Shown here: positions 1-64,000 of the stretch, piece by piece
How positions within the stretch are numbered: position 1 is the first letter of the stretch
Layout: every line of letters starts with the position of its first letter
From: a virus
Taxonomy: Duplodnaviria > Caudoviricetes
DNA length: 64,000 nt
Virus record (IMG/VR): IMGVR_UViG_3300007541_000020
Location: 1,076-65,075 of that record
Strand: one strand, 5' to 3'
Translations under genes and position numbers: made by a program
The notes under the pieces: generated by a model
Database searches by the model: none
Told to the model about the DNA's origin: nothing
What the model saw: the letters and a program-made list of their open reading frames with translations, nothing else

Positions 1-17
1 TAGTTTTTTCAAAGGGT

Positions 18-3000
18 TTGAGTGATGTATATAATATATCTTTAAATCAAAAAAATTATTATCAAGCGGGAGGCATCGCAAAAGCAGAGGGCAGGGAATA
101 TACTGCAGCTATAGAAGCAAAAACAAATTTAACAAAAAGCAATTACCCATTCGATGAGACTATGCCTCCATTGTCAGAATGGATGACATTTGACAGTTTT
201 GATATAGAGGTCGCAGAAGGGGGGTCTGTTCAGTCTGGACTTAATAATCCCAGAAAATACCCAATTTGGCTAAAATTAAATAATCTATCTATTGATTTAT
301 CAAAACTGCCAGAAGAAGTTTTGAGAATGCCTACAGGCGCCATGCACATGGATGCCGTATTAATGGATGCAAATGCAGTATTCAATGTAGAGGATTGGTA
401 CACCGATACAAAATTGTCAGGAATGCCTGATCAGGGGCTGTTTTATCATGGTGAAAACTCTACCACAAAAGCCTATGCCTCTTGGAGGATTTTTTCTCGT
501 GCGGGAGAAATAGCATCCAAAGATACAGTAAGTAAAAGTTACCCTTTATACTTGAAAGAGTTTGATGGAAAAACGAAATTTAAAGGTTATCAAATAAAGT
601 TTCCATTAGGAGGTGGCATTGGATATAATTTTGATTTAGATCAAAATTCCCAAACATATAGTTTTAATAAAGAGAAAACAGGGCTTTCAGTATATTTTCA
701 ATATTTGCCGTGGACTATTTCTGGAAACTCTATTTCATTTAATGCTACACCTGGCGACATTGAGTCTTGGCTAGGAACCAAGCCTCTGAAATTAGTTTTT
801 GTTTTGTGGAAAAACGATACATTTGATGCGGGGACTTCTACAAGAATAGGAAGAAGTGTGAATTTTAGGAGAAAAACTCAATCATACCTGATACAAACCA
901 CAGCAATTGCTGATGATATAACTTCGGCAGATTTAGTATCTTACACTCCTGGGTTGCAAGAATCAGATGATAAATTAAGTAGATACGAATCATTAGATCT
1001 AGCTCAAAGAAAATTAAGAATTTTATTTGATTCAGATCATTTGGGTGGGCCAAATCCAAACAAAGGAATTAAGGATTCAAATGGTTTAAATGTTGGCAAT
1101 AAGTTCAAGTGTCAGCAGATAAAGTTGAGCGAGAGCGCTGGCAAATATACATACAAATTTGAGACCACTCCAATAGCAACAAAAGGTTTTCAGGAGTTAA
1201 TGCCTGGAGCTGTATTAACAATAGACTGGAGCGATGCTCCAGATCATCCAGTTGGAATAAGCACAACCAATGATGGCACGCACGGAGGCGGAGATTTATA
1301 TAGTGAAGTAGAAATAGATCTGGCAACAAAAACTACAAAATGTTATTTCAAAATGGCTGATACCTTGGGTGGAGAAAACTACTCTCCAGACCCACAAAAC
1401 CCTGGACTTAAGGAATTCAGGACGACCACAAAACTAGATTTTTATGTATATTGTACAAATCATCCAGGAATGGGATTTCCGTTACAATTTATAGATATTC
1501 AAGATGGTCACAAAGAGTTATATATAAACTCTTGGATGCCTAAGAAGATATTCTTGCCAATTAATCACGTAGGCCCAGGCGGAGCAACAATATTATGGAA
1601 CTCATTAGATAGATCTAGTGATGTTTTGCCTGTTGTAAATTTAGAACCTAACACCAAATTTAGCGCAAGACAAATGTACTGGACTGCAAATGCCGCTGGA
1701 TTTTCATCATACAACGGGTGGAGGCATCCGTACAATCCATGGAGAGACAACTGGTCTTTGGAATCAAGTGATGCCAATTTGGCAAAATGTCTTGCTTACG
1801 GGGACTGCGAAGATTTACAAGAAGGAGAAAGAACTATTTATGTAGATGACGCAGATCTTGAAATTGATGATGATTACTACACTAATCAAGTAAAGTTTAA
1901 TTTGCATGGTCGCGGCTGGGAGGCAAATGATAAAGTTAATGATTTAACTTATTCTTTAGACAATCAATGGATTATACTTGAAGAGAATAAAATTCAAAGA
2001 GGCGATGTCTTTGAAGTTGTTGTACTTGGGGATGTCAAAAGTTTTGGATTACATGAAGATTGGTTTAATGAAAATAATGAATTAAAATCTTTTTCTAGAA
2101 ATAAAGATAAATGGGCAAAAAATTATTTAGCCGCATATAAAAGTTCATTCTCTTTCGGAATCAAGAACATTTCTTATCCATCCTGGATTGACTGCAAATG
2201 GTATCATACTTTTGACGGATCTTCGATTGATACAATATCTGGTCTCAACAAGCCAATTAGTAATCCAAGTGTAATGGTTAATACATTTGCTAATTTGGTC
2301 AACATTTTAGATCATAGAAGTTTCAATATCGCACTTAGCGATTTCTCTAATGCTGAAATCATGGAGCAAATTTTTGCAAACTCAAGAATAAGCTCGGATT
2401 TGCAAAAAATTGTTTTTGATAGTAATTATCAAATAACAAATGGCATCGCAGAAAATTTGGCAGAATTAGCCGAGAGATCTGGGTGTCAATTGGAAATAAA
2501 GCAAGCAAATCTAGCAAAATATAATGCTAAGTTTGATGAATTTGCAATAGTAGAAAGAGCATTAGATCCTACAGACACAACAGTTATTTTTGCAGAAAGC
2601 TCTGTTGATTTTGAAGTAGGGGTAGAGATTAGATTTTTAAAAGACAAAACCTTCGAAAACGGTGATATAATAACAGCGGGAAGCGTTGTAGGAATATCTG
2701 CATATACTGAAGGAAGCCTAAACTTTCAGATAAATTATTTGGAGGCTGCTAGAAACATCTCTACTTCAGAGTTGGATGATTTATATGAGTTTGTAAACGG
2801 AGATAAGCCCGTGCTATATTTCAATGGAACCAGCTTGCCAACTTTAGATTTACAGCAAAGACTTTTGGCTGCTGGAGTTGTAGCCCATATTGGAAGGTCC
2901 AGCTCTTTAGGAAAGATAAAAGATTTAACAAAATATTTTGCAGGTCAAACTGTAAACAGTGAAGACTTAAATTATTTAATAAGATTAATTAATCAGAGAG

Positions 3001-6000
3001 GAATCGACAAGAATGCTGATTTTACAAAATTTTGTTATAATGCAAATGTGCCTAATTTAGATTTGTCAAGTATTCAATTAGAGTCTCCTGATTTTACAAA
3101 AATGTTTCAAGGAAGCATTATTTCTGGATTAAAGCTGCCAAAGGTACTTAACAGTGCATATTCTGTAAAAGACATGTTCGAGTCTTCAACCATAACAGCT
3201 AATTTGGATTTAGAAGGCATCGTTGATGTAGGAACTAAAAGTGTAGAGAGTTGTTTTTATAACACAACAACATCGTTTCCAATTGATATAACATCTTGGA
3301 AATTTAGCGAAATTAAATTGTTTGAATACATGGATGAGTTTATTATCAATTCTTATCTGAATGACTTTAAAGTATCACAAGTTTCTAAAACTATTCTTTT
3401 AAATTCTGCCGATTTTTGGTTTAAAAGTTTAAACATAACAAATGTAAGAAAAGTTGGGCGATCCACATACAGAACTTACGAAGATACAACCAATGGGCTT
3501 TATATTCCTTATGAAGACGATACTGAATGGAATAATTTTAATCAAATCTTGGTAGCTTTCGGAGAAGAAGACATTACGGATCCAGATTTTTTTATGAAAC
3601 CAGCAGGGAAAATTTATGCAAGTTGGTTTGAGATGGATCATTCTCCGAATTACAACACATGGTCTTGGAGGAATGATGGAGGGCAGGATTCCTATGATTT
3701 TAACGGATCTTGGGATGTTGGCAAATCTTTAATAGTAAATTTGCCCTACGACGACAATGACACAAATTATGATGATGCAATATCTGGCTTTGGATATTTC
3801 TCTTATGAAGAAGAAGAAAATGAATGGAATCACCTTAATGGAATCCCTACAAATACATATTCCACTAGATCCACCCACCTACGTTTAAATCAGGAAACCG
3901 ATAAATTTGAAATAGTTAATGCATACAAAAATATAGTTACTGTAATTTCTGATGCAGGAAATTATACTGGAGGATTTAATGGAACTTTTTCACCAACTCC
4001 AGACTTATTTCAAGACGGAAAAGGTATTCAGAAGTACATAACGCAGACAAACGGACTAGAAGTTTTTACATCTCATATAAAAATGGAACTTTCGGATGGA
4101 AATATAGATGATCCAACACCACTGGATGTTTATAGATTGAGCTTTTTTGTTCATTTAGGAAAATATTATAATAGCGAATCTAAATTATTTAGTTACAATA
4201 AATACAAAGGAGCCTACGGCAAATTTCCATTAGTTATTTTTAAATTTGAGAAAAGATCCGCTGATTTTACTGAAGCCGAGAAATTAGAAATATATAATTA
4301 TATAGAAACATTAAATATAAAAGATTATGCAGTTTCTCCGACAAATCCACGTTATGCTATTACCAATAAGACATATGCAAATCAATCTCCATTTTTATTT
4401 GGGCCGAAAATAGCAGATAAATATTTAACAATTTCAGAGCAACTCTCCGATACGGGAGACGCTGGTAGGCCAGCAAGATTCCATAGTAAAAATGTAAGTC
4501 TTGGGGAAGGTGGTGGCGGAGATGTTGAAGTGTACGATGTTAAGACCAAATCTTACCCTTATAATTTATTGTCAGAAAATAAATTGACCGAAAAAGATGA
4601 GGTTCATATTCCTGTTCCATTTGTTGAGTATAATAACTGGAATCATGCAACACAATACGATCACAGTTATCCATTGATGCTTAGATGGCAAGGTGTAGAA
4701 GAAGATATACATCTAAGATTTCTAGGAAATTACATCCAGCAAATGGGTGGTAACCCAATGTTTGATTTTTCGATTAAAAATAAAAATGTAAAGTCCGAGC
4801 CAGCTCAAATATATATTATTGCTGATGGCACTGAAGTTCTTGGCGAAAGATATTACATCACAGACGGATCGCAAGTTCAAGCTATAGAATTAGAAGAGCA
4901 AAATATTTTAATATTAGTATTGGGTATTGAGGTATTGGATGTAAATGCTGTAGAGTCAAACCAAATCACGCAAAGATTAGAGGCATGGGTTGATGACATG
5001 CTTACAATCACTCAGCCATTTCCAGAAATGGATCCTAGTTACTTTGATATTGATTATTCAAATCTAGAAAATACCTTGCGAGATGCTATAAATTCAACAA
5101 ATAATTTTGAAATATTTTTTGCTGGTTGGAACGTAACAAATCGTCAACAAGTATCTTTAACTCTTTTTTACCCAAAATGGAGTGCTGATTTTAATGCAGG
5201 AACAAGTCCATTAAGTAGCTTAAGTTTGTACAAAGACGCGGATAGAACCATACCTGCAGATAGTGTTATGAATTATGTAATAGGAGGAAGCACTCAATAT
5301 TTGATTCGATTGTATTATAAGTGGTCTTATTCTTACGACACTCAAGATTTTGTGAGGCCTGGATCATTAATAGTCTTAGATTCTTCAACAGCTAACATTA
5401 CATATACAACAAACACGACCAATAATTCTACCACAACTATTACTCCAAGTAATATATGCATGGTTGTTAAAGTAGATAAAGATAATATTTATTTTGTAAA
5501 AACTGGCGACACCGTCGATGTGGGTGGAGATTCTATTAATTATGGCGTGCATGATAATAACGACTTTTCTGGGTTTGCATTCAAGGCTCCAAATGCAGGG
5601 ATGTCTCCTACTGTCGATTTGATAATTACTGGTGGAACAGCAGAAGAGCCAACATATGCAAGGCATTTAGAATACCCCTCCTTGCCCAGGGGGGAAAGAA
5701 ACACTACTTTCCACAAAATAACTCCTAGAATAATGCATGTAGACCAATCATGGACTTCTGTAACAAACCGAGGTTGGGAAGAAAACAAACTATACTTTAC
5801 TGCCCAGAAAACTAATGGAGAAACTTCAGATGGAGTAATAGTATTCCATCCAATAAGAGAGGGAGAAGATGAGGGCAAACTTATCGACAAATATCCAATT
5901 GGAGAAACTGAAAAATTACTTGGAGTAAAGGGTACATATGCGCTTTATATTGATGGCGATGATTTTAAGGATACCGAATTTTATCAGGCAGAATTAGAAT

Positions 6001-9000
6001 CTGAATATGAATCAGTAATAGATATTCCAGCGATTGATTCGAGTAAATACGAAGAATATCCTGCTCCAAAATCAAACTTAGGCCATTACAAGGGGGGGTT
6101 TGGAAGTAAATGGGTTATTATGAGTTACGATCCACTGCAAGATGGTTTTACAAAAATTAGAGGAAAGTATACCGAAGGAAATGACGAGGTATTGAGCTCC
6201 GCTCCTTTTCAAAAATTCAATCATATAATAGGATTGGTTCCCAATGGAGAGTATAATGATCCATACGACCCAGGAACAGATTCTTTTCGAGACAGTTTGG
6301 ATAGTGACTTCGACGGATATCCAGATATAATTGATCCAGCACCTTTTGATCAAAGTGTGCCAGGAAACACGATTATTACTCTAGAATATTATGATTCAGG
6401 AGAATATCAAAATGCATATGCTAGTTTTGGCCTAGGCTCGTACAAAGGAGAGTTTGCAACTTCAAGCAGGATGGATTCAGATGTACATACAATAAATATG
6501 TTCAATGATGACCCTTCCAATATTACACAAATGTATAATTGGAACGCTGGAACAAACCAAGTTACAATAGCATTGGTTGCGGGCGATCTCGAACTTCAAG
6601 AAGATTGGGAAAACATGGCTTTACCTAGTCCAACTAGTGAGGTGGAATATATTCAAACAAATGATGGATTTGGTATACCAAATGGAGTTTCTATTAATTG
6701 GGGAGATGGAGACGTTACAGATGCTAATGTAAACAATGCAGATTCCTATGTAGAAGAAACTAAAGAATTAAATGAGCAGATTGGCCCCAGAGATTCTTGG
6801 AAATATAATGGAACATATCGAATATATTTCTTTAAACACATATATCAAGATGCAGGGGACAAAACCGTAACCATAACAGGACCCTTAAAGCATTTCACAA
6901 TAATGGCCGACGACATCGGACAAATCGGCACAGATGAGAGAGATAATGCTAGATATCTAGGGCTTGTTTCGAAAAATTTACTAAATAATAGTGAGTATTT
7001 AAATTGGACAGAATCTAATTTTAGAATAAAAGGAATGAGTGTTATTGGCGGAGCTGATACATTGTCTTTGGGTTCTCCTTTTTACTCTATATTTCCAAGA
7101 GATTTTTTTGATAGCGACAGGGACGAAGTTATTGAAGCCCATGTTGATGAAATTTCATGGATATCAGAACCTATTTTATACCAACATGCGAGACCAAGTG
7201 TGTGGACACTTCCTTCTGATATAACTTTTAGGTCTTACATTTGGGAAACTAATTGGGGAGGAACTAGCCAAGAGGGAGTTTCTAATGATTACATAGATCA
7301 AACATGGCATGCTAATAATTATAAATTTTCATCATATTTTATAAATGACTTGGGGGTACCTGCAGGGTTAACCAATAATCAATGGAGGGAAACCTTTTAT
7401 CAGGGAGAGATTAGCGATTCAGCTATAACACTTCCGACTCCTCTTCCTATAATGACATCTTTGTTGAGCACTTATCCTTATGGATCAGAAGCTGACAGGT
7501 ATTCCAACGGAGATTTGCAATCAATATGGGTAAAGAATCAAAGCCATTTGCCACAAAGCGACTTTTTTGATTGGGACGAGAGTAGCGCAGTAGTTGCAGG
7601 AGATATGATTGGATGCCTGGGTCAGGAACTTAGCTTGACGCCCCAAATATTGATTGATAATATCTCTGATAATAACGAAGAATTTTTGGAAAAAATTAAA
7701 GATGCCGTGGGCAGTGGCAATACCCACAATTTAGAAACCGAGTTCGGATATCTTTATTATGAGATGCATATTGACAGAAACAAAAAAGCTCCAGATGGGA
7801 TTCTTAAAGACGAAAATGGTCAAACTACAAACACAATGACCGCATTGGGTTTGGAAAGCGCCACAGAAACAGATTATATTGACTTTGATGGCACACAAAC
7901 AAATGGCACATACTTAGCCTATGGAAACCAACAGTTTTTATCTGATTTAAAATACCATTATTTTAAAGAATCTGATAAAACATTAAAATCTGTAGATCAT
8001 AAATATGATAGATTTAGGGTACTATGGTTGCCATCTATAGGAGACCAAGAAAAAATAACAGTTACATTAACTGGAGACGGAACCTCAAATGTAGCCACTC
8101 TTTTTGAAGCAGCGGCTGCCAGTCAAGTCTATGAAAATAGCGATATCAAATCAACCGTTCCATCTCAAATTAGCGGCCACAACCCTTTGTTTAGTGTTCC
8201 TGTAATATACTCTTCAATTATACTTCCTTCTGATTGGACATGGGAATTGGAATTAAAAATAGATTTATACTTGAACGAAAAACACATGTTCAAGACCAGA
8301 AAGTTAATTAATGGAAATCATGTAGAAACCAAAACATGCCCATCTGAAACCTGGATAGTATTAGAAAGAAATAATACCGAAATCACAGTAGTTCCAAATA
8401 ACCTGAAATCTATATTTAACAAAAATGAAAGTCATCTTAAGAATGACTCTTTACATCAAAGAGTCATGACTCAAACTGAAGGTTTAAATTCTACTGCATT
8501 TGCGGGGCAAGATCAATTTTATAACCTTCTTGAGTCACATGAACGATCAAGCAATGAAGATTACGGTCATGCTACTGACGGATCATTTGTTCTAAATCAT
8601 GATATATCGAGTTTGCCTTTGGTTCATCTTTTGTCTTCCCATAATCACACTGATTTTAGGCAATGGAACAACACTTCATCTAATCCAATATCAAATTTTG
8701 TCACATGGAATGACAATCCAGTATTATTAAATAATATTCATTATATATCTTTTGGATATGGCCTATTGAATTGGTTTAATGAAACTAGATCGGCTCCAAC
8801 TAGAGATACGGAAATTTCAGCATTGGCTTGGAATAAATTAAAAGCTGATGGAAATGTTCCTAGCAGTTTGAGTTATTCTTATGAAAGCATTGGGTATGCA
8901 GATAGCACAACATATCAAGCTGGAGAGCATCCATTGAATGGATCATTTGAAGGCTTAATCAGGAATGATCTCAATTTAGGTAAAAAGATTGTAAAATATC

Positions 9001-12000
9001 ATAACTATGGAAATCCTCATACTGGATTTGGTGTATTTTTTAATCAAACAAGAAAAGAGGTTGTTGATTGGAGCTGGGGTAGTTACACGGCTCAAAATAA
9101 GCATATAGATGGAACCACTAATCATATTGCAACAAATTATTTTTCATCAGTGGGAATGTTTGAACCTATTTTAACAAGTCGACATACCGCAGGATTAAGA
9201 AATAGATTTGTGCCCAACTCGAAAGTTTACAATGAAATTCAAAATCCGTTCTTTGATCCTTCTATATTATCAGAGGACAAAATTGTAGTAGCAAGAGCTG
9301 AAATTATTCAACCAAGTTACTCATGGCAAGACCCCCCAAGCGAATGGGCTGACGTAAGTGCGACTTTAAAATATCTCGATATTATCGATAGATATAAAAA
9401 TGAAGAAGGAGTGATGAAATTGCTTGAAGATGCTCATGCAGCGGGAGTTTATTTTGACGGCAGACGCTCCAAAATTGATAGTTCTCCATATGTCCGTCTC
9501 GGAGGTGGTCATCAATTTACATTTAAGGATTTAATTAAAGATGCATCTATCGAAACTAAACCGCAATTGATTAAAATTACTAAAACTTGGACTGGTACAG
9601 GAACCGAGCCTGTTGACTATGGAGCGTCTCAAATAGCCGTGCCGCTTGGATTGATAGAGGGCGGCTCAAAGATAGTTTTAGGTATATTACAACAGGATGT
9701 CGCCGCTGGGCTGATTATCAATGACGGAGTTATTGGTTCATATCATTTAACAAATAATTTATTTAATTTAACTCCAAGTATGAGGCGAACGAATTGGGAT
9801 GTTTATGACCCTTCATATTATCTCCATCTCGACGGAATTTCTGTAATAGTCGTGTTTAACGTTTCTGACAGAGGGGACATTTGGGAAGTTTATAAAGAAG
9901 ATTTATACGAATGGAATGTAAGTTACATTGATAGCAAGAAACCGTTAAAGTTAAAATTAAAACTTTCCGAAAGAGGGTCATTTTGGGAAAAAACTAAGCC
10001 AAAGCACCACGATCCAGAAATTACAAACACAAATCAAACTAGAAAATATTTTGGATTAGATTGTTCTCAATCAATGAAAGTTTTGGCACCAACATTGTCA
10101 GCAAGTAACAGGTATAATGAAAACGAATATATTCAAGATTATACATGGAGCAATGTATCCGCAGATCTAAGCTCAATAACGCTACCAGCAAAATCTAGCA
10201 ATAATGATGGAGACCAAGCTCATTTCACAATGAATTACATGATAAGTGCAGGTCAAGGAAACTTAATTCCAGCTGGTGCATTTAATTCTTATGGATGCAA
10301 TGATATGGTTACATTAAAAGATGAGCTTCGGTCGAACAATCCGATCCCTTTTCGCTCTAATTCTTATACTTTCTCATCGCTTGGATACAATAAAAGGAAT
10401 GATGGTTATTTATACAATTATCCGTTTGAACAACGAATATTCATTGGGTATCAGGGTTTGAATTTTAATGGAGCAGCTGGTTACAATAACATTAAAACAG
10501 GATTACCTCCTTTTTTCGTGGGAAGATTTCCTGCAAGAAAAATTTCTGAGCTACAAGGCACATCCGTAATTTTTAGATGTCAGTCGGCTAGTGAAACTGG
10601 GAAATTTGTACAAAAACCACTTTCTATTGTAGAGAGAATTAGTCATAAAAATCAAATTGCTATAGGTGCTTCAAACAAAAATTCATTAAATACAAATTAT
10701 AATGATTATAATTTATCAAATTTTTCAGAAAGTTTAATGTTCTTTGCAGATGACTTATCAAATCCATCAAACAGTGGAATAGGAAGTGGACTAAACAAAA
10801 AAAATAAAGTAGAATATGTTGATCTCAGCAAAATGGTTATCTTTAATGGAGCAAGCAGAATGCTGGGGGGATTTTTCAACAATCTAATTATTGATGACAT
10901 TGACTTGAGTTCTATAGACATAACAAACAATTCTATTACTACTCCGTGTATAGAAGGAGCACAAATAAAAAATCTTAAGTATTTTACAATCAATGATGAC
11001 AATTTGTCGCCCGAGGCACTTTTGGGATCCAAATTGGACATGGTTTCCAAACTCGAAGAACTTCATACCAACTTAAATAAGCCTTCTAGTATAAATATAG
11101 AAGATAGATATTGGTATAAAATCTTGAGACCTCACTTGCGTGGAGATAAATCATGGGGGATTGATACAAATTCGTTTATATTTGGTTCTACAACAGTGTA
11201 TAGAGGTACTCCCCCAGTATACGTAGATGGTAAAGCAACATATCCATATCAGCCTGAAATGGGGCAACTTTATAAACATAGTAAAGATGCTTATGGATAT
11301 ATAAGTGGTTATGCTTATTATAATTACCTGGGCCTAGTTATTATGGATGCTGGTCCACTAAATTTTTATAGTGGAGATTGGAGCAAAGGCGATGTAGTTT
11401 GGATGGGAATGTCAGTTGCAGAAGATATAGATGAAAGTGGAGAACTTTACATTGAAGGATCAAATCTTCCTGGGGGAAAAATTATTCTCAAAAAGAAAGG
11501 CTCTGCAGATGCGGTTTCTCATGGAGGGCAAACCTACACATATACTACAATAGCCCCAGAGGTTGAACATAGTCTTTCTAATTACAATTATAATTGGACC
11601 AATCCTAATAATCGAAGATTTAGATTTACCAATCAATTTATAAAAATGGATTTCGATTTACAAGATGATGTAGAGCTCAAATGCGATTATACGCATTATC
11701 AAAATAAATCATTAACTCAGATCATTGATGAGTTGCCAAAAAAGTATTATAAAGACGGAGAATACTATTATGATTTTGAAAAAGCTAGAAAAATGATGCC
11801 GTTTTTATTATACAGAATGATCTGTACAGATCAACTACATTCAGCAAGAGGTAGTCAAGAAAGCAACAGTGATACTGGCATTCCAACTGAGGCAGCCATG
11901 CTTACAAATCAAAAAACAATGAGATCATTTGGTACGATCTGTGCCTCTGAGTTTTCTTCTTTAGAAAATTTAGATATGTCTAGTGTTAAGGCTAGATATG

Positions 12001-12668
12001 CTGGAATTCATAACCTTTCAGCTCATGGAATAAATCTTAAAAAGGGTGTAGATTTGGACATTGGTTGGATGAAATATTTGCCTAAATTCGGAGGTAATCC
12101 AGCATATAATAGGAGAATGGGTCATCCTTTAACTTTTAATATAGATTGTTATGTAAATTCTCAATCTACATTTTTAGATTGGATGGAATCTTTTGAGAAA
12201 TTAAAAGATAGTGAAATAGAGATGCCGTCTTGGTTTTTAGGATTCAGGAATAAAGCCTATACCGACAAATTTTACGATTTCATGAGTACTGCTGGCACAG
12301 TACAGGGATACTCTAGCTATTCGAATACTGCGTGGAGCAAATCGCTTTTCTTTCTTTCAGATTTTGAGAATGGAGACAATGTTCAAATTCCTTTACCTAA
12401 TCATTTAAATGTTACAATTACAAATTATGATTTTGTTAGCGAGAGGGGTGCGGGATATAAATATTCTTTGCTCTTCAATTATGAACCAATTATTTTGAAA
12501 TCTTTTATGGATAATGATTCTTGGCCAAATTCTCTAGACTACATAAAAGATGCAAGAAATAAATTAGGAATATCTAGTTCGTATACTGTTTCCAGGCCGA
12601 TCTTGAATCCTGGCCATGCTACGGTACATTACTATGGTTGGGCCACTCGATTGCTGTTCCAAAAATAA
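18..12668 (+). CDS. Giant (>=4216 aa) mosaic virion/surface protein; probably 5'-truncated by the window edge
   Basis: Uninterrupted ORF. Start at 18 is TTG and the frame has no stop back to base 3. Motifs: cupredoxin-like HPVGIS...YCTNHPGMG, BspA/DUF285-like LRR stretches, TSP3-like DSDFDGYPDIIDPAPFD and PKD-like INWGDG...HIYQDAGDKTVTITG. Confidence 0.6.
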   Translation: MSDVYNISLNQKNYYQAGGIAKAEGREYTAAIEAKTNLTKSNYPFDETMPPLSEWMTFDSFDIEVAEGGSVQSGLNNPRKYPIWLKLNNLSIDLSKLPEEVLRMPTGAMHMDAVLMDANAVFNVEDWYTDTKLSGMPDQGLFYHGENSTTKAYASWRIFSRAGEIASKDTVSKSYPLYLKEFDGKTKFKGYQIKFPLGGGIGYNFDLDQNSQTYSFNKEKTGLSVYFQYLPWTISGNSISFNATPGDIESWLGTKPLKLVFVLWKNDTFDAGTSTRIGRSVNFRRKTQSYLIQTTAIADDITSADLVSYTPGLQESDDKLSRYESLDLAQRKLRILFDSDHLGGPNPNKGIKDSNGLNVGNKFKCQQIKLSESAGKYTYKFETTPIATKGFQELMPGAVLTIDWSDAPDHPVGISTTNDGTHGGGDLYSEVEIDLATKTTKCYFKMADTLGGENYSPDPQNPGLKEFRTTTKLDFYVYCTNHPGMGFPLQFIDIQDGHKELYINSWMPKKIFLPINHVGPGGATILWNSLDRSSDVLPVVNLEPNTKFSARQMYWTANAAGFSSYNGWRHPYNPWRDNWSLESSDANLAKCLAYGDCEDLQEGERTIYVDDADLEIDDDYYTNQVKFNLHGRGWEANDKVNDLTYSLDNQWIILEENKIQRGDVFEVVVLGDVKSFGLHEDWFNENNELKSFSRNKDKWAKNYLAAYKSSFSFGIKNISYPSWIDCKWYHTFDGSSIDTISGLNKPISNPSVMVNTFANLVNILDHRSFNIALSDFSNAEIMEQIFANSRISSDLQKIVFDSNYQITNGIAENLAELAERSGCQLEIKQANLAKYNAKFDEFAIVERALDPTDTTVIFAESSVDFEVGVEIRFLKDKTFENGDIITAGSVVGISAYTEGSLNFQINYLEAARNISTSELDDLYEFVNGDKPVLYFNGTSLPTLDLQQRLLAAGVVAHIGRSSSLGKIKDLTKYFAGQTVNSEDLNYLIRLINQRGIDKNADFTKFCYNANVPNLDLSSIQLESPDFTKMFQGSIISGLKLPKVLNSAYSVKDMFESSTITANLDLEGIVDVGTKSVESCFYNTTTSFPIDITSWKFSEIKLFEYMDEFIINSYLNDFKVSQVSKTILLNSADFWFKSLNITNVRKVGRSTYRTYEDTTNGLYIPYEDDTEWNNFNQILVAFGEEDITDPDFFMKPAGKIYASWFEMDHSPNYNTWSWRNDGGQDSYDFNGSWDVGKSLIVNLPYDDNDTNYDDAISGFGYFSYEEEENEWNHLNGIPTNTYSTRSTHLRLNQETDKFEIVNAYKNIVTVISDAGNYTGGFNGTFSPTPDLFQDGKGIQKYITQTNGLEVFTSHIKMELSDGNIDDPTPLDVYRLSFFVHLGKYYNSESKLFSYNKYKGAYGKFPLVIFKFEKRSADFTEAEKLEIYNYIETLNIKDYAVSPTNPRYAITNKTYANQSPFLFGPKIADKYLTISEQLSDTGDAGRPARFHSKNVSLGEGGGGDVEVYDVKTKSYPYNLLSENKLTEKDEVHIPVPFVEYNNWNHATQYDHSYPLMLRWQGVEEDIHLRFLGNYIQQMGGNPMFDFSIKNKNVKSEPAQIYIIADGTEVLGERYYITDGSQVQAIELEEQNILILVLGIEVLDVNAVESNQITQRLEAWVDDMLTITQPFPEMDPSYFDIDYSNLENTLRDAINSTNNFEIFFAGWNVTNRQQVSLTLFYPKWSADFNAGTSPLSSLSLYKDADRTIPADSVMNYVIGGSTQYLIRLYYKWSYSYDTQDFVRPGSLIVLDSSTANITYTTNTTNNSTTTITPSNICMVVKVDKDNIYFVKTGDTVDVGGDSINYGVHDNNDFSGFAFKAPNAGMSPTVDLIITGGTAEEPTYARHLEYPSLPRGERNTTFHKITPRIMHVDQSWTSVTNRGWEENKLYFTAQKTNGETSDGVIVFHPIREGEDEGKLIDKYPIGETEKLLGVKGTYALYIDGDDFKDTEFYQAELESEYESVIDIPAIDSSKYEEYPAPKSNLGHYKGGFGSKWVIMSYDPLQDGFTKIRGKYTEGNDEVLSSAPFQKFNHIIGLVPNGEYNDPYDPGTDSFRDSLDSDFDGYPDIIDPAPFDQSVPGNTIITLEYYDSGEYQNAYASFGLGSYKGEFATSSRMDSDVHTINMFNDDPSNITQMYNWNAGTNQVTIALVAGDLELQEDWENMALPSPTSEVEYIQTNDGFGIPNGVSINWGDGDVTDANVNNADSYVEETKELNEQIGPRDSWKYNGTYRIYFFKHIYQDAGDKTVTITGPLKHFTIMADDIGQIGTDERDNARYLGLVSKNLLNNSEYLNWTESNFRIKGMSVIGGADTLSLGSPFYSIFPRDFFDSDRDEVIEAHVDEISWISEPILYQHARPSVWTLPSDITFRSYIWETNWGGTSQEGVSNDYIDQTWHANNYKFSSYFINDLGVPAGLTNNQWRETFYQGEISDSAITLPTPLPIMTSLLSTYPYGSEADRYSNGDLQSIWVKNQSHLPQSDFFDWDESSAVVAGDMIGCLGQELSLTPQILIDNISDNNEEFLEKIKDAVGSGNTHNLETEFGYLYYEMHIDRNKKAPDGILKDENGQTTNTMTALGLESATETDYIDFDGTQTNGTYLAYGNQQFLSDLKYHYFKESDKTLKSVDHKYDRFRVLWLPSIGDQEKITVTLTGDGTSNVATLFEAAAASQVYENSDIKSTVPSQISGHNPLFSVPVIYSSIILPSDWTWELELKIDLYLNEKHMFKTRKLINGNHVETKTCPSETWIVLERNNTEITVVPNNLKSIFNKNESHLKNDSLHQRVMTQTEGLNSTAFAGQDQFYNLLESHERSSNEDYGHATDGSFVLNHDISSLPLVHLLSSHNHTDFRQWNNTSSNPISNFVTWNDNPVLLNNIHYISFGYGLLNWFNETRSAPTRDTEISALAWNKLKADGNVPSSLSYSYESIGYADSTTYQAGEHPLNGSFEGLIRNDLNLGKKIVKYHNYGNPHTGFGVFFNQTRKEVVDWSWGSYTAQNKHIDGTTNHIATNYFSSVGMFEPILTSRHTAGLRNRFVPNSKVYNEIQNPFFDPSILSEDKIVVARAEIIQPSYSWQDPPSEWADVSATLKYLDIIDRYKNEEGVMKLLEDAHAAGVYFDGRRSKIDSSPYVRLGGGHQFTFKDLIKDASIETKPQLIKITKTWTGTGTEPVDYGASQIAVPLGLIEGGSKIVLGILQQDVAAGLIINDGVIGSYHLTNNLFNLTPSMRRTNWDVYDPSYYLHLDGISVIVVFNVSDRGDIWEVYKEDLYEWNVSYIDSKKPLKLKLKLSERGSFWEKTKPKHHDPEITNTNQTRKYFGLDCSQSMKVLAPTLSASNRYNENEYIQDYTWSNVSADLSSITLPAKSSNNDGDQAHFTMNYMISAGQGNLIPAGAFNSYGCNDMVTLKDELRSNNPIPFRSNSYTFSSLGYNKRNDGYLYNYPFEQRIFIGYQGLNFNGAAGYNNIKTGLPPFFVGRFPARKISELQGTSVIFRCQSASETGKFVQKPLSIVERISHKNQIAIGASNKNSLNTNYNDYNLSNFSESLMFFADDLSNPSNSGIGSGLNKKNKVEYVDLSKMVIFNGASRMLGGFFNNLIIDDIDLSSIDITNNSITTPCIEGAQIKNLKYFTINDDNLSPEALLGSKLDMVSKLEELHTNLNKPSSINIEDRYWYKILRPHLRGDKSWGIDTNSFIFGSTTVYRGTPPVYVDGKATYPYQPEMGQLYKHSKDAYGYISGYAYYNYLGLVIMDAGPLNFYSGDWSKGDVVWMGMSVAEDIDESGELYIEGSNLPGGKIILKKKGSADAVSHGGQTYTYTTIAPEVEHSLSNYNYNWTNPNNRRFRFTNQFIKMDFDLQDDVELKCDYTHYQNKSLTQIIDELPKKYYKDGEYYYDFEKARKMMPFLLYRMICTDQLHSARGSQESNSDTGIPTEAAMLTNQKTMRSFGTICASEFSSLENLDMSSVKARYAGIHNLSAHGINLKKGVDLDIGWMKYLPKFGGNPAYNRRMGHPLTFNIDCYVNSQSTFLDWMESFEKLKDSEIEMPSWFLGFRNKAYTDKFYDFMSTAGTVQGYSSYSNTAWSKSLFFLSDFENGDNVQIPLPNHLNVTITNYDFVSERGAGYKYSLLFNYEPIILKSFMDNDSWPNSLDYIKDARNKLGISSSYTVSRPILNPGHATVHYYGWATRLLFQK

Positions 12669-12710
12669 AAACAAAGTATAAAGTTAACTTTTAGACTTTT
12701 ATAATTTGCC

Positions 12711-12720
12711 GTGTATAATA
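12711..12720 (+). promoter_or_regulatory. GTGTA-type putative late promoter element (portal)
   Basis: GTGTATAATA starts 14 nt before the portal ATG; the same core recurs before other structural genes. Confidence 0.55.
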
Positions 12721-12724
12721 TTAC

Positions 12725-14737
12725 ATGGGAGAAAAAAGAAAATACATAAAAAAATCTAATTATTGGTCTAAATTTAAAGGTAAACCTGTTGAGAAATCTA
12801 TAGCAAATACTGTGGAGCCAGTGAGTGCTGGAGATACATACTATGTTTCTTCCGCAGCTTGCTATACAGGGGGGCAATCAGGATCTACACGTGGAAGATC
12901 ATCACACAATCCGTCAAGAGCAAAAAACAACAAGTATACCAACATTAGAGAAGGTATGCTTCCATACACAACCTCAAGAGATGGAGTTGATGTAAGAGAT
13001 GCAATAGAACTTTGTCAAAAAGCATATGCAAATGTCCCTATATTCAGAAATGCAATAGATATTATGGCAGAGCTGGCAAATTCTCCAATTTATGTAGAAG
13101 GAGGAAATGAAGCGGCTAGAAATTTTGTGGAAAAATGGTTTTCTAAAATTAATTTATGGGCATTAAAAGATCAGTATTTTAGAGAGTACTATAGGAGCGG
13201 AAATGTATTTCTTTACAGATTAGACGGAAAATTTACAACAGAAGACTTTATTAAATTAAATAAAATATATGGATCTACTAATTTGATTAAACCTAATCAT
13301 ATACCAGTTAGATATGTTTTGCTTAATCCTTATGATATAGTTGCAACACGCAGCACATCCTTTAAGACAAATTCTTACAAAAAAATACTTTCTGAGTATG
13401 AATTAGAAAGACTGCAAACTCCAAAAACAGAAGAAGACAAAGAAATTTTCAATAGCCTACCTGAAGAGGTCAAAAAAAGAATAAAAGAGGGAGGTTGGGC
13501 ACAACAAGGAATTAATGTGGATTTAGACCCAACAAAATTAAGTCATTCTTTTTACAAAAAACAAGATTATGAACCATTTGCAATACCTTTTGGATTTCCT
13601 GTGCTTGATGATATAAATTGGAAAATAGAATTAAAAAAGGTTGACCAAGCAATTAGTAGAACTATAGAGAATGTTATTCTCTTAATAACAATGGGTAATG
13701 ATCCAGATAAAGGAGGAATTAATCCAAATAATTTAAATGCTATGCAAGCTCTATTTCAGAACGAAAGTGTAGGAAGAGTTTTGGTCGCAGATTACACAAC
13801 AAAAGCGGAATTTATTCTACCTGATATAAGTAAGATTATCGGGCCGCAAAAATATGAAATTGTAAATGAAGATATTCGTCAAGGGTTGCAAAATGTCATA
13901 GTTGGAGATGAAAAATATAAAAACACCCAAGTTAAAGCAGAGATCTTTTTAGAAAGATTGAAGGAAGCGAGACAATCATTTGTTCATAACTTTTTACAAC
14001 CTCAAATTAAATTAGTTTGCCAACATATGGGATTTAAATCTTATCCAACTGCAAAATTTGAAGAAATTGACATAAAAGACGAGGTTCAATTACAACGGGT
14101 TGTAACTAGATTAATAGAGATGGGAATTTTAACTCCAGAGCAAGGAATTAATGCAATTAAAACTGGAATATACCCAAGAGCTGAAGATATTGAGCCAGCA
14201 CAAGAAAGATATCTTGAAAAAAGAAAAGAAGGAATGTACAATCCATTGGTTGGTGGACTCCCAATGATTGATGTTGATGGAGATGGCACCGTAGACACTG
14301 CTGGACCAAGTCAAACAGAAACGCCAAATAGCAATAAAACTCCAACAAAAAAAAGTGGAGGCAGGCCAGTTGGTAGACCAAAAGGAACTACTGGAATTCC
14401 TCGCAGCGTTAATGCTCAAGAAATATATTCAAGAAAAGATATTCAAAACATTGTTTACAAAATAGAAGAATTAAAATGCCATATCGATGCATCTTTAATC
14501 GAAAAATATAAAGTTAAAGAATTAAGCGATGACCAAAAAGATTTGAGTCAAAATTTATGCACATCAATTGTTTTATCTAAAGAAAAGAGCATGTGGAAAA
14601 GAACTGCGAATAGCTGTTTAAAGAATTTCGAAAACATAGAAAAGCTTTCTTTTATTAGCGACATTGTGGAAATATCTGAAGCCCATCAACTTGAGACCTA
14701 TCCAGCCGCATTATTATATCATAGTAAAAATAAGTAA
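12725..14737 (+). CDS. Portal protein with C-terminal extension
   Basis: First gene of the head module. Portal-like motifs AYANVPIFRNAIDIMAE and YFREYYRSGNVFLY. Low-complexity GRP-containing linker followed by a ~105-aa C-terminal domain. Confidence 0.8.
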   Translation: MGEKRKYIKKSNYWSKFKGKPVEKSIANTVEPVSAGDTYYVSSAACYTGGQSGSTRGRSSHNPSRAKNNKYTNIREGMLPYTTSRDGVDVRDAIELCQKAYANVPIFRNAIDIMAELANSPIYVEGGNEAARNFVEKWFSKINLWALKDQYFREYYRSGNVFLYRLDGKFTTEDFIKLNKIYGSTNLIKPNHIPVRYVLLNPYDIVATRSTSFKTNSYKKILSEYELERLQTPKTEEDKEIFNSLPEEVKKRIKEGGWAQQGINVDLDPTKLSHSFYKKQDYEPFAIPFGFPVLDDINWKIELKKVDQAISRTIENVILLITMGNDPDKGGINPNNLNAMQALFQNESVGRVLVADYTTKAEFILPDISKIIGPQKYEIVNEDIRQGLQNVIVGDEKYKNTQVKAEIFLERLKEARQSFVHNFLQPQIKLVCQHMGFKSYPTAKFEEIDIKDEVQLQRVVTRLIEMGILTPEQGINAIKTGIYPRAEDIEPAQERYLEKRKEGMYNPLVGGLPMIDVDGDGTVDTAGPSQTETPNSNKTPTKKSGGRPVGRPKGTTGIPRSVNAQEIYSRKDIQNIVYKIEELKCHIDASLIEKYKVKELSDDQKDLSQNLCTSIVLSKEKSMWKRTANSCLKNFENIEKLSFISDIVEISEAHQLETYPAALLYHSKNK

Positions 14738-14750
14738 TTAAGTTTTTTTT

Positions 14751-14760
14751 GTGTATATAA
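14751..14760 (+). promoter_or_regulatory. GTGTA-type putative late promoter element (protease)
   Basis: GTGTATATAA starts 16 nt before the ATG at 14767. Confidence 0.55.
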
Positions 14761-14766
14761 TATAAT

Positions 14767-16398
14767 ATGCGCAAGCCATTTAAATATACTGCATCATTTG
14801 ATAGTGAAATAGTAGCTTCAGATGAAAATATAAAAGAGTCCTCGCAAGTTCTGCAGGCATCATTAGATTCATTAAAAAGTTTAATGCCAGCTGATATCGA
14901 TTTAGAGGCGAATATTGATTTACTTGCTGTAGCATTTAATGCTGCGGTTGTTAATGTTTTTAATAGAAATCATGATGGCATAAACACAGATGTAGCAAAA
15001 GCAGTATATAAATACTTCTTGCATAAACCAACTAATATAGAACATAAAAAAGAAAAAGTAGTTGGGCATATTGTATCTTCTGGCCTTTCTTCTTTTGGTG
15101 ATAATCAATTAATTCCAGAAGAGTCAATTGGAGGAGAGTATGATCCATTTAATATAGCGTTATCTGCTGTTATATATAAAACTGTAAATAAAGATTTTGC
15201 TAATTTAGTAGAAAGATCTTTAAATAAAGAGGATTCATTATTTAATGCAATATCCGCAAGCTGGGAAATTGGATTTAATGATTTTGTTATTGCAGTGGGG
15301 AGCAAAAATCTAAAGGAGGCTGAAATTATATCTGACCCAAAATATATAGAAGAATTCAAAGGATATTTAAAAGCTTTTGATGGAGAAGGGTTGATGGACG
15401 ACGGAACCGAGGTATATCGCTTAGTTTCTGGAGATGTATATCCTCTGGGAATTGGATTCACCACCAATCCAGCAGCTAATGTAAAGGGATTAATACAGTT
15501 AGAAAATAAAAAAAAAGAAGAGGAAGTTGTTGAAGCTGAGCATGAAGAACCAGAAAAAATAGAGATTGACTTGAGTAATTTTTTAAAAAAAATAATAAAA
15601 AGTAAAAAAAATTTTTCACATAACACAAAAGAAACTGTAATTTCAAACAAAGATAATTTTAATTCAGACATTAATACAATGGAAATGAAAGACCTAATCA
15701 AAGAACTAAAAGAAACCATTCAGGCTTCTACTTCTGATAAATTTTCGGAAGAAGCTGTTGCGAATGTAATTAAAGTAGTAACTGAAGCCATCAAGGATCG
15801 CAGTGAATCTTATGTTGCTGAGCGCGCAGAAATCGAAAAACAAAAAGAAGAATTGGCTCAAGCCAAAACCGAAGCTGAAGAAAAAATTAAACAAATGGAA
15901 GAGCAACTTGCTTCCACTCAAGAGAAACTCGCTCAAGTCGAGTCAGAACAACAAGCCGCTAAGGCATCTCAGTTGTTTAATGATCGAATGGATTCACTTG
16001 ATTCAGAATACGAATTGTCAGACGAAGATCGTAAGATTATTGCTTCTGACATAAAAGATCTTGATGATTCTGAAGAGAGCTTTGCTTCTTATCAAGAAAG
16101 AATGGCTGTAGTATATAGTCATAAAAGCAAAAAGTTCATCGAAGAGCAAGAAAAACAATTTAACGAAAAAGTAGAAGCTGCTGTACAGGAAAAGATTTCT
16201 AAAATGTCTTCGTCTGAGGCCTCTACCGAAGAAGTTACCGAAGAAGTTGTCGAAGAGAGTGTAGAAGAAGTTCTTGACAACGTTGAAGCTTCGGAAGATA
16301 TTTCCTCGAACAACGGTGAGTCGACGGAAAAAGAACTTACGCTGGCGGAAAAGTTCCAACAAGCGTTTTCAAAAGAATCTATAACAATTAAATATTAA
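14767..16398 (+). CDS. Prohead maturation protease fused to scaffold
   Basis: Lies between portal and capsid. N-terminal NRNHDG...TNIEH...VVGHI...SASWEI fits an HK97/assemblin-fold protease (His and Ser). The C-terminal half is an acidic coiled coil. Confidence 0.8.
   Translation: MRKPFKYTASFDSEIVASDENIKESSQVLQASLDSLKSLMPADIDLEANIDLLAVAFNAAVVNVFNRNHDGINTDVAKAVYKYFLHKPTNIEHKKEKVVGHIVSSGLSSFGDNQLIPEESIGGEYDPFNIALSAVIYKTVNKDFANLVERSLNKEDSLFNAISASWEIGFNDFVIAVGSKNLKEAEIISDPKYIEEFKGYLKAFDGEGLMDDGTEVYRLVSGDVYPLGIGFTTNPAANVKGLIQLENKKKEEEVVEAEHEEPEKIEIDLSNFLKKIIKSKKNFSHNTKETVISNKDNFNSDINTMEMKDLIKELKETIQASTSDKFSEEAVANVIKVVTEAIKDRSESYVAERAEIEKQKEELAQAKTEAEEKIKQMEEQLASTQEKLAQVESEQQAAKASQLFNDRMDSLDSEYELSDEDRKIIASDIKDLDDSEESFASYQERMAVVYSHKSKKFIEEQEKQFNEKVEAAVQEKISKMSSSEASTEEVTEEVVEESVEEVLDNVEASEDISSNNGESTEKELTLAEKFQQAFSKESITIKY
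15614..15642 (+). promoter_or_regulatory. Intragenic putative late promoter TTTCAC-N15-CTGTAATT
   Basis: Same bipartite motif and spacing as 22910-22938 upstream of the tail tube gene; ends 36 nt before the in-frame ATG at 15679. Confidence 0.55.
15679..16398 (+). CDS. Putative nested in-frame scaffolding protein (internal start, ~239 aa)
   Basis: In-frame ATG (MEMKDLIKELK) at the start of the coiled coil, a promoter-like motif just upstream, and a shift to CGN Arg codons like those of the capsid genes. Confidence 0.55.
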   Translation: MEMKDLIKELKETIQASTSDKFSEEAVANVIKVVTEAIKDRSESYVAERAEIEKQKEELAQAKTEAEEKIKQMEEQLASTQEKLAQVESEQQAAKASQLFNDRMDSLDSEYELSDEDRKIIASDIKDLDDSEESFASYQERMAVVYSHKSKKFIEEQEKQFNEKVEAAVQEKISKMSSSEASTEEVTEEVVEESVEEVLDNVEASEDISSNNGESTEKELTLAEKFQQAFSKESITIKY

Positions 16399-16404
16399 TA
16401 CATC

Positions 16405-17037
16405 ATGGCACACAGATTATTACCATTCAGACAGTATGACGAAAACGATGTTGTAAATCTTTTTGCGCTGGACATTTCTAGTATCACAGATTTTCAAACA
16501 AAGTTGCCATCATCTGACGGCATTAACGCAGACGGAGTTCTGGTAAAAGTTTCCAATGGAGACGGCACAGGAGGAGACGTTAACGATTACGGAACAGAAA
16601 ATGGCGACATGTTCGCTACTTATAGTTCTCCAATCGGACGCAACCCTTATCCGTTCAACCCATTGCGAGTAACACCTGCAACTGCTGGCGATACAGCAGC
16701 TATTGGTCTTACATTGAACCAAACTCTTCACATCGACGAAAACGGAGAAAAACTTCTTTTCAATCCTGTAAAGAAGGATGAGCTTCAAGCAGTTCTTTCT
16801 GGTCAAACAGTACCTGTTCTTTCCAAGGGAATCGTTACATTGAGTGCATCAGCATTTGATGTAGAACCAGACGAAGCTGGAGCTGCTCTTTATCCTGCAG
16901 CTGGCGGAAAACTGAGCACAACTGAAGCTGCAGGATCAAAAGTGGCAACAGTATTGAGTTCTGGAACTCGTACATCTTCTGCAGTTGGAACCGACAGCTT
17001 GGCTGGAAACTACTATGTAATCAAGCTCGATTGCTAA
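16405..17037 (+). CDS. Head decoration / capsid cement protein
   Basis: 210 aa, Gly/Ala/Thr-rich beta-type protein directly before the capsid gene; AVLSGQTVPVLSKGIVTL resembles cement proteins. Confidence 0.65.
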   Translation: MAHRLLPFRQYDENDVVNLFALDISSITDFQTKLPSSDGINADGVLVKVSNGDGTGGDVNDYGTENGDMFATYSSPIGRNPYPFNPLRVTPATAGDTAAIGLTLNQTLHIDENGEKLLFNPVKKDELQAVLSGQTVPVLSKGIVTLSASAFDVEPDEAGAALYPAAGGKLSTTEAAGSKVATVLSSGTRTSSAVGTDSLAGNYYVIKLDC

Positions 17038-17069
17038 ACGATAACAATTTAACAAAAAAAGGTTAAACA

Positions 17070-18149
17070 ATGAATATTACACTTAAAAGAACCGAAGAGC
17101 AGGTGGAGTTAGTTAAAGCTATGGCTTCCCGCGACCGCGATGTCGCTTATGAAGCACAACAAGCACTGGCCGCATTTATCGGACCAGTACTTGCTGAAGT
17201 TATTGACCAAGCTCCAACAATTAGTAATCTTTTCACCTCGTTCTCTTTTGCTGCAGACGACAATCCAAGCATTCCTTTGGATTTGTACTATGACGTAACT
17301 GATGACGAGTACATCAAAGTTTACACAACTAATCGTCCTGGCGGATTACCCTCCAGTCATGTAACTCCAACACATAGCGAAATGAAACTCGCCACTTACC
17401 GTTTGGAAAGTGCTGTTGATTTTGACAAACGTTATGCTTCTCGTTCCAGACTTGATGTGGTTAGCAAGACCATGACTCGTTTGGCTCAAGAAATTCTTCT
17501 TCAACAAGAAAGTGCTTCTGCAGGCTTGTTGTTTGGAACACTTGCAGACGCTGGTAGCACACACTTCTTAGATAGCGCAAGTGCTGGAAGTCTTACTCTT
17601 GACGATTTCAATAATCTTTTAACTCAAGCAAAACGAAACAATCCTGCATGGACAGGTGGCACACCCGAGCGTTCTCGTGGCATCACTGATCTGATTGTAT
17701 CTCCAGAGGTTATTCAAAGCCTTCGTGAGCTTGCTTACAATCCCATCAATACCAAGGGAGCTGCTAATATAGATGGCGCTGCTGAATCAGGAGTGATTGC
17801 AGCAAATGATTCATTGCGTCAAGCATTGTTCTCTCAAGCTGGCATGCCTGAGTTTTATGGTGTTTCCCTTATGGAAATCTATGAACTTGGCAAAGGTCAA
17901 AAATACACCAATGTTGCTAAAAAGCTTATTGGTAGTGACTTTACTCGGGACGATATTGTAGTGGGTCTTGACCGCTCTCGCGAATCTATGCTTCGTGCTG
18001 TCGCAGTTGATGCTGAGTCTGGAACAAGCCTTACTGTTTCTGCTGACGATCAATATGTAACACGTTCAAAGAAGATCGGTTACTATTGTGAGCTCGAAGA
18101 AGGTCGTACAATTATTAGTGATCGCGGATTGCTCGCTATGCAAGTATAA
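17070..18149 (+). CDS. Major capsid protein (HK97 fold)
   Basis: 359 aa; position in the head module; ITDLIVSPE and PEFYGVSLME motifs typical of HK97-fold capsid proteins; followed by a strong terminator. Confidence 0.85.
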   Translation: MNITLKRTEEQVELVKAMASRDRDVAYEAQQALAAFIGPVLAEVIDQAPTISNLFTSFSFAADDNPSIPLDLYYDVTDDEYIKVYTTNRPGGLPSSHVTPTHSEMKLATYRLESAVDFDKRYASRSRLDVVSKTMTRLAQEILLQQESASAGLLFGTLADAGSTHFLDSASAGSLTLDDFNNLLTQAKRNNPAWTGGTPERSRGITDLIVSPEVIQSLRELAYNPINTKGAANIDGAAESGVIAANDSLRQALFSQAGMPEFYGVSLMEIYELGKGQKYTNVAKKLIGSDFTRDDIVVGLDRSRESMLRAVAVDAESGTSLTVSADDQYVTRSKKIGYYCELEEGRTIISDRGLLAMQV

Positions 18150-18176
18150 TTTATATTTTAAATTATATTTCTTTTC

Positions 18177-18204
18177 AAAAAATCCACCTTCGGGTGGATT
18201 TTTT
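18177..18204 (+). terminator. Rho-independent terminator after the major capsid gene
   Basis: AAAAAATCCACC-TTCG-GGTGGATTTTTT is a perfect hairpin with a UUCG loop and a U-tract. Confidence 0.9.
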
Positions 18205-18226
18205 GTTTCTACAATTTACTATAAAA

Positions 18227-18236
18227 GTGTATATAA
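18227..18236 (+). promoter_or_regulatory. GTGTA-type putative late promoter element
   Basis: GTGTATATAA right after the terminator, with TTTCTA 15 nt upstream; followed by AAGGAG and the ATG at 18255. Confidence 0.55.
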
Positions 18237-18254
18237 AAATAAGGAGTAAATAAT

Positions 18255-18641
18255 ATGGCCAAGAAAAAAACAAAACAAATGAAATTGGAGGAACTAAATT
18301 TTATGGACGGAAAAAATCATGATGAAGATAATCATCAACTTGCTAAAGATATAGAAGACTTGTTAATGCCAGACACAAATCCATTTGGAACAAACTCAAT
18401 GGAAGACTTGGAAAGTATGCTAGAAGGCATGAATTTAAGACAAGTACAAGAAGTCGCTGTAAAAGCTAGTGTATTCCCATCTGGGAATAAAACTTCTTTA
18501 AAAAACAAAATCAAAAAAGAGTTTAAAATGAAATATCTAACCAAAGATGGAGGTAGGCGTAATTATGCAACTTCTGAAGGTCCAGTGGTGAAAGATAAAG
18601 ATTTGGCTAAAGAGATTTCTAATATACTTAATGGGCGATGA
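18255..18641 (+). CDS. Hypothetical protein with possible Rho-N/HeH-like helical motif
   Basis: Good RBS (AAGGAG); LEGMNLRQVQEVAVKASVFPSGNKTSLKNKI resembles helix-extension-helix motifs. Confidence 0.55.
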   Translation: MAKKKTKQMKLEELNFMDGKNHDEDNHQLAKDIEDLLMPDTNPFGTNSMEDLESMLEGMNLRQVQEVAVKASVFPSGNKTSLKNKIKKEFKMKYLTKDGGRRNYATSEGPVVKDKDLAKEISNILNGR

Positions 18642-19231
18642 CCTATCAATTCGATTCCTCTATAAATGAATATGGGAATCTGGCTTCTGGAATATTTTTA
18701 TACGATTTTGATGAAGAATACTCAGTAATTAGGCCAGAGTATATATCTGGCTGGCTTGATAACAATATTGGCGAATTAAATGTATTAATTCACAAATGCT
18801 ACGAAGGTGGTAGTCCTGGATTAGGCAACGAAGAGCAAGCGATTTACAGGCAATTATTTTTAAAATCTTTTTATGGCAAACTAGCTAGAAAAACATTAAT
18901 GGGTGTTTCTGTTACTGAAACTATTCCAGTAGAAGGCAGTACATACAATCCAACAATGTCAGATTGGATAGAGCTAAGAGAAGGTGATAGCTACATAAAA
19001 AGACAAGTAACTACAGCAAGCCCTTCCACAAAGGTTTCTGCGTCTAAACAATATTCATCATATGCACAAGAGGCAGAACTAACTTTGAAAGATTTAATAT
19101 TCAAATATAATAATAATATTGCATTTCCAAGACAAGTTGTTCCTGGTTTCAGTTATGCAGAAGCTAGCGAAAAAAAACAAGATGTGGGATATCCTGGAGT
19201 GGGATATCCTGGAGTTGGGTATCCTTCTTAA
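18638..19231 (+). CDS. Putative head-tail adaptor / neck protein
   Basis: ATGA overlap with the previous gene; position after the capsid; WIELREGDSYIKR resembles the adaptor beta-hairpin. Confidence 0.5.
   Translation: MTYQFDSSINEYGNLASGIFLYDFDEEYSVIRPEYISGWLDNNIGELNVLIHKCYEGGSPGLGNEEQAIYRQLFLKSFYGKLARKTLMGVSVTETIPVEGSTYNPTMSDWIELREGDSYIKRQVTTASPSTKVSASKQYSSYAQEAELTLKDLIFKYNNNIAFPRQVVPGFSYAEASEKKQDVGYPGVGYPGVGYPS
19184..19228 (+). repeat. 15-bp tandem repeat x3 encoding (VGYPG)2-VGYPS
   Basis: gtgggatatcctgga / gtgggatatcctgga / gttgggtatccttct at the end of the 18638 ORF. Confidence 0.9.
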
Positions 19232-20229
19232 AGCCCTTGCATTTTTATTAAATCATCCATAGTTAAAGATCCACCTTTTTTTGCTGCAGCTTGATGCAGG
19301 GAAGGTTTCTTAATAGAAAGTTCTTCACTAGAAATGCCTAGGTCATTATAATCAGATTCACTTGCCCCAAAAACAGTTGATGCCCCTTCTTTTTGTAAGT
19401 TTTCTTTAGCTTTTTCTCTTGATTTAGATTCAGAACTATATGCTAGCAATTTTTCAGGATCTTTTCTAACATCTTCTGGTATATCTGGATGTTGGTCTAT
19501 AATATTTTTAAAAACTTTTTGATAGAGACATAAAATCAATTGATTGCTGGTTAGATCAATTAATGGTTTTCCGAATACATCTTTAGGGTTATCGCTTACA
19601 TACATATAAGGAATAAAAAAATCTTGAAGTATAATTGATTGTATATTCTTTTCAGAAAAAATATACACAAAAGAATTATTTATTTTGGTAAGATCTGAAA
19701 TTGCGCTTCTAGGGAGATCTTCAAATTCATCTTTTCTGAAAAATTTATGCGTCAATAAAGGATCTTTGTAGAGTATATTATATATAAATCTTTCTCCAGC
19801 AACTTTATTAGAATAAATTTCTGATGTTTCACCTATTAAGGCTTCGAGTATATCCTTTTTTTTATTTAAAAAATTTAATTCTTCATCAATTAAATTCTGT
19901 ATCTTTTCTTTTTCTGATTTGATTATTAACTCATTCTTTGTTTTACTTAAAGAATTTATATAATTTTCTTGACTTAATATAAAAGCATCATCTTTTTCAA
20001 GCCATTCTCCAGATTCAATTAAGGTTTTTTTTCTAGATTCTCGCGAGGGAATCCCTCGTTTTTGAGCATCAATATTTAGTTTATTTACGGTCTCTTCAAA
20101 ATATAAAAGGTCTCCGTCTTTTACATGTTTTATGAAAACATCTTTTTTTTTATAATTTACTATTGTATAACCTTGACATACGTCCCTGAAAATTTTCTTA
20201 AAGAAATTTTTGTCAGAATCATCATACAT
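19228..20229 (-). CDS. Hypothetical helical protein, possible tail assembly chaperone; paralogue of 20222-20983
   Basis: 333-aa ORF; shares the IK..DL...KRGI...SG...DDA pattern with its neighbour; stop codon overlaps the convergent gene at TTAA. Confidence 0.55.
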   Translation of the reverse strand: MYDDSDKNFFKKIFRDVCQGYTIVNYKKKDVFIKHVKDGDLLYFEETVNKLNIDAQKRGIPSRESRKKTLIESGEWLEKDDAFILSQENYINSLSKTKNELIIKSEKEKIQNLIDEELNFLNKKKDILEALIGETSEIYSNKVAGERFIYNILYKDPLLTHKFFRKDEFEDLPRSAISDLTKINNSFVYIFSEKNIQSIILQDFFIPYMYVSDNPKDVFGKPLIDLTSNQLILCLYQKVFKNIIDQHPDIPEDVRKDPEKLLAYSSESKSREKAKENLQKEGASTVFGASESDYNDLGISSEELSIKKPSLHQAAAKKGGSLTMDDLIKMQGL

Positions 20230-20983
20230 TTCCAGAATCTATATCTTCGCTAATCTTATCAAAATCTTCTCTGGAGACATTGGTACTGAAGTACCAAAAA
20301 CTTATAAGCGTTGCTATTTTATCTTTTACGAGATCGAATATTTCGTGACCGTTTTCGTCTAAATCATAATATTGATCGATTTTATCAACAGATTCAACTT
20401 CGTCAAAAAAAGGAATGATTTCATCTTGTTCTGATTCTTGATAAAAAGAAAGATGGACAAGATACCAAATTAGAACCTTGTTTTGTGCCTTTGTGTCTGC
20501 TGTATGATTAAAAAGAGATGAATAACTGGTTTCCATATCCACTATATCTCTCCTTAGGCTTGCCATCTCTCCAAGAAGGTTTTCAAGTTTTTTTTCATCT
20601 TGTTTGTTTTTTTTGGGCTGAGATGAGAGTCTGGAGTACTTATTTTGAATAGAGCCTAGTTCTGCGTAAGATTTAGTTAGGAGTTTTGCATCATCTTCGG
20701 ACAGTAATCCTCCTGAGTCGCTGTATTTTTTTGCTAACATAGCTTTTGTTAAAATGCCTCTTTTGATACACTTGCTCATTTCTATACTATATTCAATGTC
20801 AGCTTCTTCAAGATCTCTTCGACTGGGATCTTTTATGATTATCTTATAAGGAACTGGAGTTTTCACTACCTCTGTGACAGTGTATTCTTCCACTTTTCCA
20901 GTCTTTGGATTCTTTTTCTTTTTGACAATATCCTGTTCTATTTCTTTATCGATATCAACACTAAAACTATATAATTCTTTCAT
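20222..20983 (-). CDS. Hypothetical helical protein, possible tail assembly chaperone
   Basis: 253 aa, acidic and coiled-coil; 8-bp overlap with the downstream paralogue. Confidence 0.55.
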   Translation of the reverse strand: MKELYSFSVDIDKEIEQDIVKKKKNPKTGKVEEYTVTEVVKTPVPYKIIIKDPSRRDLEEADIEYSIEMSKCIKRGILTKAMLAKKYSDSGGLLSEDDAKLLTKSYAELGSIQNKYSRLSSQPKKNKQDEKKLENLLGEMASLRRDIVDMETSYSSLFNHTADTKAQNKVLIWYLVHLSFYQESEQDEIIPFFDEVESVDKIDQYYDLDENGHEIFDLVKDKIATLISFWYFSTNVSREDFDKISEDIDSGNV

Positions 20984-21007
20984 TGCTTATTATAATAATA
21001 TTTATTT

Positions 21008-21304
21008 TTATTTTTTAAAATCAAAAGTCACTGTGAATTTTTCTAAATCTTGATTTTGATTTCTCATGGAATCATTTCCTTTGTCCAAAACGGTTTTTCT
21101 TAAAAATTTCATTTTAGATTCGTCTAGATAATCTGCCTGATCTATAAAAGTTGAATATTTTTCAGGTAGATTTTTTTTTAATTTATCAAAATGAATATCA
21201 TGATCATTTTTTAAATTTTCCAGAATATTAAGAAAAGATTTAAATAAATCTTTCATATGCCTTTCATACCTTTCTTGGAGGAAAAATTTGTGAAAATCAC
21301 TCAT
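21008..21304 (-). CDS. Hypothetical protein
   Basis: 98-aa ORF with ATG and a sigma70-like promoter immediately upstream. Confidence 0.65.
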   Translation of the reverse strand: MSDFHKFFLQERYERHMKDLFKSFLNILENLKNDHDIHFDKLKKNLPEKYSTFIDQADYLDESKMKFLRKTVLDKGNDSMRNQNQDLEKFTVTFDFKK

Positions 21305-21312
21305 GGTTTCTT

Positions 21313-21340
21313 ATTATAAGTATAAAAGTTATTTTTTCAA
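21313..21340 (-). promoter_or_regulatory. Sigma70-like promoter TTGAAA-N16-TATAAT (near-leaderless)
   Basis: On the minus strand, -35 is at 21335-21340 and -10 at 21313-21318, 8 nt before the ATG at 21304. Confidence 0.6.
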
Positions 21341-21348
21341 AATATAAA

Positions 21349-21358
21349 GTGTATATAT
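21349..21358 (+). promoter_or_regulatory. GTGTA-type putative late promoter element
   Basis: GTGTATATAT starts 14 nt before the ATG at 21363, back-to-back with the minus-strand sigma70-like promoter. Confidence 0.55.
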
Positions 21359-21362
21359 TTAT

Positions 21363-22016
21363 ATGGGATTATTACCTGCAGATGTTCAAAAACAAATAAA
21401 TTCTCAATTAGATAGGGAGCTGGGCAACCGAATAAGGAAAGATATAAAAGCCCAATTTGAAATTATTAAAATAAAAATGATCAGTGATTTTAATAACCAT
21501 CCAGTAACCAGAGAAATTGATGCGGGTCCAGATTCATCCAATATTAGCGAAACATTAAATGGGTACGGGAATTTATTTAGCTTTATTGGTTTTGCTGAGG
21601 GTCAAGATCCACTGATTGAAGTAAGAAGAGAATTGAACCAAGTTTTAATAAGGAATATTTCATATAAAAATGGCAAGTGGGATTTTATTATTCAAAATGA
21701 GCCTACTAGGGAAAAACTATTTTCATTAACACCAATTCCATGGGCTCCAGGCAGGAGTTGGATGGATGGGATAGAAACTGGGCTATCAGGACTAGGGCTT
21801 TATTTGTATGATCCAGAAAAAGATTTTGGAGAAGAATCTAATTCTGGAACGGCGATACAATTAAAAGCCAAGAAAAAATCAAAGAAAGCATTTGGTGGGA
21901 GCTCTACAGGTGGAGCAATAAAACAACAAAGATCAAGATATAAAAGAACATCTTATATGTCGACCATATTAAAACAATTTAGGTACTCTATATCAAAATT
22001 AAGAGATATAAAATAA
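21363..22016 (+). CDS. Putative neck / tail completion protein
   Basis: 217 aa, basic C-terminus, two genes before the tail tube; call is mainly positional. Confidence 0.5.
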   Translation: MGLLPADVQKQINSQLDRELGNRIRKDIKAQFEIIKIKMISDFNNHPVTREIDAGPDSSNISETLNGYGNLFSFIGFAEGQDPLIEVRRELNQVLIRNISYKNGKWDFIIQNEPTREKLFSLTPIPWAPGRSWMDGIETGLSGLGLYLYDPEKDFGEESNSGTAIQLKAKKKSKKAFGGSSTGGAIKQQRSRYKRTSYMSTILKQFRYSISKLRDIK

Positions 22017-22017
22017 A

Positions 22018-22887
22018 ATGAAAAGTAATTTTGGGCATAATGCTACTACAAGTTTTACCTTATGGCTAGAGTATTTCTTGCTCTCGAAAGGAGAAGCTTA
22101 CAGTAATTTTGAAAGCAATTTATATTTTATAGAAGATCCTAGACTTCCAGAAGGGTTTTTTAGATACAGTAGCCCCTATAAACAATGGGCTTATGAAACT
22201 ATAAATGAAGAAATAAACATTCCTCAATATATAATAAAAGACTCTGAGATACAGATTAATAGACAAAACAAAAATTTTGGTTATTTTGTTGATTTTCAGA
22301 ATGGGGGCATAGTGGTTACTGGGGAAAAAGCGAGGGCTAATTTGGATTTGAAGGCTGAATATTCAGCTAAAGAGTTTAATATTTATAACACAAATGAAAC
22401 GGAAGAAAATTTAATAATAGAAAATAAATTTGAACAAAATAGTAGATTTGCTATTAGTGAATCACCGATACCTCCATATGACATAGTAACTCCAGCAATA
22501 TTTATAAATACAGAATATATTCGCAATGAACCCCTTTTCTTTGGAGGAGAAGATAAAACAACTATTTTCTTTAAGACAGTGGTATTTGCAGAAAACTTAT
22601 ACCAGTTGGATGGTGTACTGTCTCTACTTGCAGATTCTAGACATGTGGGATTTTATAACTGTGATTTTGGAGATCATCCAATAAATGAATATGGAGATCT
22701 CAAAGACTTAGACGGATATAAGTATACAGATTTTCATGAAAGCAAGCTTAATGAACCAACTTTTTATATAGATAGAGTTTCAACATCAAAAATAGCAGAA
22801 AATGCAAGTAAATTTATATCTCCATCATTATTTGTGGGATTTATTGATTTTGAGGTGGCGACAAGCAGATTCCCTAGATCAATTTAA
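22018..22887 (+). CDS. Putative tail terminator / neck protein
   Basis: Immediately before the tail tube; TPAIFINTE...PLFFGG resembles tail-terminator folds; call is mainly positional. Confidence 0.5.
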   Translation: MKSNFGHNATTSFTLWLEYFLLSKGEAYSNFESNLYFIEDPRLPEGFFRYSSPYKQWAYETINEEINIPQYIIKDSEIQINRQNKNFGYFVDFQNGGIVVTGEKARANLDLKAEYSAKEFNIYNTNETEENLIIENKFEQNSRFAISESPIPPYDIVTPAIFINTEYIRNEPLFFGGEDKTTIFFKTVVFAENLYQLDGVLSLLADSRHVGFYNCDFGDHPINEYGDLKDLDGYKYTDFHESKLNEPTFYIDRVSTSKIAENASKFISPSLFVGFIDFEVATSRFPRSI

Positions 22888-22909
22888 AAATTTAAAAATT
22901 AATAAAAAA

Positions 22910-22938
22910 TTTCACATTAAAACACATTTTCTGTAATT
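22910..22938 (+). promoter_or_regulatory. Putative strong late promoter TTTCAC-N15-CTGTAATT (tail tube)
   Basis: Intergenic; matches the intragenic motif at 15614-15642 in sequence and spacing. Confidence 0.55.
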
Positions 22939-22983
22939 ATCAGTAACATAATCTTTATTTTCAAATCCAACAAGTAAAAAATC

Positions 22984-24762
22984 ATGGCTAGAAACAGAGT
23001 AATTTATCAAAGCGAAGCTTTATTCGTAAGTCCAGTATCGACTGGCGCAAATTTTCAATGTACTGCTCTATTATCAGGGATGGGACCAACAGGCGACAGC
23101 AAAGTTGCAAGCCAAAACGCTCCTTCTGGTTTATTTAAGGGAGCTTTCCATACGGGAAATCCAATTGGGTATTTAGGTTTTACCAATCCAATTGGATTGG
23201 GTCAAGATCCATTCGTACTTAAAAGCATGGATACTCCTGCAGAGAGGTTTCTTCACGAAGATATTATTAATTTGTCAGGAGTAGCCGTTACCGCAGCATC
23301 TGGAGAATTTGAAGTTTTCACGGGTCAACGTTTTGACACCCCTTCTTTTGCTATTGACTATACCAAGATAAATGAAAATCCAATAACAGTTTCTGCATTA
23401 CAGCAAAATGGCCCAGGAGGAATTTCTTTATATACAGATGCAGCTGCATGGAATGCGGGATTAGAGAAATATTACGAAGTGGATCCTGCTACAAATTTAC
23501 CTTTTATCGCGGATAAAAACACAGTACCAGTTGGGCTTTTATTGCAGCCATTTTATGGAGATTATGAAAATTTAGTTCAGCAAATTCATAGAGTTCAAAG
23601 CGCAAACTATAGCTTTACAATTAATCGTACAGATGTTAATGTATTTGGTCAGCTGGCTAGAATTGATAGCATCTCTCTTGAGCCACCCACAGTTAATCTT
23701 GATTTCACATATTATCCAACAGATGGGTTCAATGAAAGAAATTTAGGTTTATATGTGCAATCCCCTAGCGACAATGTAGGGTTAATGGGCGGCACTGACG
23801 TTGTCAATGCAGCAAAAGATTTAATGAAAACCGACAAAGCTGGTCAGAATTATTATATTTTAACCACTCCTGAAAATTCAGATGCATTTAATACAGCTTC
23901 TGCTAATGGAGATAGAAGTGTAATCGGTCTGGGTAATGGATATTTAACAGACTATACTTTTGAAGCTTCTGTGGGATCTATTCCTAGTGTATCTGCAACT
24001 GTAGAGCTTTATAATGCAAAATCAGATAATGGTACCATTAACATAAACACTCCAGCTGTAAATCTTACCGACGGTACACCAGTTGAGAATACTAAATTTA
24101 CTATCGCTCATCCTGAATCAGATCGAGGAGATAATCGTGGAATGGTTCCTTCAACAGGAAGTTTCCCAGAATCTCAAATTACTGCACTTCGACCAGGAGA
24201 TATTAAACTTGAAATACCTAATGAGCTTGGGATGTTTTCAACAATTGAGGGTGAGGACGGATTTAATATTCAAAGCTTTAGTATTTCTTTGCCTCTTAGT
24301 CGTACACCTATCGAAAGAATCGGATCAAGGTATGCATTCTCAAGAGCTGTAGATGTGCCAGTAACCGTATCAATGAGCGTTAATGCATTAATCGGAGAGC
24401 TTGGTACAGGGAATCTTGCAAAACTTATAGATGATTGTAATGAATACAATGTAAGGGTAAAAATTAAAGCTCAAGCTTTATGTGGAACCCCATATACCAG
24501 TGAAAATCGTACAGATGCTATGATATTCGATTTTAAGGGAGCAAGGCTTGATAGCGAATCCATTTCATCAGACATCGGAAGCAACAAAAGCGTTGATCTT
24601 TCTTGGAGTGCTCAATTAGGAGGACTTGAAGATTTGGATCATGGTGTATTTATATCTGGGTTAAATAATACTAGAATTCCAGAACCATCACCAATTCCTG
24701 GCAGACAGAACTTGAAAGAGTACATATCTAGGCCAGACGATGCAATTCTTGGAGACGAGTAA
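22984..24762 (+). CDS. Major tail tube protein
   Basis: 592 aa, beta-rich; two tube-like halves (NRTDVNVFGQ and SRTPIERIGS); followed by a terminator and the TMP gene. Confidence 0.75.
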   Translation: MARNRVIYQSEALFVSPVSTGANFQCTALLSGMGPTGDSKVASQNAPSGLFKGAFHTGNPIGYLGFTNPIGLGQDPFVLKSMDTPAERFLHEDIINLSGVAVTAASGEFEVFTGQRFDTPSFAIDYTKINENPITVSALQQNGPGGISLYTDAAAWNAGLEKYYEVDPATNLPFIADKNTVPVGLLLQPFYGDYENLVQQIHRVQSANYSFTINRTDVNVFGQLARIDSISLEPPTVNLDFTYYPTDGFNERNLGLYVQSPSDNVGLMGGTDVVNAAKDLMKTDKAGQNYYILTTPENSDAFNTASANGDRSVIGLGNGYLTDYTFEASVGSIPSVSATVELYNAKSDNGTININTPAVNLTDGTPVENTKFTIAHPESDRGDNRGMVPSTGSFPESQITALRPGDIKLEIPNELGMFSTIEGEDGFNIQSFSISLPLSRTPIERIGSRYAFSRAVDVPVTVSMSVNALIGELGTGNLAKLIDDCNEYNVRVKIKAQALCGTPYTSENRTDAMIFDFKGARLDSESISSDIGSNKSVDLSWSAQLGGLEDLDHGVFISGLNNTRIPEPSPIPGRQNLKEYISRPDDAILGDE

Positions 24763-24790
24763 TAAAAATTACAAAATATAACTAAACTTT

Positions 24791-24816
24791 AAACCCCCAT
24801 TTTTTGGGGGTTTTTT
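24791..24816 (+). terminator. Rho-independent terminator after the tail tube gene
   Basis: AAACCCCCA-TTTTT-TGGGGGTTT hairpin with a T-tract. Confidence 0.85.
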
Positions 24817-24824
24817 GTTTTTAA

Positions 24825-24832
24825 GTGTAATT
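24825..24832 (+). promoter_or_regulatory. GTGTA-type putative late promoter element (TMP)
   Basis: GTGTAATT right after the terminator, then AAGG and the ATG at 24853. Confidence 0.5.
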
Positions 24833-24852
24833 CTTATTTAAGGAATAAGGTA

Positions 24853-27800
24853 ATGCCAATAAAAGTCAATGTAGTTCAAAAAGGGTTAGAGGAGTCTATA
24901 CAAAGGGCTGCTAAAAACATTAACTCAAAAGGCTTGCATGTAAACATAAATGACAGGCAATTCACTAGACCTTTAGGAAAAATAACTGGCTCAGTAAGCG
25001 AGTTTAATAAATCCTTAGAAGCTTCTAATGCTCGTGTTTTGGCATTTGGAGCATCTGTTGGAATTATTCAAGGAGTTCAGACCGCATTTAAAGCATTGAT
25101 TTCCAGCGCTATAGAGGTAGAAAAAAAGTTGACAGAAATTAATGTTGTAATGGGATTAACCTCCAAACAACTAGAAAATTTTGGGTCAAAATTATTTGAT
25201 GTAGCAAGAAACACCGCTCAAAGTTTTTCGACTGTAGCCTCTGCTGCAACAGAATTAGCCAGACAGGGCCTTACAATGGAAGAGACCTTAAAGAGGACGA
25301 ATGATGCTTTAATATTAACAAGATTAACAGGTCTAGACGCAGCTTCCGCTGTAAGCGGATTAACGGCAGCTTTAAACACTTTCAATAAAGCAGGTCTTGA
25401 CTCAACTCAAATTTTAAGCAAAATGGCCGCAGTTGATGTTCAGTTTGCGGTTAGCACGGAAGATTTGATAGATGCCGTATCCAGAGCTGGAGCTGTTGCG
25501 AATGATGCTGGCGTAAGTTTTGATCAATTAATGGGAGCTGTAACTGCAGCTCAACAAATGACCGCAAGAGGCGGTAAGGTAATTGGAAATAGTTTTAAGA
25601 CTATATTCACTAGAGTCCAAAGGTCAAGCACTATAACGAGACTAGAAGAGTTGGGTATAGCAGTAAGAGATATGATGGGAAATACTCTTCCTGCAATAAG
25701 CGTATTGGAAAATTTAGCAAAAACATATGATACTTTAGCAGATACCACAAAAGCCGCTGTTGCAGAACAAGTAGGTGGAGTATTCCAAATTAATATTTTA
25801 AAAGCAGCAATAAAAGATTTGTCAGAAGAAAATAGTATTTTGGCTAGAGCCACACAGTTGTCCTCTCAGGCAACAGATGAAGCTTATAAGAAAAATGAAT
25901 TATTAAATCGATCATTAGATGCATTAGTAAATCAGACAGGTGCAAGTATAAAAGAACTGGCGGCTACAATTGGTGAAATTGGATTTTCTGACAGCATGAA
26001 GGATTATCTTTCTTTTATTAATGATCAAATTAAGGGGTTATCTAATTTATTAAGCGAAGAAAAAGGAGAAAAAGATGGAACAAATTATTTTAAAGGTTTT
26101 GTTTCTGGCTTAGGAAAGGTCATAATGGGACCTGGGTTGGCTGCGGGATTGGTTGTATTAACAAGCCTTGCTGCCAAAACGTTTGCATTCCTAGGGGGAA
26201 GTGTTAAAGAGCTACTAGGAATGGTTTCCGCAAGTCAAAAACAAAAACAAATACAGGAGTCAATCGTTGCTGTATTAGCAGAAAATTCCTCACTTCAAGC
26301 GAAATTGTTATCTCAGGAAGGAAATAGAGCTGCACAAGAAAAGACAATATTGGGAATACTACAAGCTCAAGCAAGAGAACAAGCAAGAATATCTTCATTG
26401 GCTTCTAGGGTAGCTCCAGTAATCGCTCAAAGAGGCTATGGCCCGAATCTACAGAGAACTAGGGCAGATGGACACATTCCAAATTATGTAAGCAAAGAAG
26501 AGGAGTTGAGAGAAAGACGGGGTGCAATTAAATCTGGTTACACCCCAGGAAAAATAAAATCCATGATACTTCCTGGAGAGGGTAGGGTGGTTTATAACTC
26601 TTCTGAAAATGTTAAGAAATTCGCAAATTTAAATCAGCCTGCAATTATGCCGCCCGAGTCAAGTGTGGCTGGCAGAAAATACAAGTCTAAATTCAAAAAG
26701 AAACATGGTTTTGATCCATACAAAAATGATGGTTTGATTCCAAATTATTATCAAGCTGCAGGGGCAAGCGCTAACTTCGGTAATTTTACGGCAACAAAAG
26801 CTTTTGGTTATGGTTGGCATGGCCCAGGGGGAGGGGGAGGCGGAAAGTCCGCAGCTAGCGGAAGCCAGCAAAGAGCCCGCATAAGAATCCCTGGGGGCGG
26901 CGGAGGAAGTGGAACTAGAGGCCTGTCATTTTCTTCAAGTGAAGGGTTTGTTCCAAATTTTATGAAGTTAAACGCTTCAAGTTTGAAGTCAATAAAAAAT
27001 TTACAAAGCAAAACTGTTTCGCCCAAAATTAATTCTAGTAAATTTGATGAAATCATAACCGAAAAGGTTCAATTGCTATCATTATTATCTGACAACAAAT
27101 TTAAGTCATTAGAATATTTAACTTCTGGAAATAAATTAAAAACATTTCATAGCGCAAGAAATAATGTGCATAAGTATAAGAAAGGAGTTTCTGCCCCTAA
27201 AGATTATGCTAGTTGGAAAGATTTAGATGAAAAGACGGGCTCTAAAGTTTTATGGGTTGGTTCTGCAGGAGAGAAAGAGGCTGGATATAGAAGATTTACA
27301 TTAGAAAAAATATTAAGCATTATGTCTGGCGGGAAAAAGTATGGTGTAAATTTATCTTCATTTAAGAATAAATTCCAAGGCATGATTCCGAACTTCGCTT
27401 TGTCTTCAACCCCGAAAGATCAAGGTGAATTTTTAAAGGGATTAAAAGAATCAAACCCTAGATTTTATAACCCTGCGGCAATAGCAAAGTATGAAACTTA
27501 TAAAAATCCATCAAAACTAAATGATTTATTAAATAGCCCCAAGAATACTGTAGATGCTGTTAAGTATTTGGATAATAATGCATTGCGAAGAATGAAACAG
27601 TATATGCAGAAAAATTCCATGTTGGGAGATGCGGACTGGAAGGTTGTATCTAGGATTAATGGTCAAGAAGTATTAGGTGCAAATATCGATAAAGAACTAA
27701 GAACTGCATCTCCAAGAGAAATATTCAATTATTTAACTGGACAAACAGATAGAATTCAGGGGAATATACCCAATGCATTTTTAAGATTGAGAGATCATTC

Positions 27801-30800
27801 AGAAAGATCGGCAGTTGCAGAAGATATCATAGGTAGAAGTGGCATCTCTAAGATAGTAAAAGAAGAGATAGACATTATAAAAAGGAATAAAGGTAGACAG
27901 CAGTCTGCATTAAAAGAGGCAAATCTTTCAGAAAAACAAATCAGCGTTAGGGAGGAAAATCAGAAGAAATTTCAGTCCGCATGGCTCAAGGAAAGACAGA
28001 GACAAATAGAAAGTTCCATGATGGAATCTATGTCTTCATTAAATAAATCTTCTTCGTTTGATCCTGTAAAAAATATAAATGCAAGTTCATTCCGAAAAAG
28101 CTGGAATGATATGGAATACAATAGGTACTTAGAAAAAATCGGCAAAGGACAATCTGTTTCAAAAGCATTTAGGGAGGCTCAATACATGTATGATCCAGAC
28201 CTTTTTAAAAATACTGGTTTAGTAAAAAGAAGATTGAGAAATAAAGGTCATATTCCAAATTTTGCAAAAATAGCATCTACTGGAGCTCAAAAAATATTAG
28301 ATAAGAATCCTGAGTTTTATGGAGCAGCAAATGATGCAATAAAAAGAGAATCATCCTTCGGATTAACTCCTAAATTAGTTTCAGCCCCATCTTTAAGGGG
28401 ATCTCAGAATCCAGGCTTGGCTGTAGTAAATCAAGAACAAGAAGGAGGGTCTTTGGGGAGGGCAAGAAAATTACATAAAGGATTAAATCCAAAACAAAAA
28501 ACTTCAGCCAAAAAAGTTCCAAATTTTGCTTTAACAGCTGGACAAACTTCTGCTTTATATCATCAGGCAATGTATGATGAGGTTCCAAAAAGAGGCATGG
28601 ATGCAATCGAGCAAAGACAGGCTGCAGTAAGAAGCAATTTAGCTCCATTTTCACAAATAGATCCTATTGTAAATAAACTCAACGATTCTTATGTGAAGCA
28701 TAATCAATTAATTATGCAATCAAATTTAAGGGAAAGAATCGCATTGGGGCTATTGGAAAAAGAAAATGTATCAAGACAAAATTTTGCAAAACAATTTTTA
28801 AGAAAAGATGCGATGGCCGCAATAGCTGGGGGAGGAGGATCTCAGGCTGCATTAGCTAAATCTTATATGAAATATGACGGCGCTGAAATGATGACCAGAA
28901 TGTTTACTGAAAAAGCTATGGCTGATAAATTGGGAGATAAGAAAACATCTAATGCTATCAACAGTTTAATAAAAAATGTAGAAAAACAAACAAATACACT
29001 ATCAAACATTCCAAGACTGCAAGCTCAGGCATTAGAGTCTTCAGCGAGACAGATTAGGGGAGAAAACACTCTGAGTTCTAGATTTACTGGAACACAAGGT
29101 TTTAATCCCAGGGTAGCAGAACAATATTACGGAAAAAAATTTTTAGAGAGTAAAGGAATACAATCTTCAAGTAGGCAAGAGACTGCTGCAATTGTTTCAA
29201 GATTTGGCAGGGAAACTAGAGATGAATTCAAAAAATTTATGCAAGAAAAGGGTGTTATGTCATCTAATGCACAGCTTGCAAGAGGCGGTTTATTGAAAGG
29301 AGAATTCGCTGGATTAATGAGGAGCCAAAGTTCTACATTTCTGCCAAGACTTTCCCAATTAGAGGGTGCTGTAAAAAACGGCGACACTGCTACTGCAAGA
29401 AACTTAAGACGTCAATTAAATCAAGAAGCTTTAAGACAAGGCACAAGCGCAACTGCTATTGCAAAATTACAAGACACAATAAAGAATGTAGAGAGAGAAG
29501 CTAAACCATCAAAAAGAGAAGGTTATAGAGATAGGGGATTGTCCATGCAAAGAGGCGGTCAAAATTTCTCTGGAGGCTTTTATGCTGGATTGGGTGGAGG
29601 CAGGGACTTGAGTCAAACTTTAGGTGGGAAAACAGGAAATTTAGCGGGAAGAGTTGCTGGCTCAGTAGGCGGAGGATTAAAAAATTATTTTTCTAGTGCT
29701 AATAGATTGATGGCTGGAAATACTGGTCTTGCATTATCATTTGCATTACCAATGATGTCTGGAATGGTTCAAAGTCAAAAGGCAAGAGAAGAGAGGGGGG
29801 TATATAGAGACGGAAATTATGAGATAGAAGAAGGTAGAGGGAGAGATGTCGCGGCAAGCACATTAATGGGCGCTGGAATGGGTGCGATGTTCGGATTACC
29901 AGGGCTTCTAGTTGGGGGATTAGCTGGGTTTGCGAAAGCAATGTCACAGACAACTCTTACTATTCAAGAGCAAATCAAAATGAGAGAAAAAGAAATCGCC
30001 GTAATTTCTCAAAATGCTCAAGCTTTATCTTCCGTGCAAAACTTATCGACCGCGAGGGCAGAAGCATTCAGGACAGGAAGATCTGATGATGTAAATAAAT
30101 TAGATTCTCAGATCAATCAAGTATTATCTGGAATTACAGAAAAATCTATAATAGATAGAGCTGTTGCGTCAGTTGGAGACCAAGATGCATTATCTAAATT
30201 ACAGAAAGAAATCGGAGATCAACAAGCCACTCAAAATAATATACAAAATTTTGCTATGGCGATCAATAGCAAAAACTCAAAAAATGCGGGACTTTCTCTT
30301 GCGTCTATTATTTCTCAAAACATAGCTAACGAATTAACTACTATTGAAGATATGAATTCTGCTATCGCAGACATTAAAAGGCAATATGCAGATGCACAAC
30401 AAAGCGGGAATTATTTAGAGGGAGCTGAGTTGAGAAATCTTCGAAGAATGTCCAATAGGGAGGGAATAAGCAACCGTGGATTAGGGATGGCTGGTTTTGC
30501 AGGATTGGGAACTTTTGCAGCTGGAGCTGCTTTATCATTTACTGGAGCTGGAGCGTCAATAGGAATCCCCATGATGTTAGCAGCTTCAGGGGCAGCGGCT
30601 GGAGCAGGATATTTCGGACAACAAGAAGTTGATAAATATTTTGCAGATAGAAAATTAGAACAAGCGGGAAGTCAAGGTTTTGATCAAACTTTATGGATGA
30701 ATAGCCTTGTCAAGAAAGGAGTTTTGAGTCAAGCAACCATGGAACCTTTATTGGCTGCATTAAACAAAGGAGAGACTAATGTATCTGATATTGCCAAGTA

Positions 30801-33800
30801 TGCAGAAGAGGCCGTAAGTCAAATGCAAATGATAAGGGATAATTCAAATGCTTTTGGAAATAATATTTTTGATTTAAATCAAAAATTTAAAAATGCTATA
30901 AATTCAATGGTTACTGATCTAGAAGTTTCAAGAATCAATCAATCAGAAAATTTAAATTCATTAAAATCCATTACGGATATATCATCAAGTTACATGCAGC
31001 CAAATAAAGCAGTACAATACCAAGGTAATCAAATGAGAAAAATGTTTGATCTTGATGTTTCGTATAGAAGGCAAAACCAAGCAAGAGAAAATGATGTATC
31101 TCTTTTAAGAGAATTGCAACAAAACATGAAGCAATTAAATTTAATGCCTACTCAGCAACAAGCTATAATAGATTTAATTCAAAAAGAAGGAACTGGAGCT
31201 GTTGGTACAATGGCAGACCAGAGACTGCTGCAGGGTAAATATGATATATCATTAACTGAAAGCAAACTATCTAATATATTTTCAAGATTAGGTTATAAAG
31301 GCTCTATTGAAAATGTAGGTTCAGCGGGCCGAATGGAAGTAACGAAAGATTCTCAGCTTGGAGGATTTCTTGGAACACAAAATATCCAAGAACAACAAAA
31401 GATAATCGACGATTTACAAAAAAATGCAGCTCAGTATCTTCAACAAGGATCTTATACTGCTACATTCTCAAGAGACCTGGATAACAATTCAAGAAAGCTT
31501 GTGAAAGAAATGCTTCAAAGACAAGATACCAGAAATACTATTTTAGAGGCTCAGATAAATTCAGATAGAAGAAGCTTGGCAATTTCTATAAAAAGAAATG
31601 AAATAGAGAATTCTATTAGACAGAAAACAGAAATGATGTTAGCTTCTTTTCAAACAGAGACGATGAAGGAAGAAAATAGATTAACAACCAAAAGACTTAA
31701 GTCTGCAGGAAAAATCTCAGACCTTCAGTTTCAACAGTCTGATATGTTCCGAGGTTTTAATAATAATGATCAAGAGAATCAAAGACAAACAGAGATAAGG
31801 AAAAAAATATTTGATCAAGAATTTGCCATAAGGAAGGCTGAGATCGAATCCAGAATGAGAACTGAAGCTTCTAGGTTATTATCTGACCAGAATTTGATAT
31901 ATGCATTAAATAATTTGGGAGACAGGATTGATAGTAAATTAAATAAAGAAATTGGCCCAATTGAGCCCAGGGTTCCATCAAATGAACCAACAAAATTAAA
32001 CGAGGGGAGAAAGGCTGCGGAAAAATCTTTAATAATAACAAATCAAGCAAAGGTAGAGGAAGCTAGTTCCAGAGTGGAATCAAAGATAAAGGAGAAAAAC
32101 AAAGCTAAAGCAGAAATAAATAATATAGGAAATCAGATAGATTATCAAAGGTCGATGGAAAAACATTCTAGGAATATTGAAAATATTTTCAAGAATGCAC
32201 CTTTTCCAGAGAAGCCTAAAAGAGGTAATACATTGTATGAAGAGTGGAATCCTTTTGTGGATGGCCCAACAGAAAGATATCTAAAAGCCTCAAAGAAAGT
32301 TCAAAAAGAAACATCAAGACAGGCTCTAAATTACATAGAAGAGAATGAGCTGAGCGGCGCTTTGGGACTCAGTAATACTCATAATTGGAAAGCCAATTTC
32401 ATGAATTGGTCCATAGCTGATCAAGAAAAGGTATTTAGAAACCATGCGGATTCTTACAAGGCGAGAGGTGATTCTATATCTAGAGACAAACTCGTCCCGC
32501 AACAAAATAAATTAAATGAAATTGAAAAAGAAATTAGCAATGCTAGGAATGAAATAAAAAATCTCTCTAACCAGACACAGCAGAGAGTAATAAAACCTGC
32601 TCCTACTCAATCACCATCTGTTCCTAATGTTAATATTGGGCCAAATAATGGACCAAAGACAGGAGAGCAAGAAGATCCATTTGAATATTATGCAAGTCAA
32701 ATTGGAATAAAAAAGAGCGAGCTCTATATGAATCAACTTTCAGAAGCCCAGGGATTAAATGCCCAATTAGATGTAATAGAAAGAGCCATACAAGAAGCAA
32801 AACAGAGTGGCGGAGATATGAGTATGATAAATCAGCTTTTTATGCAATTAGCTGAGAGCTACAAAGCAGCTGGGCTTGAGCTAAGGGAGTTTTCTCAGAA
32901 TTTTAATATTCAAGAAGCTCAAAAGGCAACTGAGAATTTTGTTTCGTCATTGAAAACTTTAAGCGGAGCCCAATCTCAAATTTCTGGCATTAGAAATTTG
33001 ACTAATTTAACAAGCGATGATATTGCAGCGCAATCAAGCATATCTAGTATTTCAGCATTAAAAGATCAAATTCAAAAAGAAAAAGAGTATGAAATATTAA
33101 AGAATGATCCCTCCGCAACTTCATTACAAAAAGCAGATGCATTTGCTGCCGCAAACGCACAATCAATTGGCACCAAACAGCAAAGAGATGAACTTATAGG
33201 TTATTTAAAACAAGAAGAAGGGTTAAGAAGTCAACTTTACAATGCTGAACGTATCGCGAGAACTTCTGAAAATCCTTTTGAGATTTCTCAAGCACAAGAT
33301 GAGGTAAGAAGTTTAAAAAATCAATTGGCTCAATTGGATGATTCTGTTAGAATATTAGGATCTCAACTCGAAAGGACAACACCTAGAGACAGGGGTGTTT
33401 TATCAGAAATAGGCTCTGGAATGTCAAGTGGATTACAACAGGGTTTTGCACAATTAGAAGCTGATTCGGAAACGATATATCAAAGACTGGGGCAACAATT
33501 GCCCGTGCAGTTAAGAGATGGTCTAACCGATGCAATGCAGGCTGCAATAAATGGATCTCAAAAATTTGGGGATGCTATGAAGCAGGTTGGAATTCAGTTG
33601 TTGCAGAACATACAGAGAGCCTTTTTGCAAAGTGCGTCAAATAGAATTACGGGATTAATTGGAAGCGCATTTAATCTAAAATTAAATAGCGGAGGATATG
33701 TTCCAGGAGGCAGTGGGGTAAGAGATGATGTGCCTGCCTTATTGACAGGAGGAGAGTATGTCATGAAAAAAAGCTCTGTAGAAAAATATGGAGTTAATTT

Positions 33801-34767
33801 CATGGAGTCATTAAACAAAGGAAATATTGAAGGGTTTTCTCAAGGAGGCGGAGTTAATTTAAAAATAGGTGCACCTAGGGCCGCAGAAAGAGAATCTTAT
33901 CAAGACTCAAATCAAGATGGATCTGTCACTAGGTACAGGGTTAAAAAAGAAAAAATTGGTATTAACAAGCAATTAACTGCTTATGCAGTAGCAAATGATA
34001 GATCTATACAGAAGTATTTACAAGAAGAAGAAAGCCAGTTTTATGAAGATGTTGAAACAAAGAGACAAGAAAAACATAGATCAAACATGGCTGGATGGAG
34101 AAAAAGACAAGAAAAAGATCAATTATTAAATACAGTTTTAACGATAGCAGGCACAGCTTTATTAAATAAAGGTCTAGATTGGGCAAAGAATAAATACGAT
34201 AATTCTTCTTTTGCTCAAAAAAGATTTGACAAGAAAGTAAACAAGGGATTAGAAGAAAAAGGTTATTACAGGCACAAAGGTGCACCATTGTCTCAAAAAT
34301 TTGAGAGTCCGAGCGACATGATGAGAGTTGAAAAAATGTATGACAGAATATATCAAGATTCTGGACCTCAAGGAGTTTTGCAACAAGCAAGGAAGGATAA
34401 TTTAGATGTAACTGCTGATCAATTTAGATACAAAATGAGAAGGTACAACCAAGGAGGAAAAGTACCATCTGTTTTGACTGGAGGAGAATTTGTTGTAAAT
34501 AAAGATGCTGTTAAAAACAACGGATCCGCTTTTATGAGCAGCGTCAATAGTGGAACTTTGAATACGAGATCAAATCAAGCGACATCCGACCAATCTACTA
34601 ATATAACACATGGAGATGTTAATGTAACAATTAATGTAAGTGGAGGTGGCGCTGCAACATCTTCTGGAGGAAACATGAATCCTTCTGATTTCTCAGCAAA
34701 GGTAAAAAGTGCTGTAATGGAAGTAATTGCAAAAGAAAGAAGAGTTGGGGGATCAATGAGAGGATGA
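24853..34767 (+). CDS. Tail tape measure protein (3304 aa, TP901-like N-terminal core)
   Basis: N-terminal AATELARQG...TARGGKVIGNSFKTIFTRV is TP901-type; Gly/Ala hydrophobic segments and coiled coils; C-terminal GGYVPGGSGVRDDVPALLTGGEYV is a TMP motif. Confidence 0.9.
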   Translation: MPIKVNVVQKGLEESIQRAAKNINSKGLHVNINDRQFTRPLGKITGSVSEFNKSLEASNARVLAFGASVGIIQGVQTAFKALISSAIEVEKKLTEINVVMGLTSKQLENFGSKLFDVARNTAQSFSTVASAATELARQGLTMEETLKRTNDALILTRLTGLDAASAVSGLTAALNTFNKAGLDSTQILSKMAAVDVQFAVSTEDLIDAVSRAGAVANDAGVSFDQLMGAVTAAQQMTARGGKVIGNSFKTIFTRVQRSSTITRLEELGIAVRDMMGNTLPAISVLENLAKTYDTLADTTKAAVAEQVGGVFQINILKAAIKDLSEENSILARATQLSSQATDEAYKKNELLNRSLDALVNQTGASIKELAATIGEIGFSDSMKDYLSFINDQIKGLSNLLSEEKGEKDGTNYFKGFVSGLGKVIMGPGLAAGLVVLTSLAAKTFAFLGGSVKELLGMVSASQKQKQIQESIVAVLAENSSLQAKLLSQEGNRAAQEKTILGILQAQAREQARISSLASRVAPVIAQRGYGPNLQRTRADGHIPNYVSKEEELRERRGAIKSGYTPGKIKSMILPGEGRVVYNSSENVKKFANLNQPAIMPPESSVAGRKYKSKFKKKHGFDPYKNDGLIPNYYQAAGASANFGNFTATKAFGYGWHGPGGGGGGKSAASGSQQRARIRIPGGGGGSGTRGLSFSSSEGFVPNFMKLNASSLKSIKNLQSKTVSPKINSSKFDEIITEKVQLLSLLSDNKFKSLEYLTSGNKLKTFHSARNNVHKYKKGVSAPKDYASWKDLDEKTGSKVLWVGSAGEKEAGYRRFTLEKILSIMSGGKKYGVNLSSFKNKFQGMIPNFALSSTPKDQGEFLKGLKESNPRFYNPAAIAKYETYKNPSKLNDLLNSPKNTVDAVKYLDNNALRRMKQYMQKNSMLGDADWKVVSRINGQEVLGANIDKELRTASPREIFNYLTGQTDRIQGNIPNAFLRLRDHSERSAVAEDIIGRSGISKIVKEEIDIIKRNKGRQQSALKEANLSEKQISVREENQKKFQSAWLKERQRQIESSMMESMSSLNKSSSFDPVKNINASSFRKSWNDMEYNRYLEKIGKGQSVSKAFREAQYMYDPDLFKNTGLVKRRLRNKGHIPNFAKIASTGAQKILDKNPEFYGAANDAIKRESSFGLTPKLVSAPSLRGSQNPGLAVVNQEQEGGSLGRARKLHKGLNPKQKTSAKKVPNFALTAGQTSALYHQAMYDEVPKRGMDAIEQRQAAVRSNLAPFSQIDPIVNKLNDSYVKHNQLIMQSNLRERIALGLLEKENVSRQNFAKQFLRKDAMAAIAGGGGSQAALAKSYMKYDGAEMMTRMFTEKAMADKLGDKKTSNAINSLIKNVEKQTNTLSNIPRLQAQALESSARQIRGENTLSSRFTGTQGFNPRVAEQYYGKKFLESKGIQSSSRQETAAIVSRFGRETRDEFKKFMQEKGVMSSNAQLARGGLLKGEFAGLMRSQSSTFLPRLSQLEGAVKNGDTATARNLRRQLNQEALRQGTSATAIAKLQDTIKNVEREAKPSKREGYRDRGLSMQRGGQNFSGGFYAGLGGGRDLSQTLGGKTGNLAGRVAGSVGGGLKNYFSSANRLMAGNTGLALSFALPMMSGMVQSQKAREERGVYRDGNYEIEEGRGRDVAASTLMGAGMGAMFGLPGLLVGGLAGFAKAMSQTTLTIQEQIKMREKEIAVISQNAQALSSVQNLSTARAEAFRTGRSDDVNKLDSQINQVLSGITEKSIIDRAVASVGDQDALSKLQKEIGDQQATQNNIQNFAMAINSKNSKNAGLSLASIISQNIANELTTIEDMNSAIADIKRQYADAQQSGNYLEGAELRNLRRMSNREGISNRGLGMAGFAGLGTFAAGAALSFTGAGASIGIPMMLAASGAAAGAGYFGQQEVDKYFADRKLEQAGSQGFDQTLWMNSLVKKGVLSQATMEPLLAALNKGETNVSDIAKYAEEAVSQMQMIRDNSNAFGNNIFDLNQKFKNAINSMVTDLEVSRINQSENLNSLKSITDISSSYMQPNKAVQYQGNQMRKMFDLDVSYRRQNQARENDVSLLRELQQNMKQLNLMPTQQQAIIDLIQKEGTGAVGTMADQRLLQGKYDISLTESKLSNIFSRLGYKGSIENVGSAGRMEVTKDSQLGGFLGTQNIQEQQKIIDDLQKNAAQYLQQGSYTATFSRDLDNNSRKLVKEMLQRQDTRNTILEAQINSDRRSLAISIKRNEIENSIRQKTEMMLASFQTETMKEENRLTTKRLKSAGKISDLQFQQSDMFRGFNNNDQENQRQTEIRKKIFDQEFAIRKAEIESRMRTEASRLLSDQNLIYALNNLGDRIDSKLNKEIGPIEPRVPSNEPTKLNEGRKAAEKSLIITNQAKVEEASSRVESKIKEKNKAKAEINNIGNQIDYQRSMEKHSRNIENIFKNAPFPEKPKRGNTLYEEWNPFVDGPTERYLKASKKVQKETSRQALNYIEENELSGALGLSNTHNWKANFMNWSIADQEKVFRNHADSYKARGDSISRDKLVPQQNKLNEIEKEISNARNEIKNLSNQTQQRVIKPAPTQSPSVPNVNIGPNNGPKTGEQEDPFEYYASQIGIKKSELYMNQLSEAQGLNAQLDVIERAIQEAKQSGGDMSMINQLFMQLAESYKAAGLELREFSQNFNIQEAQKATENFVSSLKTLSGAQSQISGIRNLTNLTSDDIAAQSSISSISALKDQIQKEKEYEILKNDPSATSLQKADAFAAANAQSIGTKQQRDELIGYLKQEEGLRSQLYNAERIARTSENPFEISQAQDEVRSLKNQLAQLDDSVRILGSQLERTTPRDRGVLSEIGSGMSSGLQQGFAQLEADSETIYQRLGQQLPVQLRDGLTDAMQAAINGSQKFGDAMKQVGIQLLQNIQRAFLQSASNRITGLIGSAFNLKLNSGGYVPGGSGVRDDVPALLTGGEYVMKKSSVEKYGVNFMESLNKGNIEGFSQGGGVNLKIGAPRAAERESYQDSNQDGSVTRYRVKKEKIGINKQLTAYAVANDRSIQKYLQEEESQFYEDVETKRQEKHRSNMAGWRKRQEKDQLLNTVLTIAGTALLNKGLDWAKNKYDNSSFAQKRFDKKVNKGLEEKGYYRHKGAPLSQKFESPSDMMRVEKMYDRIYQDSGPQGVLQQARKDNLDVTADQFRYKMRRYNQGGKVPSVLTGGEFVVNKDAVKNNGSAFMSSVNSGTLNTRSNQATSDQSTNITHGDVNVTINVSGGGAATSSGGNMNPSDFSAKVKSAVMEVIAKERRVGGSMRG

Positions 34768-35591
34768 AGGGTTTTGTAAAAAACAGAAATCAAGAGTTTA
34801 CAATTAATGGAGTTAATCTTTCAGGAGTATCTTCTGTTAATGCGGGCTATTCAATACCACATGAAATTACTAGCTATATAGGATATACTGGAGCTCCAGG
34901 AATATTCCAAAATTCTCCTGGTATAGGAAATTTATCTTTTGCAAGACCATTGATTTCATCCGATGAAAAAATTACGGAACTAATAGCTCGAAAAGAAGGT
35001 TTTAGCGGAGGGCTTAGTTACAATAATAAATCAATTAATTTTGAAAGCGGATATATAAGCTCTTATGAATGTACATTTTCTATAGATTCAATACCTCAAA
35101 CAAATGTATCAATAGTATCTTATGGTAATTTCGGTCCCTCTGTAGAGATAGAAGAGATTGAAGAAAATGAACAAAAAATTTTTATACCATTAAATAGCGG
35201 TATAATATTAGAATGTGATGGAAGAGATACTAACCGTGTAAGTTCTTTTAGTTTTTCAATAAATATATCCACACAGCCATTGTATTCTGTTGGGAGTATA
35301 TATCCAGTTGATATTTATTTAGAAAAACCTATATACCAAACTTTTTCTGTAAGCCTAGAAATAGAAGATTATGAAACAAAGTCAATTTATGATTATATAA
35401 CAAAAGGTTTTGATAAAAGAGATTTATCCGTAACAATACACGACAAGGGGGGTCAAGATAAAATCAAATACACCTTTAAAGATGCGAGGCTGGTCGAGGA
35501 GAATTTTGCCACAGATAGTGAGGACAATACAAGTGTGAACATAAAGTACATAGCGCCGACAATGAATCAACCTATTATAGAATATATATGA
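34764..35591 (+). CDS. Tail-tube-fold baseplate/distal tail protein (tube paralogue 1)
   Basis: GYISSYECTFSIDSIP and QPLYSVGS match tail tube motifs GYLTDYTFEASVGSIP and TPIERIGS. Confidence 0.6.
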   Translation: MKGFVKNRNQEFTINGVNLSGVSSVNAGYSIPHEITSYIGYTGAPGIFQNSPGIGNLSFARPLISSDEKITELIARKEGFSGGLSYNNKSINFESGYISSYECTFSIDSIPQTNVSIVSYGNFGPSVEIEEIEENEQKIFIPLNSGIILECDGRDTNRVSSFSFSINISTQPLYSVGSIYPVDIYLEKPIYQTFSVSLEIEDYETKSIYDYITKGFDKRDLSVTIHDKGGQDKIKYTFKDARLVEENFATDSEDNTSVNIKYIAPTMNQPIIEYI

Positions 35592-36412
35592 GCTACATAG
35601 GATACGAAAAATGCATTGTGGAAATTAATGGCGAAAAGGTTTTTGCTATTAATGCAAGTATATCTGCAGCTTCAAATTCTCAAGAAAACATAACATATGG
35701 AGGAGAAATGAGGGGGAGAGTGCCTAGATTTTTTAATCAACCTGGAGACGAAGGGAATACATTAGTTAGAGATTATGCCGCAGAGGCTCCATTAGAGTCT
35801 AGTTTGAGTTTAAGATATTACATAACGGGAGAAGAGGATCCAATTGCATCGCTAACAGGAGAGGGATCGTGCCAAGGAAAATTTGGAGGAATAAGCTTTT
35901 CTGGTGCATATTTAACTAGCTATGCAATGCGTATGGAGCCCTATAAACCAATAATCCACTCTGCAGATTTTAGAATTTTTAGTGGATTTAAAAATGGATT
36001 AAAAGAAGAATCTTTTGGAGATCAGATGGATCAAATTGATTTATCAAATGGATCTTATTCAGAACTTGCCAACTTTAATCAACAAAATATAGGAATGAAA
36101 TTTATTAATTCAGTTGATTATTATGTATCTTGCGAAAGACTACCTAGCTACGTTGTCGGAGAGGAGTTTCCAGAATATGTAATACAAGGAAAAGTATTAA
36201 AAAGTTTAAGGGTTGAAGGCGAGAACATAGGAGATGTAATAACATATACTGGAAAAAAAATTACAAAACTAGAAATTTCTCCAAAAACAATCGGGAAAGA
36301 GGCTCGAGGTAAAGATTTGTTTTGTTCTGGAGTATTAGTTTATCAAAATATAAATGTGTCCAAAAATGATTTCCTTGCGGGAGGGATAGAGGTAATAGAA
36401 AGTGTAAAATGA
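35588..36412 (+). CDS. Tail-tube-fold baseplate/distal tail protein (tube paralogue 2)
   Basis: AYLTSYAMRMEP and RLPSYVVG motifs; ATGA overlaps on both sides. Confidence 0.55.
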   Translation: MSYIGYEKCIVEINGEKVFAINASISAASNSQENITYGGEMRGRVPRFFNQPGDEGNTLVRDYAAEAPLESSLSLRYYITGEEDPIASLTGEGSCQGKFGGISFSGAYLTSYAMRMEPYKPIIHSADFRIFSGFKNGLKEESFGDQMDQIDLSNGSYSELANFNQQNIGMKFINSVDYYVSCERLPSYVVGEEFPEYVIQGKVLKSLRVEGENIGDVITYTGKKITKLEISPKTIGKEARGKDLFCSGVLVYQNINVSKNDFLAGGIEVIESVK

Positions 36413-37374
36413 TATTGAATACAAAAACATTCTGGAACACAAATCAAAAAACTTTTTTTGATAATGATGATAATAAAGGAGAGGGTTTCTATAATAACTA
36501 CGAAGATTTTATTAAAAATTCTTACATAGATACAAATCTCAAAAATTTTAAATATAAAGATCCTTTTTTATTTAAACCATCTTATGGCTCTAGTGTTGAA
36601 ATTTATTTTGATTTGAACAATAATTATTTTGGGAACACATATGATTTTAAGGCAATAAACAAAATAAACAATATTTATGTAAACTTTAATTTAAGTTTTA
36701 CTGAAAAAAACGATAACCAAACCAGAGATATAATAAATTACATAAACCAAAGAAAAGGTTTTGAGTATTTTGTTATGCAAAAAAAAGAAAGGGAACTGTT
36801 GGATCAAGAAGAATCTTACAAATCTTTATATTCCATGGAGCCATATATGATACAAGAGTTTGTTTGTAGCAGCCTAGATATTAATCAAGGATATAAAGGG
36901 ATTAATAATATAAATTTAATTTTACAAAACGATTGTTTTTCTCAATTAAATTCAAAGAGAATGTTATTTTCAAAAAGTTTGCCGCAGAGAAAACAGGATA
37001 TAATAAACGAATATTTTCACAAAAAGGTTCTAGATATACCCCCTTCTTACCCTTTGTCTTTATCAAAAAGTTATGATGTTTTCAACACTGAATTTAACAA
37101 TTCAAAGCCATATGTGGGGGGGCATAGCGTGAATCCTGAACGAGGTTTGATTCAAGCTCAATTTATAAATATAGACGACGATACCTTATTGAGTATATTA
37201 GCATTTGTAATTGGAAGTTTAGGTAGGAGATCTTTTAAATTTCAATTAGAAGACCCAATAACGGAAAATTTAAATTTATTATGTAAATCAATTTCTCATA
37301 CTTTTGTTTATAATGGTGTTCATTCATTAGAGATGACATTGGAGAAAACCGTAACACGGAAAGATTTTATTTAA
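36409..37374 (+). CDS. Minor tail protein, lambda gpM-like with tandem domains
   Basis: Precedes the gpL-like gene; two repeats beginning FKPSYGSSV and IPPSYPLSL, each followed by a KGFEYF/GRRSFKF-type motif. Confidence 0.55.
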   Translation: MILNTKTFWNTNQKTFFDNDDNKGEGFYNNYEDFIKNSYIDTNLKNFKYKDPFLFKPSYGSSVEIYFDLNNNYFGNTYDFKAINKINNIYVNFNLSFTEKNDNQTRDIINYINQRKGFEYFVMQKKERELLDQEESYKSLYSMEPYMIQEFVCSSLDINQGYKGINNINLILQNDCFSQLNSKRMLFSKSLPQRKQDIINEYFHKKVLDIPPSYPLSLSKSYDVFNTEFNNSKPYVGGHSVNPERGLIQAQFINIDDDTLLSILAFVIGSLGRRSFKFQLEDPITENLNLLCKSISHTFVYNGVHSLEMTLEKTVTRKDFI

Positions 37375-37403
37375 ATTTAATTAAAAATTAATATTATATA
37401 AAA

Positions 37404-38300
37404 ATGAGTTTTATAAAAACAGAAAAGATTAATCAAGAAATTTTTGATATAAATAAAAATACTATTGTAGAATTTATAAAAATTCATAATATTGTAAATT
37501 TAGATGAAATTTACATGCATGCAGGAGTAAATAAAATTTACTCATCTTTATTTTTTGACAATCAAGAATATGCATATATACCTTTTGAGTTGACTGGAGT
37601 AGAAAGTCAGGGTGATGGGGGTATATCTAGACCCAACTTAAAGATAGTAAATTTTTCTGGATTTTTGTCTAAATATTTAAGGGATAAAGACGATCTTCTC
37701 GGTGCAAAAGTCACAAGAATAAGGACATATTTAAAGTTTTTAGATAAAGAAAATTTCTTGGGTTACGATGAAGATCCTGAAAATTGGATAAGTCAAGGAA
37801 TAAATCCTGATCCAATGTCTAAATTTAGAGATGATGATTGGGTTATTTCCCAAAAAATTGAAGAAAATAAGTTTTTTATTTCATTTGAGCTGACGAATGC
37901 TTTAGATTTGGAAAATATAACATTGCCAAACAGGAAAATAATTAACAATTATTGTTATTGGAAATATAGGGGGAAAGGCTGTAGGTATGATGGTGATCCA
38001 ATAGCCGACAGTAACAATGTTAAATTCAAAGACAAAATTAATTTTAGAGGGCAATGGAAATTAAATGAGAACTATATAACAAACGATTCTGTATATCTGG
38101 TCGTAAAAGAAGGTAATACCACAAGGAAAGTATTTTATGTATGTGCTCAGAACAATTCTGGCTCAATATCAACCAAACCTTCTTTAAATTCAAATTTATG
38201 GGTTAAAGATGATTGCAACAAGAAGCTTGGTGGATGCAAGTTAAGATATAAAGACGGACCGTTGCCATTTGGAGGATTCCCCTCAAGTAGATTATATTAA
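37404..38300 (+). CDS. Minor tail tip protein L (lambda gpL-like, Fe-S binding)
   Basis: GAKVTRIRTYLKFLD, CYWKYRGKGC, CNKKLGGCKLRY and LPFGGFP are gpL hallmarks. Confidence 0.9.
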   Translation: MSFIKTEKINQEIFDINKNTIVEFIKIHNIVNLDEIYMHAGVNKIYSSLFFDNQEYAYIPFELTGVESQGDGGISRPNLKIVNFSGFLSKYLRDKDDLLGAKVTRIRTYLKFLDKENFLGYDEDPENWISQGINPDPMSKFRDDDWVISQKIEENKFFISFELTNALDLENITLPNRKIINNYCYWKYRGKGCRYDGDPIADSNNVKFKDKINFRGQWKLNENYITNDSVYLVVKEGNTTRKVFYVCAQNNSGSISTKPSLNSNLWVKDDCNKKLGGCKLRYKDGPLPFGGFPSSRLY

Positions 38301-38301
38301 A

Positions 38302-38700
38302 ATGATCAAGTATTTAAATGAGATAAAAGTTATATGCGAAAGAGAGGCTAAGAAAAATAAAGAGGCTTGTGGTTTTTGGGTGAATGAAGAGCAAGGTGTA
38401 CAAAAAATAATTGAATGTAAAAATACAGCTCAGTTTCAAGAATTTAGTTTTAAAATAGATTCAAGGAAATTTCTTGAATGTTTGGAGAAAAATCCTGTTT
38501 TAATTTATCATTCTCATTTGCATGGATCTAGGTTTGCTTCAATGGAAGATCTAAGACAATCAAATGCTTTATTAATTCCATATTTAATATACAGCATTAA
38601 GGAAAAAAGATTTTCTTTACATGTGCCTAATGATATTGATTTAAATCAAAATCTTATAAAAATAAATGATGCTATAATGTGTAATTTAATTCAGGCATAA
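38302..38700 (+). CDS. Tail tip assembly protein K-like, JAB/MPN domain only
   Basis: EACG...YHSH...S..D JAMM motif. The ATG at 38302 just after the L stop is more likely than the TTG at 38269. No NlpC/P60 domain. Confidence 0.85.
   Translation: MIKYLNEIKVICEREAKKNKEACGFWVNEEQGVQKIIECKNTAQFQEFSFKIDSRKFLECLEKNPVLIYHSHLHGSRFASMEDLRQSNALLIPYLIYSIKEKRFSLHVPNDIDLNQNLIKINDAIMCNLIQA
38679..38686 (+). promoter_or_regulatory. GTGTA-type putative late promoter element (I-J)
   Basis: GTGTAATT starts 24 nt before the ATG at 38703, followed by TAAGG; same arrangement as before the TMP. Confidence 0.45.
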
Positions 38701-38702
38701 GG

Positions 38703-39428
38703 ATGAAATTTAAATTACATGGAATACTGGCTAAAAATTTCCAGAGAAGTTGGGAATTAGATGTGGATTCTGTTGCAGAGGGAATAAGGGCAATTGATGC
38801 AAATGAACCCAGTTTTATTCCATTTTTATACAAAAATAGAGAAGAGTTTAAGTTGGCTATATTTAAAAACAAAAAGCCCTTAACAGACACAAAAGAAATA
38901 AAAATAAATTCAAGAAAAGAAGATGTAGTGCATATATTTCCAACCCCATATGGAGAAGACGAAGCTGCAAGAATGAGATCTTATGGGGGTATTGGTATAG
39001 TAGGGGGATATGGACTACAATCTTTAGGTGGATGGATGGGGGAGTCCGATAATTGGTTTGTTAGGGGAGCGGGAAATATACTTAGTACAATAGGGGCTGT
39101 GGCAATGGAGGTCGGCGCATCATTGTTAATTCAAGGATTATTGCAGGAATTAATGCCAGATCCTGAACCTCCACCTACGGAGCCAGAAGGCCCTATTTTA
39201 AAAAGCACTCAGTCTTTTACTTTTACTAATCCAGTGAATAATGTGGTACAAGGAGCTCCTGTTCCGATAGGTTATGGAAGAGTTTTGGTTGGCAGCCATG
39301 TGATATCATCTCATGTAATGAATACTAGATTGGCTGCATTTAATAAAGTAGAAGAGACTATTAAGGATTCAGACGGGAAAGTTGTAGGAGCCGTTCATGT
39401 GGATCAATTTACTAGAAAGGACGGTTAA
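38703..39428 (+). CDS. Tail assembly protein I (ubiquitin-like N-terminus)
   Basis: KLHGILAKNF...VAEGIRAI and C-terminal QGAPVPIGYGRVLVGSHVIS are gpI hallmarks. Confidence 0.9.
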   Translation: MKFKLHGILAKNFQRSWELDVDSVAEGIRAIDANEPSFIPFLYKNREEFKLAIFKNKKPLTDTKEIKINSRKEDVVHIFPTPYGEDEAARMRSYGGIGIVGGYGLQSLGGWMGESDNWFVRGAGNILSTIGAVAMEVGASLLIQGLLQELMPDPEPPPTEPEGPILKSTQSFTFTNPVNNVVQGAPVPIGYGRVLVGSHVISSHVMNTRLAAFNKVEETIKDSDGKVVGAVHVDQFTRKDG

Positions 39429-39430
39429 GG

Positions 39431-42400
39431 ATGCCTTTATATATCGAATCAAAAGCTTCAGACACAGTACCACGTTTATTTAGGAGAAAAATAAATGGAA
39501 CATATAACCCTTCTGATGAAGACAAAGAGAAATTACAATCGACATCATTTTTTAGATCATTAGATTTGATATGCGAAGGACCTATAGAGGGGTTTTGTGA
39601 TGCAACAGGAGCATTAATAACAGATGGAAGGATTTTACAAGGGGTCTATTTAAATAATGTTCCAGTGCAACTTACACTAAGCCCAAAAGCAACACAAAGA
39701 TTTAATTTTAGAAATATATCGGTTGCATATAAATTTGGAACAGAAGATCAAGAGCCTTTATACATAGACTCTGAAACTAATGAAAATTTTGGTTGGTTGG
39801 AAGACTGTTCTTACTCTTCAATGACTACATCATTAGGAACTGTATTAGATAATCAATTACAATTAGAAGCGGGTGCTACTGCAGGAGGTGTACCCAAGGA
39901 ATTGAATTCTCAAGCCAATTACTCGGTTATAGATGCTGATGTAGATTGGTTGGCAATCACATTAAATATAGAGCAATGTTATAGCATAAACGAAGAAGGT
40001 GACCATAAACCCAATCAAGGACAAGTTATGATTTTCGGGGATTTTACGGGCGCATATCATAGGAGTCATGGAGATACAAAGATAACGGCAGTTCCAAACG
40101 ATGGGGGGAACGATTACAGTATAGTTATCAACTACGATGGTATGGCAATGGCTCCATATCAAGAAGAAGTTTTTGTTAAATTAAGAGACGTAAAAGATTC
40201 AAAAAGAAATAAAAACAGAAGGGTTTATATAAAGAATGCAACCGAAGAAACTTATAATTTTAAAAGAAAATGGTCTGTTTCAGTGCCTACTGTAACGGAA
40301 ATAGTTGATAAAAATTTATCTTATCCTTTTTCTGCATATATAGCCGTACTTTGTAATGCAGAAAGTTTTGCTTCGGTGCCAAATAGATCATTTCATTTAA
40401 AACTAAAAAAAGTAAAGGTTCCCAGTAATTATGTAGAAAAAATGGAAGGCCCTAATGGTCCGACAAATCAAAGAGCATATGATAGCAAATTTGGGGCAAA
40501 AGGATCAACTTATTCATCCGAAGAAAGACATGAGGGATTTTGGGATGGCACATTCAAGGACGAATTAGAATGGACAGATAATCCAGCATGGATACTATAT
40601 GATATATTAACTAATGATATATATGGTTTAGGAGAGTATATTAAAAATTTTAATATTGACAAATGGGAGCTTTATAAAATAGCTAAATTTTGTGACGAGT
40701 TAGTAGAGACATCCAAACCTCATTCTACATCTAGCACTGGATTTAAAAAAGAAAGAAGGTTTTCATGCAATATAGTTTTAAGCAACGCTGCTGATGCATT
40801 TAATACCATAAGTGAATTAGCATCTGTATTTAGGGGTGTAGCTTATTTCAATAATCAATCTGTATTTTTTAGCGTTAATAGACTAAAAGAATCAATTCAT
40901 AAATTCACAAACGATTCTGTAATAGAAGGGATATTTAGATATAGCGGAGCCCCAAAGCACTCAAAATTTACAGCTATAAGAGTGGCTTATAAAGATAAGG
41001 ATAATAATTATTTAACTAAATACGAATACATTGAAGATCCAGAGGGCATCATTAAATTTGGTTTAGTTATGAAGGAAACGACCGCGATAGGTTGTACGTC
41101 AAGAGATCAGGCCTTAAGGCTCGGGAGATGGATTTTATTGACATCAAACTTAGAAGAAGGGCAGGTAAGTTTTACTTCAGACTCTCAAGCAGAATACTTA
41201 AATCCTGGAGATGTTTTTACAGTAAGAGATGAGATGAAGAATATCCATAGATTTGCTGGGAGAATAAAAGAAATAAAGTCTGATAGCATTAACATAAACG
41301 AAAATTATATTTTATTGGATCAGAATCTTGACTTGGAAAATTTTAATATCAAAGACATCAGTTTCTTGATACCAAGCAAAGATGTAGAAGACGAAAATGT
41401 AGAACAGTATAAAGCATTTATTCATAGAGATGGATATAATTTAGGAAATCAGGATGGAGGATTCAGGAAAGCAGAGAAACTTTTTATACCATTGAATTCA
41501 GAAAATTCAGAAAATCAAGATATACATAGTTATCTAGTTAACACAGAAAATGGAACTAAATTTATAACTAACGAAGAAGAGAGTGCAATACTTAAAAAAA
41601 CCCACAATGATTCCTTAATAGGGGGAGGGGCTGGACACAAAACATTGAACGATTATTTATTGGATTCAGAAGTATTAGCTCAATTAACTAATGGAACAGC
41701 TAGGTCAAAAATAACACAAAAAATCAAAGAAGGAACTTTATATTTTATTTCGGCAGAGGCGAAGGACGGTTCAGATTTAGAAATAATTGAACAAGATTTT
41801 CAATTGATAAGAAAATCAGATAATGGAGATGGCACATATTCAATTGTAGGACAAGATTTCAATAGAGATAAATTCGATAAAACTGAAAATTTATCTACAA
41901 TATATAAACATACTACATTTAGTTACGATACCGATGACACTGACCCTGGGATAGGGGAAGATGATGAAATACCAGAAAGAATATTGCCTCCAGCTCCACA
42001 AGTAGAAAATCCAACATTTCCTAGAGAAAATACTGTAGATTTATTAATTACTACCACTGGCTTTGTAAACACAGAGGGAGAAACTAAGTCTAGGGTAAAT
42101 TACTATTTTCATAATACTCAAGAAAATAATTTATATTACCAGGATGAGTACAGCAAGAACCACAGATATGAAATAAGATGTTCTGAAATTGATGAAGATA
42201 AATACACAACACTTTTTCAATCTCAATTTTCAGTAGGAGGAGATCAGGTAAATATATTACAAGAAGGGCAATATATATTATCTGGAGTAGGGAAATGTGG
42301 AGAATATAGAGTGCTATATGACCATTCAATAGGAGAGCCTAAAGTATTAACTCCAAGCGGTAAAGCCTTGGTTGGTGGAACTATAGATAGACACATTTCT

Positions 42401-45400
42401 GTGCCTAATTATAACGAGACTGATTTTAGTCCGTTTGCCAATATTGTAAGAGCTAGAAATAGAAATGAATGGGGAGAAATAAAATTAGAGGGATGCGAAT
42501 TATTTGACGAAATTTATAAAGATCAAAAGACGGGTTATGTGCTTTCTGGACAGTTCGAATTGCCAAATCCAGATGCATATTATGAATTAAGATGGCTCGA
42601 AGCTAACGATAAAGGAACTTCTCCAGAGAAAATAATGTTCTTCAAGGGATCTAGAGATGATATACCCCCAGGGCCAGTTTCAAATTTCAAAATAAGAATT
42701 AACAACTTATTTCCTAATATGCTTAATTATTCCTGGCAGCATCAAGGACAAAAAGATCCTGATTTAGCTGGATTTAGGATTTACACTGGACATATAAATG
42801 GAGAAAACCCAGACTATGAGTTTGATGATTTGGATGAAGATGGAGTCCCTAATCCTGGCTCAGAGTTTGCTGAAATAATGGGCAAAAATGCTTCTTATTT
42901 TACATACGAAGCAAATACCAGTGATGGCACAATAAAAGACAACGATGGAAATACCTTAAGCTTTAATGATACTGGAGCATTTCACATAAGAGCTTTTGAT
43001 ATGTCAAATAATTTAAGTGTTCCAGCAAACAGCAATATTTTAACATTATTTCAATTTGCAGAGGCTCCTGATATATTTTTATCTGGAGAAATAAGAGAAG
43101 AAGGTGTTGGAACTGACACTTACGGATACTATCCTATTTTACATGTTTTTTATTCTGGTTCATTTCACGAGCAAGATGCATTTAGCAAATATTCTTTATC
43201 TATTTTAGATGAGACCAATGGCTTTGGTGTTTCAACAGAATATGATATATTTAGAAATGGAGTCAAGATTGCAGACAAAAATGTTTATTCTGCTGAAAAT
43301 TCTGGACACTATGAAGTAAGAAATGTCTTACCAAACTCAACTTATTTAGGTAGAATTTCAGCTGTAACAACTGATGGTAGGCTTTCTCCAGAAGGTTCGG
43401 ATAGAACAACGATAGGAAAAGATGAGTTCGCACCTGGTAAACTAAGAAACTTTAGAGTAGACAAACAATTCTCAAATTTTAGATTTTCATGGGATGAGCC
43501 AATCGAAAATGATGTAAAAAATGTATTGTTATTTACAGGGTTAGGTGGCGAAAATTTTGGCATAGAAAAAGAAGATGAAGATGATATAAAAAAATTAGAA
43601 GTGAGGCCAAAAAACCCTCCATTTGCTTCTGTATTACCAGATGATTCTCCAGTTTTTAGGGTAGACAAATTTAAAAATGCAGGAGACCCTTTTAATGAAA
43701 GATTTAAATTTCATGGATTGGCGGTAGATACATCTAATAATACTGGGATGTATGAAGATTTTACCTATGCATACGTTGATCTTAGTGGGCCTGAATTACA
43801 CACAAGCGGTCAACTAACCGATGACGGTAGATCTTTAATACATGTGTTTTATTCTGGAGAAGGGCAGTCCGATGAGTCTTTTAGGTATTATTTAACTCAA
43901 TATCAAGACACTCAAGATTTGGCAATACAGTCTTTTCAGGGATTGGATAAAGCAAATTACATAAATGAGGCAGACAGGAAGACTGTATCAGAAATACACG
44001 GAAAAGGATCTGGCCATTTTTCTTTTGAAGCAAGAGGCAATCGATTTTATGAGATTAGATCTAAAATGGTATTTGATGCATTTGAGTCAAGATGGGCAGA
44101 TGATATTGTTTTAACCGAAACAAAAGATGGTTTTATAAAAGCCGTCCCTGATCAAGTGCCTCCAGGCAAACCAACATGGATATCAGCAACAAAAAATGGA
44201 AATAATATATTTCTATCTTGGGAAAATCCTCCAGATCATGATTTATTAGCTATAAATTTATATACTGGAAGCAAAGAATCTACGCTTGAATCAGATGGAA
44301 CATTTATACACCAGAGAGCTTTGCAAACATCACAAGTTATTCCTCTAAGAGATTTTGCTGCAAACAAAAACAAGCAATTTTATTTTTACTTGCAGGCTGT
44401 AGATACATCATTGAATACTGGAGAATTTAGCGATTCAAGAGGGTTGAATGTTGGAATAACAAGACAGCTAGACAGAAAAGAAATTTATATAAATAGCGGA
44501 ATAATGCTTGATGAAGATGGAGATGGTTCTGCAAAACCTTTTATATCATACAAAATATTAGATGAGCCTGTAAATTTTCAACATGCACTTTATGATATAC
44601 AGCTATCTACAAATGATACATACAATCCTCTTGTTTCCACCCAAACCATAGAAGTAGAGCATATTTCCGATTTAAATTTAAATAGTGGAAGCGGTACATT
44701 TTTGAATTTAAACGCAAATACAGAATATTACTTAAGGGCAAGAATAAGAGAGTTTGATGGGAAGAGTAGTTTATATACAGAGGCATGGGACAATCCAATC
44801 TTAACCCCCAAAGATGACATACCTCCAAAAAACCCTGAGAATTTCTATATAATATCTGGACCAAAACAAGCAATACTTGAGTGGGATTGGAGTGCGGGAA
44901 TATCTTCAGATATAGCATCCGTATTAGTTTATAAAACAGGAATACCAACAGGAAGGGTTGCGACAAATTCTCATAAGGTAAATAATTGCTGGTCCGCTGA
45001 GCATATAAGTGGTTATTTTGAAGACAATCCCGATGATTATTCATATAAATTAAATGCTTCAACTTCATTTGTGGATAATGATATAGAGACAGGAATTGCG
45101 TTCCCTAATACAAACAGCCCAAAACAATCTATATATTATCACTATTTATTAAAAACAGTTGATAGATCAAATAATACTGGCGAACATTTTGTGTCAGGGA
45201 AATCGAGGGACCCTCATGAATATTACTGGGTAAATAAAGCAAAAACAAAAAAAGATGATTTTGTAAATAAAAGATATGGAACAACACCACACTATCATGG
45301 TTACATAACTGGCGGGGCAGTAAGTGCTGATTATATAACAAATATTTATGCAGGAAGGATATTAACAGATAAATTAACTACAACTGATTTAATATTAAGT

Positions 45401-47848
45401 CACCCCAGCGGTAGATTGTTGAGCGATAATGTGTACGCGATGGGCTCAAATGATCACAAATATGATTACATGAAAGGTGCGGGTGTATACATTGATCATA
45501 AAATGTTTAGAATAGGAGATCCAAATCCAGGAGGGTTTGGATTATTCTGGACTGGTGAAAAATTATCAAACGGAAATTTTAAAGTTCCCACATTTAATGA
45601 AGATCCTGATGGATTTCATGCGATTGATATAAATCCAAATACATTAGAAATAAGGGGCAACTTAACAGCTGGAACGATACAAATAGGGGCCAGCGAACAA
45701 AATGCCTTAAGTGTCGATGATCAAGGCAATTTAACAATAGGAAATCAAAGCAAAAATATTCAGGGATTCTTCTCTAATAAAGCTGGTGTAAGTGGAATTT
45801 TAGGAGAAATTCCTAGTTATATATCAAGCCCTGATCCAGATGCTGTATACGTCCAATTAGATAAAAATGATATAAGCACACAAGAATCTATAGAACTTCA
45901 ATCTCTAGCGAACGGAGGAGGGTTTCTTGAAACAAACTGGATTAGAGGAAGATTTAGAGGGTGGGAAGTAAGAGCTATAGAAAAAATAGAAACAGCAGGT
46001 AATGATGCAAAAAAATGGACTGTAAAACTTGGGGTGCCATTTTCGGCATATGTCGGTTTTAACTTTTTTGATATACAAGGAAACACATATGGACTAAGTG
46101 GCGTTGTAGCAACTGGATCAAAAGATATTTACACGCAAAGCGATGCTCCTACCGATTCCTTAATAGGATACCCAAAAGTAAGAGATTGGTGGAGAGTACA
46201 TCAAGCTAAATTCAAAGTTACTAATGATGGAGTATTGTTTGCTGCAGATGCTAGAATACTAGGAACGGCCAAAGCAGATTCTTTAGAAGTAAATAAAACA
46301 ATCGTTTTAGGGGACACTTATAATACATACACTAGTATTATTCAAAGTTATGGATTTGAAGAAGGAAATGCATGTGACGGAGTTAATCCATCTGGCTGGA
46401 AAATTGTTGGCGATGGGCATGCCATATTTAAAAGTATTGATATAAGGTCTGGAGTAATCAGCGGGACTGTAGGTTTATCTATTGGGCAACAATGTGATGA
46501 TACATATGCATTTAGAGCTAATCAATTTGGAGAAATTGCCGTAGGAGATTCCAATGTTTTACATAAGAATAATTTCTACGTATCAAGAGAAGGAAATATA
46601 TCAGCAAATAATGCCGTACTAAAAGGAGACCTTAGTGTTTCTGGATCTATTGACGTTGGAGATGGAATACTACTGGGATCGAAGGTTACAAGAGATCAAT
46701 ATGGAAATGTTACAAGTGTAACAAAAGACCTAAATGATGGAATTTTAATTACACAAAATGATATAAGATCATTGGCTTACACGGATGATTTTAATGGAGC
46801 AGCTGGTTTTAAAATAGACAATAAAGGAAGAGGGATATTTCATAATATAGCAGTTACTGGAGGAGCTCTCAGTGGAGTATCCTTAATTATTGGGAAGGGA
46901 ACGGTAACCAGTCCTTATTTTAAAGCATTTTCAGATGGTGAAATAAGCGTCGGAAGTCACAATGGCGCAGGCACTGCTCCCAGTAAAAACGATCCTTTTT
47001 ATGTTAGCAAAAAGGGAGAGTTATGGGCAAATGATGCTCGCATAAAAGGAACCATTAGTGGGAGTGCTGGATTAATAGGTTCCTTGTATATAGGAGAAAC
47101 GTTTGTGTCAACATTTAACGAAGACTCGGCATCTCCTGTTCGAACAAGCAATGATTTACAAAAAGTTGATTCTAAGAAACCGTTGGCGGCTGGTAATTAC
47201 AGAACTGGATTATTTATTGGAAGAAATGGAGAGTTCTCCATAACAAATGAACAAGGAAAATTGTTTGGATGGAGAGGTAGCAATAAATATTTAACTGTAA
47301 CTGGATTGGCTTCTAGTAGTAGTGAAAATGCAAGTTTTTATACAGTGGAGGGTGCAGATAAAACAAAAGCAAATTTTGAAAAAGGAGTTGGATTTTACTT
47401 GCAAGGTGGAGGAGGAGGCAGTTATATATCCAATTTTACGACCGATACGAGTAGCGCAAAAAATATAGCAAGTAAAGTAATAACGCATATATGCGGGGAA
47501 ATACATGGCCCTATAGTTGGTACAAATTATACAGTACTGGCAAAATCTAAAATTGGGTATACCGTAAAAGAAGTTTACCTGGAATGCGATGGATCTAACA
47601 ATACATGCACGGTTCAAATAAATAGAAGTCATCATAGTGTAAGCCCAGCCCAAAAAATAGGAGATGGAACTTTTCTTGGTAGCTCTGACGGAACATCAGA
47701 ATTGGTGACATCAAATAATAAAATTGTAGTAAATAGCGAAAGTAATAGAAAGAATTTTGGATATATTGTTTTAAAAGTTATTCAGACTAATGGAGCAAAT
47801 ATAATTAAATTTAGAATAGAATTAATTAGAGATAATAGCTATGCTTAA
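39431..47848 (+). CDS. Tail tip / host specificity protein J (2805 aa) with FN3 repeats
   Basis: DLICEGPIEG, WTDNPAWILYDILTN and GCTSRDQALRLGRW are gpJ motifs; four FN3 units start D(D/E/Q)xxPG/PK; C-terminal beta-repeat fibre region. Confidence 0.9.
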   Translation: MPLYIESKASDTVPRLFRRKINGTYNPSDEDKEKLQSTSFFRSLDLICEGPIEGFCDATGALITDGRILQGVYLNNVPVQLTLSPKATQRFNFRNISVAYKFGTEDQEPLYIDSETNENFGWLEDCSYSSMTTSLGTVLDNQLQLEAGATAGGVPKELNSQANYSVIDADVDWLAITLNIEQCYSINEEGDHKPNQGQVMIFGDFTGAYHRSHGDTKITAVPNDGGNDYSIVINYDGMAMAPYQEEVFVKLRDVKDSKRNKNRRVYIKNATEETYNFKRKWSVSVPTVTEIVDKNLSYPFSAYIAVLCNAESFASVPNRSFHLKLKKVKVPSNYVEKMEGPNGPTNQRAYDSKFGAKGSTYSSEERHEGFWDGTFKDELEWTDNPAWILYDILTNDIYGLGEYIKNFNIDKWELYKIAKFCDELVETSKPHSTSSTGFKKERRFSCNIVLSNAADAFNTISELASVFRGVAYFNNQSVFFSVNRLKESIHKFTNDSVIEGIFRYSGAPKHSKFTAIRVAYKDKDNNYLTKYEYIEDPEGIIKFGLVMKETTAIGCTSRDQALRLGRWILLTSNLEEGQVSFTSDSQAEYLNPGDVFTVRDEMKNIHRFAGRIKEIKSDSININENYILLDQNLDLENFNIKDISFLIPSKDVEDENVEQYKAFIHRDGYNLGNQDGGFRKAEKLFIPLNSENSENQDIHSYLVNTENGTKFITNEEESAILKKTHNDSLIGGGAGHKTLNDYLLDSEVLAQLTNGTARSKITQKIKEGTLYFISAEAKDGSDLEIIEQDFQLIRKSDNGDGTYSIVGQDFNRDKFDKTENLSTIYKHTTFSYDTDDTDPGIGEDDEIPERILPPAPQVENPTFPRENTVDLLITTTGFVNTEGETKSRVNYYFHNTQENNLYYQDEYSKNHRYEIRCSEIDEDKYTTLFQSQFSVGGDQVNILQEGQYILSGVGKCGEYRVLYDHSIGEPKVLTPSGKALVGGTIDRHISVPNYNETDFSPFANIVRARNRNEWGEIKLEGCELFDEIYKDQKTGYVLSGQFELPNPDAYYELRWLEANDKGTSPEKIMFFKGSRDDIPPGPVSNFKIRINNLFPNMLNYSWQHQGQKDPDLAGFRIYTGHINGENPDYEFDDLDEDGVPNPGSEFAEIMGKNASYFTYEANTSDGTIKDNDGNTLSFNDTGAFHIRAFDMSNNLSVPANSNILTLFQFAEAPDIFLSGEIREEGVGTDTYGYYPILHVFYSGSFHEQDAFSKYSLSILDETNGFGVSTEYDIFRNGVKIADKNVYSAENSGHYEVRNVLPNSTYLGRISAVTTDGRLSPEGSDRTTIGKDEFAPGKLRNFRVDKQFSNFRFSWDEPIENDVKNVLLFTGLGGENFGIEKEDEDDIKKLEVRPKNPPFASVLPDDSPVFRVDKFKNAGDPFNERFKFHGLAVDTSNNTGMYEDFTYAYVDLSGPELHTSGQLTDDGRSLIHVFYSGEGQSDESFRYYLTQYQDTQDLAIQSFQGLDKANYINEADRKTVSEIHGKGSGHFSFEARGNRFYEIRSKMVFDAFESRWADDIVLTETKDGFIKAVPDQVPPGKPTWISATKNGNNIFLSWENPPDHDLLAINLYTGSKESTLESDGTFIHQRALQTSQVIPLRDFAANKNKQFYFYLQAVDTSLNTGEFSDSRGLNVGITRQLDRKEIYINSGIMLDEDGDGSAKPFISYKILDEPVNFQHALYDIQLSTNDTYNPLVSTQTIEVEHISDLNLNSGSGTFLNLNANTEYYLRARIREFDGKSSLYTEAWDNPILTPKDDIPPKNPENFYIISGPKQAILEWDWSAGISSDIASVLVYKTGIPTGRVATNSHKVNNCWSAEHISGYFEDNPDDYSYKLNASTSFVDNDIETGIAFPNTNSPKQSIYYHYLLKTVDRSNNTGEHFVSGKSRDPHEYYWVNKAKTKKDDFVNKRYGTTPHYHGYITGGAVSADYITNIYAGRILTDKLTTTDLILSHPSGRLLSDNVYAMGSNDHKYDYMKGAGVYIDHKMFRIGDPNPGGFGLFWTGEKLSNGNFKVPTFNEDPDGFHAIDINPNTLEIRGNLTAGTIQIGASEQNALSVDDQGNLTIGNQSKNIQGFFSNKAGVSGILGEIPSYISSPDPDAVYVQLDKNDISTQESIELQSLANGGGFLETNWIRGRFRGWEVRAIEKIETAGNDAKKWTVKLGVPFSAYVGFNFFDIQGNTYGLSGVVATGSKDIYTQSDAPTDSLIGYPKVRDWWRVHQAKFKVTNDGVLFAADARILGTAKADSLEVNKTIVLGDTYNTYTSIIQSYGFEEGNACDGVNPSGWKIVGDGHAIFKSIDIRSGVISGTVGLSIGQQCDDTYAFRANQFGEIAVGDSNVLHKNNFYVSREGNISANNAVLKGDLSVSGSIDVGDGILLGSKVTRDQYGNVTSVTKDLNDGILITQNDIRSLAYTDDFNGAAGFKIDNKGRGIFHNIAVTGGALSGVSLIIGKGTVTSPYFKAFSDGEISVGSHNGAGTAPSKNDPFYVSKKGELWANDARIKGTISGSAGLIGSLYIGETFVSTFNEDSASPVRTSNDLQKVDSKKPLAAGNYRTGLFIGRNGEFSITNEQGKLFGWRGSNKYLTVTGLASSSSENASFYTVEGADKTKANFEKGVGFYLQGGGGGSYISNFTTDTSSAKNIASKVITHICGEIHGPIVGTNYTVLAKSKIGYTVKEVYLECDGSNNTCTVQINRSHHSVSPAQKIGDGTFLGSSDGTSELVTSNNKIVVNSESNRKNFGYIVLKVIQTNGANIIKFRIELIRDNSYA

Positions 47849-47860
47849 TAATATATTATT

Positions 47861-48016
47861 ATGAATATTAAAGAATTAGACGACCTTAATATAAAAGCTA
47901 TACTTTATGATTTAATTTCAGAAAAAGAATTAATACAAGAGAATATAGACAGATTAAAAGAAGAATTGCTTAGAAGAGAGGTAGAAAGAGAAGATAACAA
48001 AAAAAAGGAGCAGTAA
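47861..48016 (+). CDS. Small coiled-coil protein (51 aa), not in the ORF track; possible fibre chaperone
   Basis: MNIKELDDLNIKAILYDLISEKELIQENIDRLKEELLRREVEREDNKKKEQ; fills the gap, with its TAA abutting the next ATG. Confidence 0.7.
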   Translation: MNIKELDDLNIKAILYDLISEKELIQENIDRLKEELLRREVEREDNKKKEQ

Positions 48017-51000
48017 ATGCCTTTCGATGACATATATTGCAAGATTTATGGAAATACAGATTATAAAAAGTCTGGGGAATATCAAGTATCTCCTTATGTC
48101 TTTGCTAGATTTGGGAAAACAAAAACTGAAGACAGTCATTCTGATTTTACTTTTCTGGGAGATAGAAGATGGGCGATAGCTCCTAGATACTGGGTGCAAG
48201 GAATGGATATGCAATATCCATTTTTTATATTTGATATAGAACATCCAAAATTTACAGACGGTGAACCTGTTGCCCCCATGAGAACTACATCTGTGGTTTA
48301 TGGATGGCCTGGAGTTAAGGGAACCTACAGGGATGGAACTTATGGAGCTCGGGAAACAGTAGACGGGATGAATATTGGAAGTGTTTCGACAATGGTTCAA
48401 AATGCTTATAGATCAAAATACTCTGGAATTACAAACAATGAAATACTGTTTGAGTGTCAAAATAGAGAAAGTTGCCACAACTTTACAAATATGCCATATA
48501 TAAAAAATGTTGAAAATCCTTTTGTTGGAGTGCATAAAGAACAACCTCTTGAAATTACTGCAGATGGAAATTATTATAGAGGATTTTATATAGTTTTGGA
48601 AAGGGAGAGGTTTCATTATGACGAAGCGAGGATAGCATTATGGCCATATAATCAATTTAATGATTCAACGGGGCTATACCCACCCTGTAGAAGCATGAGT
48701 GTGGCAGGAGAATATTTTCCCGATGGAAGGACCAGTTTTTATTCTACAAAACTTTTTGAATTTAATGTGGGGGCAACCTATGCATTGAGATATCTGGTTG
48801 GAATAGCAGATAAGGCTACATGCAATAAAACAACTGGAATAGGCTGCGGAACCACACCAGAAGGAGAAAAGGTTGACTTGCAAACATTTGCGTGCAATGC
48901 ACAGAGGCATGGATATACAGAAAATGATAAAAATAATCCTGATTATGGCGCTCAATGTTATTTTAAAAGAAATACACTCAAAGAACATATAAGACTTGTC
49001 GCTGAAGATCCAGTTGGAAAATTTGGTACTACAAGTAGAGCACAAGCTTTGGCAGATGGATTTTCCACAAAAATACCTTTAAATGGATTAAACTCTGATG
49101 ATGTAAGGCAAAGGTTATACGGATCTTATGATTCTGGAAATGATTTTGTGGACCCTTGGTCCAAAGCAGAAAACATTTGGAACAATGCAGATGCATATGA
49201 TTTTAGAGATCTTTTGACAATATGGACATGGACCAGGAAGGCTCCTGGAACTCAGCATAGCCCAAAAAGCATATCGAATATAACACCAGCGATGGAGGCC
49301 GAAATGTTTTGGTTTTATTGGAGAACATTTGGAGGACATCAATTTTGGTATGAGCTGAATGACTCAGCTCCTTTTCTTTGGGATTTCGCTTTTTGTAATG
49401 GACTAGGAATCAACAAAGGCCCTGGTCCTGGCCCAATAAGATATGAATATGCACCTGGCCATAGTAATTCTCCAGGATTTGCAGAGATTGATGTCAAAGA
49501 TGCAGTAATACATCCAGATTATAGTGTAAGAAAACAAATAGAAACTGGAAATGTTTGGATAAAAAATATTACAATAAAGAAAGGTAATACCGTATTAGAA
49601 GCAAAAAATGATATCAAGGGAGAGTATCAAGAAATATCGAGCAGTGAAATATGGAATGGGAAAGGAACTACACATATAACAGCAACGAGCAGTGGAACTG
49701 GAAATAAGACAATAACATTTTCGAATTTATACAAAAGCAAATCTAATATAATTTCTAGATATATAGCGACAGACTTTAAAATAAAATTTGGATCAGAAAC
49801 TACAGAATATTCGATAGCTAGTGTTTCTAGTTCAAGTAATACAATAACTTTATCAACAGCAAGAGGGGGGAAGATTACTAATTCAAGTTTCACTCTGTTG
49901 ATACCAAGAGGGGCGAGGGGATCTGGTTACACTTGGGGACAATATAAATTAACAAATTTTGATAAAGATAATTTCACGAATACCAATAGCACTTGGCTTA
50001 GCATACAATACAGGTCTCCAAAATTTGGAAACAATCTACATAGAGATTTATTTCCAAACGTTGAAATATCAAATTATAGCAATTGGCCCAGTGCTAGCGG
50101 AGATGTGCAGAATTTAAATTTTTACAGTTTGAGCAACAACTACAGAACATTTGAGGCTTCAAAATTCGGACAGACTGGAAAGCCAGTAAGGCACCCTTAT
50201 TTTGCCAACGAGTTAGGGGAAGCTTTATATCTAGATAATGATTTTCATCATATAGCTTTTTGGGATAGAGCGTACCTAAGGGGAAGTATGCCTAGATATG
50301 GATTTGCTTCTTGCAAGATTCCAGGGAAGAAAAATGTAACATGGAATGGAGAAAAATGGGTTGAATATTGGGAGCGTGTATTTTCTCCAAGATCTAGTTC
50401 TACATGGACAGAGACTAGTGTGGATGCTACTCTAAATAAAGCTGGATACACAAATCTAGCATGGACTACTTCTACTGGAGATGGAAACTATAACGAACAG
50501 GCACTGGATGGAAGTCCAGTGAATGTTTACACACCCAGGTTTTATATGGACGGAATAGACAAGGCTTCTGGATCAATTTGGCCAAATTACAGAAATATAT
50601 TGGCTGATATAGAAGACCCCGAGGGAGTGTTTCCATTTGATTACGATTTTCCAGATCGAACAGATTGGACTTCAAAATACACAACTGCATTCAGTAAAGT
50701 TTATGGAGCTACTGGAGTTCCATCCATAGGCAAAATATTAGATGGGCCTTGGTGTTCTTTTTGTTCATTTAAAACTGATACTAATATAGAAATTTGGGGC
50801 ACTGCAGAAGGTCAATATTTTGAAACTAATGACCCGAAAACACCATATTTATATGTATGGGGATCTGGTGTATATGAAGTAACTGGTGCTCATGCACGAT
50901 TTGCATTGCAAAGTATTTCAAGCATTACAGGAACTTATTATACAGCAGAATCTGTGGTTTTAAATAGAAATGTAAGAAGTACAGTCTATGGCATATGGCA

Positions 51001-51319
51001 AGATATATACAAAGCAAAATTTGAAAAAACTGCAATGCATCCATGGGTGTTGGCTCTATATGGACACGGAGGAGATAGTACTGGATGGGCAGAGGTAGAA
51101 GGCGGTAGTAAAAAACATGCTTTGACTATATATGAAAGCAACGGATTTGTACTAAGGGGAGAAAAAATACAAGTTATGCTGCATGAATGTCCACCTTTAT
51201 TTTGTAGGCAACTAGAAGCGAATACTGGAATGGCATTAAGTAATGATGCATCTAATACATCTTGGGGTAGATCAATGCATCCAGTAAATAGATACAGAAT
51301 ATATTTAGTAGCTAAATAA
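48017..51319 (+). CDS. Large hypothetical protein (1100 aa), possible receptor-binding/virion protein
   Basis: RBS AAGGAG; Trp/Tyr/Gly/Thr-rich; directly after the tail tip genes; no family recognised. Confidence 0.6.
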   Translation: MPFDDIYCKIYGNTDYKKSGEYQVSPYVFARFGKTKTEDSHSDFTFLGDRRWAIAPRYWVQGMDMQYPFFIFDIEHPKFTDGEPVAPMRTTSVVYGWPGVKGTYRDGTYGARETVDGMNIGSVSTMVQNAYRSKYSGITNNEILFECQNRESCHNFTNMPYIKNVENPFVGVHKEQPLEITADGNYYRGFYIVLERERFHYDEARIALWPYNQFNDSTGLYPPCRSMSVAGEYFPDGRTSFYSTKLFEFNVGATYALRYLVGIADKATCNKTTGIGCGTTPEGEKVDLQTFACNAQRHGYTENDKNNPDYGAQCYFKRNTLKEHIRLVAEDPVGKFGTTSRAQALADGFSTKIPLNGLNSDDVRQRLYGSYDSGNDFVDPWSKAENIWNNADAYDFRDLLTIWTWTRKAPGTQHSPKSISNITPAMEAEMFWFYWRTFGGHQFWYELNDSAPFLWDFAFCNGLGINKGPGPGPIRYEYAPGHSNSPGFAEIDVKDAVIHPDYSVRKQIETGNVWIKNITIKKGNTVLEAKNDIKGEYQEISSSEIWNGKGTTHITATSSGTGNKTITFSNLYKSKSNIISRYIATDFKIKFGSETTEYSIASVSSSSNTITLSTARGGKITNSSFTLLIPRGARGSGYTWGQYKLTNFDKDNFTNTNSTWLSIQYRSPKFGNNLHRDLFPNVEISNYSNWPSASGDVQNLNFYSLSNNYRTFEASKFGQTGKPVRHPYFANELGEALYLDNDFHHIAFWDRAYLRGSMPRYGFASCKIPGKKNVTWNGEKWVEYWERVFSPRSSSTWTETSVDATLNKAGYTNLAWTTSTGDGNYNEQALDGSPVNVYTPRFYMDGIDKASGSIWPNYRNILADIEDPEGVFPFDYDFPDRTDWTSKYTTAFSKVYGATGVPSIGKILDGPWCSFCSFKTDTNIEIWGTAEGQYFETNDPKTPYLYVWGSGVYEVTGAHARFALQSISSITGTYYTAESVVLNRNVRSTVYGIWQDIYKAKFEKTAMHPWVLALYGHGGDSTGWAEVEGGSKKHALTIYESNGFVLRGEKIQVMLHECPPLFCRQLEANTGMALSNDASNTSWGRSMHPVNRYRIYLVAK

Positions 51320-51328
51320 AAGGTAATT

Positions 51329-51958
51329 TCATGTTTTGTAAATGTACCAGATGCGTTTGCCTGATGTTAATATTTCAAAATTAAAATCCTGAGATATTCT
51401 TTTAAGTGCGTTTGGTAAACCAAATATTGTTCGATCATCACCAAAAATAACTCCGCCTTTGTTTAAGATAGAATAATAATTTTTAATATCTTGATAGGCG
51501 TCCTCCTCTAAGTGAGAGCCGTCAATATATATTAGATCAGGATTGATTTTCTTATACTTTAAAATTTCAAAACCGATTACACTTGTATTAGGTATTGGTT
51601 GTATTAAATCTTGTGCATTATTATGTACCACATTGCTTAAAAACTGATAATATACTTGAGGGAAGCCATGTAAACAATTAAGGTCACGCTCGGGCGTGTG
51701 AGAATGATATGTCCAAAACTCTTCAGCTCCCAGCCACGTATCAATACAATAAATCTTATTACAATTTAAATTATTGTTTTTGCAAATATTTGCCATGTTG
51801 ATTGCTGATGCGCCTAACCAAGTTCCGACCTCAACAATTAAGTTGGGATTTATTTCTAATAAAATTTTCTTAAAAAATGGATCGTTTGAGCCCCAGCCAG
51901 AAAGTTTTTCAGGCAATGGCTTAAAATTTTTGTATATATCTTGGTTGATTTGATTCAT
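51329..51958 (-). CDS. Class I SAM-dependent methyltransferase (Methyltransf_24-like)
   Basis: VEVGTWLGAS, CIDTW, LIYIDGSH and GGVIFGDD motifs. Confidence 0.85.
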   Translation of the reverse strand: MNQINQDIYKNFKPLPEKLSGWGSNDPFFKKILLEINPNLIVEVGTWLGASAINMANICKNNNLNCNKIYCIDTWLGAEEFWTYHSHTPERDLNCLHGFPQVYYQFLSNVVHNNAQDLIQPIPNTSVIGFEILKYKKINPDLIYIDGSHLEEDAYQDIKNYYSILNKGGVIFGDDRTIFGLPNALKRISQDFNFEILTSGKRIWYIYKT

Positions 51959-52950
51959 GTTAATTTATTAATAGCTTGTTTTATAGTGACCCACATATCC
52001 ATGTATTGATATGTAGCTAGACGACCTAAGAAAATTACATTATTTTCTGATCGGATAGATTTTTTATATTTTTTATAAATTTCTTGACCCTCTCCAAAAT
52101 TTTTGGGGTATATTGGTTCGTTTGTTTCATCGTGTTCTTCTGGGTAATCCCGCGTTAAAATTGTATGATCTTCTTGCTGGTTTAAAAAAACACTGTTATC
52201 AACTGTCCTATTGTATTTTATAGTTTTATCTTCGCATTCATTGATTTGAGCTCCAGAATCAAAAGAAAATAAATCAGTTCTTTTAGTTTTAAAATGTTTA
52301 AATTTAAGAGATCTATAGGGTAATTTTCCAAATTTCAAATCAAAGAATTCATCTGGTTTGCCAGTATATATCATTTTATCACATTTTAATTTTTTGTACT
52401 CATTCCTTGATACTCCCAAATTAACCTTAATACCATTTAACATATTATTCATCATGTCTGTATAACCTTTATGAGGTATACCTTGATACTTATCGAGTGA
52501 ATACCTGTCATCAAATGATTCCCTGCGGGTTGGTACTCTTGAGGAAATAGATTTGGGCAATTTATCCCAAGCGATGCCCCAATGTCTCTCAGAATAATTA
52601 ATAAATATAGAATCATAAATTTCTTTATCTGTGAGTTTTTTTCCTATTTGCTGTTCTGTTAACTTGCTGTATGGAATGTTAATCATTCCATACTTTGTAT
52701 TAGCCCTAACTCTCAAACTATGATTGTTAAATTTTGTATATCTATTTAAAAAATTCCATACTTGCTCATCGTTTGTATGAAAACAATGTAGCCCATATTT
52801 GTGAACTTTAATGCCTTCCATGTCTTCATCATAACAATTTCCGCCAATATGATTGCGAATATCAAATATTTCAACATTATGCCCTTGGCTTTTTAAAATA
52901 TTTGCTGATGTTATGCCTGATAGTCCGCAGCCTATTATATTAATTTTCAT
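51955..52950 (-). CDS. glf: UDP-galactopyranose mutase
   Basis: IIGCGLSG FAD motif, RNHIGGNCYD, HKYGLHCFHT, YQGIP..GYT, LPYRSL and FLGRLATYQYMDM. Confidence 0.93.
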   Translation of the reverse strand: MKINIIGCGLSGITSANILKSQGHNVEIFDIRNHIGGNCYDEDMEGIKVHKYGLHCFHTNDEQVWNFLNRYTKFNNHSLRVRANTKYGMINIPYSKLTEQQIGKKLTDKEIYDSIFINYSERHWGIAWDKLPKSISSRVPTRRESFDDRYSLDKYQGIPHKGYTDMMNNMLNGIKVNLGVSRNEYKKLKCDKMIYTGKPDEFFDLKFGKLPYRSLKFKHFKTKRTDLFSFDSGAQINECEDKTIKYNRTVDNSVFLNQQEDHTILTRDYPEEHDETNEPIYPKNFGEGQEIYKKYKKSIRSENNVIFLGRLATYQYMDMWVTIKQAINKLT

Positions 52951-53726
52951 TTAATTTTTTTGATATCATGAAGTAATGTTTCATATTTAGAATAAGTTCT
53001 TATCTTAGAATTTGAAAATTTACTATACCAAAGATTAAAAGTGTTATGTTGTACTTCCCCTCCTTTGATTGCATATATGTAATTAAATCCACCAGTAAAA
53101 CTTGATAGTATACTACCACCACCTTGAACCGATATTTTACCTATGGATTTAGATCCTAAGATTAATTGCAGTTCGTTAAATGAATAATTTTCTTGTAATT
53201 CATTTATATCAATTACATTAGGAAAATTTTTAGAAATCAAATCGTAATCTCCTAAATCGAACAAAATACTATTGTCTTTGGGGATTTTATCTCCCCTGGG
53301 TCTATTATAGATTAAAGAAAAATGGGGGCTTAATATTTTAAAAATCTCAGAAAGAGTATTCAAGTCAAGAAAATTGACTGGCTCTGAACCCCATTCAGTA
53401 TTGTACTTGTTGTTGACTATTAATACATCTTTTTCAAAAGAATTTTTTAATTTTTTATTTTTAAAGTGCGATTTATAGTCTGGGAAAATTTCATTTTTAA
53501 GAGCTGGAACATGTATATCTCCGTAGAAATTATTCGTTTTCTCTGTCCTTTTTGTGTACTTTTCTATAACACAATCTTCTGGCAAAAAGTAATAAAAGCA
53601 TCGCATGCCTTGATTTGTTATTACTGTAACTTTATCATTGTTTAAGTAGTGCTTATATACAAGAGGGACAATCAAAATAAGTTCATACCCAAATTCTGGC
53701 GCATAAGTATCTACAATTAATTCCAT
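52947..53726 (-). CDS. Putative glycosyltransferase-like protein
   Basis: EFGYEL N-terminal motif and C-terminal ISVQGG; GT-B-like layout; inside the glycan cassette. Confidence 0.45.
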   Translation of the reverse strand: MELIVDTYAPEFGYELILIVPLVYKHYLNNDKVTVITNQGMRCFYYFLPEDCVIEKYTKRTEKTNNFYGDIHVPALKNEIFPDYKSHFKNKKLKNSFEKDVLIVNNKYNTEWGSEPVNFLDLNTLSEIFKILSPHFSLIYNRPRGDKIPKDNSILFDLGDYDLISKNFPNVIDINELQENYSFNELQLILGSKSIGKISVQGGGSILSSFTGGFNYIYAIKGGEVQHNTFNLWYSKFSNSKIRTYSKYETLLHDIKKIK

Positions 53727-53744
53727 TTGAATTGAGTGTTATTT

Positions 53745-55367
53745 TTATGTATTATATAATATTTTTTCGAGTGTACAACTGAAGCTTGAGGCACTGTGAA
53801 CATTTCTTTGATACCAATCGTAACAGTTTTTAGACATAATATTCCACTCGTTTTTGTTTATAGATTTTATTTTTTCTAATAATTCATCTTTGGAGTTTAT
53901 GCTGATATAATGTTTATTTTCAATCAAGGGTTCAATATAAGAATTAACATTAACTTCTTTTGTTATAATAGGAACTGTTCCGAATGCCATTAATTCTACT
54001 TCCCTGTGACACTTACTTCCATAGCCACGTAGACATAGGCCATATTTTGAATTACGCAATTTCATGAGATACTCTTCCTGGGTAAATTTATGTTCATGAC
54101 CTGCCGTACAATGGTATTCCGTAAGCACCGAGCTCCAGTCAGTTCCAGTGTTTCTGTATATTGATTGCACGTTGTTTTCGTAATTTCCTATAAATATACT
54201 TTCTATTTCCCTCTCTTCGTAAGATAAGATTTCTTTTTCTCTCAATATTCTTTCTAACACTTTGGGCCTTCTGGGCCAAAAAATCCATGGAATCACATTT
54301 AGGTTATTTCTTTTTAGCATTTCCCCTTCTTTGTTGACGTCTCCATTTCCTAATAATATTAAACTTGAACTCAATAATTCATCATCAAACCATTCTTTTG
54401 TTGGCCTATCGTATAGTAATATATGATCCCCTATCCAGCAGTGACCGCTACTAGACAGTTCAATATCAATGGATTCGTTATTGTCTTTGTATAGAAGGGC
54501 CAATTCCCTAAAACTATCATTGGTATGATTCCATATACCTTGCTGTGGTTGACTTGGAATTTTTATATTCCATTTTTTGTTAACAATTCTATCGATTATT
54601 AACAACTCTTTATAGCGCTTTAACTTAATAAGTAAACTAAGGAAAATTTCGTTTATTCGAAGGAATCTAGGGTCTTCAAAGTGTGTGTGTAGAAATATTA
54701 AAGGTTTATTGTTTATCGTAATTTCTTTTTTATTGATACCTATCGAGCTCGCTGTCTTACGTGGGTTTTCAGATAATATTATTCTCCAAGGCATAAAGTT
54801 TATTTCTTCACCAAATTCTGAATATCTATATTTTTTTGCCAAGTCTTCGATGGATGCCTGGTCATGATATCTTGAGGTTTTTGTGAATTCTATCCAGTCA
54901 TTTGCAATGTTTTTATTTTTTGTCCACAAACATCCGCCATTGTAATAACCAACTTCATCTGTATTTATTTTTTTAATATAATGTGGAGATAGTCCAAGGT
55001 CCTTTGTTTTGTCTACTGATGTGATGGGATTTAGGAATAATATATCGCTATCTAAAAACATTGTGTCGTCTTCATTTTCTAAGGCGTATTTTATTACATT
55101 AGCTTTTTGCATCTGAAATTCATCCCATATTTTTTCTTGGACCATTGTAGCTCTATTTTTACCACTATATTTATCCAGTGTGGTTTTTAAAAATAACTGC
55201 AATTGAATTCGGGGAATAAAATTATTTATTAAATCGTGTGTTTCGGAGTCTATCAGTCCATATACTTTTGAATTATTATGATGTATGGATAAACTCAATA
55301 ACATTCCAATCAATTCATTACTGGAATTATATGTAGATATAAAACAAAAACTATTAGGCTCTGACAT
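53745..55367 (-). CDS. Two-domain glycosyltransferase: GT-A (DxD) plus exostosin/GT47-like C-terminus
   Basis: N-terminal MFLDSD, YYNGG and DQASIE; C-terminal EYLMKLRNSKYGLCLRGYGSKCHREVELMAFGTVPI. Confidence 0.75.
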   Translation of the reverse strand: MSEPNSFCFISTYNSSNELIGMLLSLSIHHNNSKVYGLIDSETHDLINNFIPRIQLQLFLKTTLDKYSGKNRATMVQEKIWDEFQMQKANVIKYALENEDDTMFLDSDILFLNPITSVDKTKDLGLSPHYIKKINTDEVGYYNGGCLWTKNKNIANDWIEFTKTSRYHDQASIEDLAKKYRYSEFGEEINFMPWRIILSENPRKTASSIGINKKEITINNKPLIFLHTHFEDPRFLRINEIFLSLLIKLKRYKELLIIDRIVNKKWNIKIPSQPQQGIWNHTNDSFRELALLYKDNNESIDIELSSSGHCWIGDHILLYDRPTKEWFDDELLSSSLILLGNGDVNKEGEMLKRNNLNVIPWIFWPRRPKVLERILREKEILSYEEREIESIFIGNYENNVQSIYRNTGTDWSSVLTEYHCTAGHEHKFTQEEYLMKLRNSKYGLCLRGYGSKCHREVELMAFGTVPIITKEVNVNSYIEPLIENKHYISINSKDELLEKIKSINKNEWNIMSKNCYDWYQRNVHSASSFSCTLEKILYNT

Positions 55368-55382
55368 AATCAATTAATATGG

Positions 55383-56342
55383 TTATAATAATATGTTTAT
55401 TAAAGTGGCCGTGTATTCAAGTATATTATTATAAGTTAATACATTTTTTACAAAATCTTTATTATTTTCTATTATTTGCAAAGAAAATTCTTCATTAATT
55501 TCTAATTTATCATGAATGATTCTTAATTCATCCTCTTTATTGTATTTTATATAATTAATTCCATCTTTTAATAAATAACTATAAAATTCTTCATATGGGC
55601 TATTTTTTTTTATAATTACAGAATTTACATTCAACAGTAATTTCATTCTGTCGCTTAATGTATTGCCATCATTATAAATGATATATTTATATTTAAAATG
55701 CTCATTGAAGAAATGAAAATTCTCCCCAGCTAGATTTTTAGATTTTAATTTTTCAATTAAACCTTTTTTCAGATCTTTGTATTCGTGAACCGATCCTCCG
55801 TAAATATGCCCATCTATAATATCTTCATTTTCCAAACCATATATAAAATAATTTATTTTAGAAAGATGAGCTATACAATTTGTATAAAATTTATTTATTT
55901 TTTTATTAAAAGGATATTGATCATGCAAGCCCTTCATATAATTCGTTTCTTCATCATAATTTTTAAATTTATCAATATACCAATATTCATCTAAATTTAT
56001 ATCACTTAATGCAAATCTAAAATCGGGAAAGAGAAAGTGTTTTTCATTGATTTTTCTGCAAAAATTGAAGCATCCTTGTTTGGGTGAATCATTTAAATTT
56101 ATATTAATATTTCCATCTTTCACTTCATGTTTTAGTAAAACATTGCTCACTAGAGCTATATATTGTTTTTTCCTAACTGGATGAATCCACCCAAGACCTT
56201 CTATTATGTTGAAAATGCTATTATCTTTTACTTGTATTACTATTGATTCATTTAATTTTTTATCACATTTTTTATATTTATCCTTAAAGCTGGCTTGATG
56301 TTCAATGATTTCATGAAAAAAATTTTTATTATTATTCGTCAT
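55383..56342 (-). CDS. Glycosyltransferase family 90 / CAP10-like
   Basis: FLFPDF and HFKYKYIIYNDGNTLSDRMKLLLNVNSVIIKKNSPYEEFYSYLL match the GT90 C-terminal signature. Confidence 0.75.
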   Translation of the reverse strand: MTNNNKNFFHEIIEHQASFKDKYKKCDKKLNESIVIQVKDNSIFNIIEGLGWIHPVRKKQYIALVSNVLLKHEVKDGNININLNDSPKQGCFNFCRKINEKHFLFPDFRFALSDINLDEYWYIDKFKNYDEETNYMKGLHDQYPFNKKINKFYTNCIAHLSKINYFIYGLENEDIIDGHIYGGSVHEYKDLKKGLIEKLKSKNLAGENFHFFNEHFKYKYIIYNDGNTLSDRMKLLLNVNSVIIKKNSPYEEFYSYLLKDGINYIKYNKEDELRIIHDKLEINEEFSLQIIENNKDFVKNVLTYNNILEYTATLINILL

Positions 56343-56382
56343 GTTTTTTAAAAGTTATATTTAAGTTTTTATTGCTTAATAT

Positions 56383-57069
56383 TCAGTGGGAGTATTTGTT
56401 TTGTATTTCCCTGTCTTCTTTCTGGGCTAAATGTATTTTTTCTTTGGAAATAGAATCAGGTCTGTCAAGAAAACAACCCACTATTTCAGGTATTTTTTTA
56501 AACTTAAAATTACTTTTTGATAATTTTAACCACATATCATAATCTCCGCTTGATACATATTTTTCGCTAAAATATCCAACTTTTTCAATTGCAGATTTTT
56601 TTACCAGAGGGAAAGGGCCGCATATACACCTAGTGAGTAATACTTCGTGACTGTAGTTTGGCCAAATTAATATATTTGATGGTGATTCAAAGCCTTGATT
56701 TTTTGATGTAAAACAGGGGCCGTAGAATAAATCTATATCTGAATATTTGCGAGCATAGTCTTCGTAAGTTTTAATAGCGGAAGGGAACAAAGAATCATCA
56801 GTGTTCCAGTTTAAGACATATTTTCCAGTTGAGTTTTTAATTGCTAAATTCCATGCTTCGTATATTGTAAGATTTTTATTTTGGGATATTATTTTTGTTT
56901 TAATGTTTTCTTTAAATTTAAAATTACTTATTATTTCTAATGATTTATCTTGCGAGTTGGCGTCAACAAAAACAATCTCAAAGCATTCGGAAAACTGAGA
57001 GTTGATCATATCTAAATAAAGATCTAGATATTTTTCAGAATTATATACTGAACTGATTATTGATATCAT
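56383..57069 (-). CDS. Glycosyltransferase family 2
   Basis: ISIISSVYNSEKYL, VDANSQD, WNTDD and GDYDMWLKL. Confidence 0.9.
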   Translation of the reverse strand: MISIISSVYNSEKYLDLYLDMINSQFSECFEIVFVDANSQDKSLEIISNFKFKENIKTKIISQNKNLTIYEAWNLAIKNSTGKYVLNWNTDDSLFPSAIKTYEDYARKYSDIDLFYGPCFTSKNQGFESPSNILIWPNYSHEVLLTRCICGPFPLVKKSAIEKVGYFSEKYVSSGDYDMWLKLSKSNFKFKKIPEIVGCFLDRPDSISKEKIHLAQKEDREIQNKYSH

Positions 57070-57923
57070 AATTTATTTTCTATCTTTTTCCAAAAATTGG
57101 ATTTAGCTAAAGAACATTCTTTTGAGAAATTCTTTAATCCATTTTTTTTGTATTCTAGGTAAGATCCTATTCTTGACATATCTCCATGAAAATCATTTAT
57201 TCCGCACATGATTGATTCACCTATCATCCTACAAAAAGGTTCGTTAACCAAGGGGTGGTGGAAAACCCCAATGGAACTTTGGTATATTTCTGCTATTTCT
57301 TTTTGGTCTACCTTTCCGTGAAATCTTATATTATCAATGTTTTTAAAATTTTGTTCTATTCCGTTTTCAGACCAACCAAAAATGTCAAATTTTCTATCAC
57401 TGTTATTCTTGGCATATTCAATTAAATTATTAAAGCCTTTTAATGGATGAAGGAAACCGCAATATATTATATCGTATATTTTATCTTTGTTTTTGTCAAT
57501 ATTAAAAATAAATGAATCTATAGGGTCTGGTAAAAATTCTACATTTTCAAATATATTTCCATAAAATTCAGTAAAAAAAGACAGATGGAATTCAGAAAGA
57601 AAGAAGTTTATTTTGGATGAACGAAAAAGCTCTTCTCTTACTGATTCAGTAAGATAACTGCATGAGTCATGCTCGAGCCTTACATGAAAATCATGATTAC
57701 TTATATAATCTATTTTTTCTGGAGATAATTGATTAATTGCCTCGAGGTTAGAACTTACCACTACATCAAAAGACTGTAAAAAATCAACTGGCGAGCTGTC
57801 GAAATTATGCAAAATAATATCGTACCCCATCTTTTCCCCCTCTTTAATTATTTCATCATTACTAACTTGAGCTCCGCCAGAATTATGCTTTAGCCCAAAA
57901 TCAGAAATGAATAAAACTTTCAC
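57066..57923 (-). CDS. Glycosyltransferase, GT-B/GT4-like
   Basis: GGAQ, GFLHPLKGF and EPFCRMIGESIMCG; GTG start. Confidence 0.8.
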   Translation of the reverse strand: MKVLFISDFGLKHNSGGAQVSNDEIIKEGEKMGYDIILHNFDSSPVDFLQSFDVVVSSNLEAINQLSPEKIDYISNHDFHVRLEHDSCSYLTESVREELFRSSKINFFLSEFHLSFFTEFYGNIFENVEFLPDPIDSFIFNIDKNKDKIYDIIYCGFLHPLKGFNNLIEYAKNNSDRKFDIFGWSENGIEQNFKNIDNIRFHGKVDQKEIAEIYQSSIGVFHHPLVNEPFCRMIGESIMCGINDFHGDMSRIGSYLEYKKNGLKNFSKECSLAKSNFWKKIENKL

Positions 57924-58064
57924 TCAATATGATTGAGCTTAATTAGGAAAATTCAATTTTTTTTTGAAAAAATTATTTCTTATATTATATTATATATATA
58001 TATTATGGAAACATAATAATTTTTATTAGTACTAATTATTATTTTTCTATAAATAAAAAAAAAC

Positions 58065-58093
58065 TTGATTTTATTATTTTTTTTTGTTAAGAT
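58065..58093 (+). promoter_or_regulatory. Sigma70-like promoter TTGATT-N17-TAAGAT (near-leaderless)
   Basis: The -10 box ends 7 nt before the in-frame ATG at 58101. Confidence 0.5.
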
Positions 58094-58100
58094 ATGGGCT

Positions 58101-58412
58101 ATGATAAGAAAATCAGATGAAAAAAAGGATATATTTTTAGTATCAAGCGCGAATTGGGAAATTGTTTTGGATTCAGAAAATGAAAGTTTCGCTGTAAGCG
58201 AGGCTCTTTCAAGGGCTTATGAAAAATACAAGGAAAAGCTTTCTCTATCCACTACAATTTCAGTCTTTAATGTATCAAAATCTTATAAGAAAATGATTGA
58301 TATTGATAATATATCATTTTTTCATACTCCTGCATCTCTAGCAGATGCAGGTTTTCATGACTTAGCTTCAAAATACTCAGAATTTTTTAAATCAATTAAA
58401 AATGAATCTTAA
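58101..58412 (+). CDS. Hypothetical protein
   Basis: ORF track starts at TTG 58065, which coincides with a -35 box; ATG at 58101 preferred. Confidence 0.65.
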   Translation: MIRKSDEKKDIFLVSSANWEIVLDSENESFAVSEALSRAYEKYKEKLSLSTTISVFNVSKSYKKMIDIDNISFFHTPASLADAGFHDLASKYSEFFKSIKNES

Positions 58413-58926
58413 TTTACATAAAAACAATAGCGAAAACCTTCATAATCCAAAAAACGAAGGAGATGCTGGTTACGATTTAGTGGCTTTGTCTGACCCCAAA
58501 ATAAAAGGGGATTTATTTTCTCCATATTTATATAAAAGTATTTCATATATAGAATATGATACGGGTGTGAGTATAGCCCCGAACTGCTTAGGGGGTAAAT
58601 CGGATAAATTTTTTTCCTTACTTTTCCCTAGGTCAAGTATTAGTAAATACAATCTATCTTTATGTAACTCAGTCGGAGTAATTGATTCTGGATATAGGGA
58701 TACAATAAAAGTTAGGTTCAAATACATACCTCAGCCAGAAAATTATTACATAATCAATGAAGCTAAAAATTTATTAATTGGAGTTGATGATTCTAAAATA
58801 TATAAAAAGGGAGATAGGATTGCCCAAATCGTTTTCACTAAACATCTTCATCCGAAAATTTTTATAGTTGATGATTTGTCAGATTCTGATAGGGGTATTG
58901 GCGGTTTCGGAAGCACTGGATTATGA
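58402..58926 (+). CDS. dut: dUTPase (trimeric)
   Basis: DAGYDL, PRSSISK, GVIDSGYR, GDRIAQ and RGIGGFGSTG: motifs I-V. Confidence 0.95.
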   Translation: MNLNLHKNNSENLHNPKNEGDAGYDLVALSDPKIKGDLFSPYLYKSISYIEYDTGVSIAPNCLGGKSDKFFSLLFPRSSISKYNLSLCNSVGVIDSGYRDTIKVRFKYIPQPENYYIINEAKNLLIGVDDSKIYKKGDRIAQIVFTKHLHPKIFIVDDLSDSDRGIGGFGSTGL

Positions 58927-59468
58927 TAATAGGATTAACTGGCTTAGCTAGAAGTGGAAAAGATTCATTCTTTAATTTTGCAAAAAAATATTTGATCAAA
59001 AATGATTTAAAAATTAAAAGGTACGCATTTGCCGATGCTCTAAAAAAAGAATGTGAAGAATTTATATATAAAAACACAGGGATTTCTGTTTTTACAGAAG
59101 ATTCTTATGAAAAAAGTTTGATAAGACCAACTTTGGTTGCGTACGGAACTCATTTAAGGAGAATGATTGATCCAGATTGCTGGATTAAGAAAATATCAAA
59201 ATTAGTTGAAGAAGATAATTCGAAAAATTATATTATTTTCATAACAGATGTAAGATACCCAAATGAACTTAATTGGATTAAGTCAATCGGCGGATCAATT
59301 ATACATATTTCAAAAGAAGGAAACTCATGCCCCAATTTAGAGGAGAATGAAAACGATCCAATTTTAAAAAAACTTTCTTCGTTTAGTTTTTCTTGGGAAC
59401 CCTTTGATAAAAACCCCAACGGAGAACAATCCGTAAACTATTTTTTTGAAAAAAATTTTAAATTTTAA
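58923..59468 (+). CDS. Deoxynucleoside monophosphate kinase
   Basis: IIGLTGLARSGKD P-loop, FADALK and ITDVRYPNE. Confidence 0.9.
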   Translation: MIIGLTGLARSGKDSFFNFAKKYLIKNDLKIKRYAFADALKKECEEFIYKNTGISVFTEDSYEKSLIRPTLVAYGTHLRRMIDPDCWIKKISKLVEEDNSKNYIIFITDVRYPNELNWIKSIGGSIIHISKEGNSCPNLEENENDPILKKLSSFSFSWEPFDKNPNGEQSVNYFFEKNFKF

Positions 59469-59469
59469 A

Positions 59470-60060
59470 ATGAACTCTACAATTGATAAAAATGTAAGTG
59501 ACGAACAGTTAATAAATAACATCAAAAACAATATTCTTTCATCAGAATCTCTTGATGTTTTATATGAAAAATACTCAAAAGTATATTATCAAATAATACA
59601 TCATTATTTTAAGAATAATGATTGTAATGAAAAAAATGAATTAATAAAAGAGTGTAAATATAATATTTATTTCTGTGCTTTGGATTTTAAAAAAGAAAAA
59701 GGTGCAAAATTCTCTTCTTATTTAGGGAATAAAGCTAGATGGCTTTGCCTTACCTTTTTCAATAAAAATAAAAAAATTAAAACTATTGATGACTCAGAAC
59801 TTCAAAACCAAGAAGACACTATATGCTTATACAGGCACATATCATCAAGAGAAACAATTCAAAATTTTTTAAATGAAGTAGAGAATGATCCAGATCACAG
59901 AATAAAAAAAATATTCAATTTAAGATACTTTTCAAGTAAAACTAATAAACTTAGATGCTGGCGAGAAATAGCTGAGCAACTTGGATTAAGCGTTCAAGGC
60001 TGCATCAACATACATAACGATTACTTAAAAAAACAAAAATATACAAAATATGATAAATAA
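59470..60060 (+). CDS. Phage sigma70-family RNA polymerase sigma factor
   Basis: Region 2-like FKKEKGAKFSSYLGNKARW and region 4 HTH WREIAEQLGLSVQGCINIH; ATG at 59470 preferred to TTG at 59446. Confidence 0.8.
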   Translation: MNSTIDKNVSDEQLINNIKNNILSSESLDVLYEKYSKVYYQIIHHYFKNNDCNEKNELIKECKYNIYFCALDFKKEKGAKFSSYLGNKARWLCLTFFNKNKKIKTIDDSELQNQEDTICLYRHISSRETIQNFLNEVENDPDHRIKKIFNLRYFSSKTNKLRCWREIAEQLGLSVQGCINIHNDYLKKQKYTKYDK

Positions 60061-60451
60061 ATTTATAGGAATGGGCTACTCTGGATCAAATCCAGAAATA
60101 AAAAAGTTTGAATCTGGAAAGCAAAAATGTACCTTTTCTATAGGAATAAACATAGGAAAAGAAACTACTTGGATAGAAATTGAATGTTGGGATAGGATTG
60201 CAGAAAATGCTTCCAAGTATATAAATAAAGGCTCCTTGGTTTTTGTAGAGGGCAAATTAAAATATTCTACATGGAAAGACTCGGGCGGAAATAACAGGAG
60301 TAAGTTGTTATGTATTTGTGATTTCTTAAAAATATTAAACAATAAGCAAGAAGCTAATGAAGCCTTAACTCAAAAAAATATTGATTCAGAAAAAAAATCT
60401 ACTGAGAATGAAAATTCTCAATTGTCTAATTTTGATGATGTTCCTTGGTAA
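60050..60451 (+). CDS. ssb: Single-stranded DNA-binding protein
   Basis: TTWIEIECWD and KGSLVFVEGKL OB-fold motifs; acidic tail FDDVPW. Confidence 0.9.
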   Translation: MINKFIGMGYSGSNPEIKKFESGKQKCTFSIGINIGKETTWIEIECWDRIAENASKYINKGSLVFVEGKLKYSTWKDSGGNNRSKLLCICDFLKILNNKQEANEALTQKNIDSEKKSTENENSQLSNFDDVPW

Positions 60452-60457
60452 TTTTTT

Positions 60458-60485
60458 TTGATTTATTAATAATTATATATATAAT
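60458..60485 (+). promoter_or_regulatory. Sigma70-like promoter TTGATT-N16-TATAAT (leaderless)
   Basis: The -10 box ends 5 nt before the ATG at 60491. Confidence 0.55.
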
Positions 60486-60490
60486 AATAT

Positions 60491-61561
60491 ATGGAAAAAA
60501 TTATTTTAAAAGCTCCGTTTAATTCTTTATCATTAGGAAATGTATCTTACAATATAGCAAGAGAGTTATATAAAAAGGGTATATCAACAAGTATTTTCCC
60601 CAAAGGAAATAATTTTGAATTCGATGCTTTTGATAAATTAGATGAAGATTTTAAAAAATGGCTTGAAGGCTCCACTAATAATCGATTTTTAACAATCGAC
60701 AAAGATACTCCTTGTCTTTCTATCTGGCACATAAATGACAGCCAAGACTCTATCGGAAGGAAGAGTTATCTATATACTTTTTACGAACTAAATAATCCTA
60801 CAGATACTGAAAAAAACATCTGTAGATTACATGAAAAAACAATCTTTAGTAGCTCTCACGCCTCGAACTGTTTTGAAAATTCTAGTTATGTCCCCCTCGG
60901 CTTTGATGAAGATTTTGCAAAAACCAACAAATCTTATTTAAAAGATAAAATTCATTTTGGCTTGATCGGCAAATGGGAAAAAAGAAAAAATACTGATAAG
61001 ATAATAAAATATTGGGCTGAAAAATATGGTAATAATAATAATTATCAATTAACATGTTGCGTAATTAATCCATTTTTTAAAACAGAGGAAATGAATGCAT
61101 TAATAGCAAACACCTTAGAAAACAAACATTATTCGAATATAAATTTTTTGCCAAGATTAAAGACTAATTCTGAAATTAATGAATTATTAAATTCTATTGA
61201 CATCGACTTATCTGGACTCAGCGGGGGAGAGGGCTGGAATTTACCATCATTTAATTCAACTTGTCTAGGTAAATGGAGTATAGTCATGAATCATACTGCC
61301 CATAAAGATTGGGCTAATGAACAAAATTCTATTTTAGTTAATCCAACTTCTGAAGTTGATTCTGAGGACGGGGTTTTCTTTCAAAAAAATAGTTCCTATA
61401 ACCAAGGCACTTTTTACTCAATATCCAAAGACGAAATAATATCTTTGTTTGAAAAATCAGAACTTTACAAAGATAAACCGAATCTTGAAGGAGAAAAATT
61501 AAAAGATAAATTTACATATCAAAATACATTAGATAGTATATTAAACATAATGAAGGAATAA
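60491..61561 (+). CDS. Glycosyltransferase, GT-B/GT4-like
   Basis: VPLG, GKWEKRKN and SGGEGWNLPSF motifs. Confidence 0.85.
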   Translation: MEKIILKAPFNSLSLGNVSYNIARELYKKGISTSIFPKGNNFEFDAFDKLDEDFKKWLEGSTNNRFLTIDKDTPCLSIWHINDSQDSIGRKSYLYTFYELNNPTDTEKNICRLHEKTIFSSSHASNCFENSSYVPLGFDEDFAKTNKSYLKDKIHFGLIGKWEKRKNTDKIIKYWAEKYGNNNNYQLTCCVINPFFKTEEMNALIANTLENKHYSNINFLPRLKTNSEINELLNSIDIDLSGLSGGEGWNLPSFNSTCLGKWSIVMNHTAHKDWANEQNSILVNPTSEVDSEDGVFFQKNSSYNQGTFYSISKDEIISLFEKSELYKDKPNLEGEKLKDKFTYQNTLDSILNIMKE

Positions 61562-61562
61562 A

Positions 61563-61949
61563 ATGCCTGTATATTTATACAAGAATCCTGAAACGAATGA
61601 ATTTATTGAAGTTATTCAAGGAATGAATGAAGAACATGTTTATTTTGACCAAAATGGGCTAGAATGGAAAAGAGTTTTTCTTTCCTCCCAATTAAATACT
61701 CAAGGAACAATAGATCATTGGAGTTCAAATGATTTTGTAAATAAAACCGCTAACACAAAAGGCTCTTATGGAGATTTAATGGATAGAAGTGCAGAATTAT
61801 CTGAAAAGAGAGCTAATGATAATGGTGGGATTGATCCAGTCAAACAAAATTATTTTAAAAATTACGCTGATTCAAGAAAAGGCACTTTACACCCTCAAGA
61901 CCCAAGGATTAAAAAGAAAGAAAATAAAAATTATAAAATAGATTTTTAA
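61563..61949 (+). CDS. FmdB-like small protein lacking the zinc-ribbon cysteines
   Basis: MPVYLYKNPETNEFIEVIQGMNE resembles the MPxYxY ribbon family. Confidence 0.55.
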   Translation: MPVYLYKNPETNEFIEVIQGMNEEHVYFDQNGLEWKRVFLSSQLNTQGTIDHWSSNDFVNKTANTKGSYGDLMDRSAELSEKRANDNGGIDPVKQNYFKNYADSRKGTLHPQDPRIKKKENKNYKIDF

Positions 61950-61952
61950 AAA

Positions 61953-62183
61953 ATGAAAATGGAATACACAAAAGAAGAGATAATGAATCAATTTTTTGCA
62001 AATAAAAATTTTTGTAAAGAACATCCGAAGCGTATGTTTATTAAGGATTGTCAGTCAATAAGAGACGGATTTGATTCAGAACTAAGTCAAGGTGGAAAAG
62101 GATGCTCTAGTTGCAAAAGAAATGCTATTGTAAGGAAATATCAAACTATTTTAAGGGCGAATATAATTCCAATACCTAATTAA
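61953..62183 (+). CDS. Small Cys-containing protein (GCSSC)
   Basis: 76 aa, four Cys including CxxC; tightly packed with its neighbours. Confidence 0.6.
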   Translation: MKMEYTKEEIMNQFFANKNFCKEHPKRMFIKDCQSIRDGFDSELSQGGKGCSSCKRNAIVRKYQTILRANIIPIPN

Positions 62184-62188
62184 AGATT

Positions 62189-62527
62189 ATGTTTTTTTAT
62201 TATTATTTAATCGGATTATTATTCGTTTCTAATATTATTGTTGTTTTAAAATTCACAAATATTTCAGTTCATATTTACAATATTTTTAACTCTAAGAATA
62301 AATTTTATTTACACGAGGAACTTGAAGATTATTTTTCTTTAAATTATCCAATTTTTGGGGAATTATTTGCATGCCCAATTTGCCTGTCTACTCATTTATC
62401 TTGGATAACTTCTATTTTTTTATGTTTTATTTTTAATGTTAATTTTTTATTAGTTCCTTTGTCTATGTTTACATGGCCCTGCTTGGTATTTCTTTTTTAT
62501 TCTACACTTTTAAAACTTAATAATTAG
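62189..62527 (+). CDS. Small membrane protein, DUF1360-like
   Basis: About three hydrophobic helices; GELFACPICLSTHLSW motif. Confidence 0.6.
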   Translation: MFFYYYLIGLLFVSNIIVVLKFTNISVHIYNIFNSKNKFYLHEELEDYFSLNYPIFGELFACPICLSTHLSWITSIFLCFIFNVNFLLVPLSMFTWPCLVFLFYSTLLKLNN

Positions 62528-63977
62528 AGTCAGGTCCTCCTCCGTCTATTGTTTCAGAAAAAGAAGTTTCAATACTCCCTATCATCGGAAAAGAATTTTT
62601 ATACTTATGATTAGACCCCAAAGGATTATTTTCTCCTAAACCAAAACATTTGTTTGCTAAATATCCTTCGATTTTTTCTAAATTTTCTCCGCTAAGAATA
62701 TCATTAAATACAAGAATTTGCCTAATCTTCCCCTCAAAATAACTGTTACTATTAATATCATCAGAAGAGTTTCCTATATTAAAAAATCCATCTACACTGT
62801 TCAACACATAATTAATATTATCACCAAATACATTATTTATATTTCCTGATCCATTTATATTATCTGTATGAGATATGTTTGATCTTGTTGAAACTCTAAC
62901 ATACTTCCCCATTCCAGTTGGAACTGTTCCTGCACTTACTTGATTTCCGAAATTCAAAGAATTATCCGCCCTTAGGGAAAAAGATTCCTTGCTTGGAGAT
63001 CCATCATAATCTCTAAACCCTACTATTTCCATTGGGTTATTTTGGTCTATATCTCCGTCTATTTCATATGCAATTGCTATTGTAAGACCATGATCAAACT
63101 CCCAATTTGTTTTTCCCGAAAGAAACGAATCAAAAGTTGACTCGTAGTAATCATTACTTCCATCAAATTCGATATAATTTTTATCTCCAAACATATCTAT
63201 TTTTGCTTCGCTTAATCCAGCTCCACTTATTATATATCCTTGATGAATATCTTGCCATTCAGATACATCTCTTTGTGTACTGTATTGCCCAATAAAATTA
63301 TCAGCATCGAAATTTAACATTAATAAGTTTTGCTGGTTATCTCCTGTGGTTTGCGAAGGAGTATATGGTCCAATTATGCTATCATTTCTTACTCTATGCC
63401 AATTATTGTTTATATAGTATGCAAATGTATCCGATCCATCATAATATCCATTTTTTATAATTGCTATATCTCCATCATTTGCATTCTGTATGTCATATAA
63501 TTCAAAAACATTTGCGTTACTGAATGACTGTTGTGATAAAGTCACCCCATTCACTATTATTTCTTCAAAATACCCCGTTCCGTCCACAGTAAGATCTGCA
63601 CCATTATATAAAGAGCTAGTAATTGTTAGATTATTTGTATATGTTGAGATGTAATCATTATATAAATTTAATCCATCTCTTATATATAGTGGTCCGTCAA
63701 TATTGACACCATCTCTAAAACAAAAATTGGCAGCTCGAATATCTTGATCTAAATAGTAATTTAATTTTGTTCCATCGGAAAAAGATATTCCAGAGGGATG
63801 CATCATCCCTGATGCATTCATTCCCCCATCTATTAAATAAGATTCTCCAGATAATAATATTTGGTTATTTATACCTTTAATTCCCGTAGCATAAATATCA
63901 CCGCTTACGGTGATATCGTTTTCTAAAACCAAGCCTTCTCCAGTTACATATACTCCGCTCGGGAAATCTAGATGCAA
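62517..63977 (-). CDS. Fibre/virion protein with C-terminal LamG-like domain; 5' part lies beyond the window
   Basis: LNFDA, IEFDGSNDY and FEGKIRQILVFNDILS...IEGYLANK are LamG-like; the frame is open to base 64000. Confidence 0.7.
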   Translation of the reverse strand: MHLDFPSGVYVTGEGLVLENDITVSGDIYATGIKGINNQILLSGESYLIDGGMNASGMMHPSGISFSDGTKLNYYLDQDIRAANFCFRDGVNIDGPLYIRDGLNLYNDYISTYTNNLTITSSLYNGADLTVDGTGYFEEIIVNGVTLSQQSFSNANVFELYDIQNANDGDIAIIKNGYYDGSDTFAYYINNNWHRVRNDSIIGPYTPSQTTGDNQQNLLMLNFDADNFIGQYSTQRDVSEWQDIHQGYIISGAGLSEAKIDMFGDKNYIEFDGSNDYYESTFDSFLSGKTNWEFDHGLTIAIAYEIDGDIDQNNPMEIVGFRDYDGSPSKESFSLRADNSLNFGNQVSAGTVPTGMGKYVRVSTRSNISHTDNINGSGNINNVFGDNINYVLNSVDGFFNIGNSSDDINSNSYFEGKIRQILVFNDILSGENLEKIEGYLANKCFGLGENNPLGSNHKYKNSFPMIGSIETSFSETIDGGGPDSNY

Positions 63978-64000
63978 CTTATCTTGATGTAAGTTTATGC

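Follow-up and report, generated by a model that had tools for sequence, protein, structure and literature searches.

What does it mean that a phage tape measure protein (TMP) carries the same hexapeptide, time after time, between segments that do not resemble each other? The gene that raises this question (P0001; 24853..34767, + strand, of a 64-kb stretch of viral DNA, here called the window) encodes 3304 amino acids and, judging from its translation, is the TP901-type TMP of an uncultured virus: it matches Pfam PF10145 with 92.9 bits against a cut-off of 33.2, its N-terminal part is matched by eight PHROG TMP families, and lambda-like M, L, K, I and J tail-tip genes lie downstream. The phage group is a large uncultured siphophage clade with lambda-like tail tips. 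The first-pass annotation had listed seven motifs of the form G-x-[IV]-P-N-[FY] in this protein and read the region as a possible processed cargo polyprotein. All seven hexapeptides lie where it had placed them, in the frame of the ORF.

The strict motif occurs five times in the TMP, compared to a mean of 0.00325 per composition-preserving shuffle, and its loose form seven times, compared to a mean of 0.084 and a maximum of three in any of 20,000 such shuffles. Outside the TMP ORF, it has no occurrence in the 64-kb window or in 81 related loci. Six of the seven sites, all on the + strand, are family-wide junction motifs: GHIPNY (aa 540, 26470..26487), GLIPNY (aa 627, 26731..26748), GFVPNF (aa 698, 26944..26961), GMIPNF (aa 843, 27379..27396, the only one in the window encoded with CCG AAC TTC), GHIPNF (aa 1132, 28246..28263) and the terminal variant KKVPNF (aa 1220, 28510..28527). 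The final motif often lacks Gly in relatives with long TMPs (SAVPNY, TSVPNY, SGVPNY, AAVPNY) and keeps it in others; in the closest relative, L003, it reads EKVPNY. The seventh site, GNIPNA (aa 970, 27760..27777, + strand), is unchanged in L003 and is spurious as a junction, as other relatives read GTIGGNF, GNVPGSF, GNVGGNF, GNTPGAF or GSVPGHF there, inside one conserved module. Both halves of the interval that it had appeared to divide match a single 282-aa module in P0002, P0004, P0005 and P0006 (BLASTP), and the inter-motif lengths are therefore revised to 81, 65, 139, 283 and 82 aa.

The resulting layout reads N-domain, B, Gly-rich linker, D, O-like, A and ruler; the array itself is flanked by the highly conserved N-domain of the TMP on one side and by the membrane-active and ruler portion of the protein on the other. 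The N-domain (aa 1-539, 24853..26469, +) contains the PF10145 match (aa 118-309), a hydrophobic segment at about aa 416-451, with hydropathy maxima at aa 425-442, and a helix-prone stretch. It shows many invariant columns in an alignment of 22 TMPs, retains 39-47% identity even with the most divergent motif-bearing TMPs, and differs from that of L003 at 1.7% of amino acids versus 22.8% of synonymous codons. On the other side of the array, a hydropathy scan and conserved Gly-rich hydrophobic alignment columns delineate a region (29860..30585, +) with two Gly-rich, membrane-like hydrophobic segments (about aa 1670-1697 and 1876-1911). The C-terminal part (33655..34587, +) carries a GG-x-VP...LTGGE[YF]V element at aa 2935-3000 and a second at aa 3190-3245; hhalign relates the one to the other at 99.4%, and neither of them to module B or A (probability at most 1%).

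Within the array, module B (81 aa, 26488..26730, +) is the universal first module, with 114 BLASTP matches and a place in 113 of 120 TMPs, at the head of the array in every case. Module A (82 aa, 28264..28509, +) is its counterpart at the end: the family has 119 members in 118 of the 120 TMPs, 114 of them last in the array, and is 60-73% identical in long-TMP relatives. Between them lie module 'u' (65 aa, 29% Gly, 26749..26943, +), module D (139 aa, net charge +15, 26962..27378, +), whose 30 family members occupy array positions 1 to 7 depending on the TMP, and the O-like module (283 aa, net charge +17, 27397..28245, +; BLASTP, hhalign). Amino acid versus synonymous differences from L003 are 4.9% versus 28.4% in B, 6.5% versus 20.1% in D, 14.1% versus 22.3% in the O-like module and 3.7% versus 17.1% in A. 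These four modules are under purifying selection, which is strong in B, D and A, where Gly/Pro turns and aromatic positions are conserved. Module 'u', by contrast, evolves at the synonymous rate (24.6% for both classes) and is matched outside the window solely by the closest relative (one contig, L002/L003), with none among the 119 other listed TMPs; it is probably a flexible linker.

The modules are as unlike one another as the first-pass annotation had described: BLASTP links no pair of the window's modules at E ≤ 1e-5, and hhalign of 19 module families finds relatedness only within C/E/F and within H/O/P. Its remark that the segments lack the Ala-rich helical character of TMPs applies to B, D and the O-like module (4.3-6.4% Ala, where the N-domain and the hydrophobic region have 12.8-14.2%) but not to 'u' and A (12-14%), and the long C-terminal coil itself contains only 7.1%. 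The hydrophobic periodicity of D and the O-like module is a crude proxy for independent folding. A hydropathy scan detected no hydrophobic segments in any module.

It had also been proposed that homologous TMPs be compared for variation in motif number and inter-motif content between conserved flanks, and such variation was found. Relatives are encoded by 302 IMG/VR stretches. In 174 distinct related TMPs the motif is present in 2-13 copies, the first at a median position of aa 541, each of 120 listed homologues has 3-14, and the inter-motif content varies while the N-terminal 540 aa, B and A are conserved. The motif is the exact boundary at which whole modules are gained, lost or replaced between otherwise near-identical phages. 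TMPs P0017 and P0018 are 93-99% identical everywhere but at one module, where one of them carries K and its partner G, and P0009 and P0010 differ by a clean 109-aa insertion of K. For family G in different neighbourhoods, the upstream motif lies no more than about 5 aa from the start of 56 of 85 BLAST alignments, and 61 of 82 stop 0-4 aa past the downstream motif, whereas with the same neighbours the alignments continue past the motif in all 20 and all 23 cases. Likewise, at the right edge of family D, 257 of the 399 pairs whose neighbours differ have an alignment that ends at the motif, and in all 33 pairs with the same neighbour it continues. Architecture differs in 99 of 182 TMP pairs whose N-domains are at least 95% identical, and the presence of G changes nine times on an N-domain tree of 30 TMPs, no fewer than with shuffled labels (mean 10.3). 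As the variable array sits between conserved flanks and single modules are exchanged at the motifs, the earlier view of the region as a swappable cassette is well supported.

The motif could also reflect a signal in the DNA instead of a protein feature: a hotspot of recombination, or else a site of programmed −1 frameshifting (A_AAT_TTT). The string TTCCAAATT is indeed common to five of the seven window sites (the six motifs and the pseudo-motif), and CCA AAT TTT contains the slippery heptamer. The first-pass statement that the motif is conserved with differing codons is accordingly weak within the window, where five of the seven sites use CCA AAT, but holds across 413 motifs from related loci, in which codon use equals the gene background (AAT for N, 72% versus 75%; TTT for F, 76% versus 78%) and all four Pro codons occur. 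This agreement places the selection at the protein level. DNA repeats within 26300-28700 are confined to the 22-25 nt around the motifs, at 68-82% identity. The heptamer itself is present in only 34 of the 413 motifs, and Tyr, whose codon breaks the slippery site, ends 148 of them and 42% of 508 distinct motif instances. A signal at the DNA level is thus hardly credible.

At the protein level, G, P and N are invariant over the 508 distinct instances, with [A]-[A/S/N]-x-G-[FHYL]-[IV]-P-N-[FY]-[A] as the consensus in its extended form. Its small residues before G and Ala after the aromatic would fit helix caps, and the motif might accordingly be helix-stop/helix-start punctuation (Gly C-cap, Pro, Asn N-cap) between plain ruler spacers, modules that add length or fill the electronegative lumen of the tube and whose swaps are neutral. 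Every variable module family is basic, with a net charge of +4 to +13 per 100 aa, and the array is net positive in 120 of 120 TMPs; this charge suggests a physical role common to the modules more than it does a variety of enzymes, and the modules could simply be spacers that fill the lumen or contact DNA. The span of the array increases with the length of the remaining TMP (r = 0.63), and motif number does so with total length (r = 0.86); the span correlation is expected if the array scales with tail length and could alternatively stem from clade structure. However, degeneracy is the norm for helix caps, strong purifying selection acts on B, D and A, and near-identical phages differ by 41-110 aa in array length while nothing elsewhere in the TMP compensates for it. 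We therefore regard plain spacers as quite improbable.

The homologues of individual modules also speak against mere filler. Although searches of Pfam, PHROGs, PDB sequences and the ESM Atlas place none of the window's own modules in a known family, the core of D is homologous to a free-standing family of 98-aa proteins (hhalign 98.6%, E 1.2e-15; five members, on contigs of up to 34.7 kb). A search of 1.84 billion representatives gave only 28 homologues of D at E ≤ 0.001, and 22 of these are TMPs of at least 2000 aa. Module G, which is absent from this TMP, matches the Pfam GNAT family PF00583 in eight of eight members (best 24.0 bits versus a cut-off of 20.7) and gives PDB profile matches to acetyltransferases at E 0.3-1.2, but in each member the GNAT match is limited to some 30 residues surrounding the acetyl-CoA-binding motif. 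Independence of the modules is thus partly supported, by these homologies. The array and modules B, A and D gave no match among 50,697 GenBank phage records at E ≤ 1e-5 or at E ≤ 1; B has none in Pfam or PHROGs either, and the O-like module has no significant match in Pfam, PHROGs or the PDB. A match of the O/P/H profile to polyubiquitin is a sum of 2.5-3.8-bit pieces over four repeats and gives no evidence of kinship.

Viral polyproteins and polyubiquitin, which likewise carry several units per chain with a short repeated site between them, are defined by cleavage, and here cleavage is only a candidate. In a processed polyprotein the motif would be the cleavage site, of a tail-associated protease such as a gpK-like JAB peptidase or of Asn-driven self-cleavage at N|[FY], and effectors would be freed after tail assembly or on ejection. 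The hexapeptide is found at all joints, including both ends of the array, as a processing site would be, it is confined to the TMP, and the modules it separates are unrelated, swappable and partly enzyme-like or autonomous. The scissile bond in tetravirus coat self-cleavage is Asn-Phe. The TMPs of lambda (gpH, giving gpH* and gpHC) and T5 (pb2) are cut in the virion, with catalyst and site not known according to the accessible part of the published account (PMC12617516). Here, too, the M, L, K, I and J tail genes are present with a gpK-like protein nearby, and a cut after assembly is possible; lambda gpH is, however, described there as cut once, near its C-terminus in a Gly-rich region, while the six candidate sites here fall in the N-terminal third of the TMP.

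The gene of the gpK-like protein (143 aa, 38269..38700, +; PHROG 30 minor tail protein, E 3.5e-15) lies 3.5 kb downstream of the TMP, and its product has a JAB/MPN metallopeptidase domain with an intact HxHx7Sx2D pattern in its translation, at 24.9 bits slightly below the Pfam Prok-JAB cut-off of 25. It is the sole protease-like gene found near the TMP, where no dedicated protease was seen, and proteins of this type are a general feature of lambda-like tails. Among 79 related loci, 68 of them with 4 kb or more of sequence downstream, a homologue was found in only 37. The usual cleavage position of JAB enzymes is after Gly-Gly, but G precedes the motif's G in only 20% of the 508 instances and in none of the window's. 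The joints of P0129 are G-Y-[IV]-N-[FY]-like and lack Pro, and cuts at the first and last motifs would separate the conserved N-domain from the ruler. In 81 loci, no natural split at a motif and no module encoded as a separate gene was seen, and the four shorter matches from a search for shorter proteins are fragments or frameshifted copies. As anti-defence or host-takeover effectors, moreover, the modules would have to be reconciled with their lack of known families and the basic charge of all variable families. Processing into free effectors is, on this evidence, unlikely.

That the modules are fused to the TMP in every case agrees with variable domains that engage periplasmic or inner-membrane proteins during channel formation, joined by a neutral, well-tolerated linker, with swaps that change the entry route or escape superinfection exclusion or TMP-sensing defences. 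Fast module turnover against N-domains that are 95-100% identical is typical of host-interaction determinants, and, in the part of the study accessible, dependence on ManYZ and escape from the TMP-binding SNIPE nuclease are set by TMP regions (PMC13190303). Conversely, the invariance of G, P and N is unexpected of a neutral linker, a GNAT-like domain is no obvious membrane-docking part, and the modules lack hydrophobic segments. We consider this explanation tentatively possible.

Combining these findings, we lean modestly towards the following model. The region would be a motif-punctuated array of passenger domains in the TMP, conveyed to the host by the tail, with its motif recognised by a common partner. 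The modules would remain within the TMP throughout tail assembly, travel in the tail and reach the cell envelope or the cytoplasm with the TMP, before the DNA. The invariant joint would serve as a short linear recognition element. The partner that reads it could be the tube lumen or a factor in tail assembly, with a processing activity as a further possibility. Delivery and a host-facing function of the modules would follow from the general behaviour of TMPs, which contact host inner-membrane and defence proteins during DNA injection (PMC13190303, as far as accessible) and are known to contain embedded enzymatic motifs (PMC1796659, likewise).

Parallels to known systems are partial. The N-domain is homologous to that of TP901-1 and SPbeta YomI-type TMPs (PF10145, 92.9 bits; about 26% identity to the SPbeta-group YomI over aa 15-385), which also bear enzymatic domains, a transglycosylase being annotated in their records. 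The accessible portion of work on mycobacteriophage TMPs with host-like motifs (TM4 gp17 motif 3, the Rpf-like motif 1; Piuri & Hatfull 2006, PMC1796659) describes passenger modules inside siphophage TMPs that assembly can do without, that only some of the relatives have and that presumably act at infection. Those are single inserts related to peptidoglycan hydrolases and, as described there, share no boundary motif; the arrays here comprise up to 12 mostly unrelated modules with the same hexapeptide at all joints, and no peptidoglycan-hydrolase family was detected in the TMP. The evolutionary process itself, in which fragments smaller than a gene are exchanged in virion proteins that face the host, is likewise known from phage protein shuffling, for which the available text of Smug et al. 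2023 (PMC10684548) reports that no genuine, recently emerged mosaicism could be confirmed in TMPs; the swaps seen here are clean and recent and have a defined junction motif. One invariant six-residue motif thus joins unrelated, swappable domains, an arrangement not described for TMPs, and such a common joint would let any domain plug in while leaving tail assembly undisturbed.

The open reading frame (ORF) at 24853-34767 on the plus strand of the window translates into a protein of 3304 amino acids that is a tape measure protein (TMP) of the TP901 family. Pfam family PF10145 covers amino acids 118-309 at 92.9 bits (cut-off 33.2), the first ~490 amino acids are matched by eight PHROG TMP families (E values down to 2.3e-57), and the N-terminal 539 amino acids are ~24-27% identical to YomI of the SPbeta group and to other TP901-type TMPs. 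At the DNA level, the gene resembles none of the GenBank phage records. TMPs are usually seen as rulers and channel formers that occasionally carry a cell-wall hydrolase insert. Pfam and PHROG searches with the whole TMP and with each of its modules returned no peptidoglycan hydrolase of the TM4 motif 3, Rpf, LT or M23 types.

On its 3′ side, the TMP gene is followed by two plus-strand ORFs of ~275 amino acids each that belong to no known family (34764-36412) and then by lambda-type tail-tip genes, beginning with an M-like gene (PF05939, below cut-off). The first ORF of the pair, which is conserved in 59 of the 79 related loci, weakly resembles Hcp/TssD (21.7 bits, cut-off 25.8); sequence comparison suggests that the pair encodes extra tube-like proteins. 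The tail-tip genes further include an L gene (PF05100, 134.9 bits), an I gene (PHROG 32), a J-like fibre of 2805 amino acids (PHROG 31, E 1.5e-111) and, at 38269-38700 on the plus strand, a gpK-like JAB-domain protein of 143 amino acids, which scores 24.9 bits in JAB/MPN (cut-off 25) with its HxHx7Sx2D pattern intact. Unlike lambda gpK, this protein shows no NlpC/P60 domain in a Pfam scan.

The window covers nearly the whole of a linear IMG/VR record of 65,075 bases that is estimated to be 55% complete, and about half of it is occupied by the TMP, the J-like fibre and a very long ORF of no fewer than 4221 amino acids (3-12668, plus strand), which extends beyond the window start and to which Pfam assigns no family at E ≤ 0.01. 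Among the plus-strand structural genes immediately upstream of the TMP cluster lie three minus-strand ORFs of 333, 253 and 98 amino acids (19228-21304); they are kept in 74, 72 and 57 of 79 related loci, respectively, and match no Pfam family at cut-off. A conserved 592-amino acid ORF (22984-24762), which has no match in Pfam, PHROGs or the PDB, may encode the major tail protein. Between it and the TMP start lies a strong terminator-like hairpin (24791-24813, plus strand) with a 9-bp stem of which 5 pairs are G-C, followed by a T-run. No chaperone pair of the G/GT type is evident. After the plus-strand structural module, G+C content falls to 28-29% and GC skew is reversed in a block of minus-strand ORFs (51329-57923). 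The window contains no tRNA genes and no Rfam families.

The first-pass annotation had described seven copies of a motif, G-x-[IV]-P-N-[FY], that separate segments of the TMP. All seven hexapeptides lie in the TMP frame: GHIPNY (26470), GLIPNY (26731), GFVPNF (26944), GMIPNF (27379), GNIPNA (27760), GHIPNF (28246) and KKVPNF (28510). The strict form G.[IV]PN[FY] occurs five times in the protein against 0.00325 expected per shuffle, and the loose form seven times against 0.084 expected, with a maximum of three in 20,000 shuffles. Six of the seven are genuine. The fifth, GNIPNA, is a look-alike: at its position relatives have GTIGGNF, GNVPGSF, GNVGGNF and similar sequences within a conserved stretch, and the fourth and fifth segments, which had been counted as separate units, together make up a single module that runs without a break in relatives. 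KKVPNF, at the end of the array, is a true variant of the motif; in long-TMP relatives the final motif is often devoid of its glycine.

An extended consensus, [A]-[A/S/N]-x-G-[FHYL]-[IV]-P-N-[FY]-[A], was derived from 508 distinct instances, over which the invariance of Gly, Pro and Asn is built into the search pattern while the other positions are narrow in choice. Some joints of P0129, a related TMP of 2270 amino acids on a 182,773-bp NCBI contig, are devoid of the proline and keep the asparagine (GYVNY, GYINF, GYINV); another, GHIPTS, has neither the asparagine nor the aromatic residue. The strict motif is absent from the rest of the window in all six frames and has 0 occurrences outside the TMP ORF across 81 related loci. 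Because the codon use of 413 motifs matches the background of their genes, the constraint acts on the protein, and the same observation rules out a DNA-level frameshift or recombination signal at the motif. A mutual-information test did not discriminate whether motif variants track the upstream or the downstream module.

With the look-alike removed, the array of the window consists of the N-domain followed by module B (81 amino acids, 26488-26730), a Gly-rich module u (65, 26749-26943), module D (139, 26962-27378), an O-like module (283, 27397-28245) and module A (82, 28264-28509), all on the plus strand and with the motif at each joint. The modules show no resemblance to each other, as had been proposed for the segments between the motifs, and have no match in Pfam, PHROGs, the ESM Atlas or PDB sequences, the last searched with single sequences and with profiles. 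Compared to L003, the locus of the closest relative, amino acid and synonymous codon differences are, respectively, 4.9 and 28.4% in B, 6.5 and 20.1% in D, 14.1 and 22.3% in O and 3.7 and 17.1% in A; these four modules are under purifying selection. Module u changes at the synonymous rate (24.6 and 24.6%) and is probably a flexible linker. The C-terminal part of the TMP carries two further elements of ~50 amino acids each, GG-x-VP...LTGGE[YF]V (33655-34587, plus strand; amino acids 2935-3245), which are nearly invariant family-wide, are related to each other (hhalign 99.4%) and probably dock in the tail tip. A kinship of modules B and A with these elements was ruled out (hhalign probability ≤1%).

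Module D has 28 matches at E ≤ 0.001 among 1.84 billion representatives, 22 of which are at least 2000 amino acids long, and it is almost confined to the TMPs of this family. Its core is homologous over the full length of a free-standing 98-amino acid family (five members, contigs up to 34.7 kb; hhalign 98.6%, E 1.2e-15), and the existence of this free-standing homologue indicates that D is an autonomous domain. The genomic context of the homologue was not found in viral or metagenome contigs. By a crude hydrophobic-periodicity proxy, D is alpha/beta-like and resembles a GNAT control, and O is more helical. A ubiquitin-like fold of the O/P/H modules was considered and rejected: the polyubiquitin match (E 0.041) is not evidence because it sums over four repeats of 2.5-3.8 bits each.

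A word-indexed search with amino acids 500-1300 of the TMP returned 208 proteins at E ≤ 0.001, and the best 120 of these, which were analysed further, are all TMPs of 1856-4845 amino acids with 3-14 motif copies each. Relatives are encoded by at least 302 IMG/VR stretches. The TMP is uninterrupted through the array in 81 loci (80 and the close relative; 12 end at the locus edge), which carry 2-12 motifs, and 174 distinct TMPs carry 2-13 motifs (mode 4), with the first motif at a median position of amino acid 541. The array is retained in TMPs whose N-domain is just 39-47% identical to that of the window. Neither the array nor modules B, A and D have a match in 50,697 GenBank phage records, even at E ≤ 1, and bacterial genome collections yielded 14 loci with taxon labels that disagree among themselves, each from a metagenome bin or an uncultured draft assembly and none from a cultured isolate. 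The clade with the motif-jointed array is therefore uncultured.

Cutting the best 120 TMPs at their motifs gave 510 modules, which were then clustered. Family B comes first in 113 of these TMPs, and family A has 119 members in 118 of them, with 114 of these members closing the array. In the interval from B to A, long TMPs carry families D, G, H/O/P, I, J, K, L, M, N and others in variable order (H-D, D-H, D-O-G and G-H-D-K, for example), and short TMPs carry C/E/F. By hhalign, C, E and F are mutually related, as are H, O and P, and the comparison revealed no other links between families. When two copies of a module have unlike neighbours, BLAST homology ends at the motif, whereas with like neighbours the alignment runs on. 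In family G, the motif coincides with 56 of 85 left edges and with 61 of 82 right edges next to unlike neighbours, but all alignments continue past it next to like ones (20/20 left, 23/23 right); for the right edge of family D the corresponding numbers are 257 of 399 and 33 of 33.

Recent exchanges can be seen directly. The related TMPs P0017 and P0018 are 93-99% identical throughout save for one module, which is K in the former and G in the latter, and P0009 and P0010 differ by a clean 109-amino acid insertion of K. The architecture differs in 99 of the 182 TMP pairs with N-domains at least 95% identical, many of the differences being C/E/F replacements. On a quick maximum-likelihood N-domain tree of 30 long TMPs, the presence of module G requires nine changes, at least six of which are forced by well-supported branches, and this number is no lower than with shuffled labels, which required 10.3 changes on average and as few as the observed nine in 135 of 500 cases. 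The proposal that the array is a swappable cassette is well supported by such clean replacements and insertions of single modules at motifs between near-identical TMPs. A systematic survey of phage protein mosaicism notes a mosaic signal in TMPs but does not confirm a recent case (PMC10684548); the TMPs described here, in contrast, show clean recent sub-gene swaps.

The variable module families are all basic, with a net charge of +4 to +13 per 100 amino acids. The arrays are net positive in all of the best 120 TMPs, with a median charge of +4.8 per 100 amino acids compared to +1.7 in the N-domain and +1.4 in the rest of the TMP; the window modules carry +9 (B), +5 (u), +15 (D), +17 (O-like) and +7 (A). 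Given this shared basic charge, and given that array span correlates with the length of the rest of the TMP (r = 0.63), a role of the modules as spacers or lumen filling stays in play.

Module G, absent from the window but carried by P0002, P0018 and other relatives, matches the GNAT profiles PF00583 and PF14542 in 8 of 8 members (E ≤ 0.1), with a top score of 24.0 bits against a GNAT cut-off of 20.7. The match spans only ~30 residues around acetyl-CoA-binding motif A. A PDB profile search with G gave six matches, all acetyltransferases or GNAT-related (E 0.3-1.2), and 22 of the 209 distinct long TMPs contain its signature, LRG[KR]GYG. These similarities show G to be an enzyme-like module, putatively a GNAT-like acetyltransferase. 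C/E/F, the large middle module of short (~2200-amino acid) TMPs (L036:11888-12703, for instance), is likewise absent from the window. Its E, D and (D/E)xK-like K columns are invariant in 22 sequences (alignment A4), its sole PDB match is the restriction endonuclease BsaWI (E 0.37), and no Pfam family is consistent across the 22 members; a PD-(D/E)xK nuclease-like passenger domain is possible, as a lead only. Only a lead, too, is the kinase-like character of one P0129 module, which has a protein-kinase-like pattern (Gly-rich loop, A-x-K, D-L-x3-N) and PDB matches to the N-lobe of STK25 (E ~0.8-0.9). The profile of module K (alignment A7) weakly matches the receptor-binding domain of a clostridial neurotoxin, a single sequence present in many copies (E 0.003-0.07), and these matches are likely compositional, the sequences being rich in Asn, Lys and Tyr.

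Considering how such an array might work, we lean slightly towards an array of passenger domains in which all joints share one short recognition element, bound by a single partner common to them. This partner might be an assembly chaperone or the lumen of the tube, or perhaps an activity that processes the protein, and the uniformity of the joint would make the slots interchangeable. Since TMPs are the first to leave the tail and form or line a trans-envelope channel (PMC12617516), the modules would reach the host envelope or cytoplasm before the DNA. Rapid module turnover is accommodated equally well if the modules face the host and are swapped to change the entry route or to evade TMP-binding defences, of which SNIPE is an example (PMC13190303).

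The first-pass annotation had gone further and read the array as a possible processed polyprotein, with the motif as a protease or chaperone recognition site. A conserved short site is indeed present at each module boundary, as a processed polyprotein would have, the invariance of the joint looks site-like, and there is precedent in the TMPs of lambda and T5, which are cleaved by a catalyst that PMC12617516 describes as unknown. We nevertheless regard this reading as rather unlikely. The cuts would separate the conserved N-domain from the ruler. No dedicated protease was found in the estimated 55% of the genome that is covered: the sole candidate near the TMP is the gpK-like JAB protein, which is generic to lambda-like tails, and the other conserved neighbours match no protein family. 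Furthermore, no natural gene splits at motifs were seen among the related loci or shorter proteins. The four shorter matches to the array, which might have been free-standing or split forms, are fragments or frameshifted copies, and the two matches of a near-length search with module G are both fragment-like.

A more elaborate version, to which we give little credence, would make the TMP a magazine of injected proteins: the array would be cut at P-N|[FY], either by Asn-driven self-cleavage or by the tail JAB peptidase, and a set of small basic effectors particular to each phage would be released into the cell ahead of the DNA. In self-cleavage of the asparagine peptide lyase type, an invariant Asn stands directly before the bond that is cut, a place that the Asn of the motif would take. 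The acetyltransferase-, nuclease- and kinase-like modules, D and O would be the candidate effectors, and the uniform joint would let phages trade effector cassettes in their contest with host defences. That the modules are processed, and that they act as effectors, are both plausible proposals.

TMPs with embedded domains are already known as a kind, and the array falls among them; the literature searched contained no description of a motif-jointed module array in a TMP. Throughout a clade that numbers 302 or more IMG/VR loci and 208 proteins in clusters, the TMP contains standardised slots delimited by the motif, in which near-identical phages trade unrelated domains. The array provides (i) clean, datable sub-gene mosaicism in TMPs, which the systematic survey (PMC10684548) could not confirm, (ii) a short invariant peptide with a testable role in cleavage, docking or chaperone binding, and (iii) a catalogue of small domains, most without a known family, that phages evidently need at entry. 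Should the modules prove to be effectors that are released, proteins would be delivered into bacteria from the tail lumen as well as from the capsid. A TMP acting as a magazine would then have its counterparts in polymorphic-toxin and T6SS effector cassettes and in packaged head proteins, with the tail as the carrier.

Follow-up and report, generated by a model that had tools for sequence, protein, structure and literature searches.

The region examined here appears to hold two separate things, a clustering of [S/T]-G dipeptides in the tail tip protein that is structural in origin and a genuine glycan cassette, and we give this reading a probability of about 0.5. The original prediction had joined the two into a proteoglycan-like O-glycosylation system acting on exposed tail segments of the virion.

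The dipeptide counts behind that prediction, for J, the tail tube, the fibre and a 4216-aa protein, were all reproduced in the window (the whole 64,000-nucleotide stretch analysed). In the J-like central tail tip/fibre protein (39431..47848, + strand, 2805 aa, assigned by Pfam Phage-tail_3 and tblastn), residues 876-2625 (window 42056-47305) contain 43 [ST]G against 24.8 +/- 4.4 expected from 5000 composition-preserving shuffles (z 4.2), while the same shuffles give 8.1 for residues 1-875, where 4 are found, and 3.9 for residues 2626-2805, where there are 0. The preceding residue is hydrophobic at 22 of the 43 distal sites against a background of 31%, in line with the earlier remark that many sites follow such a residue. 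Residues 20-114 of the tail tube carry 8 [ST]G in 95 aa, the fibre-like ORF carries 7 in its first 62 aa (counting from the TTG at 63977), and in the 4216-aa protein the count of 30 falls short of the 46.7 expected. When whole proteins were tested, 2 of the 38 ORFs reached a nominal p<0.05, J (47 versus 36.7, p 0.029) and the fibre (14 versus 8.0, p 0.023, z 2.4), and neither stayed significant on correction for 38 tests. In a block-wise scan of the 38 ORFs, J residues 1001-2000 had 27 against 10.9 (z 4.85) and exceeded the null maximum in 300/300 shuffles; the N termini of the tube (8 versus 2.2, z 3.85) and of the fibre (7 versus 1.9, z 3.67) lie near the threshold of 3.7, the 95th percentile of the maximum z in the window-wide null of i.i.d. 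shuffles. The tape measure protein (24853..34767, +, 3304 aa, Pfam PhageMin_Tail, E 3.2e-26) showed no enrichment (42 versus 38.2).

The architecture of J points to the origin of its cluster. Its N-terminal ~625 aa are lambda-J-like as judged by their matches, with Pfam Phage-tail_3 at aa 454-616 (E 1.8e-16) and ~31% identity over aa 9-624 to host specificity protein J of Burkholderia phages by tblastn; the distal parts had no match among 50,697 GenBank phage records. The core of the cluster coincides with four tandem repeat units (aa 1073-2000; 42647..45430, +), each a pair of FN3-like beta-sandwich domains. T-G and S-G columns are invariant across the four units in their alignment (A1), and five homologous column groups contain 18 of the 25 [ST]G sites of the units, which reduces them to ~12 independent positions against ~10.9 expected. 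An AlphaFold model of aa 1070-1580 was all-beta, with a mean pLDDT of 62.6 and values below 50 in the first FN3 of the unit; its best matches in a Foldseek search of the PDB were FN3 strings (6tpw, E 8e-11; 1fnf, E 6e-10), and aa 1571-1669 were matched by many multi-FN3 proteins. At 11 sites in this model the S/T is the final strand residue in 4, and the Gly starts the next strand in 2 more. Y1118-T1119-G1120, S1218-G1219 and F1240-Y1241-S1242 are invariant in J relatives of 35-56% identity. The remaining sites lie in a distal region of Gly-rich, fibre-type repeats, read by eye as F-x-V-x-x-x-G-...-I-S-G (45431..47305, +), in contexts such as VISGT, SVSGS, ALSGV and TISGS. Distal J would then consist of ~8 FN3-like beta-sandwich domains, two per tandem unit, with Gly-rich fibre repeats after the fourth unit; in such folds a strand would end in a small polar residue and a Gly would begin the turn, and as the unit was duplicated its five S/T-G positions would have come to be present in four sets. 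The J sites are best explained as conserved strand-end or turn positions of tandem FN3-like repeats, the ordinary beta-turn explanation that the sequon idea had to escape, and the [ST]G clustering is very probably a structural by-product and not a sequon.

The two smaller clusters fall outside the FN3 explanation and look by eye like Gly-rich turn or fibre repeats. The tail tube protein (22984..24762, +, 592 aa) was recognized from Atlas features, where Phage_tube_2 (score 0.95) is annotated on 29 of 30 matches and parts of residues 1-567 align with shorter tube models, with no match in Pfam or PHROG; its residues 20-114 (window 23041-23325) are Gly-rich. The fibre-like structural protein (62517..63998, -), which runs past the window end, has a weak PHROG match to 'virion structural protein' (E 2e-4), and the 7 [ST]G of its first ~62-69 aa fall within a V-x-G/S-G repeat.

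We regard it as very improbable that the phage primes S/T-G sites on exposed tail segments with its GT90-like enzyme and that the exostosin-like enzyme extends a proteoglycan-like virion coat from them. Such a system would fit the local [ST]G excess in J, tube and fibre, a cassette adjoining the tail genes, and a GT90 profile that matches the protein O-glucosyltransferases Rumi and POGLUT1/2 (E ~4e-11). However, the sites are homologous columns of tandem FN3-like repeats, and DG is enriched in distal J to much the same extent (1.43x, compared with 1.54x for SG and 1.46x for TG). Clusters of similar strength also occur in controls without any such system: T5 pb4 has 19 [ST]G against 10.3 (z 3.2), a segment of T5 DNA polymerase has 8 against 1.7 (z 4.9), and 2 of 21 control proteins had a segment with a z of 3 or more. 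T5 pb4 resembles J in the strings of FN3-like domains of a central tail fibre/tip protein as well as in its [ST]G excess, although the array here is longer, at ~8 domains, and no sequence match to it was detected in GenBank phages. A suggested check was whether enrichment accompanies a particular glycosyltransferase among relatives; it is kept in both relatives compared. The J of L031 (52% identity) has 27 [ST]G against 12.8, and no glycosyltransferase domain was found downstream of it in the 5.5 kb and four ORFs of that fragment; L031 and L034 are both genome fragments, so that a cassette may lie elsewhere in those genomes. The sister phage L001 is without the GT90-like gene, and its J (93.7% identity) keeps all 43 distal sites and 46 of 47 overall, good conservation that would also suit the sequon reading, against 107 of 118 identical for other X-G dipeptides; L001 is too close at this identity for sites to have had time to erode after loss of the GT90-like gene. 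In principle, modification could itself be the reason why these S/T-G positions are conserved.

The proteoglycan analogy does not hold beyond the Ser-Gly dipeptide and one distant GT47-type domain. Animal attachment sites have an acidic context and an SGxG pattern, whereas here D/E make up 10.4% of the residues around [ST]G sites against a background of 13.3%, SGxG occurs only 3 times, and the sites mostly follow hydrophobic strand residues. The EGF-type POGLUT motif C-x-S-x-[PA]-C is absent from all 38 ORFs, and no cassette protein has a Pfam listing for GT14 (xylosyltransferase), GT7, GT31, GT43 or GT64, so that the xylosyltransferase, the linkage-region enzymes and the GT64 domain of the animal pathway have no counterpart in the cassette. 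Moreover, the GT90 match is limited to the donor-binding C-terminal ~110 residues, the exostosin match lies under the Pfam cut-off, and the solved relative of the latter enzyme, PBCV-1 A075L, is described in the accessible text of PMC9614988 as a xylosyltransferase acting on a glycan and not as a heparan polymerase.

The dedicated glycan cassette of the original prediction is present, as a seven-gene operon on the - strand (51329-57923). It begins with a GT4-type (GT-B) glycosyltransferase (57066..57923, -, 285 aa, Pfam Glycos_transf_1, E 1.8e-9), a GT2 glycosyltransferase (56383..57069, -, 228 aa, Glycos_transf_2, E 6.2e-17) and the GT90-like glycosyltransferase (55383..56342, -, 319 aa), which scores 53.7 bits with Glyco_transf_90 against a cut-off of 24, the match covering the C-terminal ~110 residues of Rumi/POGLUT1/POGLUT2. 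An identical GT90-like protein is also encoded on a 102,967-bp contig. The fourth gene encodes a two-domain glycosyltransferase of 542 aa (53745..55373, -), with an N-terminal GT-A-like domain (DSD at 108) and a C-terminal A075L/exostosin-like GT-B domain. This protein reaches 27.5 bits with Pfam Exostosin_GT47, under the cut-off of 33.4, and also matches RXYLT1_C and, weakly, Nucleotid_trans; it has 1085 homologues, the best 120 at 56-87% identity, and the only PDB matches of its family profile (A5) are A075L chains (E 2.5e-6, ~100 residues). A 259-aa protein (52947..53726, -) follows, linked to Glf and with no family assigned. It has no match in Pfam or PDB, a predicted model of pLDDT 40 and nearest Atlas clusters that are unnamed and mostly viral, the one at rank 18 having Glyco_transf_9 on 30% of its members; a homologue (48%) directly adjoins Glf in L112/L113, and the protein is a candidate Galf-handling transferase. 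The last two genes encode a short-form UDP-galactopyranose mutase, Glf (51955..52950, -, 331 aa; Pfam GLF, E 1.3e-49, 169 bits; NAD_binding_8, E 1.5e-17), with 867 homologues at E <= 0.001, several of them named UDP-galactopyranose mutase by JGI, and a SAM-dependent O-methyltransferase of the sugar-modifying type (51329..51958, -, 209 aa; Methyltransf_24, E 1.7e-16; RMNT_CmcI, E 1.2e-8; TylF, weak). Pfam therefore upholds the GT90-like, GT2, GT4, glf and methyltransferase calls made earlier and leaves the exostosin-like one weak. In none of the seven proteins does the maximum 19-residue Kyte-Doolittle score exceed 1.22, which predicts soluble proteins without a membrane segment.

The best-matching viral homologues of several cassette genes are, by homology, in contigs of giant viruses (viruses of algae and protists). 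Homologues of the 542-aa enzyme at 63-73% identity lie in loci bearing giant-virus genes, with Rpb2, Rpb5 and MutS in L008, Pox_A22/DUF5767 in L011 and MutS/DUF5767/Pkinase in L024. The gene occurs in eight viral_contigs loci, one of which is the sister phage L001; the other seven comprise two with hallmark families of giant viruses (L024, together with L025, the contig of L011), three named GVMAG, and L023 and L027. A tree places the two phages as the sister group of a giant-virus clade (support 95/91), the direction of transfer depending on the root, and L001 has an FkbM methyltransferase with 74% identity to one beside the 542-aa homologue in L024. The GT90-like gene adjoins Glf in the giant-virus loci L007/L008 and also in L003, a cyanobacterial MAG contig. 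Neighbours in L011 include Glyco_transf_15, a GT-D-like protein and a DXD-motif glycosyltransferase fused to a methyltransferase, and those in L112 include GT4, an epimerase, UDP-glucose dehydrogenase, a sulfotransferase and a collagen-repeat protein. These giant-virus homologues are known from sequence alone and none is characterised.

PBCV-1 offers the closest characterised parallel for the 542-aa family, whose sole solved relative is A075L (E 2.5e-6), an 'exostosin-like' beta-xylosyltransferase of family GT114 acting on the Vp54 glycan. Like the cassette, PBCV-1 has soluble virus-encoded glycosyltransferases and sugar methyltransferases, which work independently of host secretory glycosylation. 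Unlike PBCV-1, the genome here belongs to a tailed phage whose tail tip is lambda-J-like. Only one domain of the 542-aa enzyme resembles A075L, and giant viruses offer no characterised counterpart of its N-terminal GT-A-like domain, of Glf or of the GT90-like gene (the accessible text of PMC9614988 mentions neither 'Galactofuranose' nor 'GT90').

The product of the cassette is probably a Galf-containing glycan. Since Glf and a sugar-type O-methyltransferase share an operon with 4-5 glycosyltransferases, it is reasonable to infer that the product is methylated and contains galactofuranose: Glf would convert host UDP-Galp to UDP-Galf, the soluble transferases would build a short Galf-bearing hetero-oligosaccharide in the cytoplasm, and the methyltransferase would cap it. 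The giant-virus homologues and the role of A075L in building the capsid-protein glycan (PMC11571054, in the part available) make it most likely that the virus supplies its own acceptor rather than using a lipid carrier specific to the host. Because this sole solved relative of the exostosin-like domain builds a capsid-protein glycan, a virion-directed role is plausible by analogy, and we tentatively suggest that a virion protein may be the acceptor. What survives of the predicted glycan coat is thus the methylated Galf product and a plausible virion role, without S/T-G priming. A precedent for phage virion glycans is Freeman et al. 2023, as cited in the accessible part of PMC12619734, where glycosyltransferases encoded in tailed mycobacteriophage genomes modify virion proteins. 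The glycans there sit at the C termini of capsid and tail tube, according to the same part, whereas an S/T-rich tail is missing from the C termini of the putative capsid (17070-18149) and the tail tube here, in marine DNA of low GC content (~33%).

Two other acceptors were weighed against a virion protein. The cassette might add a Galf-containing, possibly methylated oligosaccharide to a modified pyrimidine (5-hydroxy- or 5-hydroxymethyl-cytosine or -uracil) in the phage DNA, shielding the genome from host nucleases, which we consider unlikely. Divergently adjoining the cassette is a + strand group (58402..60451) of dUTPase (58402-58926, Pfam E 7.7e-18), a T4 gp1-type dNMP kinase (58923-59468, DNMK, E 5.9e-11), one gene without an assigned family and SSB (60050-60451, E 2.9e-19), and this neighbourhood, together with a phage Glf in a DNA-glycosylation pathway outlined in the available text of PMC13326640, favours DNA as the target, as does the predicted solubility of all cassette proteins. 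That text concerns RL38J1, a Rhizobium phage of the Pootjesviridae with glycosylated 5-hydroxycytosine DNA, whose cytidines are mono- to tri-hexosylated with a base-proximal galactose and whose genome encodes a UDP-galactopyranose mutase and several glycosyltransferases of the proposed pathway, along with nucleotide kinases, as a dNMP kinase accompanies the cassette here. Phage glycosyltransferase clusters that put mono- to trisaccharides on 5hmC also occur near structural genes, in the accessible part of 10.1101/2023.12.21.572611. However, RL38J1 is contractile-tailed, a search of 65 kb here gave no counterpart of the ThyA-type 5hodCMP synthase that defines its system, and its components as listed in the available text include neither a sugar O-methyltransferase nor GT90/GT47-like enzymes. 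Searches of the 65,075-bp record found neither a thymidylate-synthase homologue (PF00303) nor TET/JBP (PF12851), weak evidence since the record is 55% complete (CheckV). The methyltransferase is moreover of the CmcI/TylF sugar type and not a DNA cytosine methyltransferase, the up to six transferase domains exceed what the mono- to trisaccharides reported for DNA in these sources would need, and the giant-virus homologues sit amid other glycan genes (L011, L112).

GT2, GT4, Glf and O-methyltransferases are typical of O-antigen or capsule loci, and the cassette has all four. The soluble transferases might accordingly extend or alter a lipid-linked host glycan (O-antigen, capsule, S-layer or cell wall) during infection or lysogeny, blocking superinfection or preventing loss of progeny on cell debris. 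This is the classical role of phage glycosyltransferases, with serotype conversion cited in the accessible part of PMC12619734 and cyanophage sets read as cell-surface modifiers in that of PMC12801897, and the GT90-like/Glf pair of the cyanobacterial contig would suit it. Nevertheless, it is a doubtful explanation: Gtr-, Wzx- and Wzy-type proteins require a membrane segment, predicted in 0 of the 7 proteins; GT47-like, GT90-like and 259-aa homologues occur in viruses of eukaryotes, whose hosts are without bacterial lipid carriers; the GT90-like family was found in only 2 loci among 185,579 species genomes; and no integrase was seen among the annotated ORFs of the window.

The gene after J (48017..51319, +) encodes a protein of 1100 aa with 19 [ST]G against 15.4 expected and no Pfam match; a homologue lies behind J in L031, and the protein is probably a tail fibre or baseplate component.

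The J-like tail-tip protein (39431-47848, plus strand, 2805 aa) carries a Phage-tail_3 domain at residues 454-616, and its residues 9-624 are about 31% identical to the host specificity protein J of Burkholderia phages; the distal halves of J had no match in GenBank phages. Ser/Thr-Gly dipeptides ([ST]G) had been read in the original prediction as sequons for virion O-glycosylation, and all of its counts were reproduced; its coordinate 42056 corresponds to residue 876 of J and does not start a gene. Distal J (residues 876-2625) has 43 [ST]G against 24.8 expected (z 4.2), compared with 4 against 8.1 in residues 1-875 and 0 against 3.9 in residues 2626-2805. A further 8 lie in residues 20-114 of the tail tube protein (ORF 22984-24762; Phage_tube_2 in 29 of 30 hits of the Atlas features, score 0.95) and 7 in the first 62 residues of a fibre-like ORF (62517-63998), counting from the TTG codon at 63977, and the 4216-aa protein at the 5′ end is significantly depleted (30 against 46.7, z -2.6). 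When whole proteins were tested, 2 of 38 ORFs reached a nominal p<0.05, J (p 0.029) and the fibre (p 0.023), and neither excess holds after correction for 38 tests.

Because the segments had been picked after sight of the sequence, we applied a scan statistic over all contiguous runs of 125-aa blocks in all 38 ORFs, with 300 shuffled proteomes as the null. The null maxima averaged 2.87, with 3.7 as their 95th percentile, and in none of the 300 did they reach the z of 4.85 found for J residues 1001-2000 (27 sites against 10.9), indicating that local clustering of [ST]G is a real feature of the sequence. The tube and fibre N-termini, with z of 3.85 and 3.67, come out at about the 95th-percentile threshold. 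In distal J, Asp-Gly is enriched 1.43-fold, about equally to Ser-Gly (1.54-fold) and Thr-Gly (1.46-fold), which fits a preference for turns better than a hydroxyl acceptor.

Residues 1073-2000 of J form four tandem units, which were picked by eye and then confirmed by an alignment with invariant T-G and S-G columns; BLASTP comparison of J with itself gave no output at default or sensitive settings. Eighteen of the 25 [ST]G sites in the units fall into five homologous column groups ([IFYK]-T-G, N-T-G, [LTN]-S-G, Y-S-G/I-T-G and x-S-G-[HTR]) and the other seven are singletons, leaving about 12 independent positions against about 10.9 expected. Y1118-T1119-G1120, S1218-G1219 and F1240-Y1241-S1242 are also invariant with six relatives at 35-56% identity. 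An AlphaFold model of residues 1070-1580, built from a 5-sequence alignment (mean pLDDT 62.6, pTM 0.43), is all-beta, and its best Foldseek matches in the PDB are FN3 strings (6tpw, E 8e-11; 1fnf, E 6e-10; probability 1.00), with TM-scores of 0.2-0.3 that are low because of domain arrangement and the mediocre model. The sole Pfam match to J segments is a weak fn3 (E 0.0024), and residues 1571-1669 are matched by multi-FN3 proteins. Taken together, distal J is predicted to be a tandem array of FN3-like beta-sandwiches. Eleven sites fall within the model: in four the Ser/Thr is the last residue of a strand and the Gly opens a turn, in two the Gly opens the next strand, two are mid-strand, and three are in loops. 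A hydrophobic residue precedes [ST]G at 22 of the 43 distal sites (background 31%), and strand-end Ser/Thr followed by a turn Gly accounts for the hydrophobic-aromatic-S/T-G pattern on which the original prediction had drawn.

As stand-ins for annotated relatives of J, we used 21 proteins of phages lambda, T4 and T5 as controls. Segment z was below 3 in 19 of them; the other two were the FN3-string protein pb4 of T5 (19 [ST]G against 10.3, z 3.2) and residues 376-625 of T5 DNA polymerase (8 against 1.7, z 4.9), so clustering of similar strength arises in proteins unconnected with glycosylation, and the polymerase illustrates that dipeptide clusters turn up in ordinary enzymes too. A sister phage contig (L001), 88.5% identical to the window in nucleotides and 93.7% in J, lacks the GT90-like glycosyltransferase gene and keeps the same 43 distal sites (46 of 47 sites conserved overall), a comparison that is weak at such divergence. 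In L031, a contig whose J is 52% identical, the enrichment is kept (27 against 12.8, z 4.0); its synteny with the window extends through a homologue of the 1100-aa gene, and no glycosyltransferase domain was found in the 4 ORFs of its remaining 5.5 kb. The J of L034 (about 35% identity) shows no enrichment (47 against 51), and 5 ORFs over 10 kb downstream of it likewise had no glycosyltransferase domain. Both contigs are fragments, and a cassette may lie elsewhere in either genome.

Glycosaminoglycans are attached to Ser-Gly in an acidic context, often SGxG. Around the 43 distal J sites Asp and Glu make up 10.4% of residues (background 13.3%), SGxG occurs three times, and three or more acidic residues within five positions on either side are seen at 4 of 25 SG sites. 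Glycosaminoglycan synthesis uses a priming xylosyltransferase of GT14, linkage enzymes of GT7, GT31 and GT43, and an EXT-type polymerase of GT47 plus GT64; Pfam lists none of GT14, GT7, GT31, GT43 or GT64 among the seven cassette proteins. POGLUT enzymes act on folded EGF repeats with the motif C-x-S-x-[PA]-C, which is absent from all 38 ORFs of the window. The proteoglycan-like sequon is therefore not supported as written, and we regard it as very improbable that [ST]G marks glycosylation sites in this phage. Tandem FN3 or fibre repeats easily yield an apparent enrichment of dipeptide sequons in phage tail proteins, and repeat structure needs correcting for before such enrichment counts as a signal of modification.

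As alternative acceptors we considered Ser/Thr-rich tracts (at least 13 S+T in 30 residues), which occur in three ORFs only (those of the 4216-aa protein, the 1100-aa protein and ORF 16405-17037), and a clearly mucin-like character is seen in none of them. ORF 16405-17037 (210 aa) immediately precedes the putative major capsid gene and has its tract (13/30) at the C-terminus; compared with the [ST]G sites, it looks like a more conventional candidate for O-glycan attachment. The densest tract of the window (15/30, at residue 1782) belongs to the 4216-aa protein, whose ORF (18-12668, plus strand, at least 4216 aa) precedes the head genes and is cut by the 5′ end of the window.

The sugar-gene cassette (51329-57923) lies on the minus strand and is transcribed from 57923 to 51329 in the order GT4-type, GT2, GT90-like, a 542-aa two-domain glycosyltransferase, a 259-aa protein, Glf, and a CmcI/TylF-type methyltransferase. 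The original prediction had listed its enzymes largely as Pfam does, with GT90-like, GT2, GT4, Glf and methyltransferase all recovered, except that the match to exostosin is below the cut-off. Glyco_transf_90 scores 53.7 bits (cut-off 24) over residues 87-316 of the GT90-like protein; against Rumi and POGLUT1/2 the profile aligns only at positions about 198-312, the C-terminal domain of ~110 residues, so membership of the family stands and the acceptor is not indicated by it. In the 542-aa enzyme, the N-terminus has a weak Nucleotid_trans match and a DSD motif, and the C-terminus matches Exostosin_GT47 (PF03016) at 27.5 bits, under the 33.4 cut-off, as well as RXYLT1_C; many of its homologues carry precomputed PF03016 annotations, which makes it a divergent GT47/exostosin relative. 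Glf is identified by GLF (169 bits) and NAD_binding_8 (64 bits), and its N-terminus, the region of the FAD/NAD(P)-binding Rossmann motif, reads MKINIIGCGLSG. No membrane segment was predicted in the seven proteins (maximum Kyte-Doolittle 19-mer score 1.22). A promoter scan of the cassette gave 43 sites where 46.4 were expected, which is uninformative.

GT90-like and Glf genes are also neighbors on L003, a contig from a cyanobacterial MAG, and in the viral loci L007 and L008, and a homologue 48% identical to the 259-aa protein, whose own structure prediction reached a mean pLDDT of only 40.3, abuts Glf in L112 and L113. From this conserved adjacency to Glf, we infer that the GT90-like and 259-aa enzymes may handle UDP-Galf or Galf-containing acceptors. 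On the 3.1-kb L003 contig the pair occupies 782-2955, with a GT90-like gene 38% identical to that of the window, and in the scan of species genomes this GT90-like family turned up at only one other locus. An identical copy of the window's GT90-like protein is encoded on a 102,967-bp contig. The sister phage has, in place of the GT90-like gene (window 55383-56342), genes for a 237-aa protein and an FkbM methyltransferase (its positions 25951-27353, minus strand), so by gene content the cassette is plastic between two closely related phages. An assembly chimera of phage and giant virus was ruled out, as the junction of tail genes and cassette recurs in that independent contig. From 33-37% in the tail genes, GC content falls to 28-29% at 51300-62000, a stretch that takes in the cassette and the adjoining DNA-metabolism genes; the drop is compatible with a separate origin of this block.

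A search with the 542-aa enzyme returned 1085 homologues at E ≤ 0.001 among the 7999 best-matching candidates scored; identity is 56-87% in the best 120, many of which come from marine surveys. Eight viral contig loci carry the gene, one being the sister phage. Giant-virus hallmark families were found in two of the other seven, L024 (MutS, DUF5767 and a Ser/Thr kinase) and L025, the contig of L011 (Pox_A22 resolvase and DUF5767); three more are named GVMAG. These calls rest on Pfam matches to ORFs inside the loci, and L023 and L027, like L005 and L009, were left unclassified. L007 and L008 pair the GT90-like gene with Glf, and in L008 there are also two genes for Rpb2, one for Rpb5 and one for MutS. 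The FkbM methyltransferase of the sister phage is 74% identical to one beside the 542-aa gene in L024. In the 205-kb contig L112, probably a giant virus by its gene content, the Glf/259-aa pair lies in a glycan island (1679-12883) with a collagen-repeat protein, GT4, DUF5824, an epimerase, UDP-glucose dehydrogenase, APS kinase and a sulfotransferase, and a class I (Glu/Gln-type) aminoacyl-tRNA synthetase is encoded nearby; the island suggests a sulfated, Galf-containing glycan. In an unrooted maximum-likelihood tree of 21 sequences of the 542-aa enzyme, the phage pair is sister to a clade of L021, L024 and L025 (support 95/91), and the other GVMAG and large-contig sequences are scattered across the tree. 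On a tree of this kind, any direction of transfer is read from the numbers. A profile of the family matched only A075L of PBCV-1 in the PDB (8q8i/8avq/8asa; E 2.5e-6, about 100 residues), and the single sequence had no PDB match. A075L is described as the beta-xylosyltransferase of the capsid-protein glycan (PMC11571054, PMC9614988).

The gene content, the predicted solubility of the cassette proteins, the repeat structure of J and the homologies are established, and the working of the cassette is a proposal built on them. Glf would supply UDP-Galf, the glycosyltransferases would join roughly four to six sugars into a cytoplasmic oligosaccharide, and the methyltransferase would cap it. We favor virion proteins as the acceptor, at a probability of about 0.4, on account of the relationship to giant viruses and A075L, the precedent of mycobacteriophages, the absence of membrane components and the neighborhood of tail genes. 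That precedent is given in PMC12619734, which cites Freeman 2023; mycobacteriophage glycans are reported there on the C-termini of the capsid and tube proteins, whereas the putative capsid and tube of the present phage have no S/T-rich C-terminal tail.

Sugar hypermodification of the phage DNA is a less probable role, though the cassette is divergent from genes for dUTPase, dNMP kinase and SSB, with the dNMP kinase gene adjoining it. Two sources lend this some weight, one on Rhizobium phage RL38J1, where a phage-encoded Glf occurs together with hexosylated 5-hydroxycytosine (PMC13326640), and one describing glycosyltransferase clusters acting on 5hmC as widespread (10.1101/2023.12.21.572611). 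Gene clusters for such modification combine their glycosyltransferases with a ThyA-homologue hydroxylase or hydroxymethylase, or else with a cytosine methyltransferase and 5mYOX; PF00303 (ThyA) and PF12851 (TET/JBP), however, are unmatched in the 65,075-bp record, which leaves 45% of the genome unseen. That the cassette acts on a host envelope glycan we hold to be unlikely to the same degree: Pfam reveals no membrane flippase, polymerase or bactoprenol-linked glycosyltransferase family in the seven proteins, which do not amount to a Gtr or Wzx-Wzy system, but soluble glycosyltransferases could still act on the host's own lipid-linked units.

Phage glycosyltransferase clusters, virion glycosylation and giant-virus glycosylation are already known. 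What appears new, on the evidence of annotation and homology, is that a marine siphophage carries a seven-gene cassette which includes Glf and consists largely of genes of giant-virus type; no such phage cassette came up in searches of the literature on phage, virion and giant-virus glycosylation, which is no proof of absence. The best viral matches lie in giant-virus genomes, which points to genetic exchange between bacterial and eukaryotic viruses. It is conceivable, if rather doubtful, that a marine siphophage lineage took a virion-glycosylation module from the giant-virus gene pool and coats its own tail or head with a methylated Galf glycan. The module would comprise the A075L-like two-domain enzyme, the GT90-like enzyme and the Glf-linked transferase, plus the FkbM methyltransferase in the sister phage; its donors would be giant viruses of eukaryotic plankton, and it would be used in the bacterial cytoplasm. 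If true, this would be cross-realm sharing of autonomous virion glycosylation machinery, and the particle would be the first of any phage to bear a glycan with Galf. To our knowledge, virus-encoded virion glycosylation is established in giant viruses and, among phages, essentially in mycobacteriophages only, and a low-GC marine phage with such a cassette would broaden this picture. The cassette deserves experimental follow-up, as a small, soluble enzyme set that could be reconstituted in E. coli for the study of galactofuranose-using GT90-like and A075L-like enzymes.

The virus record is linear, 65,075 bp long and 55% complete by CheckV, and the window takes in 64,000 of its bases. It encodes a tailed-phage structural module with a tape measure protein, six small tail genes, J and, directly after J, the 1100-aa protein; of ten head, tube and fibre proteins compared with PHROGs, nine had no match. 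Three minus-strand ORFs (333, 253 and 98 aa) at 19228-21304 lie between the plus-strand genes of the head side and the tail side, and none has a Pfam match above the cut-off, the 98-aa ORF having a weak match to ABC-3C CTD11 (E 0.0056). Tail length follows the tape measure at ~1.5 Å per residue, so the tape measure protein (24853-34767, 3304 aa, PhageMin_Tail) corresponds to an unusually long tail of roughly 0.5 µm. Residues 408-541 of the tube protein are 28% identical to the product of L031 5750-6127, a homologue of the 275-aa gene that follows the tape measure (34764-35591), suggesting that this gene may encode a tube-fold paralogue, possibly a distal tail protein.
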